Position numbers and translations under genes: made by a program
Assembly (NCBI GenBank): GCA_038245905.1
Contig: JBBRRY010000004.1
Span: forward strand, 1 to 64,000
From: Thermoanaerobaculia bacterium
GTDB lineage: Bacteria; Acidobacteriota; Thermoanaerobaculia; UBA5066
Direction: 5' to 3'
DNA: 64,000 nt
The notes under the pieces: generated by a model
The model's input: the letters and a program-made list of their open reading frames with translations, nothing else
Told to the model about the DNA's origin: nothing
The model's database searches: none
Shown: piece after piece, positions 1 through 64,000 of the stretch
Position numbering within the stretch: position 1 is the first letter of the stretch
How the letters are laid out: every line of letters starts with the position of its first letter

Positions 1-161
1 ACGTCGGCCGAGTCGTCGGTACAGCCGTCCCCCACGACGAGGACTTCGAAATCGCGAAGGGTCTGATCGAGCACCGAGGCGAGCGCATGACGGAGGACGG
101 AGCTCCAGTCGTACGTCGCGATCACGACGCTCACGTAAGGCAGACGATCTTTCTCGGACAC
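1..161 (-). CDS. Glycosyltransferase family 2 (5' part; runs off the left window edge)
   Basis: Manual translation from GTG at 161: MSEKDRLPYVSVVIATYDWSSVLRHALASVLDQTLRDFEVLVVGDGCTDDS, a classic GT-A/GT2 N-terminus. Not in the ORF track. Confidence 0.85.
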   Translation of the reverse strand, partial: MSEKDRLPYVSVVIATYDWSSVLRHALASVLDQTLRDFEVLVVGDGCTDDSAD

Positions 162-181
162 GCCTGCACCCCCGCCGCAGT

Positions 182-2128
182 CTACGTTCGCGACCGGAGG
201 AGCCCGGCGATGCTCCATGCCTGCGCGACGCAGCCGCCCGGGCGGTGCGGCGCGTCGCCGTCGAAGATCTCCGGAAGCTGGCCGAGGCCGTCGCCGAGCA
301 GGAAATCTCCGAGCGGGGCGAGGAGTTTGCGCATTGCCTTCGCGGTCCGCGGTCCGTCGCCGTGGACACGGCGGAAGGCCGTTGCGTAGGCTCCGAGAAG
401 CCAGGGCCACACCGTGCCCTGGTGATAGGCCGAATCGCGTTCCTCGGGACCCCCTTCGTAGCGGCCGCGGTAGGCGGGGTCCTTCGGCGAGAGCGTGCGG
501 AGGCCGAATGGCGTCAAGAGATGCTCTTCGACGATCGCGAGAACACTTCGCGCGAGCGCTTCCGGAACCATCGAATGGTGAAGGCTGACGGCGAAAACCT
601 GGTTCGGCCGAATGGAGGCATCACGCACGGGACCGTCGATACAGTCGACGAGGCCTGCACCCGTCTCGTCGGGAAAGACCGATAGAAAACTCGCGCGGCA
701 TCGCTCGGCACGTACCCGATAGGCATTCGAAGAATCTTCCTTCCCGATCCTCCTTGCGAAGTCGCTCATCGTCTGGAGCGCGTTGAACCACAGGGCCTGG
801 ATCTCGACGGGCTTTCCCCGGCGCGGGGTGATGGCGCGACCGTTCACGCGCGCGTCCATCCACGTGAGCGCCTGTCCGTCGGCGCCCGAAACGAGGAGGC
901 CGTCCTCGGCCGCACGAATGCCGAAGCGCGTCCCGCGCTCGTGCCACGCGAGGATGTCCGAAAGAACCGGGAACAGGCGATTCCCGACGAGGGCCATGTC
1001 GCCGGTCGCCTCCACGTACTGCCGCACGGCCTCGAAGAACCAGAGAGTGGCGTCGACCGTGTTGTATTCCAGTTCCTCTCCGCCGTCCGGGAACCGGTTT
1101 GGAAGCATTCCCTGGTTCACGTGCCCGGAAAATGCGAGGAGGATCTCCCGCGCGACCCCGGGCCTGCGCGTCGCGAGGGTGAGCCCCGGCAGCGCGATCA
1201 TCGTGTCCCGGCCCCAATCCGAGAACCAGGGGTAGCCGGCGATGACGGTCGCGAGGTCGCCGCGCGCGACGAGGAACTGATCGGCGGCGCGGTCGAGTGC
1301 ACGCCGGCGAGGATCGTGGCCCGCCTCGTGGGTCAGCTCCTCGCGGCGGGAGATCTCGGATTCTCTTAGAAAGTGAATATCAGACGCGGATCGTGGCGAC
1401 GTCGACGCAATGACGTTTGCCTCCCGGCGCGATGCCGGGCCGATAGGGATTTCTTCGAATGAGTAAGAGAGGGTCAGCGGATGCCAGAGGTCCTCACGGT
1501 AGTCGAAGCCGCGGCGTTCTTCCTCTTCATATTCGAAGGATCTGTACCAGTCGCCGGCTTGCGCCGCGCGTCCGTCGTGTGCGACGTACAGTGCCGGAAG
1601 ATCTTTGTACGGAGCAATCCTGATCCTGCCTTCGGCGAGCTCGACCGTCGGGTCGAGGTCCGCGTTCTCTTTCGTGAGCGCATGAAAGTTGCGGAAGGCG
1701 ACGAGGGGGCGGACCTCGAGACCGATCGGGCCCGCGTGGCCCCTGCTTTCTTTTAGGGTCCATGTCACGCACACGGTGCTCTCGCCGTGCCGCATGAAGA
1801 CTTCCTTCTCCACGACGACGCCCTCCACCCTCCAGGTGAACGTCGGGAACGGGTCCTTCCGGAAGCCGGTCAGAAAGCGGAAGCCCGCGGGGTGGATCGC
1901 GCCCGGGAAGCGGTTCGTCGACAGGTCGACGCGGCGGTCGCTCAGGATGAGGGTCTCTTCGAGCTTCGAGAGGAGGACGGCGCGGCCCACGGGAGGCCGC
2001 GTCGCGACGACGAGAAGCCCGTGATAGCGGCGCGTGTTCTCGCCGGTCGCCGTGGACATCGAATATCCGCCGAGGCCGTTCGTCTCGAGCCACTCGCGCC
2101 TGTCGGGCTCGTCCCTCCCGGGGGTCAT
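182..2128 (-). CDS. Glycogen debranching enzyme / amylo-alpha-1,6-glucosidase (archaeal-type GDE)
   Basis: [11 protein letters not shown]...TRRYHGLL N-domain; [42 protein letters not shown] and QAWS motifs. Confidence 0.92.
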
Positions 2129-4779
2129 TCGCCGCTCTGCTGAAGCAGCTTCGCGACGAGACCCGTCCAGCCCGTCTGGTGGCTCGCGCCGATGCCCGCG
2201 CCGACGTCCCCGTGGAAGTACTCATAGAAGAGGACGTAGTCGCGCCAGTGGGGATCGCTCTGGAATGTCTCGGCTCCTCCGTAGACCGGTCGCCGGCCGC
2301 TGTCGTCGCGGAGGAAGATCCGGGTGAGGCGCCTCGAGAGATCGCCCGCGACGTCCCACAGCGTCGTCTGCTTCCCCGAGCCCGTGGGGAGCTCGACCAT
2401 GTAGGAATCGCCGAGGAAGTGATGGAACTTCTGGAGCGATTCGATGATGAGGTAGTTGACGGGAAACCAGATCGGCCCGCGCCAGTTCGAGTTGCCGCCG
2501 AAGAGGCCCGAAGAGGACTCGGCGGGCTCGTAGTCCACGCGATGCTCCTTGCCGCCGACGTCGAGGACGTACGGATGGTCCTTGTGGAATCGTGAAAGGG
2601 CGCGAATCCCATTGGGGGAGAGGAACTCGTTCTCGTCGAGGAGGTACGAGCAGACGGACTTCAGGCGGTGCCGGTTCACGAGCGAGAGAAAGCGGCGCGG
2701 TCCGTCCTCGGTGGAGACCGTCTCGACGTGGTTCGCGAAGTCGGGCCGGTTGTCGAGGAACCACTGCATGCGCCGCTTGAAGCCGGGCAGACGGTCGACG
2801 ACTTCGGCCTCGAGCGTCTCGACCGCGAAGAGCGGGATGAGGCCGACCATCGAGCGCACGCGCAGCGGGAAGTGGCCGCCGCCCGGCAGGTGGAGGACGT
2901 CGTAGTAGAAGCCGTCCTTTCGGTCCCAGAGCTCGATCCCTTCGCCTCCGAGGTCGTTCATCGCGCGCGCGATGTAGACGAAGTGCTCGAAGAACTTCGA
3001 TGCGACGTCTTCGTAGGCGGTGTCCTCCCTCGAGAGCTCGAGTGCGATCGCGAGCATGTTGAGGCAGTACATCCCCATCCAGCTCGTGCCGTCGGACTGC
3101 TCGATGTGCCCGCCAGTCGGGAGGGGCGCGGAGCGGTCGAAGACGCCGATGTTGTCGAGCCCGAGGAAGCCGCCCTGAAAGACGTTGCGGCCCTCCTCGT
3201 CCTTGCGGTTCACCCACCACGTGAAGTTCAGGAGGAGCTTGTGGAAAACGCGCTCGAGAAACTTTCGGTCTGGCTTGCCGGAGCGCTTCGCGTCGATCTT
3301 GTAGACGCGCCAGGCCGCCCACGCGTGGACGGGCGGGTTCACATCCGAGAGCTTCCACTCGTACGCGGGGAGCTGCCCGTTCGGGTGCATGTACCACTCG
3401 CGAAGAAGCAGGACGAGCTGCTGCTTCGCGAAATCAGGATCCACGAGAGCGATCGGTACCGTGTGGAACGCGAGGTCCCACGCCGCGTACCACGGGTACT
3501 CCCACGTGTCGGGCATCGAGATGACGTCCGAATTGAAGACGTGGGTCCAGTCCGCGTTCCGGCCCTTCCAGCGCTCCGCGGGCGGCGGGGGAGCGTCCGG
3601 ATCGCCCTTCAGCCAGCGTAGGACGTCGTAGCCGTAATACTGCTTGCTCCACAGGAGGCCGCCGAACGACTGGCGCATGACGCTCTTCGCGTCGTCCGAG
3701 ACGTCCGACGGGATCACGTTCGCGTAGAAGGCGTCCGCTTCGGCGCGCCGGGCCGCGACGATCGAATCGAAGCCCGGCCCGAACGGATCCGCTGGTTTCT
3801 CGTTCGTGAGCCGCAGGCGGATCGTCTTCGTGCTGCCGGCTGGAACGTCCAGCCGGTACCACGCGGCCGACTTCGTTCCGTGGCCTGCCGGGTTCACGGC
3901 CTCGGCGACACCGTGGACGACCCGCTCGTGGAAGGCGTCCTTCACGTATGGGCCGTCGTTCTCCGTGCCGAAGAGGCGCCGGTTGTTCGTCTCGTTCTCC
4001 GTGAAGAGGAGCTCGGGAGCGCCTTCGGCGTAGAGCATGCGGTCGCCGTAGGCGGAATGCGTGATCGAGATCGCCGTGGCCCCGGCGGGTCCTTCACTCC
4101 TTCGGGCGCGGGGCCTCCGGGAATCCAGGCCCCACGACCACGTGTTGCGGAACCAGAGCGTCGGAAGGAGGTGGAGCTCCGCGGCCTCGGGGCCCCGGTT
4201 CGCGATCTCGATCTCGACGAGGATGTCCTCGGGTGACGCCTTCGCGTAGGTCACGAACACGTCGAAGTAGCGGTTTTCCTCGAAGACTCCTGTGTCGAGG
4301 AGCTCGTACTCCAGGTCTCCCTTGCCGCGGCGGGCGTTCTCTTCGCGCAGCTTCGCGTACGGGAACTCTGTCTGCGGATACTTGTAGAGCATCCGCATGT
4401 ACGAATGCGTCGGCGTGGAGTCGAGATAAAAGTAGTACTCCTTCACGTCCTCGCCGTGATTGCCCTCGGGCCCGGAAAGGCCGAAGAGCCGCTCCTTGAG
4501 GATCGGGTCCTTCCCGTTCCAGAGCGCGACCGCGAAGCAGAGGCTCGCGTGCCGGTCGGAAAACCCGGCGATGCCGTCCTCCCCCCATCGATAGGCGCGC
4601 GACGGCGCGGCGTCGTGGGGAAAATACGCCCAGGCCGACCCGTCGGGGCTGTAGTCCTCGCGCACGGTGCCCCATTGCCGCTCGGACAGGTAAGGGCCCC
4701 AGCGCTTCCAGTTCCTTCGGCGGTCGCGGTCCTCCGCGAGGCGGACCGACTCCGGATCGGGTGTGTTCGGTTCGGACAT
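2125..4779 (-). CDS. GH63-like glucosidase (mannosyl-oligosaccharide glucosidase-like)
   Basis: [61 protein letters not shown] at 4779 chosen (ORF is open to 4821). 4-bp overlap with the GDE gene. Confidence 0.9.
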
Positions 4780-4854
4780 GGTCGGTCTCCCGGACGCAAG
4801 GTTATACGGGGTCTTGCTCACTCGCGGTTCAGATGCCGGCTGGTGTCCTTCGTT

Positions 4855-5586
4855 TCAAGCCGGGGACCGCCGTACGACGCGGAGGAAGGCCGCGAGCCTC
4901 TCGTCGGCCGGGTGGGAACGGAGGTCTTCGGGCGTGCCGGCCTGCGCGACCCGGCCGTCGAAGAGGACGACGAGGTGGCTTGCGAGCGCGAACGCTTCCG
5001 GCTGGTCGTGCGTGACGAGGAGCGTGGTCAGGCCTGTCTCGTCATGAAGCTGGAGGAGCCACTCGCCGAGCTCGAGCCGCACGCCGGCGTCGAGCGCCCC
5101 GAACGGCTCATCGAGGAGAAGGACGCGCGGGCTGACGGCGAGAGCGCGCGCGAACGCCACGCGCTGCCGCTGACCACCCGAGAGCTCCGACGGACGGCGG
5201 CTGGCGAAGCCGTCCAGCTGGACACGGTGGAGGAGCTCGTCCACGCGCGCGACGGCTTGCTTTCGCGGAACACCGCGGACACGCAGCCCGAAGACGACGT
5301 TCTCGCGCACCGAGAGATGCCCGAAGAGCGCGTAGCCCTGAAAAACGAAACCGACTCCCCGCTTTTGCACCGGCGTTTCCGTCACGTCCTCACCGTGCAG
5401 GATCACGCGGCCCGCGTCCGGCTCCTCCAGTCCCGCGATGAGCCGGAGGACCGTCGACTTGCCGGCGCCGGAGGGGCCCAGGATCGCCGTGATCGCGCCC
5501 GTGGGCGCGGTGAACGAGACGCCCGCTACGGCGGGCGGACCGTCCTCCGTGAAACGACGCCTGAGATTCGTCACGACGACACTCAT
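4855..5586 (-). CDS. cysA: Sulfate ABC transporter ATP-binding subunit (short, no C-terminal TOBE domain)
   Basis: [12 protein letters not shown]..., GPSGAGKST, VGFVFQGYALF, LSGGQRQRVA, LLLDEPFGALD, VTHDQ. ATGA overlap with the upstream permease. Confidence 0.88.
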   Translation of the reverse strand: MSVVVTNLRRRFTEDGPPAVAGVSFTAPTGAITAILGPSGAGKSTVLRLIAGLEEPDAGRVILHGEDVTETPVQKRGVGFVFQGYALFGHLSVRENVVFGLRVRGVPRKQAVARVDELLHRVQLDGFASRRPSELSGGQRQRVAFARALAVSPRVLLLDEPFGALDAGVRLELGEWLLQLHDETGLTTLLVTHDQPEAFALASHLVVLFDGRVAQAGTPEDLRSHPADERLAAFLRVVRRSPA

Positions 5587-7256
5587 CGGGACCTCTCCCG
5601 CGCTTCTTCGTATTTGCGCGCCGCTAGCGTGACAAGTGCGAGAAGCGTGAGGAGCGACGCGACCGCGAAGGCGCCCGTGAGGTCGTACTCGTTGTAGAGG
5701 ATCTCGGCGTGGAGGGGCAGCGTGTTCGTCACCCCGCGGATGTGCCCCGACACGACCGACACCGCGCCGAACTCGCCCATCGCGCGCGCGTTGCACAGGA
5801 TCGCGCCCGTGAGGATGCCGCCGCGCGCCTTCGGCAGCGTCACCCGAAAAAACGTCTGCCATCCGTTGGCGCCGAGCGTGAGCGCCGCCTCTTCCTCCTC
5901 GTTCCCCTGCGCTTCCAGGACCGCGAGCACCTCGCGCGCCACATACGGAAACGTGACGAAAACCGTGGCGAGGACGATGCCCGGCACCGCGAAGATGATC
6001 CTCACGTCGTGCGCCGCGAGGAACGGACCGAGGAAGCCCTGACGTCCGAAGAGGAGGACGAAGACGAGCCCCGCGATGACGGGGGAGACCGCGAAGGGCA
6101 GGTCGATGAGCGAGACGAGGAGACCCCTCCCCGGGAACCGGAATTTTGCGATGAGCCACGCGGCGAGGACGCCGAAGACGACGTGCAGCGGTACCGCGAT
6201 CGCCGCCGTGAGGAGGGTGAGGCGTATGGCCGAGAGGGCCGCGGGCTGCGAGATGGCCTGGAGGTAAGCGGCTGGTCCCTCTCGGAACGCCTGCGCGAAG
6301 ACGGCTGCGAGCGGCACGAAGAGGAGCACGGTGAGAAGGAGAAATGCGCCCGCCACGAGGCCGCGCCGGAGGGCCGGTGAGTCGGCGAGAGCGGGCGCAC
6401 GGCGGAACCCGCGCCCGATCACCGTGGACGCTCCCGCGCGGCGGCGCGTCCAACGCTGCAGGGCGTTGATCGTGAAGACGAGGACGAAGGACGCGACGAG
6501 GAGGACGAGGGCGATCGCGGTCGCGCCCGCCGTGTCGTACTGCTCGAGCTTCGTTACGATGAGGAGGGGCGCGATTTCCGTGCGAAACGGCATGTTCCCC
6601 GAAATGAAGACGATCGAGCCGTATTCGCCCAACGCGCGCGCGAATGCCAGCGTAAAGCCCGTGAGGAGCGGCGGGAGGAGGTTCGGAAAGACGATGCGCC
6701 GGAAGGTCTGCAGCCGGGAGGCACCGAGAACCGCCGCGGCTTCCTCCAGCTCCGCATCGAGATCCTCGAGGACGGGCTGAATCGTCCGGACCACGAACGG
6801 GAGGCCGACGAACGTCAGCGCCAGAACGACGCCGATGGGCGTGAAGGCGACCCGGAACCCGAGGGGCTCGAGGAAGCGCCCGAGCCAGCCGTTCGCGGAG
6901 TAAACCGCCGTGAGTGTCAGGCCCGCGACGGCCGTCGGCAGCGCGAAGGGGAGATCCACGAGCGCGTCCACGAGGGCGCGCCCCGGGAAGCGATAGCGCG
7001 CGAGCACCCAGGCGAGGAGAAGGCCGAATCCGGCGTTCAAGAGCGCGGCGAGGAGGGCCGCCCCGAAACTGAGGCGGTAAGCCGCGAGCGCGCGCGGCGC
7101 GGTGACGATGTGCCAGAACCCGGAGGGCGTGAGGCCGGCGGCCTTGGCGACGAGAGCGGCGAGCGGCACGAGGACGAGGAGGCCGACATAGAGAAGCGTC
7201 ACGCCGAGAGCGGGCCCGAACGCGGGAAGCACGCCATGACGCCGAGATTTCTTCAC
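5583..7256 (-). CDS. Sulfate ABC permease, CysT-CysW fusion in one reading frame
   Basis: From GTG 7256: CysT half ([31 protein letters not shown]...LEQYD) runs without a stop into the CysW half ([40 protein letters not shown]). Confidence 0.85.
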
Positions 7257-8344
7257 CGGCCCGGCTGATAGATCTGGTCGAACGTGCCGCCGTCGTCGAA
7301 GTGGGCCTTCTGGGCCTTCCCCCATCCGCCGAAGACCTCGTCGATCGTGAAGAGCGTGAGCCGCGGGACATCGGCGGCGTGGGCTGCCGCGATCTTCGCG
7401 TCCCCCGGACGGTAGCGATGCCTCGCCGCGATGGCCTGCGCTTCCTCCGTGTAAAGAAACTCGAGGTAGGCCTGCGCTGCCGCGCGCGTGCCGTGCTTGT
7501 CGACGTTCTTGTCCACGAGCGCGACGGGCGGCTCGGCCACGATGCTCGTCGAGGGGAGCACGATCTCGAAATTCTCCCGGCGGGCCTCCTTTGTCAGGAG
7601 GAACGCCTCGTTTTCCCATGTGATGAGGACGTCTCCCAGGCCGCGCTCGCCGAACGTCGTCGTCGATCCACGGGCACCCGCATCGAGAACGGGCACGTTT
7701 CGCATGAGCCTCGCGAGAAACTCGCGCGCCGAGGCTTCGCTGCCGCCCGGCCTCTTCAGGGCGTAGCCCCATGCTGCGAGGTAGTTCCAGCGCGCCCCTC
7801 CGGACGTCCTGGGATTGGGCGTGATGACGGCGACGCCCGGCTTCACGAGGTCGTCCCAGTTTCGGATCTTCTTCGGGTTCCCCTTGCGCACGACGAAGAC
7901 GATCGTCGAAGTGTACGGAGAGCTGTTCCGGGGGAGACGCGATTGCCATTTGGCGGGCAGGAGGCCCCCATGGGCCGCGATCGCGTCGATGTCGCCCGAC
8001 AGCGCCAGCGTCACGACGTCGGCCTCGAGGCCGTCGATCACGGCGCGGGCCTGTTTGCCCGAACCGCCGTGCGACTGGTTGATCGTGAGCGGCCCATGAG
8101 AAGGCTCCCACCGCTTCCGGAAGGCTGCGTTGATTTCCTCGTAGAGCTCGCGCGTCGGGTCGTATGAGACGTTCAGAAGAGTCGTCGTGGAGGAGGCTGC
8201 GAGGAGGGAAGAAGAAGAGGGAGGAGAGAAAAAGATTTCTTTGAAGATGAATACAAGAGCGATGGCGAACGCGGCGCGCACGAGAGCGCGTTGGGCACGC
8301 GGCGGCAGCGGGAAAGGCGCGAGGCGCTTCGGTTCGGCTGACAC
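7253..8344 (-). CDS. sbp: Sulfate ABC transporter substrate-binding protein (Sbp/CysP family)
   Basis: [73 protein letters not shown]. Confidence 0.93.
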
Positions 8345-8383
8345 TTTCTAAAAAATCCTTTTTTTTCTCTTTCGCTCGAATGT

Positions 8384-8418
8384 ATACTAGTTATCATACC
8401 AATATAGTCAACTACTAT
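8384..8418. promoter_or_regulatory. Inverted repeat ATACTAGTT-N17-AACTACTAT; probable Rrf2 operator overlapping a sigma70-like promoter for sbp
   Basis: AT-rich spacer between divergent sbp and rrf2. Minus strand reads TTGACT (8411-8406)-N16-TAGTAT. One arm resembles IscR type-1 sites (TAGTTGACT). Confidence 0.6.
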
Positions 8419-8438
8419 TTCAGAGGGAGAATGCCTCC

Positions 8439-8840
8439 GTGAAGCTCACCCGCCGAAGCGAATACGCCCTTCTCGCGCTGATCCATCTCGCGCGCGCGGA
8501 GGGGAAGGGTTACGTCAACGTCGCCGCGATGGCGGAGGCGCAGGGCCTGCCCGGCAAGTTTCTCGAGCAGCTCCTGATGGCCTTGAAGCGCGGCGGCCTC
8601 GTGAAGAGCCAGAAGGGGCCGCATGGAGGCTACCGGCTCTCGCGGCCCGCCGGGAAGATCTCCCTCGCCGAGATCATCCGGCTCCTCGACGGCGCCCTGG
8701 CCCCGACCGAATCGGTCAGCACCTACTTTTATGAGTCCACGCCCGTTGAGCGGGAGAAACGTCTCCTCCGCATCTTCAAGGAAATCCGGGACTTCGTCTC
8801 GACGAAGCTCGAGAAGACGACTCTCGCGGACGTTTCCTGA
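8439..8840 (+). CDS. Rrf2-family transcriptional regulator, cysteine-less (CymR-like)
   Basis: MKLTRRSEYAL...FLEQLL..LKRGGLVKSQKGPHGGYRL...ISLAEIIRLLDG...TTLAD. No Cys, so no Fe-S ligands. Divergent from the sulfate operon. Confidence 0.9.
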   Translation: MKLTRRSEYALLALIHLARAEGKGYVNVAAMAEAQGLPGKFLEQLLMALKRGGLVKSQKGPHGGYRLSRPAGKISLAEIIRLLDGALAPTESVSTYFYESTPVEREKRLLRIFKEIRDFVSTKLEKTTLADVS

Positions 8841-8851
8841 CACGCGTACAT

Positions 8852-9289
8852 CTAGGCGGTCGCGTCCTTGGTGGGCGGGCGCCTCTTGAGGAGGTGCGCG
8901 GCGTACGCGAGGATGTAAACGACGCCGAGCGCGGCGTGGACCCACCCGGTCCACTGTCGTGCTGCGTCGCCCGTGAGGACCTGGATGAGCGGGCCCGTCA
9001 GGACGAGCGGCGCCGCGAGCGCGAGGAGCCCGACGCCGCTTGCGCGGCCCGAATCCTCGCCGGCCTGCAGCTGCTTGAGGGCATGGCCGCTGAAGACGAG
9101 GCCGAGGGCGAAGACGAGGAAGGACGCCGTCAGGACGTGAAGCTTGAGCATCGGCTGCTGCCACGGGTGCCCGGCGCGTGAGTCCGGGTCGGAGCCGGCC
9201 ATGAAGTACTTCATGACGCCGTAGGCGAGGCCTGAGAGGCCCACGAACGCGCACGCGAGGTGGTTGAGGACGACGGCCCAGCGCTTCAT
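8852..9289 (-). CDS. Small multi-TM membrane protein with His in the helices (cytochrome b-like)
   Basis: About 4 hydrophobic helices carrying His (LNHLA, KLHVL, SGHAL, WVHAA, AAHLL). ATGA coupling to the FMN-binding gene. Confidence 0.6.
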   Translation of the reverse strand: MKRWAVVLNHLACAFVGLSGLAYGVMKYFMAGSDPDSRAGHPWQQPMLKLHVLTASFLVFALGLVFSGHALKQLQAGEDSGRASGVGLLALAAPLVLTGPLIQVLTGDAARQWTGWVHAALGVVYILAYAAHLLKRRPPTKDATA

Positions 9290-9930
9290 CTGCGGCCCTT
9301 CTCCTTCAGGAATGCATCCAGTGCGAGGACGCGACGCGCCGCCTCGACGGTGACGCGCACCGTGATCGTCGCACCCGTCACGGTGCGAAGGCCGCGCCTC
9401 TCGGACAGCTCATCGGTCAGTGTCTTCCCGGGAAACTGGCCGTACCACGCCCCGCGCGGGAGGTACTCCTCAGGTTCGGAGAAGGAGAGGACCTCGATGC
9501 GGGAGATCGCCCCCTTCGGGTCCACGGCGACGAGGATCGTCTCGGGCAGCGTCCTGACGACGTGTGTGTCGAAGTACGCGGTGCCGGCATCCTTCCCGTC
9601 GGCCGTCGCGGCGTAGTACGCGACGAGGCCCGTCGGAGGCGCGCCGCCGGAACGGCGCGCGACCTCGGCGCGGTCGGATTCCGAGAGGAACGCCGTCTTC
9701 CGCGCCACGACCGCGCCTTTGGGGAACACGAGGCGCAGAGCTTCCTCCTGGGTCAGGAAAGTCTTGGCTTCGGAAGAAGAAGAGAGAAGAACGAAGAGGA
9801 ACAGTAAGATTTCTTTGAATGAAAGAGAGAGAGAGCGGCGGCGGGCTGGCGAGTCGCCTGCGATCCGCGCCTCGCTCGGGCCGCACCTATCTTCCCTTCT
9901 AAGAAAATCTTCTCTCTTCTCTTTTCTCAA
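9286..9930 (-). CDS. Exported FMN-binding (flavinylation target) protein
   Basis: Signal-like segment ending SSSEA; VDPKGAISRIEVLSFSEP..Y; WYGQFPGKT; TVTGATIT matches the [S/T]GA[S/T] flavinylation motif. Confidence 0.82.
   Translation of the reverse strand: MRKEKREDFLRREDRCGPSEARIAGDSPARRRSLSLSFKEILLFLFVLLSSSSEAKTFLTQEEALRLVFPKGAVVARKTAFLSESDRAEVARRSGGAPPTGLVAYYAATADGKDAGTAYFDTHVVRTLPETILVAVDPKGAISRIEVLSFSEPEEYLPRGAWYGQFPGKTLTDELSERRGLRTVTGATITVRVTVEAARRVLALDAFLKEKGRR
9895..9912 (+). repeat. Dispersed AT-rich motif, copy CCTTCTAAGAAAATCTTC
   Basis: Exact reverse complement at 21504-21521 and a 1-mismatch copy at 35125-35142. Paired with an inverted copy at 9806-9821. Confidence 0.75.
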
Positions 9931-11258
9931 AACTCATACCCCAGCGCGACGTTGAACTGGTTGACGCCGGTGTTCGCGGCGTTCTTGCGCCATTGTCCAT
10001 CCATTTTCACGACGACCTGCGGGATGGGCTTGAAGACGACGCCGGCCGTCCACTGCGTGACGTCGTTCTCGGGATTGCGCTCATAGCCCGCCGGGACTTC
10101 CCTCTGCGTGTCCCAGGCTTCGTATCGCACGAAGGGCGTCAAGGTCATGCGGCACTTCCGAACGAGGGAGAGAACGTCGAAGCCGGATTCCACGTACCAG
10201 CCTCCCTGCTTGCTGCCGACGGACTCGTCGCCCTCGAAGTTGTTGATCTGGTTGATCGCGGCCGCGTCGCCGACAGTGGACCGGGCCCAGACAGCCCGGA
10301 ACGAAGCTCCGCGCCATTTCGCGTCGCCATGAAGGTCGACGAACGTCGTCCGCGCCGCGAAGCCTTCGCCGGCGGGCGTCACCTGGCCTTGGCCGGCGTT
10401 GCCCGTGAAGAACGATGCGCCGAGGACGACGCCGGGCAGCCCGTTGTAGTCGAGACGCCCCGTGAGGGCGAAGTTGCGAGCGAGGGCGAGCGAGCCCTCC
10501 TGCCGCCCCTCCGCGAGTCCGTCCGCCGCGTAGCGTGCCGCGTTCAGGCCGTTTACGAGATACAGGCGATACGAGAACGGACCTAAGTCGCCCCACCCGC
10601 CGAAGCCTATCTCGCGCCAGGTGGAGGGGAGGATCACGGTCTCGACGTCCGGCCGGCGCGTGCCCAGGAACACGGGAGGCTCGTGGAGTTGATTGATGAG
10701 GCCGACCGGGATGAGCACGAGGCCCGCGCGCACATTGAAGGCGCGGTTCCCGCTCATCCAGTCGAGATAAAGGAACTCCACCTCGGTCTCGCCGCCCTTG
10801 TCACTCGCGGTGACTGCGTGCTCGTACTCGATCTCGCTGTTGAAGACCAAGTGGGCGTCGAATTTGTAGCCGAAGTAGAGGACGGCGCGCGCGACGTCGA
10901 TCGTGGGCGTGAGGTTCGACGGCATTCCGTCCTCGCGCGATCCGGAGAAGTTCTGGTAGAGGATCTCGCCGTAGCCTCCGATCGAAACGCCCTTCTTCTC
11001 GTAGACCTTCGAGGCTGCTGGTCCGAGCCCGAGCGTCGGGGCCGCTGCCGCAGCGATCTCCGCGGGACCCGCCTCGCCGAGCCGAATGCCCTCTATCTCC
11101 TTCGTGAGGACGTCCACCTTCTGTTCCAGCTCCCTGAGCCGGTCGGCGTCGGCCTTCGGCGGATCGTCGGCTCGAAGAGGGGAGACGAAGAGACTGCTGA
11201 GAATGAGAGAAAGACGGATTGTGGCGACGGCGCCGCACGTCTTCAGAGGCTGAATCAC
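9927..11258 (-). CDS. Outer-membrane porin-like beta-barrel protein
   Basis: Signal peptide, coiled-coil N-terminus, SIGGYGE, FNSEIEYEH, INQLHEPP.F..RP.VE..ILPSTWRE, and a C-terminal GYEF (aromatic BAM signal). Confidence 0.8.
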   Translation of the reverse strand: MIQPLKTCGAVATIRLSLILSSLFVSPLRADDPPKADADRLRELEQKVDVLTKEIEGIRLGEAGPAEIAAAAAPTLGLGPAASKVYEKKGVSIGGYGEILYQNFSGSREDGMPSNLTPTIDVARAVLYFGYKFDAHLVFNSEIEYEHAVTASDKGGETEVEFLYLDWMSGNRAFNVRAGLVLIPVGLINQLHEPPVFLGTRRPDVETVILPSTWREIGFGGWGDLGPFSYRLYLVNGLNAARYAADGLAEGRQEGSLALARNFALTGRLDYNGLPGVVLGASFFTGNAGQGQVTPAGEGFAARTTFVDLHGDAKWRGASFRAVWARSTVGDAAAINQINNFEGDESVGSKQGGWYVESGFDVLSLVRKCRMTLTPFVRYEAWDTQREVPAGYERNPENDVTQWTAGVVFKPIPQVVVKMDGQWRKNAANTGVNQFNVALGYEF

Positions 11259-12250
11259 GGGTGGGCTCCTTCAAGAGATTTCTTTGAATGGGAAAGAAAG
11301 GCAGGCGCGAGGGTTACGAGGTGCTCCATCCCAGGCGTCATGGCGGCCCGCGGCGGTTTTCCCTCTTCACCTTCTAAGAGAAATAGCGTTTCATGAACCA
11401 CGCCATCCGCACGCAGTCGCTCCGACAGCGCCATGCCGTCCTTCGGTCCGAGGACGAAAAGAGCCGTGGACAGAATGTCTGCGTTGAGGCCCGTCGGCGC
11501 GATGACCGTGACGGAGCCGAAGTCGGGCGCGGGCTCGCCGGTGCGCGGGTCGAGGAGATGGCCGATGCGGCGGCCGTTCACGACGAGGCCGCGCTCGGAA
11601 TTGCCGGATGTCGAGGCGGACGCGTCCTTCAGGCGGATCGTCGCGACTGCGCGCGAACGGTCTCCAGGATGCGCGACGGAGACGACCGTCTCCGGGCCGA
11701 ACGCAAGGACCTGCCCGCCCAGATCGAGGACGAGCGCAGTCGCCCCCACGGCACGGGCGGCCTCGGCCGCGCGGTCGAGGGCCCAGCCCTTGCCCCATGC
11801 GCCTTCGTCGATTCCGGCGGCGGGGTCGAGGCGGGAAAGAGAAAGAGAAGATTCTCTGAAGGTGAAGAGGGGAGCACCCGACGCGGTGCGGGCGGAGGCC
11901 AGTTCCTGCGGCGTTGGGATTCGGCCACCCGTGCGCAATCCCCAAGCCCTCACGAGAGGCGCCACCGTCGGGTCAAAGGCGCCGCCCGTTCTCTCCGACC
12001 ATTCGAAGAGATTCCTCAGCAAATGGAAGAGTTCCGGCGTCACGGGCTTCTGATCTCCGGGGGCCGCCGCGTTCAGCCGGGCGAGAGGCGTGTCCTCCCG
12101 CCACGTCGACAGCAGCCGGTCGACGACTTCCACGGCACGCACGGCCGCCTCGCTCGCGTCGAGGGCGCGCTCTCGCGTCGGCGCCGAAATCGTCAGCGTG
12201 AGCGCGGTCCCCATGACGGCAAGATGGCGGGCGATGGCCTCGGGATACAT
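11255..12250 (-). CDS. apbE: FAD:protein FMN transferase
   Basis: MGT, GGAFDPTVAPLVRAWG, KGWALD, DLGGQ, STSGNSER, HLLDPRTG, SVTVIAPT..ADILSTALFVLG. Confidence 0.9.
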   Translation of the reverse strand: MYPEAIARHLAVMGTALTLTISAPTRERALDASEAAVRAVEVVDRLLSTWREDTPLARLNAAAPGDQKPVTPELFHLLRNLFEWSERTGGAFDPTVAPLVRAWGLRTGGRIPTPQELASARTASGAPLFTFRESSLSLSRLDPAAGIDEGAWGKGWALDRAAEAARAVGATALVLDLGGQVLAFGPETVVSVAHPGDRSRAVATIRLKDASASTSGNSERGLVVNGRRIGHLLDPRTGEPAPDFGSVTVIAPTGLNADILSTALFVLGPKDGMALSERLRADGVVHETLFLLEGEEGKPPRAAMTPGMEHLVTLAPAFLSHSKKSLEGAHP

Positions 12251-12251
12251 C

Positions 12252-12272
12252 TGCGACTAAGTCTCAGTCGCA
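12252..12272. promoter_or_regulatory. 21-bp palindrome TGCGACT-AAGTCTC-AGTCGCA, Fur-family-like operator for the apbE operon
   Basis: Perfect 7-bp arms, extended by ATACAT/ATGTAT. Lies between the apbE ATG and a minus-strand TTGACG (12301-12296)-N18-TACATT promoter. Confidence 0.6.
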
Positions 12273-12315
12273 ATGTATGCGAAGGCCCCACGAGGCGTCA
12301 AGCGATGCAGATGCG

Positions 12316-13008
12316 TCAGCCGGTCTCGAGCACGTCGCTCACGCTTCCGATCCGTTGGACGCCGCCGTCGACGATCGTCGCGATGCGGTCTCCGAGCGCG
12401 CGCGCGTCCGAGCGGTCGTGCGTCACGAGCAGCGTCGGAATCCCAGAGGAGACGAGATGCCTGCGAAGCTCCTCGCGGATCGGGACCCTGAGGGGTTCGT
12501 CGAGAGCCGAGAGCGGCTCGTCGAGGAGGAGGAGCCGCGGCCTCGAGGCCAGGGCGCGGGCGAGCGCCACCCTTTGTCGCTGTCCTCCGGAGATCTCCGC
12601 GGGATAACGGGCCTCGAGTCCGTTCAACCCGAAGAGGGCGAGGAGCGAGAGGAGACGCTTTTCGCGCTCCTCCTTGGGAGCCCCGGCCAGGCCATACACG
12701 ACGTTCGCACCGAGTGTGAGGTGCGGAAAGAGCGCATATTCCTGAAAGAGAAAGCCGAGGCGGCGGTCCTGCGGCGGCAGGTCCACACCTCGGACGGAGT
12801 CGAACCACGTGGTGTCGCCGAGGGCGACGAGACCCTCGTCGGGCCGTTCGAGCCCCGCGACGCAGCGCAAAAGCGTCGTTTTTCCCGCGCCCGAGGGCCC
12901 GAGGAGCACGGTGACGAGCCCGCCGGCCGGCGGAAGCTCCAGCGCGAAGTCGAAAGCGGGGCCGCCCCGGAAGGTTTTCCGGATGCGGACGGTCAGTCCA
13001 TCGGCCAT
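12316..13008 (-). CDS. modC: Molybdate ABC ATP-binding subunit (short, no TOBE)
   Basis: GPSGAGKTTLLRCVAGL, DLPPQDRRLGFLFQEYALFPHL, ISGGQRQRVALARAL, LLLDEPLSALD. Follows modB. Confidence 0.88.
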   Translation of the reverse strand: MADGLTVRIRKTFRGGPAFDFALELPPAGGLVTVLLGPSGAGKTTLLRCVAGLERPDEGLVALGDTTWFDSVRGVDLPPQDRRLGFLFQEYALFPHLTLGANVVYGLAGAPKEEREKRLLSLLALFGLNGLEARYPAEISGGQRQRVALARALASRPRLLLLDEPLSALDEPLRVPIREELRRHLVSSGIPTLLVTHDRSDARALGDRIATIVDGGVQRIGSVSDVLETG

Positions 13009-13667
13009 GCGGCCCATGCGCTCCGCCGGAGCCCATACGTCACGGCGAGGACGACGAAGGAAACGGCGAGGAGGAAGACAGACGTGCGGGCCGCCGACGC
13101 GTAGGCCAGCGCCTGCACGTCGTCGTAGATCGAGATAGAAACGGTGCGCGTGATGCCGGGGCGGTTGCCGCCGACCATGAGGACGACGCCGAACTCGCCG
13201 AGCGTGTGCGCGAAGCTCAGGACGAGGCCGGTCACGATCCCAGGCATAGAGAGCGGGACGATCAGCCGAAGGAACGTGCGGCGGCGCGAGACGCCCATCG
13301 TCCACGAGGCCTCGATGAGGCGTCTGTCCACGCGGGCGAAGGCCGACGCAAAGGGCTGAATCGCGAACGGCATGCTGTAGAGGATCGACGCGATCAAGAG
13401 GCCTTCGAACGAGAAGGGAAGGAGCTTGCCCGTGACCCATTCCCATCCCGCTCCGAACGGACTGCGGGGACCCATTGCGAGGAGAAGGTAGAAGCCGAGC
13501 ACGGTCGGCGGCAGAACGAGGGGAAGCGCGACCACGGCTTCCACGAGGAACTTCCATCGACGCTTCGAGAAGGTCAGCCAGTACGCCGCCGGCAAGCCGA
13601 TGACGAGCAGCACGGCCGACGTGAGGAGAGAGAGCCTCGCACTGAGGCCGATCGCTTTCCAGTCCAT
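12993..13667 (-). CDS. modB: Molybdate ABC permease
   Basis: LPLVLPPTVLGFYLL, FAHTLGEFGVVLMVGGN.PG.TRT.SI.IYD. Confidence 0.93.
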   Translation of the reverse strand: MDWKAIGLSARLSLLTSAVLLVIGLPAAYWLTFSKRRWKFLVEAVVALPLVLPPTVLGFYLLLAMGPRSPFGAGWEWVTGKLLPFSFEGLLIASILYSMPFAIQPFASAFARVDRRLIEASWTMGVSRRRTFLRLIVPLSMPGIVTGLVLSFAHTLGEFGVVLMVGGNRPGITRTVSISIYDDVQALAYASAARTSVFLLAVSFVVLAVTYGLRRSAWAAWPMD

Positions 13668-14458
13668 CAGGCGTCCGGGAGGAAAAAGCCGAAGCGCTTC
13701 AGCGTCCCTTGCGCCTTCGGGCCGAGAAGGAACATCCTCAAGGCGCGCGCGGCCTCCGGTTCCTTCGTCGACCTGAGGATCGCACCGCCCTGCTCGATCT
13801 CTGGGTAGGACGAGAGGGGAATCTCGACGAAACGGCCCGTCGTTCGCAGCCCGGGCGCGACAGCGAGCCCGAGGGCGATGATTCCCGCGTCGGCACTGCC
13901 GGTCTCGACGAACTGAGCTGTCTGGGCGACGTTCTCGCCAAGGACGAGCTTCTCCTTCACGGCGTCGTACACGCCGAGGGAACGCAGGGCCGCCTCTGCC
14001 GCCCTCCCATACGGCGCATGCCGCGGATTCGCGATCGCGACGTGCCGAACACGTGGATCGGCGAGCGCCTTGATCCCGCTCTTCTCGATTTCGAGGGGGG
14101 ACGCGAGCGGCACGAAGAGGACGATGCGGCCGACCGCATACAGGAACCGGGTGCCCTCGAGCACGAGGCCCGCCTCCTCGAGCTTCCTCGGGTACTCGGC
14201 GTCGGCCGAAAGGAAGACGTCGAACGGGGCGCCGTTGGAGAGCTGCGAGAAGAAATTGCCGGACGAGCCGTACGTGACCTTCACGTCGAGGTCCGGTCGC
14301 TCCTTCCTGAAGTCGACGAGCACGGAGTCGAGGGCGAACTTCAGGTCGGCGGCGGCAGCGACGCTGACGTCGGCCGCGGGTGCCCTCATGGCGCCGAGGA
14401 GGAGCGCGAGGGCGAGGGCGGAGCGAACAACGGGGGCGACGGCGCCGGAAGCAAGCAT
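13667..14458 (-). CDS. modA: Molybdate ABC substrate-binding protein
   Basis: VAAAADL, YGSSG, GAPFDVFLSAD, IANPRHAPYGRAA, LGENVAQTAQFV. ATG at 14458 chosen. Confidence 0.92.
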   Translation of the reverse strand: MLASGAVAPVVRSALALALLLGAMRAPAADVSVAAAADLKFALDSVLVDFRKERPDLDVKVTYGSSGNFFSQLSNGAPFDVFLSADAEYPRKLEEAGLVLEGTRFLYAVGRIVLFVPLASPLEIEKSGIKALADPRVRHVAIANPRHAPYGRAAEAALRSLGVYDAVKEKLVLGENVAQTAQFVETGSADAGIIALGLAVAPGLRTTGRFVEIPLSSYPEIEQGGAILRSTKEPEAARALRMFLLGPKAQGTLKRFGFFLPDA

Positions 14459-14479
14459 TATATTTCTTAGAATATAACG
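14456..14479. promoter_or_regulatory. ModE box CATTATAT-N8-ATATAACG
   Basis: Matches the ModE consensus CGTTATAT-N-ATATAACG and sits at the modA start, next to modE. Confidence 0.8.
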
Positions 14480-14513
14480 GACGAGGTGCCCCGGCAACCG
14501 CCCCCCGGCCCTC

Positions 14514-14906
14514 TTACCTTCTAAGAAATCTCTTCAGCTTCCCCGCATCCGCAGCCGTCGCCCGGAGTGCGTTACGCACCATTCGGCGATAGAGCGCGAG
14601 GACCTTCGCTCCCGCGGACGTCAGCGTCGCTCCGCCGTGGGCTGCGCCCCCGCGCGCGAGCGCGACGAGAGGATCGCGGAATGCGGCGTTCATCGTCTTC
14701 ACGAGCGTCCAGGCGCGCATGTAGGACATGCCGAGCCCGGCCGCGGCCCGCCGGAGGCTCCCGGTCTCCCGTACCGCCTCGAGGAGATCGGCCTTACCGG
14801 GTCCGAGGAGGATCGTCCCGCCGCGCACGAGCCGCAGGCGGGGCTTGAGGGCGACCGCCTTCCGGCTCGGGCTGCCCACGCCGCGAGCCGGGGGTTTTTC
14901 CTTCAC
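14514..14906 (-). CDS. modE: ModE-type winged-helix regulator (HTH only, no Mop domains)
   Basis: LGPGKADLLEAVRETGSLRRAAAGLGMSYMRAW.LV..MN.....PLV...RGG...GGA.LT. GTG at 14906. Confidence 0.85.
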   Translation of the reverse strand: MKEKPPARGVGSPSRKAVALKPRLRLVRGGTILLGPGKADLLEAVRETGSLRRAAAGLGMSYMRAWTLVKTMNAAFRDPLVALARGGAAHGGATLTSAGAKVLALYRRMVRNALRATAADAGKLKRFLRR

Positions 14907-14913
14907 GCGGCGA

Positions 14914-15123
14914 TTATGGAGCGCCGGCGTTCGCGAGACCGATCCGACCGAGCGCGCGGGAAAAGAGGTAGACGTATCCCGCGAACCCTCCGCTGCCGAA
15001 CGCCGCGCGCAGGATGCCGTGCTGCGCGGCGGCGAGCAGTCCTCCGGCGCAGAGGCACGCGAGCGAAAAGCACAGAAGGAGCAGGGGGACGGTTGCGGAC
15101 CTGAGGCGGGCCTTGAGGGACAT
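14914..15123 (-). CDS. Possible small membrane protein (69 aa)
   Basis: Fills the gap between modE and the KdpE-like box and has two hydrophobic stretches. No recognisable family. Confidence 0.35.
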   Translation of the reverse strand: MSLKARLRSATVPLLLLCFSLACLCAGGLLAAAQHGILRAAFGSGGFAGYVYLFSRALGRIGLANAGAP

Positions 15124-15157
15124 CTCACTCACAGGAGACAACTTCCACCTGGAGCTC

Positions 15158-15200
15158 GAAGGAAGTCCGGAGAAAGACCTAAGGAAGTTCTAAAGACCGG
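15158..15200. promoter_or_regulatory. KdpE/OmpR-type direct-repeat site (TAAG-N7-TAAA; 11-bp periodic array)
   Basis: GAAGGAAGTCC/GGAGAAAGACC/TAAGGAAGTTC/TAAAGACCGG upstream of the K+ permease. Reverse strand reads TTTA-N7-CTTA, like the E. coli KdpE site TTTA-N7-TTTA. Confidence 0.6.
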
Positions 15201-15254
15201 CGCCGCCCGTGCTCTGTCGTCCCTACACTCGCGGCTCGGCGGTTCCGCCGCGCG

Positions 15255-17231
15255 ATGGCCGAGTCCAGCAAGCTCTCCACAGTCCTCCTCGGCAAGCCGC
15301 GCGACGTCAAGGACCCGAACGTCTTCCACCGCGTGTCTCTCGTCGCCTTCCTTGCGTGGGTCGGGCTCGGGGCCGACGGCCTGTCGTCGTCGGCCTACGG
15401 CCCGGATGAGGCGTTCCGCGCCCTGGGCCAGCATCGCTCCCTCGCGATCGTCCTCGTCGGGATGACGGCGATCACGGTCGGCATCATTTCGTTCGCGTAC
15501 TCGAACCTCATCGAGCACTTCCCGGGTGGGGGCGGCGGCTACCTCGTAGCGACGAAGCTCCTCGGTCGGAAGGCCGGGGTCGTGTCCGGCTGCGCACTTC
15601 TCGTGGACTACGTCCTCACGATCGCCACGTCGGTCGCCTCGGGGTGCGATCAGCTCTGGAACTTCCTCGGTCCGGGGATGGCGCGATACAAGCTTCCGGC
15701 CGAGATCGTGGTCCTCGTCCTCCTGATCTTCCTGAACCTCCGCGGGGTGAAGGAATCCGTGACGGTCCTCGCTCCGATTTTTCTCGTCTTCATCGGGACA
15801 CACGCGTTCGCGATCCTCTATTCCTTCGGTGCGCACCTCGGAGCGCTTCCCGAGGTGTTCTCGGGCGCCGCGCGCGATTTCCACGCCGCGAAGGCGACGA
15901 TCGGCTTCTGGCCCCTCGCGTTCATTCTCCTCAGGGCCTACTCGATGGGCGGCGGTACGTACACGGGCATCGAAGCCGTTTCGAACGGCGTCACGATGCT
16001 CCGCGAGCCGCGCGTGAAGACGGGGAAGAAGACGATGCTCCTCATGGCTGTCTCGCTGGCGTTCACGGCCGGCGGCATCCTCTTCGGCTACCTACTCGTC
16101 GCGGCCCGCCCCCACGAGGGCAAGACGATGAACTTCGTCCTTTTCGACGCCCTGTTCGGGAGCTGGAGGATCGGCGGACTCGGCGTCGGGAGCGCCTTCG
16201 TCCTCACGCTCCTCATCGCCGAGGCTGCCCTGCTCTTCGTGGCGGCACAGACGGGCTTCCTCGACGGCCCGCGCGTCCTCGGGAACATGGCGATCGATTC
16301 GTGGATGCCGCACCGGTTCTCGCAGCTCTCGGACCAGCTCGTGACCCAGAACGGCGTCTTCCTCATGGGCCTCGCGGCGGCGGCGGCCCTCCTCTACACG
16401 CACGGCGACATCACGATGCTCGTCGTCATGTATTCCATCAACGTCTTCGTGACGTTCTCGCTCACGGAACTCGGCATGTCCCTGCACTGGATCGTGGAGC
16501 GCCACCGTGAACCCCATTGGAAGCAGCTGCTCGCGATCCACGGCACGGGCCTCGTCCTGTGCCTGACGATCCTCTGCGTCACGCTCTACGAGAAGTTTGG
16601 CGAGGGAGGCTGGATGACGGCACTCGTGACGAGCGCGACCATCGGCGTCTGCTTTTTGATCCGGCAGCACTACGCGCGCGTCGCCGACGACCTCAAGAGG
16701 CTCGACGACATATTGGTGCCCGTCACGGCGATTCCCGTGGCCGACAGCTGCGTTACGGAGCTCGACCACGGGCTCCCGACGGCGATCCTGACCGTCGACC
16801 GCTTCTCGGGATACGGCCTCCACCAGATCCTGAGCATCCACATGCTCTTCCCGAACTACTACAAGAACCTCGTCTTCGTATCCGTGGCCGTGGTGGACTC
16901 CGGCAACTTCAAGGGCAGCGAGGAGGTCGGGCGCCTCGAGGCGAACACGCGCGAGAACCTCGAGAAATACGTCGCCTGGAGCCGCGCGAAGGGCTGGAAT
17001 GCCGCTTACCGCATGGCTGTCGCGACGGAAGCCGTGGACGAGGTCGTCAAGATCTGCAAGGAACTCCAGAAGGAGTTCCCGCGGGCGGTCGTGTTCAGCG
17101 GCAAGCTCGTCTTCAAGAAGGAGCAGTGGCACCACCGCCTCCTCCACAGCGAGACCGCGATGGCGATCCAGCGCCGCCTCCAGTTCGAAGGCGTTCAGTC
17201 GATCGTGCTGCCGGTCCGCGCGTCGGTCTAG
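15255..17231 (+). CDS. APC-superfamily permease, KimA/YdaO-like K+ transporter
   Basis: GADGLSSSAYGPDE, FPGGGGGYLVA, ALLVDYVLT, NLRGVKES, TGIEAVSNGV; cytosolic C-domain ending LLHSETA..IQRRL. Adjacent to kdpDE. Confidence 0.85.
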   Translation: MAESSKLSTVLLGKPRDVKDPNVFHRVSLVAFLAWVGLGADGLSSSAYGPDEAFRALGQHRSLAIVLVGMTAITVGIISFAYSNLIEHFPGGGGGYLVATKLLGRKAGVVSGCALLVDYVLTIATSVASGCDQLWNFLGPGMARYKLPAEIVVLVLLIFLNLRGVKESVTVLAPIFLVFIGTHAFAILYSFGAHLGALPEVFSGAARDFHAAKATIGFWPLAFILLRAYSMGGGTYTGIEAVSNGVTMLREPRVKTGKKTMLLMAVSLAFTAGGILFGYLLVAARPHEGKTMNFVLFDALFGSWRIGGLGVGSAFVLTLLIAEAALLFVAAQTGFLDGPRVLGNMAIDSWMPHRFSQLSDQLVTQNGVFLMGLAAAAALLYTHGDITMLVVMYSINVFVTFSLTELGMSLHWIVERHREPHWKQLLAIHGTGLVLCLTILCVTLYEKFGEGGWMTALVTSATIGVCFLIRQHYARVADDLKRLDDILVPVTAIPVADSCVTELDHGLPTAILTVDRFSGYGLHQILSIHMLFPNYYKNLVFVSVAVVDSGNFKGSEEVGRLEANTRENLEKYVAWSRAKGWNAAYRMAVATEAVDEVVKICKELQKEFPRAVVFSGKLVFKKEQWHHRLLHSETAMAIQRRLQFEGVQSIVLPVRASV

Positions 17232-17285
17232 GGGGACGTCTCGCGTTCGATGTCCACGACGATTACGTCGATCCCGCGGGCAGGA

Positions 17286-17307
17286 CTAAAGAAGTCCTAA
17301 AGACCGG
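17286..17307. repeat. Second copy of the 22-bp KdpE-like site (CTAAAGAAGTCCTAAAGACCGG)
   Basis: 20/22 identical to 15179-15200, same orientation, and abuts the kdpE stop codon. Confidence 0.7.
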
Positions 17308-18006
17308 TCAGGAGACTGGCTCGGCGACAAACCGATACCCGACCCAGGGCTCCGTGACGATGTAGCGGGGCCGTGCGGGATCGGGCTCTATCTTCTTGCG
17401 GAGGGACCCAACGTGGACGCGGACCGCGTCGGGCGTCGTCCCGGGCGCGCCGTGCCAGACGCGGCCGATGATCTGCCGGATCGTGACGGGCTTTCCCGCG
17501 TGCGAGGCGAGGAGCTCGAGGATCGAGAGCTCCGTCGGCGTGAGCCGGACCTCCTTGCCCTCGACGACGACGCGCCGGCGCTCGTGGTCGAGCGTGAGGC
17601 CGGGAAACTCGAGAATTCCCAGCACGCTCTCGTCCGTGTGCCGGCGGAGCTGCGCCCGCACGCGCGCGAGGAGCTCGGGTACGGAGAACGGCTTCATGAC
17701 GTAGTCGTCGGCGCCGAGGTCGAGAGCGCGGATCTTGTCCGCATCGCCCCCGCGGACGGAGAGGACGAGGATCGGTGTCTTTCCCGCCCGGCGCAGTCGG
17801 GCGATCAGCTCGAACCCGTCGGCAACGGGCATCGCGAGATCCGTCAGGACGAGATCGGGCTCGCGCTCGGCGGAGAGCCGGGCGCCTTCATCGCCGTCGG
17901 CGGCCTCCAGCGTCTCGTAGCCGGCCGCCGCAAGCTCCGCGGCGACGCCGCGGCGGATGGCCGGGTCGTCGTCGACGACGAGGATGGTCCCGGACGTGCG
18001 CGTCAC
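17308..18006 (-). CDS. kdpE: KdpE-like response regulator (OmpR family)
   Basis: ILVVDDD, DLAMP, ALDLGADDYVMKPF, LTPTE..ILELL..HAGK, LRKKIEPDPARPRYIVTEPWVGYRF. Confidence 0.85.
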   Translation of the reverse strand: MTRTSGTILVVDDDPAIRRGVAAELAAAGYETLEAADGDEGARLSAEREPDLVLTDLAMPVADGFELIARLRRAGKTPILVLSVRGGDADKIRALDLGADDYVMKPFSVPELLARVRAQLRRHTDESVLGILEFPGLTLDHERRRVVVEGKEVRLTPTELSILELLASHAGKPVTIRQIIGRVWHGAPGTTPDAVRVHVGSLRKKIEPDPARPRYIVTEPWVGYRFVAEPVS

Positions 18007-19442
18007 GGCGTTTCTCCGGGCGCAGCCGGCAGGTCCAGCCGTGCGATCGTCCCGCCTCCGGGCCGGTCGAGGAGAACGACCGTTCCGCCCATCGCGCGTG
18101 CGAGCGAGCCGCAGATCGAGAGCCCGAGGCCGGCGCGTCCCGCGTCCGCAGGCGAGCCGCTGGCCGCCGCGCGCTTGACGTCGGCGGGGACGCCGGCTCC
18201 GCGGTCGCGGACGTCGAGCCGCACGCGACCGGAGTCCGTCGGGCTCGGCTCGGCGGCGAGATCGAGCGGCGTGTCACGTGTTCCAGCACGGGCCGCGTTC
18301 TCGAGGAGGTTCGCGAGAATCTCGACGGTCAGCGCCGGATCGGCGAGAGCGTCGGGCGTGTCGGGCGCCACCGTGACGTCGATGGTCCGGCCCGCGAGGA
18401 CGAGAGGGAGCGCCTCGAGCGCGCCGCGGAACAGGTCTGCGGGCGGAGAGGGCTCGGGCCGCGGATACGCGCCGGCGTCGAGCCGCGCCGCCGCGAGAAG
18501 GTTGTCGATGCGGCGCGAGAGGCGCTCCGTCTCGGTGGAGACGACGTCGACGTCGGCGGTATCGGCGGCGAAGCGTCTCAGGCGCTCGAGGCCGAGCCGG
18601 ATCGCCGTGATCGGCGTCCTGAGGTCGTGTGAGACGGCTCGCAGGAGTGAAGTCTTGAGGGAGTCGCTCTCGCGGAGGGCCTCGAGGTGGGCGCGCTCCG
18701 AGAGAAACCGCTCCCGTTCGACCGAGAGGGCGACGAGGCGTCCCACGGAGGCGAGGGCATTGCGTTCCGCGCGCGTGCCGCGCACGACGAGGACTCCGTT
18801 CGTTCGGCCGCCCACTGCGAGCGGCAGATAGACGTCCCTCGCTCCGTCGGCGGCGGGCAACTCGGCGGGCTCCCCGGCGCGGCCGACGCTTTCGAGTAGA
18901 GGGTCGCCGGCGTCGAGCCCCTGCCCGACCGAGACGATGACCTCGGGGGGGCCGCTGCCGAAGAGCACGAGTCCGCCGCCAGAGGTCCCGATCGTCCTCA
19001 GGGCGCGTCCCGCCGCTTCGCCCAGGGCGCCGATGCGGTTCGTGGCGGCGAAAAGGTCCACCGAGAGGTCGTAGAGCGCCTCCATCTCCGTCCGGCGCGC
19101 CTCTGCGTCCGCCGCCCGGCGCTCGGAGCGGGCGACGAGACGGCTCACGACGACCGAGGCGAGGAGGAACGTCGCGAGGGCCACCCAGTTCGGGGGGTCC
19201 GCGATCGTCCACGTTCCGACGGGTGGAAGGAAGAAGTAGTTGTAGCAAGCCGTCGCCGCGAGGGACGCCGCCGCGGAGGCCGCGAATCCGAATCGCGCCG
19301 CCATAAAGAGGACGACGACGAGGTAGACGAACCCGACCGTCGTCGCGTTGGCGTCGAGAGCCCGACCGAGCGCGGTCGCGCCGGCAACGCCGAGGAGCGC
19401 GAAGGCGACGCGCCCGGCCGTCCTCGCGAGGTGCCTAGCCGT
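18003..19442 (-). CDS. KdpD-like sensor kinase lacking the N-terminal KdpD/USP domains (4 TM-GAF-HisKA-HATPase)
   Basis: YNYFFLPPVGTWTIADPPNWVAL TM region, SLLRAVSHDLRTP, NLLENAA, DRGAG, GLGLSI. The first two TM helices lie upstream of ATG 19304, so the start is placed tentatively at ACG 19442. Confidence 0.8.
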   Translation of the reverse strand, partial: TARHLARTAGRVAFALLGVAGATALGRALDANATTVGFVYLVVVLFMAARFGFAASAAASLAATACYNYFFLPPVGTWTIADPPNWVALATFLLASVVVSRLVARSERRAADAEARRTEMEALYDLSVDLFAATNRIGALGEAAGRALRTIGTSGGGLVLFGSGPPEVIVSVGQGLDAGDPLLESVGRAGEPAELPAADGARDVYLPLAVGGRTNGVLVVRGTRAERNALASVGRLVALSVERERFLSERAHLEALRESDSLKTSLLRAVSHDLRTPITAIRLGLERLRRFAADTADVDVVSTETERLSRRIDNLLAAARLDAGAYPRPEPSPPADLFRGALEALPLVLAGRTIDVTVAPDTPDALADPALTVEILANLLENAARAGTRDTPLDLAAEPSPTDSGRVRLDVRDRGAGVPADVKRAAASGSPADAGRAGLGLSICGSLARAMGGTVVLLDRPGGGTIARLDLPAAPGETP

Positions 19443-20865
19443 GGATGTTGTGTCCGTGGACGGCCTCCGCTGCCTCGTGCAGAGCTTCGGACAGCGTGGG
19501 GTGCGCGTGGATCGTGCGGATCATCTCTTCCGTAGTCGCCTCGAGCCGCAGGAGCGCGCCGGCCTCGGCGATGAGCTCGGTGGCATGCGGGCCGACGATG
19601 TGGACGCCGAGAATCTCGTCGTACTTTGCGTCGGAGACGATCTTCACGAAGCCTTCCGCCGACGGCTCCATCGCCGCCTTCGCGAGGACGCCGAAGTTGA
19701 ACTTTCCGGTCTTGACGGTGTAGCCGCGCTCCTTCGCCTTCGCTTCCGTGAGGCCGATCGAGGCGACCTCGGGATCGCAGTACGTGCAGCCGGGAACCTG
19801 GTCGCGGTTCACCGGGACGGTGGGCGCGCCCGCCATCGTTTCGGCGGCCACGATGCCTTCGGCGGACGCCACGTGGGCAAGCCAGATCGTGGGCGTGACG
19901 TCGCCGATCGCCCAGACGCCCGGAACATTCGTGCGCTGATGCGCGTCCACTCTCACGTAGCCATGGTCGATCGCGACGCCTGCGGCTTCCAGGCCAAGCC
20001 CCTCGGTGACGGGCTTGCGCCCGACGGCGAGGAGGACCTTCTCCACGGACCACGAGAGCGGCCCCCCGTCCGGTCCCTTCGCCTTGACGGTGACGGTGCC
20101 GTCGCCGTTCGGCGTGACCGATTCGACGCCCGTTTTCGTGCGGACCTCGATCCCGCGTTTCTTGAAGAGACGTTCGACCTCTTTCGAGATCTCTTCGTCC
20201 TCCACCGGAAGGATGCGAGGGAGGACTTCGACGAGAACGGTCTTCGTGCCATAGCGCGAGAAGCAGGAGGCGAACTCCGACCCCACGGCGCCCGAGCCGA
20301 TGACGAGGAGGGATCTCGGGATCGCCTGGGACTTCAGGATGTGATCGGAGTTCAGGACGCCCTGGCCGTCCGCCTTGAGAAACGGAAGATCGCGGGGGAC
20401 CGAGCCCGTCGCGATGAGGACGTTCTTCGTGTCGAGGATCGTCTCTCCCTGGTCGCCCTTCACGGCCACCCGCGTCGGCGAGACGAGTCGCCCGAAGCCC
20501 GCGTGGACGTCGACCTTGTTCTTCTTCATGAGGTATTCGACGCCCTTCGCTCCCTTGAGGACGACCTTGTCGCGAAACTTCACGACGGCCGGATAGTCGA
20601 GCTCGACGCCGGCGACGCGGACGCCGAAGTCCGCGGCGTGGTTCTTCGCTTCGTCGAAGAGCGAGGCGGACTTGAGCATCGCCTTCGTGGGAATGCAGCC
20701 GCGGTGGAGGCAGGTGCCGCCGAGCCCGACACTGGGAACCTTTGCGTCCTTTTCGACGAGTGCCGTCTTGAGGCCGAGTTGCGAAGCCCGGATGGCGGCG
20801 ACGTAGCCGCCAGGACCGGAGCCGATGACGACGAGGTCGTACGAAGGGGAGGGATTGGCGCTCAC
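19435..20865 (-). CDS. lpdA: Dihydrolipoamide dehydrogenase
   Basis: YDLVVIGSGPGGYVAAIRA, GGTCLHRGCIPTK, LAHVASAEG, IHAHPTLSE. AAGGAG upstream of GTG 20865. Confidence 0.95.
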   Translation of the reverse strand: MSANPSPSYDLVVIGSGPGGYVAAIRASQLGLKTALVEKDAKVPSVGLGGTCLHRGCIPTKAMLKSASLFDEAKNHAADFGVRVAGVELDYPAVVKFRDKVVLKGAKGVEYLMKKNKVDVHAGFGRLVSPTRVAVKGDQGETILDTKNVLIATGSVPRDLPFLKADGQGVLNSDHILKSQAIPRSLLVIGSGAVGSEFASCFSRYGTKTVLVEVLPRILPVEDEEISKEVERLFKKRGIEVRTKTGVESVTPNGDGTVTVKAKGPDGGPLSWSVEKVLLAVGRKPVTEGLGLEAAGVAIDHGYVRVDAHQRTNVPGVWAIGDVTPTIWLAHVASAEGIVAAETMAGAPTVPVNRDQVPGCTYCDPEVASIGLTEAKAKERGYTVKTGKFNFGVLAKAAMEPSAEGFVKIVSDAKYDEILGVHIVGPHATELIAEAGALLRLEATTEEMIRTIHAHPTLSEALHEAAEAVHGHNIHG

Positions 20866-20948
20866 GAGTCTCCTTGATGGGTGCCGGGTGGACGAGGTGT
20901 CGCGCCGGAGGGCGCGCGCCGGACGACCGAAGATTATAACGGCCGGCG

Positions 20949-22121
20949 TCAGCCGAAGACGACTCCGAGGAAGCCGCCCAGGAGGACGAGCCATGCCGCG
21001 TTGATCCGGATCGTGGCGAGAATCGCGATGCTGGCGAGGAACAGCGCGACCGTCGGCCCGTTCGTGAGCGCCGGCCGTGCGAACAGCAGCGTGACGGAGC
21101 CCATCAGCGCGAGTGCGGCCACGTTGACGCCGTCGAGAAACGCGCCGAGGAGCCTCGACCGCCTGAGGCGGAAGACGAAGGGCCCCATCAGCGCCGCAAA
21201 CGCGAAGGCCGGGAGGAAGATTCCGAGCGTCGCGACCGCCGCGCCCGGAACGCCGCCCAGCAGGTAGCCGATGAACGTCGCCGTGGACGAGAGGGGTCCC
21301 GGAGTGAACTGGCCGACGGCCACGGCATCGAGGAGCTGCGCGCTCGTGAGCCAGTGCCAGCGGTCGACGAGATCGGCCTTCAGGAACGCGAGGAGCACGT
21401 AGCCGCTCCCGAACAGGACTGCGCCGGTCTTCAGAAAAAAGAGGAAAAGGCTGCTGAGAGAAAAAAAAGAGGAAACCGATGATAGTAGAGGAAGAAAGAG
21501 GAAGAAGATTTTCTTAGAAGGGGGATCGGAAGACACAGGAGCATCCGGAGCGCTCGTGCGCTGCGGCGGTGGCGGACCGGAGGCCTTCTTCCCCTTTCTA
21601 AGCAAATCTTCAATCACCCTGACACCAACCGAAACGCAGCCCGTAGCCACCAGCAGGACGATCTCGTTGATGACAAAGGACGCCATCAGCGCCGCCAGTC
21701 CGAGGATGAGGAGGAACCGGGTCTTCGCGGCCGCGCGGCCGAGACCGACGAGCGCCTGCACGATGAGCGCGAGGACGACGGGTTTGATGCCCGTGAAGAA
21801 GTGGGGAAACGCGGGCAGCGACCCGAACCTCACGTAGACCCAGGCGAACGCCGTCACGATCAGCGTCGCGGGAAGTACGAAACCGAGGCCCGCGAGGAGG
21901 AAGCCCGGCCAACCCCCGCGCGCGTAGCCGATGAAGAGAGCCATCTTCGTAGAGGTGGGTCCCGGCGCGAGATTCGTCGCGCCGAGGAGGTCGAGGAACT
22001 CGCCTCTGGTCATCCAGCCGCGGCGCGTCACGACCTCGTGCTCCATCATCGAGATGTGGGCGGCGGGACCGCCGAACGCCGTGGCGCCGAGGCGCAGGAA
22101 GAGAACTGCGATGTCCCTCAC
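20949..22121 (-). CDS. chrA: Chromate efflux transporter (long-chain CHR)
   Basis: FLRLGATAFGGPAAHI, PGPTST; second domain FGSGYVL, AVAVGQFTPGPL, FLDGVN. Confidence 0.92.
   Translation of the reverse strand: MRDIAVLFLRLGATAFGGPAAHISMMEHEVVTRRGWMTRGEFLDLLGATNLAPGPTSTKMALFIGYARGGWPGFLLAGLGFVLPATLIVTAFAWVYVRFGSLPAFPHFFTGIKPVVLALIVQALVGLGRAAAKTRFLLILGLAALMASFVINEIVLLVATGCVSVGVRVIEDLLRKGKKASGPPPPQRTSAPDAPVSSDPPSKKIFFLFLPLLSSVSSFFSLSSLFLFFLKTGAVLFGSGYVLLAFLKADLVDRWHWLTSAQLLDAVAVGQFTPGPLSSTATFIGYLLGGVPGAAVATLGIFLPAFAFAALMGPFVFRLRRSRLLGAFLDGVNVAALALMGSVTLLFARPALTNGPTVALFLASIAILATIRINAAWLVLLGGFLGVVFG
21504..21611. repeat. Inverted pair of the dispersed AT-rich motif inside the chrA linker
   Basis: GAAGATTTTCTTAGAAGG (21504-21521) ... 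CTTTCTAAGCAAATCTTC (21594-21611), preceded by a purine-rich tract at about 21433-21507. Confidence 0.75.
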
Positions 22122-22148
22122 GATGCCGGGAAACTATACTTCCCGCGC

Positions 22149-23363
22149 ATGACGCGTCGGCTGATCGTGCTCTTCGTTCTGATCGCCGGATCCGTCGCGG
22201 AAGCCGCTGCGCGGCCGCCCGCGCCGGAGATCTCGCTTCCGGACACGGAAGGGAAGACCGTCACGCTCGCCGAGTACCGGGGGCGCGTCGTCCTCCTGGC
22301 GTTCACACGTGGCGCCTGGTGACCCGCGTGCCTGGAGCAGTTGCTCCAGCTCGAACGGCTGAAGGGAACGGCGCTGAAGAGCGTGGCGATTCTCGTCGTG
22401 GCCCCGGATTCGCCCGAAGACTCGAGCGCGCTCGTGGCGACGGTCGAAAAGCAGCGTCACGTGCGCCTCACGCACCGGTTCCTCTCGGCTCCGCGCGGGC
22501 GCACCATGGGCCGGCCCGTGGGCGAGGGGAAGGCTCCGCGGCTTCCCCCTTCGCTCATCCTCGTGGATGAGGAGGGGCGCGAGGCCTGGCGCTTCGTGGA
22601 GCGTGAGCACCGGATGCGGCCCAGCGATCGCGAGCTCGCGCGCGCCGTGGCCGATGCCGCTGCGCCGCAGGCGCCATGGGCTCCGCCGTGCGCAGCCGTG
22701 CTCGTCGAGCTCTTCACGTCCGAGGGCTGCTCGAGCTGTCCGCCGGCGGAGCGTCTCCTCGCGCTTCTCGCGTCCGAGTCGGCCACCGCCGGCGTGGAGA
22801 TCGTCCCCCTCGCATTTCACGTCGATTACTGGAACCGCCTCGGCTGGGCGGACCCGTTCTCGTCCGCGGCATTCACGGAACGACAGGGCGACTACTCGCG
22901 GGTCTTCGGGGGCGATCGCGTATACACGCCGCAGATGGTCGTGAACGGCCGGAGAGAGTTCGTCGGAAGCGACGAACGTGTGGCGCGATCCGCTCTCCTT
23001 GCCACCGCGAAGGACGCGACCGCGGTGGTACGCCTCACGGTTCAGGAGGCGGCGAAAGGACCCGCGTCGCTCCGCGTGAGCGTCGGGGGCGCCACGGAGG
23101 GCGCGGAAATCTTTCTCGCCATCTCGGAGGACCTTCTCTCGACGGACGTGCCGCGCGGCGAGAACGCGGGCCGCCACCTCGAGCATACGGCCGTCGTCAG
23201 GGACCTGCGCCGCATCGGGCGAGCGGACGGCTCGGGCCGTTTCGAGGGGAGTCCCACACTGGCGCGCGACCCGGCCTGGAAGGCGGGCGCGCTCCACGCG
23301 GTCGTTTTCGTGCAGGAGCGCGGAAGCCGAAGGGTGCTCGGAGCCGCGCGCATTGCGCTCTGA
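22149..23363 (+). CDS. Probable exported selenoprotein: AhpC/TSA-like redoxin (UxxC) fused to a DUF1223-like thioredoxin (CxxC)
   Basis: Signal peptide, APEISLPDTEGKTVTLAEYRGRVVLLAFTRGAW-TGA-PAC, in frame with ORF 22341-23363 containing VLVELFTSEGCSSCPPA, FHVDYWN.LGW.DPF and YTPQMVVNG. Confidence 0.8.
22332..22349 (+). promoter_or_regulatory. Candidate bacterial SECIS hairpin CTGGAGC-AGTT-GCTCCAG
   Basis: Perfect 7-bp stem. The loop begins 16 nt after the in-frame TGA (22320-22322) and has G at its second position. Confidence 0.65.
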
Positions 23364-23423
23364 CTCCCGCACACAGAAAAACGAGCCTCGCTGCGCTCCC
23401 TCTGTCCGCGATACTCTCGGTCC

Positions 23424-25925
23424 ATGCGTCGAGCCGTCCGACTGCTCTCCCTCGTCACCCTCGCTTTCGCAGTGTCGGCTCCGGCCGCCGACCGCCTTGT
23501 CCCCGGGAAGCTCCCGTCGGGCGAGATGCTGCTTCCGAACGGCCGCCTCCTGACGCCGACGGGGACGCAGACCGAGGTCGCGCCCTATCCGTTCGCCCTC
23601 GCGTTGACGCCCGACGGCCAGCGCGTCGTCGTCGCCTGCACCGGTGCGGACGACCAGTCGCTTCATCTCCTGGACGCGTCGACCGGAAAGACGCTCGCGA
23701 AGGAACCCCTGAAGAAGTCCTGGCTGGGCCTCGCGATTGCGCCGGACGGTTCGCGTGTCTACGTTGCGGGAGCGGGCGGGAAGAACGTACTCGTGTACCG
23801 GCTCGAGAGCGACCGGTTCGTCGCCGAGGAGCCGATCCCGCTCCGGAATGGCGCCGAGCCCGCGAAGCTCGACGCGACGCCGTCCGGCCTCGCGGTCTCC
23901 GCGGACGGGAAGAGCCTCTGGGCGGCACGGATCCTGCTGAACGACGTCGTGAAGATCGACCTCGCGTCACGGTCGTTTGAGGCCCCGATTCCCGTCGGCG
24001 TTCATCCTTACCGGCCCGTGCTTTCGCCGGACGGGACCGTCCTCGCCGTCTCGAACTGGGGCGCGGCGTCCGTATCGCTCGTCGATGTGGTCAAGGGCGC
24101 GGTCCTCGCGACCGTGAAGACCGCCGACCACCCCTCGGACCTCGTCTTCTCGCCGGATGGGAAGACGCTTTTCGTCGCCCAGTCGAACCGGAACCTCGTC
24201 GCGGTCATGGATATCGCCGCACGGACCGTCGTGCGCCAGATCTCCGTCGCGCTCGGGCCCGACGGTCCGGGCACGCCGTCGGCCGACGCGCTTCCGGACG
24301 GGTCCACGCCGAACGCGCTCGCGCTCGCACCGGACGGCCGGACGCTCTTCGTCGCGAATGCGGACGACGATGCGGTCGCGGTCGCGGTCGTCGGCGTCGT
24401 GGGAGATCTCCGCTCCGCGCGGACGACCGGGTTCATCCCGAGCGGCTGGTATCCGGCCGCGCTCGCGCTCTCGCGCGACGGGAAAACGCTCTGGGTCGCG
24501 AACGCGAAAGGCGGCTGGTCCTGGTCGAACGCTGTGGGCGGTCCCGACCCGACGAAGAAAGGGGACGGCAAGCCCTGGAAGAAGACGCGCACGATTCCGG
24601 GCTCCGTATCGCGGATCGACGTGCCGTCCACGAAAGCGCTCCAGGCGCTCACGACGCGCGCGTACGCGAACCGCCGGCCCGGGGCGCGCGGCGCGGCGCG
24701 GGTCAGGGCCTCGGCCGTCGTGCCGGCGGCACCGGGCGGCGTCTCGCCGATCAAGCACGTCGTCTATGTCGTCCGTGAAAACCGCACATATGACCAGGTC
24801 CTCGGCGACCTCCCGCGGGGGAACGGCGACCCGTCCCTCGCGATCTTCGGCCGGGACGTGACGCCGAACGCCCACGCGCTTGCGGAGGAGTTCGGCCTCT
24901 TCGACAACCTCTACTGCGACGCCGAGGTTTCGGCGGACGGCCACAACTGGTCGATGGGCGCGTACGCGACGGACTTCGTCGAGAAGATCTGGCCGCCCAA
25001 TTACGGGAGCAAGGGCTTCGACTATCTCTTCGAGGGGAACGACGAGAACGCGTTCCCGACAAATGGCTATTTGTGGGACGCAGCGTCACGCGTGCGGCTG
25101 ACCCTCCGGAATTACGGCGAGTTCGTGGGCGTCGCCGCGGAGATGTCGTCGACGAAGCTGGCCCTCTCGACGGGAATGGCCGGTGCGCTCAAGGACAACA
25201 CCTGCCCCTTCTACCCAGGCTTCGACCTCGACATCCTCGACAACGCCCGCGTCGACATCTTCCTCAAGGAGTTCCGGGCTTTCGTGAAGGCGAAGGAGAT
25301 GCCGCGTCTCACCATCGTGCGGCTCGGCAACGACCACACGGCGGGAACGAAGAAAGGGGAGCGCACGCCGCGCGCGATGGTCGCCGAGAACGACGTCGCG
25401 CTCGGGCGTCTCGTCGAGGCGATCTCGCACTCGCCCTTCTGGAAGGAAACCGCGATCTTCGTGATCGAGGACGACGCCCAGAACGGCTCGGACCACGTGG
25501 ACGCGCACCGGACCGTGGGCCTCGTGATCTCGCCGTATACCCGCCGCGCGGGCTTCGTGGACTCGACGATGTATTCCACGGTCTCGATGCTCCGGACGAT
25601 GGAGTTGATCCTCGGCTTGCCGCCGATGTCGCAACACGACGCGTCCGCGATCCCGATGACGGCCGCCTTCGTGGACGCACCCGATTCGGCGCCCTTCGTC
25701 CATCGTGAGACGAAGATCCCGTTCTACGAGATGAATCCCGACGGCGCGCCCATGCAAGCACTCGTCGGGACGTGGGACTTCACGAAGGAGGACGCCGCGC
25801 CGGACATCGAGCTCAATGAGGCGATCTGGAAGAGCGTCCGGGGCGCGGATTCCGAGATGCCTGCGCCGGTGAATGCCGCGTTCGTTCGCGTGCCGACCTT
25901 TGCGCCGCGAGGCGGCCAGCCTTAG
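23424..25925 (+). CDS. Exported YncE/YVTN beta-propeller + phosphoesterase (alkaline phosphatase superfamily) protein
   Basis: Repeated [LF]SPDG.TL.V.N blades; IKHVVYVVRENRTYDQVLGD, SADGHNWS, NDHTAG, EDDAQNGSDHVDAHRT. Confidence 0.88.
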   Translation: MRRAVRLLSLVTLAFAVSAPAADRLVPGKLPSGEMLLPNGRLLTPTGTQTEVAPYPFALALTPDGQRVVVACTGADDQSLHLLDASTGKTLAKEPLKKSWLGLAIAPDGSRVYVAGAGGKNVLVYRLESDRFVAEEPIPLRNGAEPAKLDATPSGLAVSADGKSLWAARILLNDVVKIDLASRSFEAPIPVGVHPYRPVLSPDGTVLAVSNWGAASVSLVDVVKGAVLATVKTADHPSDLVFSPDGKTLFVAQSNRNLVAVMDIAARTVVRQISVALGPDGPGTPSADALPDGSTPNALALAPDGRTLFVANADDDAVAVAVVGVVGDLRSARTTGFIPSGWYPAALALSRDGKTLWVANAKGGWSWSNAVGGPDPTKKGDGKPWKKTRTIPGSVSRIDVPSTKALQALTTRAYANRRPGARGAARVRASAVVPAAPGGVSPIKHVVYVVRENRTYDQVLGDLPRGNGDPSLAIFGRDVTPNAHALAEEFGLFDNLYCDAEVSADGHNWSMGAYATDFVEKIWPPNYGSKGFDYLFEGNDENAFPTNGYLWDAASRVRLTLRNYGEFVGVAAEMSSTKLALSTGMAGALKDNTCPFYPGFDLDILDNARVDIFLKEFRAFVKAKEMPRLTIVRLGNDHTAGTKKGERTPRAMVAENDVALGRLVEAISHSPFWKETAIFVIEDDAQNGSDHVDAHRTVGLVISPYTRRAGFVDSTMYSTVSMLRTMELILGLPPMSQHDASAIPMTAAFVDAPDSAPFVHRETKIPFYEMNPDGAPMQALVGTWDFTKEDAAPDIELNEAIWKSVRGADSEMPAPVNAAFVRVPTFAPRGGQP

Positions 25926-26584
25926 GTCTCTTCGTCCACCACGTTCCGGTGCGCGTCGGCCCACGCCGCCCAGGGAATCAGGATCAGCGCGGCGATTCCG
26001 CTCCAGGCGACGACGGCGATGTTCGGGGGCGGTGGGCCGAAAGCCGCCCCGGCATAGGCGAGCAGGAAGAAGGCGATCAATCCGGCGAGAGCCCATCGGC
26101 CGATCGCGTCCTTCGGCTTCGTCGTCCGCAGGTAGAGCCAGACCCCCAAGGCGAAGAGCGGCAGCTCGACAGCGAGCGTTCCCGCGCACGAGCTCCACAG
26201 CCCCATTCCGACGAAAATCGATCCGTTGGGCGTCAGCGGAAGGTCCGGACGGTGGACGACGGCGTCGCAGATCCAGTGGCTCACGACGCCGAGCGCGACG
26301 ACGGCGCCCGCCGAGATGCTGCGCGTCACGACGTGAACCAGAAACCCGAAAAGCGCGCCCCAAAGGACGGCCATGAGGAGGCTGTGAGACCACGGGTAGT
26401 AGTCGAAGGCGATCGGCGTGAAGGCCGTGTTGCCTGGCTCGACGCTGGCGCTTTCGACCCCCGTCAGAATGAGCATCGGCCAGAGGAGGTCGAGAAAGAA
26501 AGGCGCCGCGAGGAGGACCCCGAGCGAGGCGCGGGGCGCGGCTGCTTTCGACGCGAACCCGACGGCGGCGTGTCCGATGAACAT
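25922..26584 (-). CDS. Membrane-bound metal-dependent hydrolase (YdjM-like)
   Basis: MFIGH, DLLWP, YPWSHSL, SHWICDAVVHRPDLPL; multiple TM helices. Confidence 0.78.
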   Translation of the reverse strand: MFIGHAAVGFASKAAAPRASLGVLLAAPFFLDLLWPMLILTGVESASVEPGNTAFTPIAFDYYPWSHSLLMAVLWGALFGFLVHVVTRSISAGAVVALGVVSHWICDAVVHRPDLPLTPNGSIFVGMGLWSSCAGTLAVELPLFALGVWLYLRTTKPKDAIGRWALAGLIAFFLLAYAGAAFGPPPPNIAVVAWSGIAALILIPWAAWADAHRNVVDEET

Positions 26585-26600
26585 CCCGGACTCCTCTCTT

Positions 26601-28262
26601 TCAGCCGAGGAGCTTCTTCACGAGGGAGCCCACGCGGGCGGAGCCGAGGCCCGTGACCGGGTCCCAGCCCTTTGCCGCCCGATAGCCCACGACGCCGCCG
26701 TACGAATTGCCACCTTGAGTAATGTCCCGGAAAGGCGAGACACCCTGGGCGGCGGCGTAAAGGGCGGCGTTCGCGGCGCCGAGGCGCGGTCGACCCGCCG
26801 CGACGCGCGCGGCGTTCACGCGCGCGAGAATTCCGGCCCAGATCGGCGCGGCGACGCTCGTCCCGCCGGCGGCAGTCCACTTGTTCCTCACGAAGATCGA
26901 GAGTCCGGGATCGGGCGACGCGACGGCCGCGACGTCGGGGATCCCGCGGCCGGTCACGCCGTGGCGGCCGGCGAGGGCTGGTTTCTGCCAGGCGGGCACG
27001 GCGACGAAGCGGGAAAACCCGCCGCCGGTCGCCCCGCTATCCGGGCCGTCGTTCCAGGCGGTCTCGGCGAAGGCGTCGCCTCTAGGCACCAGCTTTGTCC
27101 CCCCGACCGCGGTGACTTCCGGAACGACGCTCGGGAAGTCCACGTGGCGCTGGCCGTCGAACGCGACGCTGTCTTCGGGCACGTCGCCGGCTCCCGCATC
27201 GCCGGTGGCTGAGACGAATGTGATGCCGAGAAGCGCGCAGGAGAGGAAGAGCTGGCGGGTCTGGTCGTAACGGCGGGACGTCGAGAAGCCGTCCTCGGGC
27301 ATGCCCCACGAAATCGAGACGATCGACGGGCGGCGCGCGTCCGGCGCGTCGAGAAGCGCGTTCAGGAAATCCACCCAGCCCGCATCCGTGTTCGGGACCC
27401 ACCACAGGTCGAGGTCGGCGTCGGGTGCGGTGCCGCGCACCCAGTCCATGTCGAGCGCGACCTCGAGGTCGGCGTTTCCCGTCTTCCCCCGATAATCGTT
27501 CTTCGCGCCCGACAGGGACACCTCGGTCACGTCGCCCTCGGGGAGTCCGTAGTGAGCGCAGAAGGCCCCGAAGTCGCGGCTGGAGAACCCCCCCCCGAAC
27601 TCGAGGATGGCGACGCGTTCGCCACGGGCTCCTGCCGTACCAGGCTCCGGAAGGTCATACGCCGCCCGAATCTCCTCGGGTGTGTAGCCGCCCGCGGGGC
27701 CGCGCGCCGTGGCGAGGCCGCGGCGGGGGACCTTCGAGCGCTTCGGGGCGAGGATCGGCGGAAAGCGCCGGGCAGCCGGGAGCGTGTTGAGGCCGGCGAT
27801 CCCGCGGATCACGGCCGCGAGGGAAGCCGGTATCGAAGGGTCCCGCTCGGCCGCGATGGCCCGCCGCCGGAGCGGCGACAGCGACCGCGGCAGGTCGTAT
27901 TCGCCGAAGGGGATCCCGAACGCCCGCGCGACCTTCTCGACCGGGCCGTGGGCTTGGACAGCGGTACGGGCGCCGGCGATGCTGTCCACCGTGAGCCCGG
28001 CGTCGCGGAGGAATGACAGAACGGCGTCGAGGTCCTGGTAGCCGGGGGCGACGAGCGCGCGGACCTCGTCGGGAGAAAGATGGCGGCCGTAGACGGCGCT
28101 CTTCGGATCCGCGACGGCGCGGGCCGCGTCGCGCAGCATGCGCATGTCCTTCGCGTGAAGGAGAACCGTGAAGCGGAGCTCCTCGCCGGCCGGACACGGA
28201 CCCATCCGCCGCGCGAGCGGCAGTCGCCGGGACACGTGGCGGGGCAGAACGAACCGCTGCAT
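26601..28262 (-). CDS. S53 (sedolisin/kumamolisin-like) peptidase with prodomain
   Basis: EVALD (Glu/Asp catalytic pair), SISWG, TGDAG, RGIPDVAA, GGTSVAAP, GWDPVTGLGS. Confidence 0.92.
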   Translation of the reverse strand: MQRFVLPRHVSRRLPLARRMGPCPAGEELRFTVLLHAKDMRMLRDAARAVADPKSAVYGRHLSPDEVRALVAPGYQDLDAVLSFLRDAGLTVDSIAGARTAVQAHGPVEKVARAFGIPFGEYDLPRSLSPLRRRAIAAERDPSIPASLAAVIRGIAGLNTLPAARRFPPILAPKRSKVPRRGLATARGPAGGYTPEEIRAAYDLPEPGTAGARGERVAILEFGGGFSSRDFGAFCAHYGLPEGDVTEVSLSGAKNDYRGKTGNADLEVALDMDWVRGTAPDADLDLWWVPNTDAGWVDFLNALLDAPDARRPSIVSISWGMPEDGFSTSRRYDQTRQLFLSCALLGITFVSATGDAGAGDVPEDSVAFDGQRHVDFPSVVPEVTAVGGTKLVPRGDAFAETAWNDGPDSGATGGGFSRFVAVPAWQKPALAGRHGVTGRGIPDVAAVASPDPGLSIFVRNKWTAAGGTSVAAPIWAGILARVNAARVAAGRPRLGAANAALYAAAQGVSPFRDITQGGNSYGGVVGYRAAKGWDPVTGLGSARVGSLVKKLLG

Positions 28263-28265
28263 GCG

Positions 28266-28712
28266 TCAGTTTCCCTCGACCGGGCGGAGGCGTTCCCAGA
28301 CGAGCATCGCGTCCATCAGGTGGCCGCGCACCTGAACCGTCGGCGCGCTCACGATGAGGCGGTCGCCGGAGATCCGGTAGAAGCGAACGAGATCCGAACC
28401 GATCCAGTTCGGGAAGAGGGACTGTGAGACGTGGTGCACGACGACGCCGTGCGTCTTGTCCACGACGTAGGTGCCGAAGTACGAGATACACCCGGTCAAG
28501 GCGGCCGCGACCTCTTCCGGCGTCCCGGCCAGCTGGTCGTTGACAGCGAAGCGAGGGCGGTCTGCGCGCATGATCTGCATCGACATGTGGCCGGTCGTGT
28601 CGTAAAGGCATAGACCCGAGTAGTTCGTTCCGAACGGAAACACGACCTGCCCCTCGGAGCGGAATTCGAAGACGAGCAGCTTCCAAGCGCCAGCAAGGGA
28701 GATCTCGTTCAT
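28266..28712 (-). CDS. Lipocalin-like domain protein
   Basis: LAGAWKL, G...Y...GHMSMQIM, ISYFGTY.VD, HHV..SLFPNWIG, LVWER. Confidence 0.8.
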   Translation of the reverse strand: MNEISLAGAWKLLVFEFRSEGQVVFPFGTNYSGLCLYDTTGHMSMQIMRADRPRFAVNDQLAGTPEEVAAALTGCISYFGTYVVDKTHGVVVHHVSQSLFPNWIGSDLVRFYRISGDRLIVSAPTVQVRGHLMDAMLVWERLRPVEGN

Positions 28713-28841
28713 ATCGCGAGCAATCCTACTCCCGGCCCGGTCTCCCGAGGCGGCGTCCGCAAAAAGTGTCCGCCCGACGGTATGCTCCATGCAAGAGGGC
28801 CGAGTGAGGGTCTCCCCATGCGGAGTCTCGGAGGATCAATC

Positions 28842-29474
28842 GTGAATGTTCTTTCGCGGCGGCCCGTTTCGACGTGGTGGGCCTTGGCCGCGTTTCCCTT
28901 CGTCTTCGCCGCTGGAACTTGGGCGGCCGACCTCTCTTCGGCGAACGTGAAGAAGCTGGGCCGCACGGTCGCCCGCTTCAGGGACGACACGCTTCAGGTC
29001 GTGGTGGGCTACAAGCACGCGCAGAGTCACCTCGACAGCCGGTGGATTCTCCTCGAGACTTACCTGTCCTCGTCGGGCAGCCAGCCCGTCGAGATCTTCC
29101 GTGAGGACGTGTCGCTCATCCTGCCCGACGGCACGCGGGTCCCCCTGCCGAGCCAGAAGAAGATGGCCCAGGGTCTTCCGGACCTCCGTCGCATGCTCAA
29201 TCAGGCGCGCGTCATACGCGATCCGCTCGGGGGCTACTTTCCGGGATGCACCCGCGAGGAAAGGCTCGGATTCTTCGCCGTGCCGGGGGAGCAGATCGTG
29301 TTCGACCGGGTCACGGTGAGCCATCAGACGCTCGCGTGGGGGGACCTCTTTTTCGACTCCCCGAAGGGGCGATTCGAGCCGGGGATCTATACGCTCGTCA
29401 TGGAGAACAAGCTCGCCCACGTCCGCCTGCCGCTCGCGCTCGGCATCGAAGGGGATCTCGAGCGCGTGAAGTAG
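28842..29474 (+). CDS. Hypothetical exported protein
   Basis: GGAGGA before GTG 28842, signal-like N-terminus, high-GC3 codon usage. No family recognised. Confidence 0.65.
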   Translation: MNVLSRRPVSTWWALAAFPFVFAAGTWAADLSSANVKKLGRTVARFRDDTLQVVVGYKHAQSHLDSRWILLETYLSSSGSQPVEIFREDVSLILPDGTRVPLPSQKKMAQGLPDLRRMLNQARVIRDPLGGYFPGCTREERLGFFAVPGEQIVFDRVTVSHQTLAWGDLFFDSPKGRFEPGIYTLVMENKLAHVRLPLALGIEGDLERVK

Positions 29475-29483
29475 GGGGCCGCG

Positions 29484-30011
29484 CTATTTAGGCTTCTGCG
29501 GTCCGCAGGTCCCACGAAGGCTGTACGAGACGGACACACGGTTGTTCGTCTCGTCCGACTCGTCGACGGCGTTTTCGTCGTCGAGCGAGAGCTCGAGGCG
29601 ATGCTCGCCTGCTTGGAGCCTGGGCTGGGCCGTCAGGCTCTTCGTCTCGTTCGGATCGAGTGCGAGTCCGGTACTCGTGGCCGCGACGATCGCCGTGTCC
29701 ATCAGGCGCAGGCGATTGAGGAACGGCTTCGCGGGCGAGCCCGCGGCCGCGGGCCCGGCGTTCGTCATGTCGTAGCTCGCGTTGAACGAGCATGCTCCCG
29801 CACCGGATGCGATGGCCTCGGCCGGATTCAGTACCGCGACTCCGCCCCACGGGATGAACACGGATCCGATCCGGATCCCCCCCCGGCTCCGGAGATCGGC
29901 TTTGCCGGCCGCCGGACTCGCCGCGGGGCCCGGCGACCCGGCAATCCGCAAGGACGAGGAAAAACCGGCCACGAGGAGAACGGCGAAGAGGGCGAGCCGA
30001 TTCGTGCGCAT
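29484..30011 (-). CDS. Exported CARDB/Ig-like domain protein
   Basis: Signal peptide; N.GPAAA ... GEHRLELSLDDENAVDESDETNN is a typical CARDB C-terminus. Confidence 0.75.
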   Translation of the reverse strand: MRTNRLALFAVLLVAGFSSSLRIAGSPGPAASPAAGKADLRSRGGIRIGSVFIPWGGVAVLNPAEAIASGAGACSFNASYDMTNAGPAAAGSPAKPFLNRLRLMDTAIVAATSTGLALDPNETKSLTAQPRLQAGEHRLELSLDDENAVDESDETNNRVSVSYSLRGTCGPQKPK

Positions 30012-30178
30012 GTGGCCTCAAGATGGCCCGAAAGCGCGCCCCGCGCAAGGCCGACCGATGGTCTGGCCGCGATGAACGTCGGTTCCGGGACGCCAGACGG
30101 GCTTCCTGGCGTGCCGAGGCCATCTGCTGCGAGCGTCGTCCGGGGGCCTGGCGCTCCCCCGGACGGTACACTCGGCGT

Positions 30179-31429
30179 ATTCCATCGATCCGATGTTCCC
30201 TCGTTCTCGTCCTGTTTCTGGGGCTCGTCAGAACGGCGAGCGCCGGAGAGGGCTCCGCGATGTCGCCTCGCCTTCTCGCGATCCCATGGGTGGCGCGCGA
30301 GGACGCCGTGGACGCGCGCCTCGGGCCGTGGCGGGGCGTGCCGTCGGTGCGCTTCGCCGCCGGTGAGGCGGCGGTCGTCGTGCGCGTCGCCTGGAGCACG
30401 GGTGCGCTTCGCGTGCTCTGCGAAGTCGGCGACGGGACGCCGGTGGCAGGCGCGACCTCGGACGAAGATCCGGCGCTCGCGTCGAAGTCCGATTCCGTCG
30501 AAATCCTGCTGGACACGCGCGGGGAGCACAGCGTGCTCATGGACACGAACGACTACCAGTTCACGATCTCGCGGGACGGGAGGCGGACGACGTTCAAGGG
30601 ATCGGCCGCCCTGGCGCAAGCGCTTCGGACAGACGGCACTGCCGCGGCACAACCGAAGGACTGGGGAATGAACATCCCCATCGAGGTCGCCGTTGCCGAC
30701 GGACCCGAGGCAGGACCGTCCGGGAAAGCGGGCTATCGCGTCGAAGTTGCGGTGCCCTGGGCGGCGGTCGGGGGCGCGCCCTCGACGGCCCGGGAGTTCG
30801 GGCTCTCGGTGGCGGTGAACGACCTCTCGTTCGGTTCGTCCGGCGCGCCCGTCATCCAGATGGCGGATTGGGAGGGCAGGACGCGATTCGAATCGCCTGC
30901 CGTATGGCGATCCGTGCGGCTCCAGCCGCCGAGCGCCCTGTCGCGTTTTCTTCCGCGCGCTGGGCCATGGCTGCTCGGCGGCTTGGTGCTCGCGATCGTC
31001 GCCGTGATGTTCTTTGTCGGGCAGAGGGCCCTGCGGCCCCCGGAGCCCCTTCGCGAGGCGGCGCCGGCTCTTCCGCCCGGCGAGGCGCTGGCCGGGGCAG
31101 AGGACCCGGTCGAGCGGCTTCGGACGGGACTGATGCCGCGCCTTCGCGAGGATCTCACCGCGGACGATCTCGCGTCGATCGCTGGAGTATCCCTGCGAAC
31201 GCTCCAGCGGCTGTTCCGCGAGCGATTCGACACGTCGCCGATGACCTGGCTCATGGAGGTCCGCCTTTCGGAAGCGGCGCGATTGATCCGGGCCGGCGAC
31301 GATCCGGTCACGAAAGTCGCCTATCGCGTCGGGTTCAAGGACCCGTCGCACTTCACCCGCCGGTTCCGGGGCCGTTTCGGCGTCTCTCCGAACGAGTACC
31401 GCCGGGCCGAGGCGCCTCCGGCATCGTGA
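30179..31429 (+). CDS. Membrane-anchored AraC-family regulator with an N-terminal CBM9/DOMON-like domain
   Basis: Signal-like N-terminus, DSVEILLD...GYRVEVAVPW...GLSVAVND, TM helix (WLLGGLVLAIVAVMFFVG), C-terminal AraC HTH (SLRTLQRLF...VAYRVGFKDPSHFTRRF). Start uncertain (ORF open from 30023; ATT 30179 preferred). Confidence 0.78.
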   Translation: MPSIRCSLVLVLFLGLVRTASAGEGSAMSPRLLAIPWVAREDAVDARLGPWRGVPSVRFAAGEAAVVVRVAWSTGALRVLCEVGDGTPVAGATSDEDPALASKSDSVEILLDTRGEHSVLMDTNDYQFTISRDGRRTTFKGSAALAQALRTDGTAAAQPKDWGMNIPIEVAVADGPEAGPSGKAGYRVEVAVPWAAVGGAPSTAREFGLSVAVNDLSFGSSGAPVIQMADWEGRTRFESPAVWRSVRLQPPSALSRFLPRAGPWLLGGLVLAIVAVMFFVGQRALRPPEPLREAAPALPPGEALAGAEDPVERLRTGLMPRLREDLTADDLASIAGVSLRTLQRLFRERFDTSPMTWLMEVRLSEAARLIRAGDDPVTKVAYRVGFKDPSHFTRRFRGRFGVSPNEYRRAEAPPAS

Positions 31430-31563
31430 TGCGAATGGTCGGCCCTGTCGTTTCAGAACCGAAAAGCCTTTCTGGCGCGCACGGACGCCTGAATTGCGCG
31501 CGTGGACCACGGGAAAACTTGCAAGAGACGCGAATCGAAGCCATTGTGGAGAGAGCGGAGAAC

Positions 31564-32013
31564 ATGCGGATCAAACACGACACCTCCCGCCCTCTTGCGT
31601 CCCTCACCCTCCTTGGTCTTCTGCTCGTTTTCGGAGCCGCCGTCGCGGAGCCTGCCCGCCCGGAAGAGGCGAAGGTGGAAATCGTCGACCTCTCCGTCGA
31701 CTCGGCGAACCAGCCGCGCTTCGGCCAGGAGCTGAAGCTGCGCATCACCGTGAAGAACAAAAGCCGCGTGCCTGCGAAGGGCGTGTCGGTGGAGGTTCGA
31801 CGGACAGGCGCTCCCGCGGCGAGGCTCCTGCTCGGCGACATGGGTGCGGCCGAGCAGCGGGTCCTGCCGCTCGCGACGGGGATCACCTTGGGGGCCGGCG
31901 AAAACTGCTTTACGGTCGTGCCGGTCCCCGCGTCGGGCGCGCTCGCAGGCCCCGGCCGTCCGTACTGCGTGACGCCGGGCTGCTACAGCGTCGCGGAACG
32001 ACCGGGCACCTGA
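31564..32013 (+). CDS. Small exported Ig-like/CARDB-like protein
   Basis: Signal peptide, GQELKLRITVKNKS..PA.GV.V; three Cys near the C-terminus. Confidence 0.6.
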   Translation: MRIKHDTSRPLASLTLLGLLLVFGAAVAEPARPEEAKVEIVDLSVDSANQPRFGQELKLRITVKNKSRVPAKGVSVEVRRTGAPAARLLLGDMGAAEQRVLPLATGITLGAGENCFTVVPVPASGALAGPGRPYCVTPGCYSVAERPGT

Positions 32014-32074
32014 CGCCGGCGCCCGCGTCGACCTCGCGGGCTTCCCGAGGCCGCGTCTCTCGCATAATCGCGGC

Positions 32075-34072
32075 GTGAGGGAAGCCGGACCGTCATTCAG
32101 GCTTGGCGCGGCCAGCGGGGCCGCGCTCGTTGTGCTCGTCGTCCTCCTCGCGACGGTCGACACGCGCGCGTTCGGTCTCATTCCGGACGGTAAGGAGATG
32201 CTGTCGGCATCGGCCGCCTTCTCGCGTTTCCTCGAAATCGGCGTTTCGCGCGACTTCGTCAATGCGCCGCGCCGTCCCGGAGGCGATGCCGTGTCGCGCT
32301 ACGGGATGGGACTTTCCATCGCCGAGGCCGTGCCGGGAGCCGTGATGCGTGTGATCCGGATCGCCGCCCCTTCGGCGCCGTCGGCGCCCGTCTTCGTCCT
32401 CTTGCCGATCGCGTGCCTCGTCGCCTCGGCATGGGCGACGGCCCGGGCCCTGCTCCTCGTCGGTGTAACGCTCCCCTGGGCCGCGGCGTCGGGCGCGGGC
32501 CTCGTCCTCGCGACGCCGCTCTGGGGATACGCGGCGAGCGACTATGGTGAGCCGTTGCAGGCGTGCTGCGTTGCGATGCTCCTGCTCGCGGCCGTCGAGC
32601 TCCGCGATGCCCCGGCCTCGCGCCGCTGGCAGATCGTCGCGGGGCTCGCCGCGGGGTTCGCGATTCTCACGAAGACCCTGCTGCTCATCGCGGTCGCACC
32701 GTTCCTGGTCTATTTGTTTTTCGGAAGAGAGATGAGAAAGAAAGAATTCCTAGAAGGGAAGAGAGGAAACGCGTCAGCGCGGCGTGCCGCCGAGGCGGGT
32801 GTTCGCCGCCCGGGGGCGCCATGGCCGCTGCTTCTTTCATTCGCAGGAGTCCTCTTTTTCTGGTCTCTCCTCGAGCTCGTCCGTTTCGGAAAGCTGTTCG
32901 GCGGTTACTCCGGGGAGACGTTCACCTATCCCTTCTTCACGGGTCTTCTGCGCCTGACGCTCCTTCCGAACAAAGGCCTCTTCTGGTATGCCCCGATCGT
33001 TCTCCTCGCGCCGGTCGGCTTCGTCGCGCTGTTCCGCCGCGACGCGCGTCTCGCTTTCGCCTCCTCGGCTTCGGCCGTTTCGCTGCTCGTCGCGGCTTCC
33101 GCGTGGTGGGCGTGGGACGGGCAGGCGGGATGGGGGCCGCGCCTGCTCCTGCCCGCGCTCCCCCCCCTCGTCTTCCTTGCCGGCATCGCCTGCGCGTCGT
33201 CCTTCCGGCCTGCCCGCATCGCGGGCACGCTCGCGCTCTGCGTCGGATTGGGCGTCAATCTGCTCGGCGCCCTCGTGCCGTTTCCAGCCGTCTACGCGCT
33301 CTCGTCCGTCGTGCCGCCTCAGCCGATCGCGGAAGCGCGGGCGGAGGGAACGGCGTACGAAGTCGAACGCGGGTCGGACGGCATCTTGCGTGCCACGGCC
33401 CCGCATCACCTTTCGCTCACACCCGCATGGAGTCCGATCCGGGTTCACGCGCTTCTGCTCGCCGCGAAGCTACGGGGGAACGCCGCGGAGACTCTCTCGA
33501 GGGAGGGGTTTCCGCGTCTCGATCCGCCTTTCGGACCCGTCTTGCCGAAAGAGCCCGCTCCCGCGATGGCCCTCGCGCTTCGGCCGCTCCGCATCGGTTG
33601 GGGCCGCGAATATTTACTTGAAGGGAAAGAGAGACTCTCGGATCCGTGGGACGACGCCGCGCGTGACCAGACGATCCGCGCGATCGATGTGAAGGACTAC
33701 GTGCGGGCACAGGAGCTAGGAGAGGAAATCCTGAGAAGGAAGAACGGGGATTCGAATTCTGCGAATGACCCTCACGTTGTCGCGCTGATCGCCGAGTCGA
33801 TTCGCCTTGGCAGCGGCCGGGCCGCCGGCGCGCAATCGCTTGACTCGGGCACCGCCGCGTCCCTTTCCTACCTTTCCAGGAAATCTTCCTCTTCTTCTTT
33901 CGCCTGCAATCCCTGGATTCTCTTCGTCCGCGCGATGGCGGAGCCGCCGGGCGACTTCTCATGCATCCCCGAGCCGGGGCGGGAGGGATTCGCGCGAAGC
34001 CTCGACGCGGCGCGCCGGCGGGGCTGGAGCCTTACCTCGTGGGCGCGGGCGCTCCGGATGGGGGCGCCATAG
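32075..34072 (+). CDS. Polytopic membrane protein, GT-C-type glycosyltransferase-like
   Basis: SRYGMG, LATPLWGYA...YGEP, KGLFWYAP, W.WDGQAGWGPRLLLP; many TM helices. Confidence 0.65.
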   Translation: MREAGPSFRLGAASGAALVVLVVLLATVDTRAFGLIPDGKEMLSASAAFSRFLEIGVSRDFVNAPRRPGGDAVSRYGMGLSIAEAVPGAVMRVIRIAAPSAPSAPVFVLLPIACLVASAWATARALLLVGVTLPWAAASGAGLVLATPLWGYAASDYGEPLQACCVAMLLLAAVELRDAPASRRWQIVAGLAAGFAILTKTLLLIAVAPFLVYLFFGREMRKKEFLEGKRGNASARRAAEAGVRRPGAPWPLLLSFAGVLFFWSLLELVRFGKLFGGYSGETFTYPFFTGLLRLTLLPNKGLFWYAPIVLLAPVGFVALFRRDARLAFASSASAVSLLVAASAWWAWDGQAGWGPRLLLPALPPLVFLAGIACASSFRPARIAGTLALCVGLGVNLLGALVPFPAVYALSSVVPPQPIAEARAEGTAYEVERGSDGILRATAPHHLSLTPAWSPIRVHALLLAAKLRGNAAETLSREGFPRLDPPFGPVLPKEPAPAMALALRPLRIGWGREYLLEGKERLSDPWDDAARDQTIRAIDVKDYVRAQELGEEILRRKNGDSNSANDPHVVALIAESIRLGSGRAAGAQSLDSGTAASLSYLSRKSSSSSFACNPWILFVRAMAEPPGDFSCIPEPGREGFARSLDAARRRGWSLTSWARALRMGAP

Positions 34073-35750
34073 GCGGTGCGACTCCGCGAAGGCGAATCAA
34101 CAGCTGGGCGTCGCCGAACGGCTCGACCGAGATGGCGCGCGCCTCGAATCCGCGGCGCAGCGGCGGCAGCCAGCCCCGAAGCCACACGAACTTGGGCCAG
34201 GATTCGGTGTTCTTCTCGATCGCGGCCGCCATGTCCCAGAGGAAGCGCGAGAAGAAGACCGTGTCGACCGGCGCGTCGGGGGTCATGGCCTGGCCGGCGA
34301 TTCCGGCGGCCCGCGCGCCGGACTCGTCGACGACGAGGGCCGTGACGCCGACGCGCCCGAGGTCGCCGCGCCGCACGCGCTCGAAGACGCGCCCCTGCTC
34401 CTGGCCCCAATCCACGTTCGAGTCGGAGAGGATGGCGGGGATGCCGGCAGGGCCTCCGGCGAGGACGTTGCCGAACGAGATCTCGCGGCCGAGGCGGAGC
34501 GCGGACTCTCCGGCGGCGAGGACGACGACTCCGGCGAGCACCGCGCGGAACGCTCGCGGCCGGCGGGCCAGGAGCGTCCTGCCGGCGCCGGCCGCCGCGA
34601 CGAGGAGGAACGGCACGGCGGGAAGGGCGTGCCGTACGCCGATGTTCACGTTCGAGGTGCAGGCCGCGGCGAGATACGCGCCACCGATCGCCGCCGGGAG
34701 AGCGGCGCGGGTGATGAGGAGCCGCCGGAGCCGCGAGCCACGGAAGAGGCCGAAGCCGGCGCCGAGAAACGCGGCCGTGAACGCGAGGACGGCTGCCGCC
34801 GTCAGCTTGATCCCGAGGGCCACCAGAAAGTAGAAGAGGTGTCCCTTCCCTGAGATTTCGCCGAAGAAATAGTTGAAACGTTCTCCCGGGCCCGCGACTC
34901 CCTGCACGAAGAGAAGCCCCGCACCGTACGCGGCGATCGCCTTCGGAAACGTGCGCGCGAGCGCCACGACGGCACGCTCCTGGGGCAGCCCTCCGAATTC
35001 GTGCGCGATGCCCGCCTGGAAGGCCGAATCGCTCGTACCGGCAAACGCGATGGACTGGATGGCGAACAGGGTCAGGAGGGCGATTCCAATGAGCAAGACA
35101 GCGGAGTAGAGAGCGGGAAGAGAGAAAGATTTTCTTAGAAGGTGAAGAGGGGGGCCGGAAATACCACCTGCTGCGAACCGAACCATCGCAATGACAGTGA
35201 AGACAGCGAGGAATGGGAAAGCAGAGTATTTCGACGCCATCGCAAGCCCATAGAGAATGCCGCTCGCGACGAGCCAGACTCTTTTTCGTTCTTGAGCTGC
35301 GTATTCCAGCGCGAGCGCTGCCGCGACGAGGAAGAACGTGACGAGGACGTCGCTCTGAACGAGCGTGCCGTGGCCGCGCAGCGTCGGCTCGATCGCGACG
35401 AGCCCCGCGGCGGCGAGGCCCGCGGCGTTTCCGGCGAGCGCGCGTCCAAGGAGTCCGGTCACGGCCGCGAGGGCCGCGAAGAGGAAGGGCATGGGCGCGC
35501 GGCCTGCACGCGTCTCGTCGATCTCCATCGCGGGCTTCTCGCGCGGGAGAGAGACTCCGGCGAGGAGCTTCATCAGGACGGGGTGCTCGAAGTTCGAGAC
35601 CATTCCGGGGCCGTAGCGCCACTCGCGTGCGGCGGCGAGGTGTGCGGGCTCGTCCGAGGTCGTCCAGAGGGAGAAGCGCGCGCTCTCGGCGCCCGCGAGG
35701 GCGAGACACGAGAGGATCGCGAGCGCGAATGCGAAGAGCCGCGAGGTCAC
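34032..35750 (-). CDS. ArnT/PMT-like (GT83/GT39) membrane glycosyltransferase
   Basis: TSDEPAH, NFEHPVLMK, HGTLVQSD, SKYSA, NIGVRH, DSNVDWGQ. Confidence 0.75.
   Translation of the reverse strand: MTSRLFAFALAILSCLALAGAESARFSLWTTSDEPAHLAAAREWRYGPGMVSNFEHPVLMKLLAGVSLPREKPAMEIDETRAGRAPMPFLFAALAAVTGLLGRALAGNAAGLAAAGLVAIEPTLRGHGTLVQSDVLVTFFLVAAALALEYAAQERKRVWLVASGILYGLAMASKYSAFPFLAVFTVIAMVRFAAGGISGPPLHLLRKSFSLPALYSAVLLIGIALLTLFAIQSIAFAGTSDSAFQAGIAHEFGGLPQERAVVALARTFPKAIAAYGAGLLFVQGVAGPGERFNYFFGEISGKGHLFYFLVALGIKLTAAAVLAFTAAFLGAGFGLFRGSRLRRLLITRAALPAAIGGAYLAAACTSNVNIGVRHALPAVPFLLVAAAGAGRTLLARRPRAFRAVLAGVVVLAAGESALRLGREISFGNVLAGGPAGIPAILSDSNVDWGQEQGRVFERVRRGDLGRVGVTALVVDESGARAAGIAGQAMTPDAPVDTVFFSRFLWDMAAAIEKNTESWPKFVWLRGWLPPLRRGFEARAISVEPFGDAQLLIRLRGVAPPMAPPSGAPAPTR
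35125..35142 (-). repeat. Dispersed AT-rich motif copy inside the ArnT-like gene
   Basis: AAAGATTTTCTTAGAAGG within a purine tract. Confidence 0.7.
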
Positions 35751-35757
35751 GACCGGA

Positions 35758-37392
35758 TTATGCGTGGACGCCCGGCGCCTCGTGTCCCGTCCGCGATACC
35801 CACTCGACGTACGAGCCGCCGTAGAGGTGGGGCGGGTCGGAGGAGTCGTTCTCGGAGAGGACGAGGACACGGTTCGAGAGCCCGCGGAGGAAGGCGCGGT
35901 CGTGGGACACGAAGAGCATCGTCCCCTCGAATTTCGAGAGCGCCTCGACGAGCATCTCCTTCGTCGCGAGGTCGAGGTGGTTCGTGGGCTCGTCGAGGAC
36001 GAGGAAGTTCGGCGGGTCGAAGAGCATGCGCGCCATGACGAGGCGCGATTTCTCGCCGCCCGAGAGGAAGCGGACCTTCTTGTCCACGTCGTCGCCGGAA
36101 AACTGAAAGGCACCGACGAGCGCGCGGAGGGTGCCGATTCCGGCAGCGGGGAAGTCCCTCTGAACCTGCTCGAGCACGGTCCGCTCGGGGTCGAGGACGT
36201 CGAGCGCCTGCTGCGAGAAGTAACCCATCCGGACGCTCGCGCCGACGCGTACGCTCCCGCCGTCCGGCGGCAGCATGCCCGCGACCATCTTCAGGAGCGT
36301 GGTCTTTCCGGCGCCGTTGACGCCCATCACGCACCAGCGCTCCCCCCGGCGGATGAGGAAGTCGAAGCCGTCGTAGAGGTGCCGCGCGCCGTAGCCCTTC
36401 GAGAGCTTCTCGAGGACCGCGACGTCGTCGCCCGAGCGGGCCGGCGCCTTGAAGTCGAACCGCACGACCGCGCGCTTCTTCGGCAGCTCGATCGTCTCGA
36501 TCTTCTCGAGCTTCTTGACGCGGCTCTGCACCTGCGCGGCCTTCGAAGCATGAGTTTGGAAGCGCTCGATGAACCGGTTCTCCTTCGCGAGCATCGCCTG
36601 CTGGCGCGCGAACGCCGCCTCGCGCTGGGACTCGCGTTGGAGGCGCTCCCTCTCGTAGAAGTCGTAGTTGCCGGAGTAGGTCACGGTCTCGCCGGCGTCG
36701 ATCTCGACGACTTTCGTGACGACGCGGTTCATGAAATCCCGGTCGTGGCAGGTCATGAGGAGAGAGCCCGGGTAACCCTTGAGGTACCCCTCGAGCCAGA
36801 GGATCGACTCGATGTCGAGGTGGTTCGTCGGCTCGTCCATGAGGAGGACGTCGGGCCTGCCGAGGAGCACCTTCGCCATCGCGACCCGCATCTTCCAGCC
36901 GCCGGAGAGAGCGCCGACGTCTCCGTCGATGCGCTCGTCGTCGAAGCCGAGGCCGTGAAGAACTTCCCGGGCGCGGGCCTCCAGCTCGTAGCCGCCGTGC
37001 GTCTGGTACTCGGACTGAACTTCGCCGAACCGCTCCAGGATCCTCTCCATCTCGTTCGAGCGAGCCGGATCCCCGAGCGCGTGCTCGAGGTCGATCAGCT
37101 CGTGGTGGAGGTCGCCGAGCCGCCCGCTCCCGGCGATCGCCTCGTCGAGGACGGGCCGGCCTGCCATCTCGTCGATCTCCTGCTTGAAGTAGCCGATCGA
37201 GAGTTTCTTCGGGACGGAGACGTCGCCGTCATCGGCGTGCTCCTCACCCGTGATGAGCCGGAAGATCGTCGTCTTGCCGGCCCCGTTCGGGCCGACGAGG
37301 CCGATCTTCTCGCCGTCGTTGAGCTGGAAGGAGGCGTCCACGAACAGGACCTGGCGGCCGTACTGCTTGTTGATGCCCGAGAGCGCGATCAT
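35758..37392 (-). CDS. ABC-F family ATPase
   Basis: Two NBDs (GPNGAGKT/LSGGWKMR/DEPTNHLD; GVNGAGKT/LSGGEKSR/DEPTNHLD) with an interdomain linker and no TM. Confidence 0.93.
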   Translation of the reverse strand: MIALSGINKQYGRQVLFVDASFQLNDGEKIGLVGPNGAGKTTIFRLITGEEHADDGDVSVPKKLSIGYFKQEIDEMAGRPVLDEAIAGSGRLGDLHHELIDLEHALGDPARSNEMERILERFGEVQSEYQTHGGYELEARAREVLHGLGFDDERIDGDVGALSGGWKMRVAMAKVLLGRPDVLLMDEPTNHLDIESILWLEGYLKGYPGSLLMTCHDRDFMNRVVTKVVEIDAGETVTYSGNYDFYERERLQRESQREAAFARQQAMLAKENRFIERFQTHASKAAQVQSRVKKLEKIETIELPKKRAVVRFDFKAPARSGDDVAVLEKLSKGYGARHLYDGFDFLIRRGERWCVMGVNGAGKTTLLKMVAGMLPPDGGSVRVGASVRMGYFSQQALDVLDPERTVLEQVQRDFPAAGIGTLRALVGAFQFSGDDVDKKVRFLSGGEKSRLVMARMLFDPPNFLVLDEPTNHLDLATKEMLVEALSKFEGTMLFVSHDRAFLRGLSNRVLVLSENDSSDPPHLYGGSYVEWVSRTGHEAPGVHA

Positions 37393-37432
37393 GGGCGGCG
37401 GACGATAGCAGGACCGCGCGAGCGGGAGCGGA

Positions 37433-37870
37433 TTATTCGATCATCGCGATCCGGCGGGCGTGGCGGCCACCGCCGGCCGCGGGGTCGAAAGGCGTCGCGA
37501 GAAATATCCGCACGATCGCGAGCGCCATCTCCTCGGTGATCATCCTCTCCCCGAGCGACAGGACATTCGCGTCGTTGTGCTCGCGGCACGCCTTCGCGGT
37601 GGCCTCGTTCCAGCAGAGCGCGCAGCGCACGCCCTTCACCTTGTTCGCGACGATGGCCTCCCCGTTTCCTGACCCGCCGAGAACGATGCCGCGCTCGCAC
37701 GCGCCGCTCGCGACGGCCTCGGCCGCCGGCCGGACGAAGAGCGGGTAGTCGACCATCTCCGGGGAGAACGTGCCGCAGTCCTGGACGGTGTGCCCCATCT
37801 CGAGAACGGCGGCCTTGATCACCTCTTTGTAAGCGTATCCGGCGTGATCGGAGCCAAGTGCGATCTTCAT
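37433..37870 (-). CDS. rpiB: Ribose-5-phosphate isomerase B
   Basis: MKIALGSDHAG, VDYP, GSGNGE.I.ANKVKGVR, REHNDANVL, GGRHARRI. Confidence 0.93.
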   Translation of the reverse strand: MKIALGSDHAGYAYKEVIKAAVLEMGHTVQDCGTFSPEMVDYPLFVRPAAEAVASGACERGIVLGGSGNGEAIVANKVKGVRCALCWNEATAKACREHNDANVLSLGERMITEEMALAIVRIFLATPFDPAAGGGRHARRIAMIE

Positions 37871-37910
37871 GATCGGCGAAGTTTACGTCGGCCTCGATAG
37901 AATCGGCACC

Positions 37911-38696
37911 GTGCCGACGGATCCTCTCCCCAGCCTCACGATGTTCTTTCCCTGCTTCAACGATGCCGCCACGATCGGCTCGCTGGTGGCGGGAGCAAAC
38001 CTCGTGGGAGCGGAATCCGGCCGCGCGTACGAGATCCTCGTCATCGACGACGGCTCGGAGGACAACAGCGCCGCCATTCTCGAAGAGCTCGGGAAGACGT
38101 ATCCAGCGCTCCGCGTCGTCTACCATGGCACGAACCGCGGGTACGGCGCCGCGCTGCGCTCGGGATTCGGCGAGGCCACGAAGGATCTCGTCTTCTACAC
38201 GGACGGCGACGGCCAGTACGACGTCCTCGAGCTCCGGAAGTTCCTTCCCGTTCTCCAGGAAGGCGTGGACGTCGTCAACGGCTACAAGATCTCGCGCTCG
38301 GACCCTTTGCACCGCGTCGTGATCGGAAAGCTCTACGTCGCCCTCATGCGAATTCTCTTCCAGTTCCACGTGCGCGACGTGGACTGCGACTTCCGGCTCA
38401 TCCGGCGCGCCTCGCTCGCGGCCGTCACGCTCAAGCACTCGAGCGGCGTCATCTGCCTCGAGCTCGTCAAGAAGCTCGAGCTGGCTGGCTTCCGCTTCGT
38501 AGATTTCCCGGTTCACCACTATCACCGCGTCGCCGGGAAGTCCCAGTTCTTCAACTTCCGGCGTCTTTTCGTCACGGGTGTGAACATCCTCAGGCTCTGG
38601 TGGGAGATCCAGGTCACGCGCGAGACCCCGCGCGACGTCGCGCACCTGTCGTCGAAGGTCCGCGTGAAGAGCCACTGGGGAGATCCCCGGCCGTGA
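37911..38696 (+). CDS. GT2 glycosyltransferase (polyprenol-phosphate/DPM1-like)
   Basis: FFPCFND, IDDGSED, NRGYGAALRSGF, YTDGDGQYD, DVDCDFRL. Confidence 0.88.
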   Translation: MPTDPLPSLTMFFPCFNDAATIGSLVAGANLVGAESGRAYEILVIDDGSEDNSAAILEELGKTYPALRVVYHGTNRGYGAALRSGFGEATKDLVFYTDGDGQYDVLELRKFLPVLQEGVDVVNGYKISRSDPLHRVVIGKLYVALMRILFQFHVRDVDCDFRLIRRASLAAVTLKHSSGVICLELVKKLELAGFRFVDFPVHHYHRVAGKSQFFNFRRLFVTGVNILRLWWEIQVTRETPRDVAHLSSKVRVKSHWGDPRP

Positions 38697-39832
38697 GTCG
38701 GGCGTCGAGTCGAGCCGTGAGCCGCCCCTCCTTGCCCTACCTCGATCTCGCGCGGGCGGCGGCGGAGGGTAAGGAGGCCTTCGAGGCCGCGCTCCTCGCA
38801 TGCGTGCGCCGCGGCCGTTACGTTCTCGGAGACGAGGTCGCGGCGTTCGAGAGGGAATGGGCGGCTTTCTGTGGGGCTCCGCACGCCGTCTCGTGCGCCA
38901 GCGGCACGGACGCGTTGACGCTGGCGCTCCTCGGCCTCGGCGTCGGGATCGGCGACGAGGTGCTCACGGTTTCGATGACCTGCGCCCCGTCGGCAGTCGG
39001 CATCCAGCGCGCGGACGCGACGCCGGTGTTCGTCGACGTGGAAGCCGATCGCCTCACGATGGATCCCTTGCGGCTCGAGACGGCCCTGACGGCCCGGACG
39101 AAGGCAATCGTGCCGGTTCACCTTTACGGGCGCATGGCGGACATGGAACGGATCGTGGCCTTCGCGAAGACGAAGGGGCTCCTCGTCGTCGAGGACTGCG
39201 CGCAGGCGCATGGCGCCGCGCTTTCGGGCTTGCCCGCGGGTTCTTTCGGCGATGCCGCCGCCTGGAGCTTCTACCCGACGAAGAACCTCGGAGCGCTCGG
39301 CGACGGCGGCGCGGTGACGACGGCCCGGCCCGAGGTCGCCGCGAAGGTCCGGAAGCTTCGCCTTTACGGCTACACGACGCGCAACGACGCGGACATCGCC
39401 GGCTTCAACAGCCGGTTCGACGAGCTTCAGGCGGCAGGCCTGCGCGTGAACCTCGGGCGGCTCGCGGCCAGGAATGCCCGCCGCGCGGAGATCGCCGCAC
39501 GCTACGACAAGGCCTTGACGTTACTCGCACCGGTCCTCCGCACGCCGCCACCCCCGCGGGCCGGCGAGACTTCCGCGCACCACCTGTACGTCGTGCGCGT
39601 CGGCGACCGCGACACGTTTCGCGCCCGCCTCGAGGCGGCCGGCGTCGGGTCCGACGTCCACTATCCGCGCGCCGTCCACGAACAGCCGGCCTTCGCGGCG
39701 CTGCCGCGGGGCCCGCTGCCGGAGACGGAACGGGCCATGCGGGAAGTCGTTTCCCTTCCTCTCTATCCACAGCTCACGGACGGCGAGGTCGAGCGCGTGA
39801 TCGAGGCCGTTCGAGCCTCAGCGGGGCGCTGA
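38693..39832 (+). CDS. DegT/DnrJ/EryC1/StrS sugar aminotransferase
   Basis: SGTDAL, PVHLYG, EDCAQAHGA, SFYPTKNLGALGDGG, NSRFDELQA, SLPLYP. Confidence 0.93.
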   Translation: MSRASSRAVSRPSLPYLDLARAAAEGKEAFEAALLACVRRGRYVLGDEVAAFEREWAAFCGAPHAVSCASGTDALTLALLGLGVGIGDEVLTVSMTCAPSAVGIQRADATPVFVDVEADRLTMDPLRLETALTARTKAIVPVHLYGRMADMERIVAFAKTKGLLVVEDCAQAHGAALSGLPAGSFGDAAAWSFYPTKNLGALGDGGAVTTARPEVAAKVRKLRLYGYTTRNDADIAGFNSRFDELQAAGLRVNLGRLAARNARRAEIAARYDKALTLLAPVLRTPPPPRAGETSAHHLYVVRVGDRDTFRARLEAAGVGSDVHYPRAVHEQPAFAALPRGPLPETERAMREVVSLPLYPQLTDGEVERVIEAVRASAGR

Positions 39833-40612
39833 CGCGCGCTCGATCCGAGTCGCCAGGAAACGCGGCGTCCCCGAAGCCCGCACGCTGGTGATTCCGTAAA
39901 CCCACAGGCCCGTCGCGACCGGCCGGCCCCTCACGCCGCCGAGAAACGTGACCGTGACGTCGAAGGGCGTCCCGGGAGCGAGGCCGAAGGTCTTCCACGG
40001 GTCCTCGATGGTCTGCGGGAGCCCCGTCAGGACGAAGCTCGAGTCGTGCAGGAGCGCACCGGTGCCCGGCGCCGTCAGCCGCACGCGGACGCGGTACGGA
40101 GCCGCGTCTCGGTCCACGCCCGGAAACGTGAATCCGAAGTGGCTCCGTTCCGCTTCGTTCGAGACGATGGGGCCAAGGAGGAGCGAATCGCCTGGGCGCG
40201 CGAGGTCTTCCCGCGTGAGTACGGGCACGTTGAGGGCAGGGACGCGGCCGCGGCGATCCACGATCGACGCCGTCACCTTGAATGGCGAGCGGCTCTCGAA
40301 ATAGAGCGAAGACGGGGTGGAAGGCGGCGTCCGGACCGGCACGCGCCGCGTTGTGCCCCCCGGCACGTCGATCAGCTCCTCTTCGGCGTCGGCGGCATCG
40401 GGCGGCCAGCGCGTGAGCCGGACGACCGCCGGTGCTCCCTCGGGAGCCGTCAGGGTGAGGTGGGCCGCCCACGGGACATAGCCGTGCGCGCGCGACCAGA
40501 AGACGACGGGCAGGAAGGCGGTATGGGTGCCGAACGGCTCGGGCGGCCGCCGGCAGCCGGTGGAGAGAAGGGCGAGAAGGACCGCCGGAAGAAGGCGCCC
40601 GCGGACGGTCAT
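39818..40612 (-). CDS. Hypothetical lipoprotein
   Basis: Lipobox-like LLSTG-C. The mature part resembles the C-terminal repeats of the S8 protease at 42529-45525. Confidence 0.6.
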   Translation of the reverse strand: MTVRGRLLPAVLLALLSTGCRRPPEPFGTHTAFLPVVFWSRAHGYVPWAAHLTLTAPEGAPAVVRLTRWPPDAADAEEELIDVPGGTTRRVPVRTPPSTPSSLYFESRSPFKVTASIVDRRGRVPALNVPVLTREDLARPGDSLLLGPIVSNEAERSHFGFTFPGVDRDAAPYRVRVRLTAPGTGALLHDSSFVLTGLPQTIEDPWKTFGLAPGTPFDVTVTFLGGVRGRPVATGLWVYGITSVRASGTPRFLATRIERASAPR

Positions 40613-41754
40613 CCTGCCCAGTACCAGTGGACGAACGCCCACAGGTAGACGACCTGCGCGAGCCCCGTGAGGACGAGCAAGGTCCGGAAGAGATCGCGCC
40701 GGGCCTGAATCCCGGCGAGGACGGCGAAGGCGGGAAACGCGGGCAGGACGTACCGCCCCGCGCTCTCGAGCGTCCCGGACGTGAAGACGATCGCAACGGT
40801 CAGAAAGACGTAGAGCGCCTCGGCGTTGCGACGCTGCCTCACGAGGAACGCGGCGAGGACGACGAAGAGAAGAAGGTAGAGCCCCTCGAGAGTTCGGGCT
40901 GGCGCCGCCCCGAGGATGCGGCCTCGCTGGATGTCCTCGATCACGGCGTGCCAGATGAGCGACGGTCCGTCGAAGATCGACTTCGTCTGTCCGCTCCAGT
41001 TGTGCTGCGCCGTCACGAAGAGGAGCGGGTCCCGAAAGCGTTTCCAGAAGTAGAGACAGAAAAGGCCGAATCCCGCCATAGGCGAGGCCGCGGCGAGTGT
41101 GGCCACTCCGAGGACGCGGGCCCGCGGACTTCCCGCGTCGCGCTCTGCCCGGAGGGCCACGAGGGCGAGATAGGGGGCGAGGACGAGGCCCGAGATGCGC
41201 GTGAGGCCGGCGAGAAGGCCGGCGAGCGCTCCGAGCGCGAGGCGGCGCCGCTCGAAGGCCTCCACGGCCGAGAGCGACAGCGCGAGAAGCAGCGCCTCCG
41301 TGTAGACGGCCGCGAAGAAGAAAGAAGTCGGAAACAGGAGGAGGACGAGGACGGCTGGCACGACGCGCGCCTCTCCGTAGTGGCGCTTCGTCCAGCTCGC
41401 GAAAAGCAGCAACGCTCCGAGGAATGCCACGGCGGAGACGAGGTTTCCGGCGTGAGACGTCTCGATTCCCGTCGCCAGCACGACGAGCCGAATGAGGCCG
41501 GGGTACAGAGGGAAGAACGCGTGGTTCGTTTCCTGTCCGACCTGGTTCGGCGGCTCCCAGTAACCGGCTTCGGCGAGGTTCACGTACCAGCCGGAGTCCC
41601 AGCGCGTGAGGGGCGTGACCCGCCTCGTGATGTCGTAGCTCCAGGGTTGCCCGGCCGACATTCCGGACAGGATCGAACCCGAGATTCCCGCGACGAGGAA
41701 GACGCCCACGAGCCAGGAAAGGCCCAGCCCGAATACCCGCTGGCGTGTCGTCAC
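40609..41754 (-). CDS. PIG-V/GT76-like membrane mannosyltransferase family protein (copy 1)
   Basis: RWDSGWYVNLA..GY, AFFPLYP, FPTSFFFAAVYTEAL, LTRISG, SAGRY. Confidence 0.82.
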   Translation of the reverse strand: MTTRQRVFGLGLSWLVGVFLVAGISGSILSGMSAGQPWSYDITRRVTPLTRWDSGWYVNLAEAGYWEPPNQVGQETNHAFFPLYPGLIRLVVLATGIETSHAGNLVSAVAFLGALLLFASWTKRHYGEARVVPAVLVLLLFPTSFFFAAVYTEALLLALSLSAVEAFERRRLALGALAGLLAGLTRISGLVLAPYLALVALRAERDAGSPRARVLGVATLAAASPMAGFGLFCLYFWKRFRDPLLFVTAQHNWSGQTKSIFDGPSLIWHAVIEDIQRGRILGAAPARTLEGLYLLLFVVLAAFLVRQRRNAEALYVFLTVAIVFTSGTLESAGRYVLPAFPAFAVLAGIQARRDLFRTLLVLTGLAQVVYLWAFVHWYWAG

Positions 41755-41782
41755 GACAGCGCGGATTATAGGGATCGCCCGC

Positions 41783-42556
41783 ATGAACCCGCGCGAATAC
41801 GAAATCATGTTCGCCCGCGAAGATGCCTACTGGTGGTATCGCGGAATGCGGTGCGTGACCCGGGCGTTCGCGCCGGGCCTCTTCGCGGCGCCTGCCGGGT
41901 CCCGGTTGCTCGACGCGGGCTGCGGTACAGGCCGCAACCTTCAGGAGCTCGAGGCCGCGGGAGGACTTGCGGTGGGCGTCGATGTTTCTCTGCGCGCGCT
42001 CGGCCTCGCGCGGCGGAGAGGCCGGACCCGGCTCGTGTGCGGCTCGATCGAGGCTCTGCCGTTTCGCGGCGGCGCGTTCCTCGGCGCGCTCTCGCGCGAC
42101 GTCCTCTACATGGTGCCCCGCCAGGAGGCCGCCCTGCGGGAGATCGCGCGAGCCCTCGAGGAAGGCGGGACGCTCGCGATCTCGTCACCCGCATTCGTCG
42201 CGCTCGCGGGCGCGCACGACGTCGCGGTCAGCGCCCTGAGACGCTACACCGCGAAAGGCCTTGAGAAGCTGCTGAAAGACGCCGGACTCTCGGTGATCCG
42301 CACGAGCTACGCCAATCTCTTCCTGGCAGGCCCTATTTGGATTCTTAGAAAGGTGACGAGAGCGAAGGCGCGCGGCCGCCCTTCCACGGAAGTCGCCTCC
42401 GAATTCCCTCTTTCTCCCAAACCATTCGAAGAAATCTTCTTCTTTCTTCTGTCTTTCGAAGCGCGCCTCGTTGCCCGCGTGCGCCTCCCGTTCGGGTCGA
42501 CGGTCTTCGTCCTGGCCGAAAAGCCCGTTCAGGGCACGAGCGTCGCGGCGAAATAG
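41783..42556 (+). CDS. Class I SAM-dependent methyltransferase
   Basis: EDAYWWYRG, LLDAGCGTG, ALPF, PAF..L.G.HD...RRYT, PFGST. Confidence 0.88.
   Translation: MNPREYEIMFAREDAYWWYRGMRCVTRAFAPGLFAAPAGSRLLDAGCGTGRNLQELEAAGGLAVGVDVSLRALGLARRRGRTRLVCGSIEALPFRGGAFLGALSRDVLYMVPRQEAALREIARALEEGGTLAISSPAFVALAGAHDVAVSALRRYTAKGLEKLLKDAGLSVIRTSYANLFLAGPIWILRKVTRAKARGRPSTEVASEFPLSPKPFEEIFFFLLSFEARLVARVRLPFGSTVFVLAEKPVQGTSVAAK
42339..42439. repeat. Inverted pair of the dispersed AT-rich motif inside the methyltransferase gene
   Basis: GGATTCTTAGAAAGG (42339-42353) ... CATTCGAAGAAATCTTC (42423-42439), followed by a pyrimidine tract. Confidence 0.65.
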
Positions 42557-45525
42557 CTGCCGTCGTTCGTCCGGTTGTCGACGAGCGTTGCCCAGGCCGT
42601 CGCGGAGCCGCCGTCGACGACGTCGACGAGCATCGACGCCTGTTCGAGCGGCGGCGTCTGCATTTCGGCGAAGACGTCGTTCCACTGGACGGCTTCGCCC
42701 GGGGAGAGCGTCAGCGCGCGGACGGCGACCACGGCGCCCGACGCCGAGACGAGAGAGACTCGGAGACGCGTCACGAGGCCTCCCGTTTCGACGAATCCGA
42801 CGTTCGTGCGCTCCCGGGGGGAGCCGGAGAGGAACGCAAGCGCGAGCGTGCGCCCCGGAACGGCGTCGGACGCGCCGGAAACGGGATCGATCGCGACGCC
42901 GTAGCTCCTCGCTCCGTCGAGCGTGTACGTGCGGCTGGAGGCGAAGAGAGCGGCGCCGTCGAGCGCGGTCAGACGCAGCGCGCCCGAGGTGTCGGAAGCG
43001 GGCGCGAAGAGCTGCCCGAGGGCGTCGTCGAGGAAACGCGTTTCGCCGCCGGCGAGCGTCACGAGGACCGGAGAAAAGGCGCCGCCCGACGCCGGCGTGA
43101 AGGTCGCCCTGATGCGCGCCGGCGCGGCTCCCGCGTTCGCAAGCTTCAGATCGGTGACGTAACGCACGCCGAGCTGGCCGTTGGACCGCGCGACCGCCGG
43201 GAGGAGGAGATCCGCGCCGGAGACGGCTGCTCCTGAGAACGCGCCGTCGTTCGAGGAGTCGTCGACGGGCGTCGCGAAGGCTGCGATGCGCCCGGCCCCC
43301 GAAAGAACGCGCACTTCGAAGCGGTCCGAGGCGCCGGGCGGGATGCCGGCGGCCGTGTAAATGTCGTTGACCTGCACGAGACCGCCGCCGGGCACCGATT
43401 CCGGCAGGACGGCACGAACGGCACCGTGCGCGTCCTTGACGACGATCTCGGCGGCGACCTCGCTCCCGGTGACCTCGGTGAGCCCGATGTTCACGCGGAA
43501 ACCCGTGCTCGCGAACACGGGGACGAGCGTGAGGGTCGTGCCCGCGCCGGCCGCCGAGGAGGGCGGCATGGCGGGAATCGAGAGACCGAAGGCGCCTCCG
43601 CGCACCGCCGTCGTGGCCGTATGGGACGCGGCGACGACGGAATCGGCCGCCGAGAGAAACAGCGGCCCGTAGCCCTCCGTCCGGAACGCGTTGCCGAGCA
43701 CGTCGTCGAGTGCCCGGGTCGAGCGGGGCGGCAAGGTGAACGACACGGTGCGCGCCGGTCCTCCCGAAGCGGGCTGGAACCTTAGCGCGACCACACGGGA
43801 GCTCACGGCGTCGGTATTGAACAGCCGGACGTCCGTCGTGAAGGAGGCGCCGAGCTTTCCCATCACGTGCGCCGAGGTGGGGATCACCGAAGTCGTGCCC
43901 GGGAACGGGACGTCGGGGGGCAACGCCTCGGGCTCGATGACGATCGCCCAGGAGACCACGCGCCCGGCGCCGGCCCCGGGCGTGTCGTCGATTACCCGGA
44001 GCCGCCACGGACCCGCGGCTGGCTTTCCCGCGAAACTGGAGAGGGGGAGGAGCGGATCGAGAGTGCGCCCGAAGACCTCCCGGAGCGCTTCGCCTGGATG
44101 GCCGCCGTGGTTCATGAGGAGAACGTTCGTGCCGTCCGGACCCGTCAGCGACACGACGAGCTGCGTGGGATCGGGATGGTCGATCGAGAGCGCGACGGTC
44201 ACCGTGGAAACGCGGCCGAGGAGCGCGGACACGACCGCCTCGCAGACGAGCGTCTCGCCGGTCCCGTCCGGAATCGAGCTGCCACCGCAGGAGCCGACGG
44301 GTGTCGTGGCGTCGAGGGCCGCGGAGAGATCGAGGCGCGGCGTGAACCGGCCCGTGCGATTGTCCAGGACCGGAACGCCCGTCGCGCGCAGAAGGTCGAA
44401 CGCGAGCGCGGGATCGGCGAGCGGCCGGGCCTGACGCGCGAGCAGCACGGCGCCGGTGGCGGCGGGTGCGGCGGCCGACGTCCCGGAGAAGATCGCGGTG
44501 CGCCCGCCGCCGGCCGCGGTCGTCGTCCACCCGACGCCCGGCGCGAGAACCGAAAGGCCGGTTCCCGACGTGCTCGCGCAGGGGACGACGTCCGGCCCGG
44601 TCAGGGCGTCCTCGCACGAAGCGGATCCACCCCACGCGACCGAACCGGAAGACGCCGAGTACACCATTCCCACCGCGGCGACGTTCGAGAAGCACGCGGG
44701 CCACGGCAGTCCCGACGTCTTGCCGTCGTTCCCGGCGGCCGCCACGACCGCGAGCCCCGCCGCGCGCGCGGCCGCGAACGTGGATGCGCCGGCCGGGTCC
44801 TCCGTGTCGCAGAACGCGCGGTGCGACGTGTCGTCGGCGAGACTGAGGTTGATCGCCTCGACGTTCCAGAGGTCGCGGTTCGAAAGCACCCAGTCCACGG
44901 ACGCGAGGACGTCGGAGGCGCGCGCGCTTCGGCATCCGTCGCGCAGGCTGAAGACCTTCAAAACGACGAGGCCGGCATCCGGCGCGATTCCCTGCGGACC
45001 CGCGATGACTCCGGCCACCTCCGTTCCGTGGCCGCTGCAGTCCGCGAGATTCCCGTCGTTGTCGGCGAAGTTCCAGCCCGGCCAGACCGAGCCCGCTCTC
45101 GGCTTGAGGTCGGGATGCGCCACATCGATTCCGCTGTCCACGACGGCGACGCTTCGGCCCCGCCCGGTCACGCCGAGGCCGAGGAGCCGGTCCGCTCCGA
45201 TTTGTGCGGTTCCGATCTGACCCGCGGGCCGCACGAGGCGGTCGTAGCCGACGTGGACGACGTCCGGCCGGAGCGCGAGGGCGGCGATCTCGGCTGCGGT
45301 CGCCCAGCCCGCGATGACCGGGACGTTCGTGAGGCGGCGCACGACGGGGAAGCCCGCGGGCTCTGCCATCCCTCTCGCCCTGAGCGAGACGACGACCGGA
45401 ATCCGTGCCTCGCCGGCTCTCACGTGCTCCGCGATCTCCTTCGACACGACAGCCGCCCGCGCGGAAGCGGGTGCGAGAGCGAGCGCGGCGGCCACCGCGG
45501 ACAGGAGGAGCGGATTGGCGTTCAT
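42529..45525 (-). CDS. Exported S8 subtilase with P-domain and duplicated C-terminal beta-sandwich modules
   Basis: Catalytic triad VVDSG / HGTEVAG / SGTSAAAP, AAAGN; P-domain (SIPD...IDHP...WRLRVID); two C-terminal repeats. Confidence 0.9.
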   Translation of the reverse strand: MNANPLLLSAVAAALALAPASARAAVVSKEIAEHVRAGEARIPVVVSLRARGMAEPAGFPVVRRLTNVPVIAGWATAAEIAALALRPDVVHVGYDRLVRPAGQIGTAQIGADRLLGLGVTGRGRSVAVVDSGIDVAHPDLKPRAGSVWPGWNFADNDGNLADCSGHGTEVAGVIAGPQGIAPDAGLVVLKVFSLRDGCRSARASDVLASVDWVLSNRDLWNVEAINLSLADDTSHRAFCDTEDPAGASTFAAARAAGLAVVAAAGNDGKTSGLPWPACFSNVAAVGMVYSASSGSVAWGGSASCEDALTGPDVVPCASTSGTGLSVLAPGVGWTTTAAGGGRTAIFSGTSAAAPAATGAVLLARQARPLADPALAFDLLRATGVPVLDNRTGRFTPRLDLSAALDATTPVGSCGGSSIPDGTGETLVCEAVVSALLGRVSTVTVALSIDHPDPTQLVVSLTGPDGTNVLLMNHGGHPGEALREVFGRTLDPLLPLSSFAGKPAAGPWRLRVIDDTPGAGAGRVVSWAIVIEPEALPPDVPFPGTTSVIPTSAHVMGKLGASFTTDVRLFNTDAVSSRVVALRFQPASGGPARTVSFTLPPRSTRALDDVLGNAFRTEGYGPLFLSAADSVVAASHTATTAVRGGAFGLSIPAMPPSSAAGAGTTLTLVPVFASTGFRVNIGLTEVTGSEVAAEIVVKDAHGAVRAVLPESVPGGGLVQVNDIYTAAGIPPGASDRFEVRVLSGAGRIAAFATPVDDSSNDGAFSGAAVSGADLLLPAVARSNGQLGVRYVTDLKLANAGAAPARIRATFTPASGGAFSPVLVTLAGGETRFLDDALGQLFAPASDTSGALRLTALDGAALFASSRTYTLDGARSYGVAIDPVSGASDAVPGRTLALAFLSGSPRERTNVGFVETGGLVTRLRVSLVSASGAVVAVRALTLSPGEAVQWNDVFAEMQTPPLEQASMLVDVVDGGSATAWATLVDNRTNDGSYFAATLVP

Positions 45526-45599
45526 GGGGAGGACACCGGACGAGACACGAGAGGAGCAAGGGACGTGCCGGAAGTGACGCGAGCCGCTAAGATCTCACT

Positions 45600-46388
45600 G
45601 TGCCGGTCTTCCCACAACCCCTCGACGTCGACGGCGGCGTGGCCGTCTTCGCCGACGCGCATCTCGGGCAGGTGGAAGGGGATGGCAGGGATTTCCTCGA
45701 CGCTCTCGAGAGGGTCCGGAGCCGCGGTTTCGGCACGGTAGTGCTCCTCGGGGACATCTTTCATTACTTCATCGGCGACCCGAAGCTCGAAACGCCCCTC
45801 CTCATGCGAACGCTCCAGGGGTTGAAAGAGGTTGCTTCACGCGGTCTTTCGCTTCGGTACGTGGAAGGGAACCGCGATTTTTTCGTCGCCGGCTCGAAGT
45901 ACGCGGAACCTTTTGCATCCTGGACGCTGGCGGACGGCCTCCGCGTCGGGCCGACGCGGTACGCGTTCGTCCATGGAGATCGCGTGAACACCGCCGACCT
46001 GCCGTACCGGTTCTGGCGCCGGATCTCGAAGAACCCGGTCGCACACGGCGTCCTGAAGGTGATCCCAGGAGCGCTCGCGCGCGCGATCGTTTCGCGCACG
46101 GAAGCGCGGCTCTACCGCTCGAACTTCCGGCACAAGAAGAGGCTGCCGGAGGCCGCGCTGCTCGCGGAAGGCCGCGCGGCTCGCAGCGCCGGATACGACG
46201 CCCTCCTCGTCGGCCACTTCCACGTCGAAAGGACGCTGGCGGATGGCGGCGCCGTCACGCACGTTCTCCCCGCGTGGCTCGAGGAGCGCAAGCACGCCGA
46301 GATCGCCGCGGACGGCACGCTGTCGATCGTTCAGGAAGAATCTGTCGAAAGGGCGAAGCGCCGGGGATTCGGAGCGCTCGAGGAGTGA
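45600..46388 (+). CDS. lpxH: UDP-2,3-diacylglucosamine diphosphatase-like metallophosphoesterase
   Basis: ADAHLG, LGDIF, EGNRDF, HGD..N..D..Y, GHFH, LPAW. Confidence 0.75.
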   Translation: MPVFPQPLDVDGGVAVFADAHLGQVEGDGRDFLDALERVRSRGFGTVVLLGDIFHYFIGDPKLETPLLMRTLQGLKEVASRGLSLRYVEGNRDFFVAGSKYAEPFASWTLADGLRVGPTRYAFVHGDRVNTADLPYRFWRRISKNPVAHGVLKVIPGALARAIVSRTEARLYRSNFRHKKRLPEAALLAEGRAARSAGYDALLVGHFHVERTLADGGAVTHVLPAWLEERKHAEIAADGTLSIVQEESVERAKRRGFGALEE

Positions 46389-47686
46389 ACGCTGCACGGC
46401 CCCTGCGGCGCGGCCGACTCTCCGGAGACCTCCTCGTCCCCGGCAGCAAGAGCATCACGAATCGCGCTCTCGTGGCTGCGGCCTGCGCGGACGGGGAGAG
46501 CACGCTGCTCAATCCGCTGGACTCGTCCGACACACGCGCTCTGGCCGCGGCGCTGACGCAGCTCGGAGCGGAGATTTTCTTTGAGGGTGTGAGATGGAGG
46601 GTGCGCGGACCGCTCCGGCCCCGCGGCGACTCGGCGCCGGAGCTCGAGATCGATGTGGGAGACGCCGGCACTCCCGCGCGCTTTCTCGGTGCACTTCTCT
46701 CCGCGCTGCCGGGGCGGTTCGTCCTCGACGGCAGCCCGCGGATGCGGGAGAGGCCCATGTCTCCTCTTTTCGAAGCAATCCGAAATCTGAGGGGAGACGT
46801 GACGTGCCTCGTGCGCGAAGGCTTCCTGCCCGCCAGGATCAGGGGTGGCTCGCTCGGCGGCGGCCACGTCGCGATCCGCGGAGACGTCTCCTCACAGTTT
46901 CTCTCGGCTCTCATGCTGATCTCGCCTCTCGTGCCGGGAGGCATCGAGCTCGAAATCGACGGACCTCTCGCGTCCGCTTCCTACCTCGCCCTGACGCGCC
47001 GCGTCCTCGAAGGTTTCGGAGCGTCCGGCGGCGGCTATCGTCCCGCGCGCTACCGCGTGCCGGGCGACGACTCGGCGGCGTGCTTTCCAATCGCGGGAGC
47101 GATTGCGTCCGGCGGGCGCGTCACGCTGCGTGGCCTCGCGCGCGATTCCGAGCAGCCGGACGCGGCCTTTCGCGCGTGGGCGGCGTCCGCCGGGGGCACG
47201 CTCGGCTGGGAGTCTTCGACGGAAGGCGAGGATGCACTCACGGTCTCGGGGCCTCCCGGTGGTGCGCAGGCGCTTCTTCCGGTCACTGTCGACGTGGACG
47301 CGGCTCCCGATGCCGCGCTCCCTCTCGCGGCGCTCGCGGCGTTCGCGGACGGGACGTCCCGGCTCACGGGCGTCGCGCGCCTGCGCGAGAAGGAGTCCGA
47401 CCGCCTCGCGGCGGCCCACGATCTCCTTACCCGCGCCGGAGCAGTGGCTCGCGAGGAGCGGGACTCGCGCGGCCCCGTCCTCGTCGTGGACGGCCGAATG
47501 GGGTTGCCGCGGGCCGCGGAGTTCGCGGCACACGGTGATCACCGCGTGGCGATGTCGGCGGCCGTTCTCGCGCTCACGCTGCCCGAGGGCTCGACGCTCG
47601 ACCATCCGGAATCGGTGGCGAAGTCATGGCCGGGATTCTGGAGCGCGTGGGACGCGCTGATCGAGGGAGATCGCGGAATCAGGTGA
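46385..47686 (+). CDS. aroA: 3-phosphoshikimate 1-carboxyvinyltransferase (EPSP synthase)
   Basis: PGSKSITNR, GDAGT.ARF, MRERPM, SSQFLSAL, LREKESDRL, DHRVAM, KSWPGF. Confidence 0.9.
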   Translation: MNAARPLRRGRLSGDLLVPGSKSITNRALVAAACADGESTLLNPLDSSDTRALAAALTQLGAEIFFEGVRWRVRGPLRPRGDSAPELEIDVGDAGTPARFLGALLSALPGRFVLDGSPRMRERPMSPLFEAIRNLRGDVTCLVREGFLPARIRGGSLGGGHVAIRGDVSSQFLSALMLISPLVPGGIELEIDGPLASASYLALTRRVLEGFGASGGGYRPARYRVPGDDSAACFPIAGAIASGGRVTLRGLARDSEQPDAAFRAWAASAGGTLGWESSTEGEDALTVSGPPGGAQALLPVTVDVDAAPDAALPLAALAAFADGTSRLTGVARLREKESDRLAAAHDLLTRAGAVAREERDSRGPVLVVDGRMGLPRAAEFAAHGDHRVAMSAAVLALTLPEGSTLDHPESVAKSWPGFWSAWDALIEGDRGIR

Positions 47687-48524
47687 GCGCGGCGAAGGTT
47701 GCCGTCGCGATGCCGCGGGCGGCGAGGGCCGCCGCGACCGCGCCGGACTCGAGAGCTTCTGCCTCCGCGCGCCAGTCGTAGCCCCAGTGGTAGCGCTGGC
47801 GTGTGACGTCGTCCTCGTCCCCGGAGTGAAGCGCGATCTCGTAGTCCCCCTCCGGCAGATTCGCGACGGCGCGCGCGAAGCGCGCGGCAGTCATGTGTCC
47901 AGCCTCCGCGAGCCCGAGAACGCGCGGAGGCTCGGGAAGTCCCGCCTCGTCGAGGAGCCTCCGGCCGCGGCGGCCGAGACGCGCGAGAAGGCGCGCGCGA
48001 AGCCGGGAGAGAAGCGGAGCATCCGGCCGGCCGGGCGGGTCGTCGGCGCGGGGGGCACGCACGAAGGGCACGCGGAAGCGCCGCGCGAGCGCCACGGCGA
48101 CCGGGAAGAGAAGCGGGTGCAGGTGAAGGTTCTGATGCGAGTCGAGGTGCGTGACCCGGACGCCGGCGCTCTCCGCCCGCGCGATCTGTGCCTCCCATTC
48201 GCGCTCCACCTCGGCGCGCCGGATGCGGCCGGCCGTGAGGGCGAAGAGAACGCCGGGCCAGTGTTTGTGGAAAGTGCCACCGGACAGGAGCGACGGGACG
48301 TCGTGGGGTTCTGCGACCGGTCGCTCGCCGCCCGTGATGCAGAGATGGACGCCTGCATCGGAAATCCCCGCGCCGCGCAGGCTCATGGCGGCCTCCTCGA
48401 ACGACGTGCCGTTCACGAGAAGACTCACGTCCGAGAGGAGCCCCTTCGCACGGAGCGCGGCGACACGGCGCGTGTGCGCGGGAGCGAGGCCGAAGTCGTC
48501 GGCGTTGAGGATGACGCGCGTCAA
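47679..48524 (-). CDS. ChbG/HpnK (YdjC) family deacetylase
   Basis: ILNADDFG, GVHL.IT.G, THLDSHQNLH, E..LHSG. TTG start overlapping the GT2 stop. Confidence 0.88.
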   Translation of the reverse strand: MTRVILNADDFGLAPAHTRRVAALRAKGLLSDVSLLVNGTSFEEAAMSLRGAGISDAGVHLCITGGERPVAEPHDVPSLLSGGTFHKHWPGVLFALTAGRIRRAEVEREWEAQIARAESAGVRVTHLDSHQNLHLHPLLFPVAVALARRFRVPFVRAPRADDPPGRPDAPLLSRLRARLLARLGRRGRRLLDEAGLPEPPRVLGLAEAGHMTAARFARAVANLPEGDYEIALHSGDEDDVTRQRYHWGYDWRAEAEALESGAVAAALAARGIATATFAALT

Positions 48525-49312
48525 GGCGTTCCGCGCCGGCGCCGCTCGGCGCGGATCTCCGGCGCGAAGCGCGCCATTTCGCGCAGGATCGTGAAGACCG
48601 TCCCCGGCGAGGAGAGGGTCGAAAGGCCGCGCGTCCGGGGGAAGTAGTTGACGCCCAGCTGCTGGATCACGGCGCCGTGCGCCACCGAGCGCGCGAGGAG
48701 CTCGGCGTCGATGAAGGACCCCTCGCTTCGCAGCGTCATTCCAGACAGCAGGCTCCGCCGGATGAGCTTGCAGGAGAAATTGACATCCCGGAGGACGATC
48801 CCGAAGAGCGCGTGCACGAGCCCGTTGTACGCGAACGAGTACAGAGAGCGCAGGAGGCCTTCTCCGGTCCTGTCCAGCCGGTAGGCCGAGATGAGATCCG
48901 CCCCGGTGATCTCGGCGGCGCGAAACAAGCGATCCGTCTCCGCGAGGTCCCAGGGCAGGTCGCAGTCGCTGTAAAGAATCCACTCCAGCCGTGCGGCGGC
49001 GAAGCCCTCGCGAAGGGTTCCTCCGAGACCGCGGTTCGACGGCTGCGCGATCACGCGAATCCGCGGCTCCTTCTCGGCGCGCAACCGGGCGAACGCCAGC
49101 GTCGTGTCCGTGGAGGCGTCGTCCACGAGGACGATCTCCCATGTGTCGACGTGCTCTTCGAGAGCCGGGATCGCGACGTCGAGGAGCCGCCCGACGCTTT
49201 TCTCTTCGTTGAACATGGGGACGACGAGGGAGACGGAGCGGGGAGGTCGCGCGGCGCCCGCCGCGCCCGCGATGCCCGAGCCGGTGTTTGTCGGCGTCAC
49301 GGCCCGAAGCAT
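48521..49312 (-). CDS. GT2 glycosyltransferase (polyprenol-phosphate/DPM1-like)
   Basis: VVPMFNEE, VDDASTD, NRGLGG, YSDCDL, DVNFSCKL, FIDAEL. Confidence 0.88.
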   Translation of the reverse strand: MLRAVTPTNTGSGIAGAAGAARPPRSVSLVVPMFNEEKSVGRLLDVAIPALEEHVDTWEIVLVDDASTDTTLAFARLRAEKEPRIRVIAQPSNRGLGGTLREGFAAARLEWILYSDCDLPWDLAETDRLFRAAEITGADLISAYRLDRTGEGLLRSLYSFAYNGLVHALFGIVLRDVNFSCKLIRRSLLSGMTLRSEGSFIDAELLARSVAHGAVIQQLGVNYFPRTRGLSTLSSPGTVFTILREMARFAPEIRAERRRRGTP

Positions 49313-49322
49313 ACCCGGCCCC

Positions 49323-50498
49323 TCACGAGACGAAGCGCCAGTTCACGAAGAAGGCGGCGCGCAGGAGCAGGAGCGCCGTCGACAAGGCGAGGGCCGCCGC
49401 GCGGAGACGCGGACGGTGCTCGAGCAGCTCGAAGAGAAGGATCATCCCCGGAAAGATCGTCAGCGTGTAGCGCGGCACGCCGTTCGTTGTCCCCGTCAGG
49501 AATGCCAGGCCGAGAACGCCCGCCGTCCACGCCGCGTCGGCGAAACGACGCCTCTTCAACTGCACGGCGGCGAGAACAGCGAAGAGAGTGAAGTGCGCGA
49601 GAGGCGCGATCGCCCCCGGATGCTGAAGAAGCGTGCCGCTCGTCAGGAGCGTGACCTGCTCGCCCACGAACGCCGCGCCCCCGGCGAGAGGATTCGTCGA
49701 GCGGTGAGCCCAGGCGCCGATCGACCGGAAGAACAGCCCCGGCTCCCCCTTCCACCATCCGATACCAAACACGTACGTCAGAACGCCCACAAGCGGCGCG
49801 GTGGCGAGAGCGAAAGACGCAAGAAGCCGCTTGCGAGGATGCGCGCCAAGATCGTGCGCGCCGAGCCCATAGGCGAGCGCCAGCGCGGGACCGACTGCGG
49901 CGGCAGGGGCGCGCGTCAGGCCCAGCAGAACGCCGACGCAGACGGACGCGAACGGGCGATCCGTTCTTATGAATCGAAAGGCGAGGAGAAGCAGCAGGAA
50001 AAAGAGCGGTTCGGTATACGCGGCCGCGAAGAAGAACGCCACGGGGTAGAGGAGGAGGAAGAAGAGCGGACCCCGCGCGCGCTCCGGGCCGAGACGCGCG
50101 CGACACTCCTCACCGAAGAGAGGAAGCGCGAAGACGAACGCGACCCAGGAGACGGCTGTCAGCGCCCACAACGGGGCCAGCCCGGTGAGAAGCGAGAGCC
50201 CACGGGCGAGCATCGGATAGAGCGGGAAGAACGCATGCGCGGATTCCAGCCCCGGCGCCGGAGGCGGGCCGTATCCGTCGCGGGCGATGCTGAAGTACCA
50301 GCCCGAGTCGAAGCGCGCGAAATACGGATTCACCCCGGGGCCCCAGGGCGACGGGCGCGCGAGCGGCAGGACGTGGACGGCGAACGCGGCCCAGAGATGA
50401 ATCGCCACGAGCCACACGACCGCCAGTGCCGCGAGCCGGCGGTCCTCGCCGGCCCGAAACGGCCACGGATAGGGCGCGGAGGAAGGGACGGGGCTCGT
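49323..50498 (-). CDS. PIG-V/GT76-like membrane mannosyltransferase family protein (copy 2)
   Basis: RFDSGWYFSIARDGY, AFFPLYP, YP.AFFFAAAYTEPL, LTRAPA, PRY. Start either GTG 50417 or ACG 50498. Confidence 0.8.
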   Translation of the reverse strand, partial: TSPVPSSAPYPWPFRAGEDRRLAALAVVWLVAIHLWAAFAVHVLPLARPSPWGPGVNPYFARFDSGWYFSIARDGYGPPPAPGLESAHAFFPLYPMLARGLSLLTGLAPLWALTAVSWVAFVFALPLFGEECRARLGPERARGPLFFLLLYPVAFFFAAAYTEPLFFLLLLLAFRFIRTDRPFASVCVGVLLGLTRAPAAAVGPALALAYGLGAHDLGAHPRKRLLASFALATAPLVGVLTYVFGIGWWKGEPGLFFRSIGAWAHRSTNPLAGGAAFVGEQVTLLTSGTLLQHPGAIAPLAHFTLFAVLAAVQLKRRRFADAAWTAGVLGLAFLTGTTNGVPRYTLTIFPGMILLFELLEHRPRLRAAALALSTALLLLRAAFFVNWRFVS

Positions 50499-50519
50499 GG
50501 CTGTAGTCTACGGGCGCCC

Positions 50520-51218
50520 ATGGAACGGCACGCCGAACCGGCAGCGGGAGCGCCCCTGACTCTCGGAAGCGGTGAAGCTGCCGCGCTTCACAAGGCCGCC
50601 CGGCCGCTCACGCTTCTGGAGCGCGCGCACCTCGATCTGAGGTTCCGGAGCGCTCCCTGGAGGCGCGTCGTCGAGGCCTTCGAGCCGGACGGGAGCCTCG
50701 TGGACTTCGGCTGCGGGCCGGGCCTCCTCGCGCACCTCCTGCTCCGCGCGGGATTCCGGGGAACGTATCTCGGACTCGATCCCGACGCCCGCAAGCCGGA
50801 TCGCGCGCGCCGCTGGCTTCCGGAGTCGCCGGCACGCCTTTTCCGGGCGGGAACGGTCGATGCCGCGCCCGAGGGCACGTTCTCGCAGGCGGCCCTGATC
50901 GACGTTCTCTACCTCGTGCCGCCGCCCGAGAGACCCGAATTTCTCGCGCGGGCCGCGCGCTCCCTGACTCCCGGCGGACTCTTCGTCGCCTTGACGAGCG
51001 GGGGAGGGCCGCGCTGGAAGAGACGGCTGGATACGGCGCAGGAACGGCTTGCCGTCGGCCTCGGCATCACTCGGGGCGGGGGCGTGGCCACCTGCGACGG
51101 CGCGGAGGTCGCCCGGCTGCTCGCGGCGGCCGGTCTCACCGGGGCCACGGTCGTCGACGTGGGCCGCGGCTTTCTCCACGGTTTCGAGCTCGTTTCGGCG
51201 CGCCGCCCGCGCACTTGA
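50520..51218 (+). CDS. Class I SAM-dependent methyltransferase
   Basis: LVDFGCGPG, YLGLDPD, IDVLYLVP, LTPGG. Confidence 0.82.
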   Translation: MERHAEPAAGAPLTLGSGEAAALHKAARPLTLLERAHLDLRFRSAPWRRVVEAFEPDGSLVDFGCGPGLLAHLLLRAGFRGTYLGLDPDARKPDRARRWLPESPARLFRAGTVDAAPEGTFSQAALIDVLYLVPPPERPEFLARAARSLTPGGLFVALTSGGGPRWKRRLDTAQERLAVGLGITRGGGVATCDGAEVARLLAAAGLTGATVVDVGRGFLHGFELVSARRPRT

Positions 51219-51289
51219 CGGCGGGGCCGATTTCCGAAATCGTTCGGCCCAGGACAAGAGGCTGAGACCCGCTCGGCGGAAGGACGGAA

Positions 51290-54200
51290 ATGCCTTTGAA
51301 GGCGCTCCGGCAGTGGACGATTCCGCGCCGCGATCTCGCAGCGGGTGGCTCGGCGCTCGTGCGGCTTTCTCATCCCCTCCTTCCGGCTTTCGTCTCGGCG
51401 TGCTCGGGCCCGCACGGCCTCGTCCTCGGCCTCGAGGGCGCGCGCCCCGTGCCGCTCGGCCGGCTCGACGCTCGTGCCCGCCGTGCGTACCTCGTGAGGC
51501 TCGGCTCGCTCGCGGGATTCCTGTCGTTTCACGGTCTCGGCATCGCCGCGGAAGACGTCCCTCTTCTCGGCGCGCGCGAGGGCGATGCGGACCGGCCGGC
51601 GCTGGGTGCGCCCCCGGCCGCCGCGTGGCGCACCGTGCCTTCCGCGCTCCTGGTCGCGGGCGCGGCCCTGCGACTCGCCGGACGGGCCGTCAAAGGCGAC
51701 GACGCGGACGCGCTGCGCCGTTCGATCCAGAGCGCACTCAATCGCTCCCTGCCGCGCGACGTCACGGAAGACGTTCTTTCCGCGCTCCGCGCCGCGGATG
51801 CGCGCGCGCGTCCGGAGGCGCTCGTCTCGGAGCTCGCCCGGCGGGGCGCCGTGGGACGCGCCGTGTCGCGCGATCTGCTCGGCCTCGCGCTTCCGGCCGT
51901 GACGATCCCGCCCGCTCATCCGGCCCGGCCCGCCGTGGCGGTCGGGCCCGCCGCTCTCTGGCTCGCGCGCGGAGCCGCGCGCCGGGACGAGCCGCCCGCG
52001 TTCCTGGAGTGCGGATCTCTCTCGGCCCTCGAGGAAGGCGGTGCGCTCCGCCGGCTCGCGCGCGCTCTCTCCGGGGATCCGCGAGCGGCGCTCCTCGAGG
52101 CGCTCGCGGACGGGACGCGCGTTCCACGCGCAACTGACGGACCTCCCGTCGCTCTCGTCGCGATCTCTCTCGACCGCTGGGACGGGCGTTCGCGCCGGGC
52201 GTTCGAGGAAGAGCTTCCCGCGTTCGGGTTCCGGCTCTTTGCCACGCGTGCCGCGAGCCTGCGTCTCTGGGAGGAGGCGCCGCTCATCACCTTCCGGATG
52301 AGCCGCGGCGACGCGGCGTCGATTCTCTGGCTTCCCTTTGCGTCCCTCAACGACACCGTGGACGCGTGGCGCGAGGCGGAAGACGTGGCCGGAGCGACGG
52401 ACGCGGGCCGCTTTCTCGAGGTCGCACACGGACTCGCGGCGCGGTTCGATTCCGCGGAAGGGCGCCTCGGTCCCGCTAGGCCGCGGCCGGCCGCTTCGCA
52501 CCGTCCGGATCCCGTGCTCGAAGCGGCCTCTCTTCTCGCCAGCGGATTTGGGGCCGCGGAGGCCGCCGAGGCCGCGGACGTGCCCCTCCGAAATGCGCAA
52601 GAGGCTCTCGCGGCGGCCGCGGAAGCGGGAATCGTCGTACCGTGCGACGCGAACGCGTACTCGTTTCGGGACGACGAAGAACGTGGGAGGGTGGCGGCGC
52701 GCGTGCCCGCTTCGGCTCGCAGGGACGCGGTGGCGCGCCTCGCGAAAGCGGGACTCCCGGACCTCACGCCGTCGCGACTCGCCGTCGCGTCGCTCGCGCG
52801 CGCGAATGCCGGCGACCTTGCGGCGGCTCGCAGCGTCCTCGACGCAGCCGCCCTGAACGCCGACTCCTCCCTCGCCGCGGAGCTTCTCTCTCGCGCGCCC
52901 CGAACAGAGCCCGATCTGGGGCGGCCGCTTCTCGCGGTTTGCGTCCTTCAGAGGGCGGGCCGCCCGGAACGCGCGCGCGCCTTGGCGGGGCGCATCACTG
53001 CCGAGGCGATCGCCAGCAGCCCGCTCGACGAGCGGCTCGCGACGGCCCGGGCGCTCGTCCGCCTGCGCGAGGAGGAACGCGCCCTCGTCCTCTGCCCGGG
53101 AGGCGCACCCGAGGAGGATGTCGCGCGCGCCTGGGTCCTCGTCGAATCCCGGCGTGACGGTGAGGCCAGGCGCGCGCTCGAGCGCGCTCTGGTTGGTCTC
53201 GCGGGGGCCCCCGTAGCGTTCCGCCTCCTCGCGAAGCTGCTCGGCGCGGAGCTTCACGAACGCGCGTCCGAATATGCCGCCGCGGGCGCCGCTCTCGTCG
53301 AGGCGGAGGCGCTGCTGCCTCTCGTCTCCGAGGAGGGGTTCGCGCGCGAGATGGCTCGAACGGCGGGCTACCTCGCGAACGACCTCGGCCGCACCGACGA
53401 GGCCCTCGCGCTCTTCCGGCGCGCGGAAACCCTCTCGAGGAGCGGCCTCGAGCGGGCGGACGCGGCTTACGACGTCGCGCACGCGGCTCTCGACGGCGGT
53501 CGCCTCGATGTCGCGGCGCGTGAGCTGGACGCCGCGCTGGGCCTATACGCGGCGGGCCGGCATGAAGAGCGCTATCTCTCCGCGCTCGGGAACCGCATCG
53601 ACCTCCTCCTTCGCATGGGCGACTTCCCGGCTGCCCGAAGCGTGCTCGAACGGGTTCTCGCCCACGAGCGTGCGAGCGGGCGACGACACCAGATCCTGTT
53701 CGCGGTTCCGAGCCTGCAGGAGCTCGCGCTTCTCGAGGGCGACGACGGCGAGGCTTCGGCAGCGTTCCGCGAGGCGGAGGAGCGCGGGGCGGCGGACCCG
53801 TCGCACCCGGCCTGGCGGGAGATTCTTCTGCTCGAAGCCGAGCGAGTACTTGCGGCGCCGGATCCGGAGGCGGCGCTCACGCTCCTCGCGCGCGCGAGGG
53901 AGATTCCGGACAACCGCTCCCGCACGGAGGCGCGCAGGCTTCGGCTCGTTGCCTCTGCGTCGCGCGACGTCGGCCGAGCGCCCCGTGAGCAACCGGCGGC
54001 CTTTACTCTCGACGAGCGTGTCCTTCTCGACGCGGAGATTGCTTTCGCCTCCGGACGCGCGGCGCCGGATGCCGCGAGTGCGGCTCTCGAACGCCTGGCG
54101 GCGTCGGGCGCCGGGGCCGGAGCCGCGATCCGGCGCGTTCTCGAGTGGTCCGGCCGCTTCCCGGCGTTCTTCGCGACGTCGGCGGCCGGTCCGCTCCTGA

Positions 54201-55237
54201 GACTCGCGGGGCGCGTCGCGGCGCGGGCCGGCCTCTCTCGCGCCGAGGAGCGCTTTTCGCGGCTGCTCGAGCACGGCGCGCCACGCGAGCCTTCGCAGGT
54301 GCCGATCACGTCGCCTCCAGCCGTCGTCGCCGAGGATGCCGCCACGCAGGATCTGTTCGCGAAGGCGGCCCGAGTGGCCCGGTCGACGATTTCGGTTCTC
54401 CTTCTCGGGGAGAGTGGCACCGGGAAGGAGATCGTTGCGCACGAGCTCCATCGCCTCTCGGGCCGGCGAGGACGTTTCCTTGCGGTCAACGTCGCGGCGC
54501 TTCCGGGCACGCTCGCGGAGGCGGAGTTGTTCGGCCACGCGCGAGGCGCTTTCACGGGTGCCGACCGGGATCGCCGGGGCCTCGTCGAAGAGTCGTCCGG
54601 TGGAACGCTATTCCTCGACGAGATCGGCGACCTGCCCCTCGCCCTGCAGGGCAAGCTCCTCCGGGTCCTCCAGGAAGGCGAGGTGAGGCGGCTGGGCGAG
54701 ACCGCCGTGAGGCGCGTCGACCTTCGCGTGCTGGCGGCGACTCACCGCCCTCTCAAGGCGATGGCCGAGGCGGGCTCGTTCCGGATCGATCTGTACTTCC
54801 GGCTGGCCGGGCTCGAGCTCGAGCTGGCTCCTCTGCGGGAGCGTCCGAAGGATCTCGCGCGGCTCGTCGAGGTGGCTCTTGCAGGGCGCGCGACGCTGGC
54901 GCACGAGGCGTCGGCCGCCCTCAAAGCGTGGCCGTGGCCGGGAAACGTACGCGAGCTCCTAGCCGCCATCGAGGCCGCCGTTGCGCTTTCGGCGCCCGGA
55001 CGGGTCATCGCCCTCGAGCACCTTCCCCGCGGCCTGCGCGAGAGGACTCGGGCGCCCGCGGGCGCACGGTCCTATCAGGACGCGCTCCGGGCGGCGCGTC
55101 TCGCGGCCGTCGGCGGGGCGCTCGAGGCGGCCGGGGGTAACCGGACCCGCGCGGCCCGCGCGCTCGGAATCTCGCGTCAGTCGTTGCTCTATGAGATGAA
55201 GAAGCTGGAGATCCATGCGGCGCGCGGCGGACGCTAG
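51290..55237 (+). CDS. Large sigma54-dependent activator (degenerate N-terminal region, TPR-like helices, AAA+, Fis HTH)
   Basis: GESGTGKE, ELFGHARGAFTGA, GGTLFLDEIG, FRIDLYFRL, WPGNVREL, GNRTRAARALGISR. Confidence 0.9.
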   Translation: MPLKALRQWTIPRRDLAAGGSALVRLSHPLLPAFVSACSGPHGLVLGLEGARPVPLGRLDARARRAYLVRLGSLAGFLSFHGLGIAAEDVPLLGAREGDADRPALGAPPAAAWRTVPSALLVAGAALRLAGRAVKGDDADALRRSIQSALNRSLPRDVTEDVLSALRAADARARPEALVSELARRGAVGRAVSRDLLGLALPAVTIPPAHPARPAVAVGPAALWLARGAARRDEPPAFLECGSLSALEEGGALRRLARALSGDPRAALLEALADGTRVPRATDGPPVALVAISLDRWDGRSRRAFEEELPAFGFRLFATRAASLRLWEEAPLITFRMSRGDAASILWLPFASLNDTVDAWREAEDVAGATDAGRFLEVAHGLAARFDSAEGRLGPARPRPAASHRPDPVLEAASLLASGFGAAEAAEAADVPLRNAQEALAAAAEAGIVVPCDANAYSFRDDEERGRVAARVPASARRDAVARLAKAGLPDLTPSRLAVASLARANAGDLAAARSVLDAAALNADSSLAAELLSRAPRTEPDLGRPLLAVCVLQRAGRPERARALAGRITAEAIASSPLDERLATARALVRLREEERALVLCPGGAPEEDVARAWVLVESRRDGEARRALERALVGLAGAPVAFRLLAKLLGAELHERASEYAAAGAALVEAEALLPLVSEEGFAREMARTAGYLANDLGRTDEALALFRRAETLSRSGLERADAAYDVAHAALDGGRLDVAARELDAALGLYAAGRHEERYLSALGNRIDLLLRMGDFPAARSVLERVLAHERASGRRHQILFAVPSLQELALLEGDDGEASAAFREAEERGAADPSHPAWREILLLEAERVLAAPDPEAALTLLARAREIPDNRSRTEARRLRLVASASRDVGRAPREQPAAFTLDERVLLDAEIAFASGRAAPDAASAALERLAASGAGAGAAIRRVLEWSGRFPAFFATSAAGPLLRLAGRVAARAGLSRAEERFSRLLEHGAPREPSQVPITSPPAVVAEDAATQDLFAKAARVARSTISVLLLGESGTGKEIVAHELHRLSGRRGRFLAVNVAALPGTLAEAELFGHARGAFTGADRDRRGLVEESSGGTLFLDEIGDLPLALQGKLLRVLQEGEVRRLGETAVRRVDLRVLAATHRPLKAMAEAGSFRIDLYFRLAGLELELAPLRERPKDLARLVEVALAGRATLAHEASAALKAWPWPGNVRELLAAIEAAVALSAPGRVIALEHLPRGLRERTRAPAGARSYQDALRAARLAAVGGALEAAGGNRTRAARALGISRQSLLYEMKKLEIHAARGGR

Positions 55238-55246
55238 ACTCCGCGC

Positions 55247-57292
55247 GTGTCTCTGCGTCGCCGGCTCGGTCTCGCGCTCCTCGCGCTGCTCCCGTTCCTG
55301 AACGGGCTTCCGTACGATTTCACGTACGACGACAAGCTCATCATTCGCGACAACGAGCGCATCGCAGCCCCGGAAAAAGCGGGCGAGATCTTCACGACGC
55401 AATATTTCGGCGGGGCCCTCACGTCGGCCCAGAATTACAGGCCGATCCTCCTCCTGACCTATGCCGTGCAGCACTGGATTCACGGGAACCGGCCGTGGCT
55501 CTTCCGGGTGGTGAATCTCGCGCTGCACGCGGCGGTGACGGTGTCGCTCGGCGAGTGGCTCTTCGCTCTCGGCTTCGCCGCCGGCCCCGCCTCGGCGGTG
55601 GCCGCGCTGTTCGCCGTTGCGACGATCCACGTCGAGGCGGTGACGTCCCTCGTCGGCCGCGCCGAGCTCCTCGCCTCACTGCTCGTCTTCGTCGTGGCAC
55701 GCCTCTGGGTGCGCGCGACGCGCGAAGGCCGCGTCGAGGCGTGGCCCTACTCGGCCGCGCTCGGCCTCTTCCTTCTCGCGGTGTTCGTCAAGGAGAACGC
55801 GATCGTGGCGCCGGGCGTCGTCGTCCTCGGCGAGCTTTTTCGCGGCGGACGCGGCCGATCGCCGCGGGAAACCTGGGTCGGCCTTTCCAAGGCGGCGCGC
55901 TGGGCGCTCGCGGGTTTCACCTTACCGATCGTCGTCCTCTTCGCCGTGCGTCTCGTCGTCATCAAGGGATTCCTCATTTCGAAGGAAGCGGGAATTTTCG
56001 AGCTCGAGAATCCTCTCGTCGTGCTTTCGTTCCCGCTGCGGGCCGCGAACGCCCTCGGCCTCGGTTTGCGCTACGTCGCGATGACGTTTCTGCCGATTCA
56101 CCTCTCGGCCGACCACTCCGCTTACGCCCTGCCGGTCGCGCGCTCGATGAGCGATCCCGCCGCCTGGTGGGGAATCGCCGGGACGCTGGCCGGCGCCGTC
56201 CTCGCGCTCGCGCTTTGGAGGAGTAGGCCGCTCGCCTCGCTCGGCCTCTGCCTTTTCGCCGGCGCGCTGTTTCCCGTCTCGAACGTCCCCTTCGTGATCG
56301 GCACGATCTTCGCCGAGCGTCTCGCCTACCTTCCGTCCGCCGGACTGTTTTGTCTCGCGGTAGGCCTCCTCGCCGCTCCGTTCCGGCAGGTTCCCCGGCC
56401 GGCGCTGCCGTGGCGCGAATGGCTTCTCCTCGCCGTTGTCGCCCTCAGCGGCGCGGCGACCATCTGGCGCAACCGGGTCTGGAGAGACGACCGGACGCTC
56501 TACGCCGACATGGTCGCGAAATATCCCAACTCGGCGAAGGCCCACTACAACGTGGCCTGGGACGCGCAGCGCGAGGGACGCCGGGCCGAAGCCATCCCGC
56601 ATCTGCGCGCGGCCGTCGCGATCTTCCCGTCCTACTACGACGGGTGGGCTCTGCTCGGAAAGCAGCTCTGGGACGAGAAGAAATGGGACGAGGCGATCGC
56701 GTGCTACCGCAAGTCGGTTGAGATCTTCCCAGCTTACGAGAACGGACAGTGGGGGCTCGCGAAGACGCTCGAGGAGTCCGGCAAAGTCGAAGAGGCCCGG
56801 AAGGCTTTCGACGCCGGCGCTGATCAATTCCCCGAGTCGTATCCGATCGCGTATCACCGGGCGGCCTTTCTCGACCTTCACGGCACTCTGGAAGAGGCCG
56901 AGGACGCCTGGAGCGACGCCGTCGAGAACGGCGACGGTGCCGTCTCCGCGCGCCTCGGGCACGCCCGCGTTCTACGGAAGCTCGCGCGTGAGGAGGAGGC
57001 CTGGGACGAGGCGCGCTGGGCGCTCGTGAACGACCCCGCGAACGGCGAGGCGCGCCGTTTTCTCGCGGAGGGGTACGAGCGCGCCGGCCGGATACTTGCC
57101 GGAGGCGCGGAGTGGACGCGCGCCGTGCGCGCGAATCCCGGCGATCCGGTCCTCGCGTCCGAGTTCCTCGAGTACGCGACTCGTCACCGGAATACGCGAT
57201 CCCGCGCATCGCTCCAGATGCCCGTGATTCGCCGGAACTTTCCGAAGCCCGACGAGCGCCTCGCGAGGGCGCTCGCAGCGTTCGGCGACTAG
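55247..57292 (+). CDS. TMTC-like membrane protein (GT-C/DUF1736-like + TPR)
   Basis: FTYDD, YRPI, HVEAV....GRAELL, KE, LSADHS, AERLAYLPS, RNRVW; C-terminal TPRs. Confidence 0.82.
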   Translation: MSLRRRLGLALLALLPFLNGLPYDFTYDDKLIIRDNERIAAPEKAGEIFTTQYFGGALTSAQNYRPILLLTYAVQHWIHGNRPWLFRVVNLALHAAVTVSLGEWLFALGFAAGPASAVAALFAVATIHVEAVTSLVGRAELLASLLVFVVARLWVRATREGRVEAWPYSAALGLFLLAVFVKENAIVAPGVVVLGELFRGGRGRSPRETWVGLSKAARWALAGFTLPIVVLFAVRLVVIKGFLISKEAGIFELENPLVVLSFPLRAANALGLGLRYVAMTFLPIHLSADHSAYALPVARSMSDPAAWWGIAGTLAGAVLALALWRSRPLASLGLCLFAGALFPVSNVPFVIGTIFAERLAYLPSAGLFCLAVGLLAAPFRQVPRPALPWREWLLLAVVALSGAATIWRNRVWRDDRTLYADMVAKYPNSAKAHYNVAWDAQREGRRAEAIPHLRAAVAIFPSYYDGWALLGKQLWDEKKWDEAIACYRKSVEIFPAYENGQWGLAKTLEESGKVEEARKAFDAGADQFPESYPIAYHRAAFLDLHGTLEEAEDAWSDAVENGDGAVSARLGHARVLRKLAREEEAWDEARWALVNDPANGEARRFLAEGYERAGRILAGGAEWTRAVRANPGDPVLASEFLEYATRHRNTRSRASLQMPVIRRNFPKPDERLARALAAFGD

Positions 57293-57816
57293 ACCGGCGG
57301 GGGGCTCTCCTCGGCGTGCGCGGCCTCTCCCCGGTCGCTTTCCGTCAGGAGGACGGCGGCGAGCTTCGCCCGGTGGCGCCGGATGAGGTTCACGAGGACC
57401 ACGTACGTGAGCGCGCCGGCGATCACCGAGAGAAAAAGCATTCCGACCGCCATCTGGACGCCGATGGCCTTCATCGTGGGCCCGGCAGCCGTCCAGAACG
57501 AACGCCGGAACATCTCGTGCCATGGCAGGTGGGCGACGGCCTCGCGCCGGGCACGCAGGAGGATGCGTCCGATGGGGATGGCGGCGGCCGCGACCGGAGG
57601 CAGCGTCAGCGGATTCACGACGAGCGTCCCGAGGAGGACGTCCACCTTGTTGAGCTTCAGGATGAAGGCGAGGAGAAGCGCGATGACCCAGTGAAGGCCG
57701 AGAAGCGGCGTGAAGGAGATCGCGACGCCGATCGCGAAAGACGCCGCGACCGTCTCGGGGGGCGAGTCGCTCCCGAGCATGTGAAGGAACCGGTGCTTGA
57801 AGCCCTCACTGTTCAA
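57289..57816 (-). CDS. DUF2062-like membrane protein
   Basis: SPPETVAASFAIGV.ISFTP.LGLH, LNK, NPLT.PP. Confidence 0.8.
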   Translation of the reverse strand: MNSEGFKHRFLHMLGSDSPPETVAASFAIGVAISFTPLLGLHWVIALLLAFILKLNKVDVLLGTLVVNPLTLPPVAAAAIPIGRILLRARREAVAHLPWHEMFRRSFWTAAGPTMKAIGVQMAVGMLFLSVIAGALTYVVLVNLIRRHRAKLAAVLLTESDRGEAAHAEESPPPV

Positions 57817-58837
57817 AGTGGTCGAAGCCCGCGTCCGGAAGGGGCGTGCGCTTTCCACCCCGCACGAGGCGGACGCCGGCGCCGTCGTCGATGGTGCCGA
57901 TCCGCCGGAGGGCGAACCGGCCCGTGAGAGCGTCGATCGCGGCTTGTTTGCGCCGCGGCACCGTGAAGAGCAGCCCGAAGTCCTCGCCGCCGTAGAGAGC
58001 CGTGGCAAGCGGATCCATCCGGAGCACGCCGGCGAGATTGGACAGGGCGGAGTCGGCCGGCAAAAGAGAGGCCTCGACGGTCGCGCCCACGTCCGACGCG
58101 CGGCAGATGCGATAGAGATCGCGCGCGAGACCGTCGGAGACGTCGATGGCCGCCGAGGCGAGCCCCGCGGCGGCGAGCGCGGCGCCGAGCTCTAGCTGCG
58201 GGCGCGGATCGACCTGATGGCGGATGAGCCGCGCCTTCTCGGGCGCGCGCGGCGCCGGGACGCGCCGCCCCTTCGGGTCGAGAACGTCCTTCTCCGCGGA
58301 AAGACGGTAGCCGGCTTCGAGCAGCCGCAGACCCGCGGCCGCGGCGCCGAGCGTTCCGGAGACGTAGAGAGCGTCTCCCGGTTCGGCGCCGGAACGAAGA
58401 AGCGGTTTCTCCGGTGCCTGCCCCATGACCGTCACGGAGACGAAGATCTTCTCGGACGCGGAAAGGTCTCCGCCCACGATGGCGACGCCGTGGTCGGCGG
58501 CGGCTTCGCGTACGCCCTCCGTGAGGGCGTCGAGCCACTCGGGACGCGTCTTTTTCGGGAGGCCGAGGGCGAGGACGGCCCACAGGGGCGTCGCCCCCAT
58601 CGCGGCGAGGTCGGAGAGGTTCACGTTGAGAGCCTTGCGGCCCAATCGACGCGGATCGGAATCGCGCCGGAAGTCGTGATCCTCGAGGAGGACGTCGGTC
58701 GTCACCGCGAGGCGCGCCGGCGCGGCCAGGATCGCGGCGTCGTCGCCGATGCCCGTCTTCACGTCGCGCCGGCGGGTCGCAAATGCCGCGGCGAGTCGCT
58801 GGACGATCGCGTCCTCCGGTGGGAGACCCGCTTTCAT
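57806..58837 (-). CDS. thiL: Thiamine-monophosphate kinase
   Basis: [49 protein letters not shown]. Confidence 0.93.
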
Positions 58838-61233
58838 GCGATCTTCTTCCCCTTTGCGCGGGTCCTCGCGGGCTTCGAAGTGGGGGCGGGGCCGAGCGCG
58901 GCCTTCAGGACGTCGTCGACGCGCGCCGCCTGGACGAACGTGAGGTCCCGCCTCAGCTCCTTCGGAATCTCGGACAGGTCGCGGACGTTCGCCTTCGGGA
59001 TTACGACGACGCGTATTCCGGCGCGCCGGGCCGCGAGGACCTTTTCCTTGAGGCCGCCGATCGGCAGAACGTCTCCGCGAAGCGTGATTTCGCCGGTCAT
59101 GGCCACGTCGCGGCGCACCGGGCGGTTCCCGAACGCCGAGATCATGGCCGTAGCCATGGTGACGCCTGCCGACGGTCCGTCCTTCGGGATCGCGCCTTCG
59201 GGCACGTGCACGTGGATGTCGTGCGTCTCGAAGTAGTCGTCCGCGAGCCCGAAGCGGTCCGCGCGCGAACGGGCGAACGTGAGGGCGGCCTGGGCGGACT
59301 CCTTCATGACGTCCCCGAGCTGGCCCGTGAGCTGGAGCTTGCCCTTGCCGCGCACGGCGCGCGCCTCGACGATCAGGACGTCGCCGCCGACGGCCGTCCA
59401 CGCGAGGCCCGTCGCCGTCCCGACCTGGTCGGTCCTGAGGGCCTCGTCGCGCGTGAACCTCGGATTGCCGAGGAAGAGGCGGACTTCCCGTGGCGTCACC
59501 GCGACGCGTTTCTTGCGGCCGGAGGCCCAACGCACCGCCACCTTGCGGCAGCACGAGCCGATCTCCCGTTCGAAGCTGCGGAGCCCCGCTTCGCGGGTGT
59601 GCCCTTCCACGATCGCCCGGAGGCCCGCGTCGGTAAACGTTACGGCCGCGGGCGGAAGGCCGTTTTCCTTCAGCTGCTTCGGAATCGTGTGCGCCTTCGC
59701 GATCGCGAGCTTCTCCTCCAGCGTGTAGCCCGAGAGGCGGATGACTTCCATGCGATCGAGGAAGGCGGGCTGGATCGTGTCGAGGACGTTCGCCGTGGTG
59801 ATGAAGAGGACCTTCGAGAGGTCGTAGTTCACGCCGAGGTAGTGGTCGCGAAACGTCTTGTTCTGCTCGGGGTCGAGCACCTCGAGGAGCGCCGAGGAGG
59901 GGTCGCCGCGGAAGTCGGCGCCGATCTTGTCGACCTCGTCGAGGATGAAGACGGGGTTCGACGTGCCCGCCTGCGAAAGGCCCTGCACGATGCGCCCCGG
60001 CATGGCGCCCACGTAGGTGCGCCGGTGGCCCCGGATCTCGGCTTCGTCGCGCACGCCACCTAGCGACAGGCGCAGGAACTTGCGGTCGAGGGCGCGCGCG
60101 ATCGAGCGTCCCAACGACGTCTTCCCGACGCCGGGCGGCCCGACGAAGCAGAGGATCGGGCCCTTCGAATCCGGCGCGAGCTTCCGCACCGCGAGAAACT
60201 CGATGATGCGCGTCTTGATCTTGTCGAGATCGTAGTGGTCCTCGTCGAGGATTTTTCGCGCGCGCGGGAGGTCGAGCGTGTCCTTGGAGACGGTTCCCCA
60301 CGGCAGGTTCGCGAGCCAGTCGAGGTACGTGCGCAGCATCGCGTTCTCGGCGGAATCGGGGTTGCCCCGCTCCAGCCGCTTGACCTGTTTCTCGATCTCC
60401 AGCGCCGCTTCCTCCGGGATCTGCTTTTCCGTGATCTTCTTGCGATAGGCGGCGATCTCCTCGGAGATGTCTTCCGTCTCGCCGAGCTCCTGCTGAATCG
60501 CCTTGAGCTGCTGCCTCAGGAAGTACTCGCGCTGGTTCTTGTCGATCTCTCCCTTCGCCGCGCCGGTGATCTCCTGCTGGACGGTCAGGACGCGGACCTC
60601 GCGCCGCAGGATCTCGAGCACCGTGCGCACGCGCTCGAGCGTGGGGATCGTCTCGAGGATTTTCTGGGACTCCTCGATCTTGAGCTCCAGGTTCGAAGCG
60701 GCGAGGTCCGCGAGACGCGCCGGATCGTCAAGACCGGCTGCCACGACCATGACCTCCGGCGAGATCGACTTTCCCAGCGTGACCGTCTTCTCCAGCGCCT
60801 CTTTCACGCTGCGGGTGAGCGCCTCGATCTCCTCCGAGTGGGGCGCCTTCTCATCGGGTTCGGCGATGCGCGTGACCTTCGCGCGCAGAGAGGGCGACTC
60901 GGCGAGAAACGAGTCGATTCTCACGCGCGCGAGGCCCTGCACGAGAAGCCGGATGCGGCCGTCGGGCAGCTTGAGCATGCGCATGACGGCGGCGGCCGTC
61001 CCGATCGTGTAGAGGTCCTCCGGCTTCGGTTCTTCGACGGAGGAGTCCCGCTGGGCGACGAGAAGGAGCACGCGCTGCTCGGCGAGCGCCGCGTCGACGG
61101 CGGAGATCGATTTTTCCCGGGAGACCGACAGCGGCACGATCACATACGGAAAGAGGACGACGTCCTTCAGCGGGAGGACCGGAAGGATGTCGGGGATGAC
61201 GACCTTTTCTGCGGGAGGAGCTTCCGCGCTCAT
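58834..61233 (-). CDS. lon: Lon protease
   Basis: [55 protein letters not shown]. Confidence 0.97.
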
Positions 61234-61634
61234 GCGCCCTTCTTCCCCTTGACGACGGGGATCGAACGGCCGCCGGGCGTCGCTCTCTTCTTCGGCACGT
61301 CGAGGATGAGTAGGCCGTCCGTGTAGGTCGCGCGCGTGTGTTCCGGGTCGGGGTCCTCCGGGAGCTCGAGGGAGCGCTCGAAGGCACCCGCCGCGCGCTC
61401 GACTCGGAGGAAAAGGCCATCCGCGCGGTCCGTCGCGCGGCGGAGGCCCCGGAGCGTGAGGACGCGGCCCTGGATGTTCACCGCGATCTGGTCGGGGTCG
61501 GCGCCCGGGACCTCGAACACGAGCCGCCAGCCGTTCGCGTCCTCGACGACGTCCACGGGCGGCATGCGGCGGTCGGATCGCAGGGAGGTCTCTTCGCCGA
61601 ACAGGAACGCGACGGGACGCTCGCGCTTCTTCAC
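61230..61634 (-). CDS. Hsp20/alpha-crystallin family protein
   Basis: PPVDVVE, EVPG, LTLRG.R, ERAAGAFERSLELP, A.Y.DGLL..VPK; directly upstream of lon. Confidence 0.9.
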   Translation of the reverse strand: MKKRERPVAFLFGEETSLRSDRRMPPVDVVEDANGWRLVFEVPGADPDQIAVNIQGRVLTLRGLRRATDRADGLFLRVERAAGAFERSLELPEDPDPEHTRATYTDGLLILDVPKKRATPGGRSIPVVKGKKGA

Positions 61635-62107
61635 TTCGATCTCCCCGCCCCGGGCACGCGGCCGAGGAGCGCCTTGAGCTCGTCCACGAAATCTCCGAGA
61701 TCTTCGAACCGGCGATAGACGGACGCGAAGCGAACGTAGGCGACCTGATCGAGCTCCTTGAGCTTCTCCATGACCTGCGCGCCGAGCTCGACGGTCGTCA
61801 TCTCGCGGGGCTCACGCGCCGAGAGCGCGGCTTCGATCTCGTCGCAAATTGCCTCGAGCGTCTTCGTCTCGACGGGCCGCTTCTCGCATGCCTTCATGAG
61901 GCCCCGGAGGAGCTTGTTACGGTCGAACGGCTCGCGTCGGCCGTCTTTCTTCACGACGAGGAGCGGGATGTCCTCGACGGTCTCGTAGGACGTGAAACGG
62001 CGCTGGCAGGCATTGCATTCCCGCCGCCGGCGAATGACCGCCCCTTCGCGGCTTTCGCGCGAGTCGACGACCCGGTCGTCGCCCACACCGCAATAAGGGC
62101 AGCGCAT
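61631..62107 (-). CDS. nrdR: Ribonucleotide reductase repressor
   Basis: MRCPYC...VVDSR...IRRRREC..C..RFTSYE, ATP cone, VAYVRFASVYR. Confidence 0.97.
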   Translation of the reverse strand: MRCPYCGVGDDRVVDSRESREGAVIRRRRECNACQRRFTSYETVEDIPLLVVKKDGRREPFDRNKLLRGLMKACEKRPVETKTLEAICDEIEAALSAREPREMTTVELGAQVMEKLKELDQVAYVRFASVYRRFEDLGDFVDELKALLGRVPGAGRSK

Positions 62108-62131
62108 GGCGGGAGCCTAGCAGGACCGGGG

Positions 62132-62737
62132 TCAGTTGCGCCCGAACGGGAACGGAATCACGTCGCCGTCACCGGGCGTCTGGGGCTGCTCCACGGCGGC
62201 GGGACGGTCCGCGCGCGCGCCGCGCCGGACCTCGAGAATGAGGTCGCACAGCTCGCGGACCGCACCGGCGCCTCCGGGCTTCGTCAATTGAAGAGCCGCG
62301 GCCTCCCGCACGATCTGAACGGCGTCGGAGGGCGCCGCGCCGACGCCCGCGCGCCGTAGGATGCCGAGGTCCGGCAGGTCGTCTCCGACGGCCACGATCT
62401 CGAACGCGTCGAGCGACCAGCGCTTCGCGAGGGAATCGAACGCGGCCACCTTGTCACGCTCGCCCTGCAAGACATTCTCCTCGGGAATCTTCAGCTCGGC
62501 GCAACGGTGAGCGACGACCCTCGACGTGCGGCTCGAGATGATGCCCAGCTTGTAGCCAAGGTCGCGCAGGAGCACGAGGCCGAGGCCGTCCTTCACGTCG
62601 AACGTCTTCCACTCGCGCCCGTTCTCGTCGAACGTGATCGAGCCGTCGGTCAGGACGCCGTCCACGTCGAGAACGATCCCGCGGATGCGCGAGAGCTTGG
62701 TTCGGAGGTCGTCGGGGACGATCGGGTTCGCGGGCAT
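62132..62737 (-). CDS. kdsC: KDO-8-phosphate phosphatase (HAD)
   Basis: LDVDGVLTDG, FDVKDGLG, GDDLPD, GGAGAVRE.CDLIL. Confidence 0.9.
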   Translation of the reverse strand: MPANPIVPDDLRTKLSRIRGIVLDVDGVLTDGSITFDENGREWKTFDVKDGLGLVLLRDLGYKLGIISSRTSRVVAHRCAELKIPEENVLQGERDKVAAFDSLAKRWSLDAFEIVAVGDDLPDLGILRRAGVGAAPSDAVQIVREAAALQLTKPGGAGAVRELCDLILEVRRGARADRPAAVEQPQTPGDGDVIPFPFGRN

Positions 62738-62766
62738 GTGTGCGGGAGATTATGCGCCGCGGGCCC

Positions 62767-63744
62767 CTAAATCGATTCGATTCCCCAGAGGTCGTGCAGG
62801 TGCAGGATGCCGGAGGGCCTTCCGTCGGCGTCGAGCACGAACAGCGACGTGATTTTCTGCTCCTCCATGAGCCGAAGCGCCTCGGCCGCGTAAGCGGCGG
62901 CGACGATCGACTTCGGAGCGCGGCCCATCGCGTCGGCGGCCGTGTCGCTCATGATCTTCGGCCCGTCCCGCTCGAGGAGGCGGCGAATGTCGCCGTCCGA
63001 CACGACCCCCACGAGCCGTCCGGACGCATTCGTGACGCCCGTGATGCCGAGGCGCTTGCGCGACATCTCGTACACGACGTCCTTCATGGCCGCGGACTCG
63101 GGCACGAGGGGGATGGCCTCTCCCGTGTGCATGAGGTCGGCCACCTTCCGGAAGCGTTTCCCCAATTTCCCTCCGGGGTGCAGCGCCGCGAAGTCCTCGG
63201 GCTGGAAGCCCTTCTCGACCGAGAGCGCCATTGCCAGCGCGTCGCCCATCACGAGCTGGGCCGTCGTGGAGGCCGTGGGCGCGAGGTTCAGCGGGCAGGC
63301 TTCCTCGCGGATGACGACCGGGACGACGACGTCCGCGCCCTTTCCGAGCGTCGAATCTCTCCGCCCGGTCATGGCGACGAGCGTCGCCCCGCGCCGCTTC
63401 ACGTGGGGGATCAGCGCGACCACTTCGGCGGCTTCGCCCGAATGCGAGAGCGCAAGCACGACGTCGCCCTTCAGGATCATCCCGAGATCGCCGTGAATGG
63501 CTTCTGACGGGTGGAGAAAAAAGGCCGCGGTCCCCGTCGAAGCCAGAGTCGCGGCGATCTTCTGTCCCACGATCCCGCTCTTGCCGATTCCCGTGACGAC
63601 AACGCGGCACGACGTGACGGACGTCGCCTTCATGGCCTCGACGGCCCGGTCGAAACCCTCGTCGAGCCCGTCGGCGAGGCCGCGAACGGCCTCGGCCTCG
63701 GTCTCGATCACGCGGCGGGCTTCCCGGCGGGCGGACGTGGTCAC
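62767..63744 (-). CDS. kdsD: Arabinose-5-phosphate isomerase (KpsF/GutQ family)
   Basis: TGIGKSG, ASTGT, HPSEAIHGDLG, EACPLNLAPTAST, HPGGKLG, two CBS domains. Confidence 0.93.
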   Translation of the reverse strand: MTTSARREARRVIETEAEAVRGLADGLDEGFDRAVEAMKATSVTSCRVVVTGIGKSGIVGQKIAATLASTGTAAFFLHPSEAIHGDLGMILKGDVVLALSHSGEAAEVVALIPHVKRRGATLVAMTGRRDSTLGKGADVVVPVVIREEACPLNLAPTASTTAQLVMGDALAMALSVEKGFQPEDFAALHPGGKLGKRFRKVADLMHTGEAIPLVPESAAMKDVVYEMSRKRLGITGVTNASGRLVGVVSDGDIRRLLERDGPKIMSDTAADAMGRAPKSIVAAAYAAEALRLMEEQKITSLFVLDADGRPSGILHLHDLWGIESI

Positions 63745-63756
63745 GGAAGGTCGATC

Positions 63757-63999
63757 TTACTTGCTCCGGCCGAGAAGCACCGTCTGCGCTCCCGTCGCCG
63801 GGTCGATGCGAACGAGGCGGCGCTCGGCATCGAGGAACAAACACGACGAGGGCAGGCCAGCCTCTGCGGGCTGCAGGACGGGAGAGAACCATGACGAGAA
63901 GCGGTCCGCGGGGACGAGACCGTCGGGACCTGCTGAAACCGCTCCCGTTCCAGTGTCTACGAACACGATCTTCCACGCAGACCGCGAGCGTTCGTCATT
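63757..63999 (-). CDS. 3' end of a hypothetical protein (enters from the right window edge)
   Basis: Open frame from the window end to TAA at 63757, just upstream of kdsD; beta-propeller-like strands (LVRIDPATG). Confidence 0.5.
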   Translation of the reverse strand, partial: NDERSRSAWKIVFVDTGTGAVSAGPDGLVPADRFSSWFSPVLQPAEAGLPSSCLFLDAERRLVRIDPATGAQTVLLGRSK

Positions 64000-64000
64000 G

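Follow-up and report, generated by a model that had tools for sequence, protein, structure and literature searches.

A paired AT-rich DNA motif written into genes across one genus of Thermoanaerobaculia

Introduction

The described systems closest to the motif reported here are the uptake signals DUS (Neisseriaceae) and USS (Pasteurellaceae). Like them, the motif is a short, lineage-specific DNA word present in hundreds of copies on both strands; it is substituted into coding sequence at tolerant places with a reading-frame bias and is absent from close relatives outside the lineage. Inverted pairs of DUS and USS are closely spaced terminator hairpins between genes, as outlined in 10.1101/2025.10.24.684340. 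The pairs described here differ from these in that their arms are about 45 nucleotides (nt) long, strictly divergent, 30 to 380 bp apart, and mostly intragenic. The motif also differs from DUS and USS in its lower density, in its location in rare codons, and in being thinned around oriC.

Noc-binding sites, SlmA-binding sites, and matS are single short palindromes, present in tens of copies, which mark or avoid the terminus. Shared with the motif are a location inside genes regardless of coding and an uneven, conserved regional distribution without replication polarity. In contrast to these palindromes, the roughly 350 loci of the motif are bipartite and asymmetric, and they keep away from the origin region.

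REP/BIME elements and REPINs with their RAYT likewise comprise hundreds of short repeats, which form inverted doublets separated by tens of bases. However, REPs are extragenic palindromes moved by a Y1 transposase, whereas 78% of the copies studied here are intragenic, their arms are not palindromic hairpins, and their spacers are host genes. A search for Y1_Tnp (PF01797) gave no match in our genome, which is rated 96% complete, and was positive in 6 of 14 control genomes. Rickettsia palindromic elements (RPEs) and in-frame MITEs resemble the motif in that many unrelated genes translate such repeats as part of their proteins. According to PMC10969869, an RPE is an insertion of about 150 bp that encodes a conserved peptide; here, in contrast, ancestral sequence lies between the arms, and many of the arms themselves arose by substitution.

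Motif architecture and copies in the window

The first-pass annotation of the window (the whole 64-kb stretch of DNA analyzed) had described a recurrent AT-rich motif in a GC-rich genome. This motif is real and stands far above all controls (Markov genome and shuffles). Its core, TTCNAAGAAATCT, is embedded in a pyrimidine-rich arm of about 45 nt, extending from -16 to +30 relative to the core. The arm consensus is asymmetric: a pyrimidine-rich inner flank is followed by TTC-N-AAGAAATCT, which contains a TTC-N3-GAA dyad, and then by an outer pyrimidine tract. The arm edges are soft, with conservation fading gradually from -16 and to +30. Scanning was performed with a 39-nt matrix and a threshold of 14 bits for copies, and genes were called with our own crude codon-usage caller.

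In the window, the exact TTCNAAGAAA was found 10 times against 0.16 expected, and none of 100 shuffles reached 10. In the genome, we detected 238 matches with at most two mismatches (about 5.5 expected from composition) and 600 copies above 14 bits, or 1 per 6.3 kb (14 in an order-3 Markov genome). Lineage-restricted, genome-wide over-representation of this kind is a property of DUS and USS. A codon-shuffle check, in which synonymous codons were exchanged within genes, yielded 100, 107, and 110 matches above 14 bits, compared with 455 real intragenic matches (4.3-fold); above 20 bits, there were 326 intragenic matches compared with 40 to 46 after shuffling (7.6-fold). In Logan contigs of run X1, a run that may represent the source sample, the AT-rich islands were present without change; such contigs are informative on presence only.

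Nineteen of the 23 copies listed by the first-pass annotation scored above 14 bits. The other four (724, 12000, 42339, and 46766) were sub-threshold, at 7.4 to 11.6 bits, and have the orientation expected of a partner arm; four further copies above 14 bits, at 8775, 11191, 21448, and 32840, were missing from that list. The 18-mer that it singled out is indeed exact at 9895, exact as reverse complement at 21504, and present with one mismatch at 35125. Its gene labels agree with Pfam (Chromate_transp, SBP_bac_11, FMN_bind, ApbE, and EPSP_synthase), and the 47- to 64-kb part, described as free of the motif, contained no copy and a best score of 3.5 bits.

The divergent pair at 8219..8372 has cores at 8233-8245 (-, 44.5 bits) and 8346-8358 (+, 36.1 bits). 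Its left arm is read as the signal-peptide region of an Sbp-type gene, and its right arm lies in the spacer toward a divergent 133-amino acid (aa) gene; in genome G014, a copy of 48 bits occupies the position of the left arm. The pair at 9793..9923 (cores at 9807, -, 43.3 bits, and 9897, +, 34.2 bits) is located in the 5' part or upstream of an FMN_bind gene, directly past the stop codon of a 443-aa gene, and pairs occur at matching places in the G009 and G014 loci. In the C-terminal tail of the ApbE gene, a divergent pair at 11262..11398 (cores at 11276, -, 33.8 bits, and 11372, +, 22.8 bits) is matched by 25-bit copies in G014. Inside the ApbE domain, the pair at 11834..12028 consists of a core at 11848 (-, 26.8 bits) and a weak arm at about 12000 (+, 10.1 bits). 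The 5' end of the second SBP_bac_11 gene carries a divergent pair at 14446..14545, with cores at 14460 (-, 28.0 bits) and 14519 (+, 37.3 bits).

The linker between the two domains of ChrA harbors a "--+" cluster at 21434..21622 with cores at 21448 (-, 18.5 bits), 21507 (-, 32.5 bits), and 21596 (+, 21.1 bits). Two divergent pairs fall in a 646-aa open reading frame (32132-34072) that matched no Pfam family: one at 32729..32866 (cores at 32743, -, 36.6 bits, and 32840, +, 23.2 bits) and a wide one at 33596..33900 (cores at 33610, -, 21.5 bits, and 33874, +, 38.5 bits). A methyltransferase gene carries in its 3' part a pair at 42325..42451 with one weak arm at about 42339 (-, 8.5 bits) and a core at 42425 (+, 42.2 bits) that corresponds to a 42-bit copy in G014. 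The weak pair at 46559..46794 in the AroA gene has a core at 46573 (-, 18.1 bits) and an arm at about 46766 (+, 7.4 bits).

Unpaired arms were also found. Two minus-strand arms at 1345..1471 (cores at 1359, 16.9 bits, and 1447, 29.8 bits) lie where a linker joins the GDE_N and GDE_C domains encoded by a glycogen-debranching-type gene. A single strong minus-strand arm at 35114..35152 (core at 35128, 37.4 bits), in a PMT_2-type membrane glycosyltransferase gene, is absent from the same place in G014 (-30 bits). Single arms are located at 8763..8801 (+, core at 8775, 21.1 bits) and, in the 443-aa gene, at 11177..11215 (-, core at 11191, 25.3 bits), and the sub-threshold arm at 712..750 (+, 11.6 bits) is the copy annotated as 724-740.

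Polarity, spacing, and placement in genes

Within 400 bp, the genome contains 174 divergent "-+" pairs and 15 "+-" pairs. The paired layout seen in the window thus holds genome-wide, but the annotated distance of 85 to 110 bp was too narrow: spacing is continuous from 32 to 377 bp (median, 117.5 bp), without size classes. We detected no helical or other periodicity in it, the power staying below 6 for all periods from 2.5 to 40 bp. This counts against a rigid looping protein, which would usually impose one. Multi-arm loci follow the same polarity rule ("--+", 14; "-++", 11; "+-", 3). Among 165 apparent singles, a partner above 4 bits was present on the expected side in 60 and on the wrong side in 4. 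The two arms of a pair are independent, their mutual similarity not exceeding that of arms drawn at random (z = 1.5, 0.1, and -0.2). Regular spacing of the loci along the chromosome was rejected, the gaps being over-dispersed (CV, 1.25) and the counts in 20-kb bins having a mean of 3.3 and a variance of 10.6.

Motif placement ignores gene structure. Called genes contain 470 of the 600 copies, in sense (248) and antisense (222) orientation and evenly spread along the genes, and 130 copies are intergenic; 124 of the 174 pairs lie within one gene. As had been noted for the window, the motif is read on both strands and in differing frames, and genome-wide all frames are used. The first-pass annotation had placed the copies in tolerant protein segments, but not all of them lie there, and weak arms overlie conserved residues. 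Its proposal that the constraint acts on DNA rather than protein is supported by the excess over synonymous shuffles, by the reading in all frames, and by the conservation of A/T at wobble positions: such bases were identical in a congener at 67.6% of 74 sites in cores and at 11.3% of 6529 sites elsewhere. The variable base is T in 61% of intergenic copies and in 3 of 117 copies in the frame where T gives TAA, and this avoidance of in-frame stop codons implies that intragenic copies are translated. The motif is written in rare codons.

A promoter or ribosome-site reading was rejected: the 130 intergenic copies showed no preference for gene starts over stops, their distances to starts ranged from 2 to 371 bp without a mode, and by eye no sigma-70-like hexamer spacing fits the consensus. 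Protein conservation was also rejected as the factor limiting density, since orthologue identity was 76.7% for proteins with copies and 79.0% for those without (p = 0.25).

Distribution across genomes and along the chromosome

All nine genomes of the genus contain the exact core, at 38 to 129 copies each, compared with 0 to 4 copies in 112 other genomes of the class; a sister genus had 1 copy in 400 kb. The hosts are one genus of GC-rich sediment bacteria. In G014, 17 of 26 copies were kept at the same place and in the same orientation, indicating that the sites are maintained across species of the genus. Two other genomes, G018 and G023, were rejected as carriers: their matches are attributed to chance in AT-richer genomes, because a backwards control gave about half as many. 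No comparably enriched AT-rich word was found in the small samples inspected, 400 kb of G052, 80 kb of G024, and 140 kb of G025, of which all of the G024 sequence and 40 kb of that from G025 lay at contig starts. Among the main texts listed for Thermoanaerobaculia or Acidobacteria repeats, none described the motif. Twelve-letter forms of the core are present in 28 papers, and the 15 of these that were listed concern unrelated organisms or primers. New here are the restriction of the exact core to one genus and its depletion around oriC.

This depletion is 2.4- to 3.9-fold. In G000, the contigs placed next to dnaA by mapping total 369 kb and contain 16 copies, a density of 0.43 per 10 kb, compared with 1.70 in the rest of the genome. 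In G088, 21 copies were found at 0 to 480 kb, the region with dnaA, parB, and the skew minimum, compared with 33 at 480 to 800 kb; the first 483 kb has no exact match, and pairs are located 4 and 30 kb from dnaA. Origin depletion is partial. Conserved core regions of 75 to 480 kb are nearly motif-free, a motif-poor core region is also poor in four other species, and the motif is dense on a contig with a terminus-like skew switch. Foreign or misbinned DNA was rejected as the cause of the poor regions, which have the same GC and GC3; one poor contig keeps its synteny in 9 of 9 congeners. The same depletion pattern would result from stronger purifying selection close to the origin, acting on a mildly costly driven motif. 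Orientation showed no bias by GC skew (169 "-" and 167 "+" where the skew is positive, 136 and 128 where it is negative), so that the replication-direction skew of polar chromosome words such as Chi and KOPS is not seen.

Interpretation

We favor the reading of each locus as a bipartite site for a putative genus-specific DNA reader that acts at the chromosome level, and give it a probability of about 0.4. The first-pass annotation had offered three candidates: a site for a chromosome-organizing or looping protein, an uptake-type sequence, and the decayed ends of an in-frame miniature element. The first fits best with the strict polarity, the kept positions, and the thinning at the origin; uptake does not explain the polar pairing, and the miniature element was not supported. 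Each locus would be a recognition site of two arms of about 45 bp that point apart across 30 to 380 bp of host sequence. A sequence-specific protein or ribonucleoprotein present only in the genus would bind each arm in a fixed orientation and work on the pair. This reader may compact or bridge the chromosome or load a DNA-handling machine onto it, outside the origin domain, rather than act in transcription, translation, or transposition. A balance between selection for binding and the constraint on the protein would explain why match strength is graded. Family counts did not point to a reader among ParB_N (2, 3, and 2 in the genus; 2 and 2 in sister genera) or HU/IHF proteins (4, 4, and 4; 4 and 3), neither of which is expanded. 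For about 350 loci each to evolve two 45-bp arms through selection alone is demanding, which speaks against this explanation.

That the motif serves DNA uptake or self-recognition, as a genus "dialect" comparable to DUS and USS, is possible but less probable. A competence receptor would prefer DNA with the motif, and uptake with recombination would raise matches where proteins tolerate them. This would suit hundreds of copies limited to one genus and largely kept in position between species, with graded matches that are substituted into coding sequence, weaker at conserved residues, and biased in reading frame with avoidance of stops. Such behavior in coding regions agrees with what PMC2817400 describes for uptake sequences. 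ComEC is present, and a ComEA-like helix-hairpin-helix gene was seen by eye; however, ComEC was found in 10 of 14 control genomes, so that its presence says little. The uptake model leaves unexplained the 174:15 polarity of pairs at 30 to 380 bp, their frequent location inside one gene, and the nearly motif-free core regions. DUS and USS occur roughly once per kb, well above the density found here. Moreover, USS correlate with preferred codons (PMC2817400), in contrast to the rare codons used by the motif. Should the motif prove to serve DNA uptake, it would add another such system to those outside Proteobacteria, and its paired form would be without precedent.

Alignment with orthologues of a motif-free sister genus bears on whether the pairs are decayed terminal inverted repeats of a miniature element, inserted in frame like an RPE in a burst in the genus ancestor. 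For 18 of 30 arms, the aligned residues beneath show no gap. In all eight intragenic pairs that have an orthologue, the spacer derives from the ancestral gene, with 7 to 38 identical residues in 14 to 70 columns (2 of 4 in the shortest); for the pair at 51620/51738 of contig C28, 16 of 27 spacer columns were identical. The AroA pair was made by substitution on conserved residues, QLGAEIFFEGVRW compared with QLDAEVLFEGEIW in G052, with no gaps. As judged from these alignments, the sites arose in place by point substitution and short tract expansion. The inverted arms, the limitation to one genus, and the precedent of in-frame RPEs (PMC10969869) speak for a miniature element, and four of the five arms of at least 40 bits coincide with orthologue gaps of 5 to 14 alignment columns or with protein ends. 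The aligned ChrA linker is about 25 aa longer in the genus than in sister genera; one arm of its cluster lies over aligned residues, and the other arm with its pyrimidine tract falls in the gap of the sister genera. However, whole elements facing empty sites were not seen, the continuous spacing lacks a discrete element length, the gradual fading at both arm edges replaces sharp terminal boundaries, partner arms lack special likeness, and wobble positions are maintained rather than decaying. An autonomous parent was also rejected: when unpaired arms were combined over long range as "-+", none of the 30 combinations suggested the ends of a transposase-sized unit, the two that bound a single gene being judged by translation only. 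Whole-pair insertion is thus largely refuted by these comparisons, and the miniature element is improbable.

We consider it similarly improbable that transcripts of either strand form a long hairpin from the two arms, serving as a terminator, processing site, or stabilizer. The layout is alike from both directions, and two pairs fold with their arms partly or fully paired (z = -1.37 and -2.34 compared with shuffles), but the minimum-energy fold of 9770-9950 pairs the tracts and not the two cores. The loops would be 30 to 380 nt of coding sequence, mostly inside translated genes. Compensatory pairing, as in intrinsic terminators or conserved hairpin RNAs such as TRIT, was not found: partner arms have no excess complementarity, and no Rfam family matched in the window. 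That the pairs are recombination sites of a master invertase that flips the DNA between them is very improbable: the arms are inverted repeats of one consensus at many loci, many intragenic, but the spacers code for conserved stretches of protein, inversion would disrupt about 120 genes, and none of the joints listed lay at a pair in contigs of four runs covering 16 kb and six pair loci, contigs being prone to drop rare variants.

Significance

In its more specific form, which we put forward tentatively from sequence comparison, the bipartite-site reading would amount to an undescribed chromosome "address" system. About 350 bipartite, polar landing sites in rare codons would allow a putative lineage-specific reader to load or anchor a chromosome-handling machine everywhere except at the origin domain, and the sites and the reader may have arisen together in the genus ancestor. 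The sharp genus boundary, with full sets in 9 of 9 genomes, would make such a reader findable by comparative genomics. How DNA signals and protein coding come into conflict can be studied cleanly in these graded sites built by substitution. Provided that a dedicated reader exists, the motif would be a natural example of a long, specific signal that hundreds of essential genes have to accommodate in their DNA, at a coding cost that can be measured, and it would provide a direct handle on chromosome organization or exchange in an uncultured group of Acidobacteriota.

Definition and enrichment of the motif

The window corresponds to contig C4:1-64000 of its own genome, G000 (3.80 Mb, 67.8% GC, 113 contigs). 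It contains 10 exact copies of TTCNAAGAAA, compared with a mean of 0.16 in shuffled sequences (10 or more in 0/100 shuffles). Genome-wide, 22 exact, 92 one-mismatch and 124 two-mismatch matches to the 13-mer TTCTAAGAAATCT were found, while 0.003, 0.2 and 5.3 are expected from composition. Alignment of these 238 copies (≤2 mismatches) revealed a longer, asymmetric arm. It consists of a pyrimidine-rich inner flank starting at approximately -16, near CCCTCTTCACC, a core, and an outer pyrimidine tract that fades and is gone by approximately +30. A scan with a 39-nt matrix detected 600 copies above 14 bits and 431 above 20 bits, versus 14 and 1 in an order-3 Markov genome of equal size. The matrix was derived from the copies it later finds; the controls are independent of this derivation. 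Synonymous codons were also shuffled within each gene, preserving proteins and codon usage, a control proposed in the first-pass annotation. The 455 real intragenic matches above 14 bits compare with 100, 107 and 110 in the shuffles, and the 326 above 20 bits with 40-46. The recurrence noticed previously exceeds the controls in the window, genome-wide and after codon shuffling. Nineteen of the 23 copies originally listed pass 14 bits, and the other four (7.4-11.6 bits) are oriented as partner arms. The reported absence from 47-64 kb of the window holds (best score there, 3.5 bits), and Pfam bears out the gene labels.

Variants in which the core gains a C or A and reaches 14 letters (TTCTAAGCAAATCT, TTCTAAGAAAATCT; compare window 21594-21611) are strongly enriched in G000, and TCTAAGCAAAT has 6 copies in 431 kb. 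The putative reader evidently accepts cores that differ by one base in length.

Restriction to one genus

The exact core was counted in 121 genomes of the class, including the unpublished G004, on which no claim rests. It occurs 38-129 times per genome in 9/9 genomes of one genus and 0-4 times in each of the 112 others; four other genera of the same family have 0-1 copies. One-mismatch matches numbered 322 in G014 (same genus; backwards control, 2) and 9 in G052 (sister genus; control, 1). The matrix found 54 copies in 225 kb of G014 versus 1 in 400 kb of G052, and zero in approximately 90 kb taken from loci of the family's other genera; the sister-genus samples are small and the assemblies draft. 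Apparent matches in G018 and G023, both AT-richer genomes, were due to chance. No other hyper-enriched AT-rich word was found in G052 (400 kb), G024 (80 kb) or G025 (140 kb). In G025, from another genus of the class, the 140 kb examined on contig C1 carry a palindromic word around CCCACTGGGTGCG that is GC-rich and has no relation to the AT-rich arms. One 10-mer of it has 26 copies in 140 kb (approximately 87-fold over expectation), and the word looks like a REP-type repeat. The motif is not described in the searched parts of the literature (including PMC2817400, 10.1101/2025.10.24.684340 and PMC10969869).

Arms form divergent pairs

Neighboring copies at most 400 bp apart in G000 are arranged predominantly as '-+' (174), versus 15 '+-', 25 '++' and 30 '--', and in '-+' pairs the outer pyrimidine tracts face outward. 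This agrees with the divergent layout suggested previously; the spacing (continuous, 32-377 bp, median 117.5) is wider than the proposed 84-112 bp, and no periodicity of it was found across G000 pairs. Grouping the 600 copies gave 356 loci: 166 with a single arm, 129 '-+', 14 '--+', 11 '-++' and 3 '+-'. The '--+' and '-++' loci show that additional arms obey a centre-out rule. Most single arms represent pairs whose second arm has degraded: on the expected side a partner scoring above 4 bits is present in 60/165, and on the wrong side in 4/165. Partner arms resemble each other no more than random arms do (z = 1.5 for the inner flank, 0.1 for the core, -0.2 for the outer tract); every arm matches the consensus independently of its partner.

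Placement relative to genes and replication

Genes were called with a crude codon-usage caller of our own (3277 genes, 93.6% coding). Intragenic copies (470/600; 248 sense, 222 antisense) are distributed evenly along genes, and 124/174 pairs are contained within one gene. The 130 intergenic copies showed neither a start versus stop preference nor promoter-like placement, and a promoter reading was rejected. T occupies the free base N in 79/130 intergenic copies, in only 3/117 sense copies in the frame reading TTC then NAA, and in 10/81 copies in the antisense frame where T would read TAG. This avoidance of T in stop-making frames shows that the copies are indeed translated. A check for replication polarity was negative, arm orientation in G000 being unrelated to GC skew.

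Several loci were noted individually. At window 8372-8415, between the right arm and a divergent 133-aa gene beside sbp, an AT-rich segment whose halves are dyad-like (GTATACTAGTTATCATACCAATATAGTCAACTACTAT) resembles the operator of a regulator. Each member of a paralogous family (approximately 580-915 aa; G000 C24, C35 and C29, e.g., C24:11311-14058, 14055-16562 and 27546-30014) carries arms, and in the sister genome these paralogues all match one shared set of three loci. Four or more arms occur together at just nine loci; one of them, C40:15798-16255, beside C40:16586-18952, is in the gene directly upstream of a ComEC-type competence gene. At C12:35351-35794, a gene encodes a small secreted protein that has helix-hairpin-helix repeats and looks ComEA-like by eye. 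Two arms flank this gene, a strong one at the 3' end and a weak one covering the ribosome site and start codon.

Arms arise in place and are maintained

Seventeen G000 genes with 30 arms were compared with their G052 orthologues (identity ≥55%). In this comparison, which the first-pass annotation had asked for, 18/30 arms align without a gap, six have 1-3 gap columns and six have 5-14. Arms of at least 40 bits are gapped or at protein ends in 4/5 cases. Weak arms overlie conserved residues via a few changes to rare codons, as in AroA (QLGAEIFFEGVRW vs QLDAEVLFEGEIW in G052) and a further example (DSSSFKEIFSSSP vs DSASFEDSFSAAP). In ChrA, one arm lies on aligned linker residues; for the second arm and its tract, the sister genera show an alignment gap. 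The spacer is orthologous to G052 protein in 8/8 intragenic pairs, with 0-10 gap columns and 7-38 identical residues in 14-70 columns (2/4 in the shortest). Ancestral spacers and gap-free arms show that the pairs are not inserted units, contrary to the suggested miniature-element ends. The alignments show that arms evolve in place through substitutions and short expansions of the tracts.

Genes with a G014 orthologue contain 26 intragenic G000 copies. At the corresponding place, in matching orientation, G014 scores above 14 bits for 17 of these copies and above 8 bits for 20, and three lack a counterpart; the reverse comparison likewise gave 17/26. Third positions that are A/T in G000 are identical in G014 at 67.6% of 74 motif-core sites versus 11.3% of 6529 sites elsewhere. 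This supports the proposed DNA-level constraint: the DNA itself is under constraint or continuing drive.

Copies are thinned around the origin

Density in G000 is uneven (39/154 bins of 20 kb empty; mean 3.3, variance 10.6), and motif-poor contigs have normal GC and GC3. Motif-poor C18:20-40 kb is a core region syntenic in 9/9 congeners; its counterparts are also motif-poor, with the lone copy kept in place. In G088 (same genus), C4:1-483,380 has zero exact matches versus approximately 11 expected. This stretch contains dnaA (346 kb), a parB-type gene (338 kb) and the cumulative GC-skew minimum (340-360 kb); matrix copies number 21 in 0-480 kb versus 33 in 480-800 kb. The G000 dnaA is on motif-poor contig C3, and G000 contigs mapping to the G088 origin stretch have 16 copies in 369 kb (0.43 per 10 kb), versus 1.70 per 10 kb in the remainder. 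On the G014 contig that carries the origin-side parB, 2 exact matches were counted over at least 317 kb, versus approximately 10 expected. The depletion is partial; in G088, pairs occur at distances of 4 kb and 30 kb from dnaA. Contig C1 of G000, which shows a terminus-like plus-to-minus GC-skew switch at approximately 120-140 kb, is dense (2.6 arms per 10 kb). There are 9 arms in the 20-kb bin with the switch and 91 on the contig as a whole.

Possible readers of the signal

An uptake-type drive behind the motif is somewhat unlikely. It accounts for the restriction to one genus as well as the substitution pattern but explains neither arm polarity nor the motif-poor core domains; ComEC, present in G000, is uninformative. 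A similar trough could result if selection against a driven, mildly costly motif were stronger near the origin; the trough therefore does not discriminate between this drive and a chromosome-level reader. A MITE or RPE-like element is very improbable: the ancestral spacers contradict whole-pair insertion, none of the long-range arm pairs emerged as likely to delimit a unit of transposase size, and a search of G000 for a Y1 transposase found none. The tests equally disfavor an RNA hairpin, with modest folding potential (z = -1.37 and -2.34), no covariation between arms and no Rfam family match in the window; a search for RNA runs containing the stretch found none. An inverton is hardly credible; no pair coincides with an inversion joint among the contig joints listed.

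The motif is a genus-specific, DNA-level, polar and bipartite signal, built in place, maintained, gene-blind and thinned at the origin. Neither ParB_N nor HU/IHF families, sought as candidate readers, are expanded in the genus. Our tentative reading, with a probability of roughly 40%, is that a sequence-specific reader would bind every arm in one set orientation and act on the arm pair at the chromosome level. The origin-linked, chromosome-scale thinning of the motif is new here.

Follow-up and report, generated by a model that had tools for sequence, protein, structure and literature searches.

The window analysed here, a stretch of 64,000 nucleotides from a contig of an uncultured sediment Thermoanaerobaculia bacterium (Acidobacteriota), contains a gene that is best explained overall as encoding an exported protein of 404 residues in which a selenocysteine-containing redoxin is fused to a DUF1223 domain, and we consider this reading probable. 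That TGA 22320–22322 encodes selenocysteine in a real selenoprotein is close to certain, and the fusion itself is very likely to be real in the organism. The product would be exported and is a UxxC selenoprotein whose class is known and whose fused architecture is new. The host genome assembly (G000) comprises 3.8 Mb in 113 contigs and is 96% complete. The parts of the gene and two neighbouring ORFs are listed below in window positions, with their strand and, where applicable, the basis of the assignment.

22149–23363, plus strand: whole selenoprotein gene, 404 codons followed by a TGA stop
22149–22205, plus strand: predicted Sec-type signal peptide, MTRRLIVLFVLIAGSVAEA (hydropathy scan and AxA rule)
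22218–22613, plus strand: thiol:disulfide oxidoreductase domain of the AhpC/TSA–Redoxin fold, residues 24–155 (Pfam)
22320–22322, plus strand: UGA codon 58, read as selenocysteine, first residue of U58-P-A-C61 (homologue alignment and selenocysteine machinery)
22332–22349, plus strand: bSECIS core hairpin CTGGAGC/AGTT/GCTCCAG, a perfect 7-bp stem with an AGUU loop
22617–22700, plus strand: linker and fusion junction, residues 157–184, RELARAVADAAAPQAPW followed by APPC181AAV (DNA alignment with G004, G011 and G012)
22701–23315, plus strand: DUF1223 domain of thioredoxin-like fold, residues 185–389, with C194-S-S-C197 (Pfam and PDB)
20949–22121, minus strand: chromate transporter (ChrA) ORF, divergent, with 27 nt between the start codons
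19435–20994, minus strand: flavoprotein (pyridine-nucleotide) disulfide oxidoreductase ORF, adjoining ChrA

Architecture and surroundings of the gene

From ATG 22149 to the terminal TGA at 23361–23363, the frame is open save for TGA 22320–22322. The earlier note had observed that the list of open reading frames splits the gene at this codon though both parts share one frame, and our reading of the ORF agrees with this. The N-terminus, MTRRLIVLFVLIAGSVAEA followed by AARPP, has the n-h-c layout and the AxA site of a Sec signal peptide, as judged from sequence reading and a hydropathy scan, and cleavage would be expected after AEA. The N-termini of orthologues resemble this predicted signal peptide.

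The first domain is matched by two Pfam families, Redoxin (PF08534, residues 24–155, 1e-15, above cut-off) and AhpC-TSA (PF00578, residues 24–98, 4.6e-14, 52.9 bits, cut-off 26). It keeps seven of the eight invariant family columns, the exception being the replacement of Cys by U58, and all six of the near-invariant ones. Codon 58 of 404, in the context RGAW-U-PAC-LEQL, thus stands inside the AhpC/TSA–Redoxin domain and at the first Cys of a W-C-x-x-C motif, as had been proposed from the letters of the DNA. The second domain covers the whole DUF1223 profile (PF06764, positions 1–202 of 202, 7e-61, 206.2 bits, cut-off 30.7) and matches PDB entry 2axo_A at 4.9e-30; 2AXO, the solved DUF1223 structure, is Atu2684 of Agrobacterium, and PMC3091736 places DUF1223 in the thioredoxin-like clan. 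The domain retains all 31 invariant columns of the family, the invariant E-L-F-T-S-E-G-C-S-S-C-P motif included, together with 26 of the 27 near-invariant ones, and the host genome contains no second DUF1223 match. The fused protein has four cysteines, C61, C181, C194 and C197. C181 (window 22689–22691) is an extra cysteine at the junction, in WAPPC181AAV, 13 residues before C194; the stand-alone orthologous DUF1223 proteins that were read carry H or R at this position.

A scan of 21700–23700 for promoter and terminator consensus sequences found nothing. The ChrA and flavoprotein disulfide reductase ORFs, as listed, overlap by 46 nt. The same arrangement of these two genes occurs in G004; in G011 and G012, the 2.5 kb upstream gave no match. 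On the 3' side of the selenoprotein gene lies a gene for a beta-propeller/phosphoesterase protein.

Origin and possible meaning of the fusion

The fusion proved not to be retained in homologues, a point that the earlier note had left to be checked. In the sister genomes G004, G011 and G012, redoxin and DUF1223 are encoded by two adjacent genes in this order, as seen from alignment of the junction DNA and reading in three frames. Their redoxin genes end in a stop codon (RELARAV..AP, then stop), and their DUF1223 genes lie in another frame and have their own Met and signal peptide. Relative to G004, about 107 nt are missing at the junction of the host gene, a stretch that comprises the stop codon and spacer as well as the signal peptide of DUF1223, and the product reads AAPQAPW joined directly to APPC181AAVLVELF. 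These comparisons indicate that the selenocysteine-type fusion is a deletion private to the host genome, which appears to be recent. The ancestral state would have been two adjacent genes, from which a single deletion of ~107 nt took the redoxin stop, the spacer and the second signal peptide. As DUF1223 has lost its own signal peptide, its production and export would depend entirely on the signal peptide of the redoxin ahead of it and on the reading of UGA58 as selenocysteine. The gene order is degraded in G003. In that genome (C4, about 1540900–1541683; L044 and L056), the selenocysteine redoxin ends early, after ALKD, and the DUF1223 match spans ~120 residues; this pair may be pseudogenised.

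DUF1223 is a widespread exported family of thioredoxin fold with a solved structure and no known function. Its typical member is a stand-alone exported protein of about 220–330 residues with its own signal peptide, whereas the host's DUF1223 carries a selenoprotein redoxin domain in place of that peptide. The best 120 database matches are all stand-alone DUF1223 proteins of 223–329 residues, among which P0002 is 91% identical over DUF1223 and has a signal peptide. Among the best 150 representatives from 1.84 billion sequences searched, one, P0232, spans both domains. P0232, P0272 and P0273 are Cys-type fusions in the order redoxin–DUF1223 from two other Acidobacteriota MAGs. The order DUF1223–redoxin is found in two further Cys-type fusions, P0317 and P0318, and one cluster member, MDX2118697.1, comes from a Planctomycetota MAG. 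Each of these proteins joins the two Pfam families within a single exported polypeptide but has Cys in place of selenocysteine. They represent independent events, in which either the redoxin is of another subfamily (RGWPGYDCPFC) or the domains stand in reverse order; the WYRGxWCPFC motif of P0317 and P0318 is like the YRGxW(C/U)PxC type of the host redoxin. The earlier note knew of no description of this fusion. The literature found to mention DUF1223 contains neither redoxin/DUF1223 fusions nor selenoproteins. The architecture as such does exist elsewhere with Cys.

Other arrangements of DUF1223 were also seen. Beside a stand-alone DUF1223 gene of a Terriglobia MAG (L161), a redoxin of the P0232 type (RGYPGYQCPY) lies divergently upstream at about 249–769 on the minus strand, split over two frames. 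P0165 has a C-terminal cytochrome P460 domain after DUF1223, and P0147 has a multi-pass membrane N-terminus ahead of it.

The recurrent fusions, together with the redoxin–DUF1223 gene order of the sister genomes, support a functional link between redoxin and DUF1223, and we moderately favour the view that the two domains cooperate functionally. A complex prediction for the G004 pair (redoxin residues 22–178 with a 19-row alignment, DUF1223 residues 32–259 with a 65-row alignment) scored 0.00 against a mark of 0.32, which weighs neither for nor against binding. Once exported by the Sec pathway behind the redoxin's signal peptide, the protein would work as a thiol:disulfide oxidoreductase in which the U58 selenolate is the attacking nucleophile. 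The U58 centre may then exchange selenylsulfide or disulfide with the CSSC of DUF1223, or the two centres may share a substrate. Electrons could be supplied by a DsbD/CcdA-type membrane protein, and a DsbD_TM protein of this kind is encoded elsewhere in the genome (C5:117938–118567). Both centres of the exported relay envisaged in the earlier note, UPAC and CSSC, do lie in one polypeptide; a direct relay between them is plausible, but we lean slightly against it.

It is also conceivable, although rather unlikely, that the selenoprotein is real and the fusion a recent neutral accident, with DUF1223 as a passenger or as a domain that keeps its own function behind a borrowed signal peptide. The selenocysteine-type fusion was found in the host genome only and in none of the other genomes searched, and many genomes of the same genus gave no strong DUF1223 match; G005 keeps the selenocysteine redoxin without DUF1223, the beta-propeller gene being directly next to it. 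Among 78 DUF1223 loci inspected with 1.5-kb flanks, two are fused and one adjoins a frameshifted redoxin, leaving 75 with no redoxin nearby. An accident of this kind is, however, harder to reconcile with an in-frame deletion that takes exactly the signal peptide made redundant by the fusion, or with the retention of every invariant DUF1223 residue in the only copy that the genome possesses. It would also leave aside that these families have become fused repeatedly, in both domain orders, in no fewer than two further lineages.

The functional reading can be extended, tentatively, to the suggestion that YRGxW(C/U)PxC redoxins and DUF1223 form an unrecognised exported two-centre redox module that has been welded together at least three times: once in the host with selenocysteine, again in other Acidobacteriota and, with the domains reversed, in Planctomycetota. 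If this were true, it would provide the first functional assignment of DUF1223, as a dedicated redox partner or substrate-handling domain of redoxins. The whole module would in the host be strictly selenium-dependent, because DUF1223 would be made and exported only by reading through UGA58. The fusions as such serve as a 'Rosetta stone' linking DUF1223 to CxxC/UxxC redoxins and offer a concrete biochemical hypothesis. The host gene is, in addition, a clean natural case of gene fusion by deletion, in which an upstream domain takes the place of a signal peptide and a second domain comes under the control of selenocysteine recoding.

A very improbable alternative is that the fusion arose in assembly or binning and that the organism has two genes like its sister species. 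The assembly is in 113 contigs, and the exact DNA is present in one sequencing run, X1, its probable source; runs X2, X6 and X8 contain relatives' contigs that cover the gene partly and end at 22634–22677, near the junction. A Logan contig of X1 (3275 bp, depth 48), which comes from a different assembler working on the same reads and confirms the junction by re-assembly only, nevertheless spans 21900–23500 with no differences, no gaps and no alternative joint, and the junction is non-repetitive and preserves the frame. Runs X2–X9, each with a small share, were used neither for habitat nor for absence.

Decoding of the in-frame UGA

The genome encodes the complete selenocysteine machinery whose presence the earlier note had named as a check. 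A tRNA-Sec gene (selC) scores 62 bits, above the Rfam cut-off, and is called tRNA-SeC with anticodon TCA by ARAGORN; selB (323.6 bits), selA (427.9 bits) and selD (333.6 bits) all exceed their curated cut-offs. The selD gene (contig C11:26–994, locus L018) is itself a selenoprotein gene, with an in-frame TGA in the context SSAG-U-ACK; its sequence reads MKPHPSILTFASSAG-U-ACKLGQSDL. A reassigned code, with TGA read as Trp or Gly, was ruled out, since TGA is the ordinary terminator in four of the six genes checked near the locus, the terminal stop of the selenoprotein gene itself being counted.

Both codons that a selenoprotein family would be expected to show were found at the aligned position of homologues. 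Redoxin homologues were fetched and aligned from 61 related genomes. The aligned codon is TGA in G005, G011, G012 and G003 (GAW(TGA)PAC; 74–86% identical over the redoxin) and likewise in G035, G034, G056 and G049, and it is a Cys codon in G004 (GAWCSAC), G002, G015 and G019. In a sample of the phylum (401 genomes, 62 of them with a match at E ≤ 1e-8), 29 loci were returned, with TGA at this codon in 18 and Cys in 11; one of the 18, from an unpublished genome, was left out of later counts. The combined homologues comprise 26 with TGA, from many genera, and 15 with TGY (Cys) at the exactly aligned codon. Loci L050 (G054) and L051 (G022) were left out, having no tblastn match at E ≤ 1e-3.

Several observations were made alongside these alignments. 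Locus L052 (G017:C365) was rejected as a homologue of the family. At about 2024–2371, in a genome of the same genus as the host, it encodes a different redoxin with TGA in FFPKADTPG(TGA)T, which looks like a TxxU-type selenocysteine peroxiredoxin (BCP/PrxQ-like). P0397, a close Cys-type orthologue, has WCTAG in place of WCxxC, with Gly at the resolving Cys. Some Acidobacteriota genomes carry two TGA-containing redoxin paralogues, for example G416 at C1:355691–356140 and 317815–318264.

A perfect hairpin with a G in its loop, pointed out previously as SECIS-like, follows the UGA at 22332–22349. In the bSECIS model, as given in PMC13188914, the loop has 3–9 nt with a G in one of its first two positions, usually followed by G or U, the upper stem has 4–16 bp, the distance from UGA to loop is 16–37 nt and the minimum free energy is at most -7.5 kcal/mol. 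With its AGUU loop, 7 bp, a distance of 16 nt (22323–22338) and -11.3 kcal/mol, the hairpin lies within all four limits of the model. Among 5000 synonymous recodings sampled according to local codon usage, only 1.8% match the stability of its 18 nt, and it makes use of the rare Leu codon TTG, which accounts for 6 of 318 Leu codons. The 61-nt fold is unexceptional (z = +0.56), a score that is uninformative in GC-rich DNA such as this gene (70% GC). A search of 22100–22600 against Rfam at E ≤ 10 returned two chance-level matches and no SECIS family.

Comparison of homologues shows that the hairpin is kept with TGA and mostly lost with Cys. A hairpin with 5 or more bp and at most -6 kcal/mol occurs in the SECIS window of 25 of the 26 TGA forms and of 2 of the 15 Cys forms (Mann–Whitney p = 5.5e-6, a value overstated by the kinship of the homologues). 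In G004, the closest Cys orthologue, the CLEQLLQ peptide is identical and is written with the codons CTC GAG CAG CTC CTT CAG, which form no hairpin. Seven sequences that could be aligned in a common register pair in 49 of 49 stem cells, against 24–57% in slid controls, with compensatory changes in two stem pairs. Across all 26 TGA sequences, among which registers vary and loops include AGUU, AGUUG, AGGUG and others, the observed covariation was reached by none of 500 shuffles.

The reading of UGA58 as selenocysteine is thus predicted jointly from the genome, the homologues and the hairpin. The hairpin 16 nt downstream would direct SelB and Sec-tRNA(Sec) to recode the UGA, and translation would proceed from the AhpC/TSA–Redoxin domain (W-U58-P-A-C61) through a short Ala/Pro linker into DUF1223 (C194-S-S-C197). 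That TGA 22320 is instead a true stop, left by a nonsense mutation, pseudogene formation or a sequencing error, with a product starting downstream at, for example, TTG 22341, has next to no probability: gene callers treat the orthologues in exactly this way and UGA also terminates the selenoprotein gene itself, but the conservation of the active-site TGA across genera and its alignment with Cys, the covarying hairpin and the full decoding machinery all argue against a stop, and a product from 22341 would have neither signal peptide nor active site and would miss the first beta-strands.

Known relatives and current annotation

The redoxin belongs to the long-known predicted class of Prx-like UxxC selenoproteins, whose reference proteins include a Geobacter entry in PMC13188914, and does not constitute a new class; this assignment is made by PF00578 and the presence of UxxC in place of a TxxU motif. 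Prx-like thiol:disulfide oxidoreductase selenoproteins (PF00578; UxxC or UxxU) are described (PMC1088965), tabled (PMC1794560) and said to be 'predicted with high confidence' (PMC13188914). The AhpC/TSA fold, the occurrence of Sec/Cys pairs and a bSECIS hairpin just 3' of the UGA are common to this class and our protein, which differs from it by the signal peptide and the C-terminal DUF1223 domain. The redoxin falls into a subfamily with the motif F/Y-x-R-G-x-W-U-P-x-C that is common in Acidobacteriota. Current understanding is not overturned by these results, selenocysteine-containing Prx-like redoxins and exported selenoproteins being already established.

Peroxiredoxins proper carry a PxxxTxxC/U peroxidatic motif, according to PMC13188914. 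A protein of this kind was ruled out here, as F-T-R-G-A-W-U-P-A-C has no Thr three residues before either U58 or C61. With reductases of the TlpA/ResA/CcmG type, the fused protein has in common that it would be exported, with a Trx-like fold and an active site of the W-C-x-x-C type, and weak sequence matches to TlpA, ResA and 3hdc_A were obtained in the PDB. No NCBIfam model reached its cut-off with the fused protein: TlpA scored 27.3 bits against 230 at the equivalog level, ResA 23.5 against 170, the SelL-related NF040769 32.6 against 120 and WAxxUGC_long (NF041054) 19.8 against 300. The neighbours checked (chromate transporter, flavoprotein disulfide reductase and beta-propeller/phosphoesterase) provide no cytochrome-maturation context.

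The expectation that standard pipelines would mis-annotate such a gene is borne out by the databases. Close orthologues fall into 38 database clusters, of which 10 are full-length Cys proteins and 22 are fragments of 103–118 residues. Documented here is thus an entire clade of selenoproteins in Acidobacteriota that annotation pipelines cut short. One of the 22 fragments bears the NCBI name 'hypothetical protein', and the fragment P0149 begins MLQLERLK, at the TTG of the hairpin loop.
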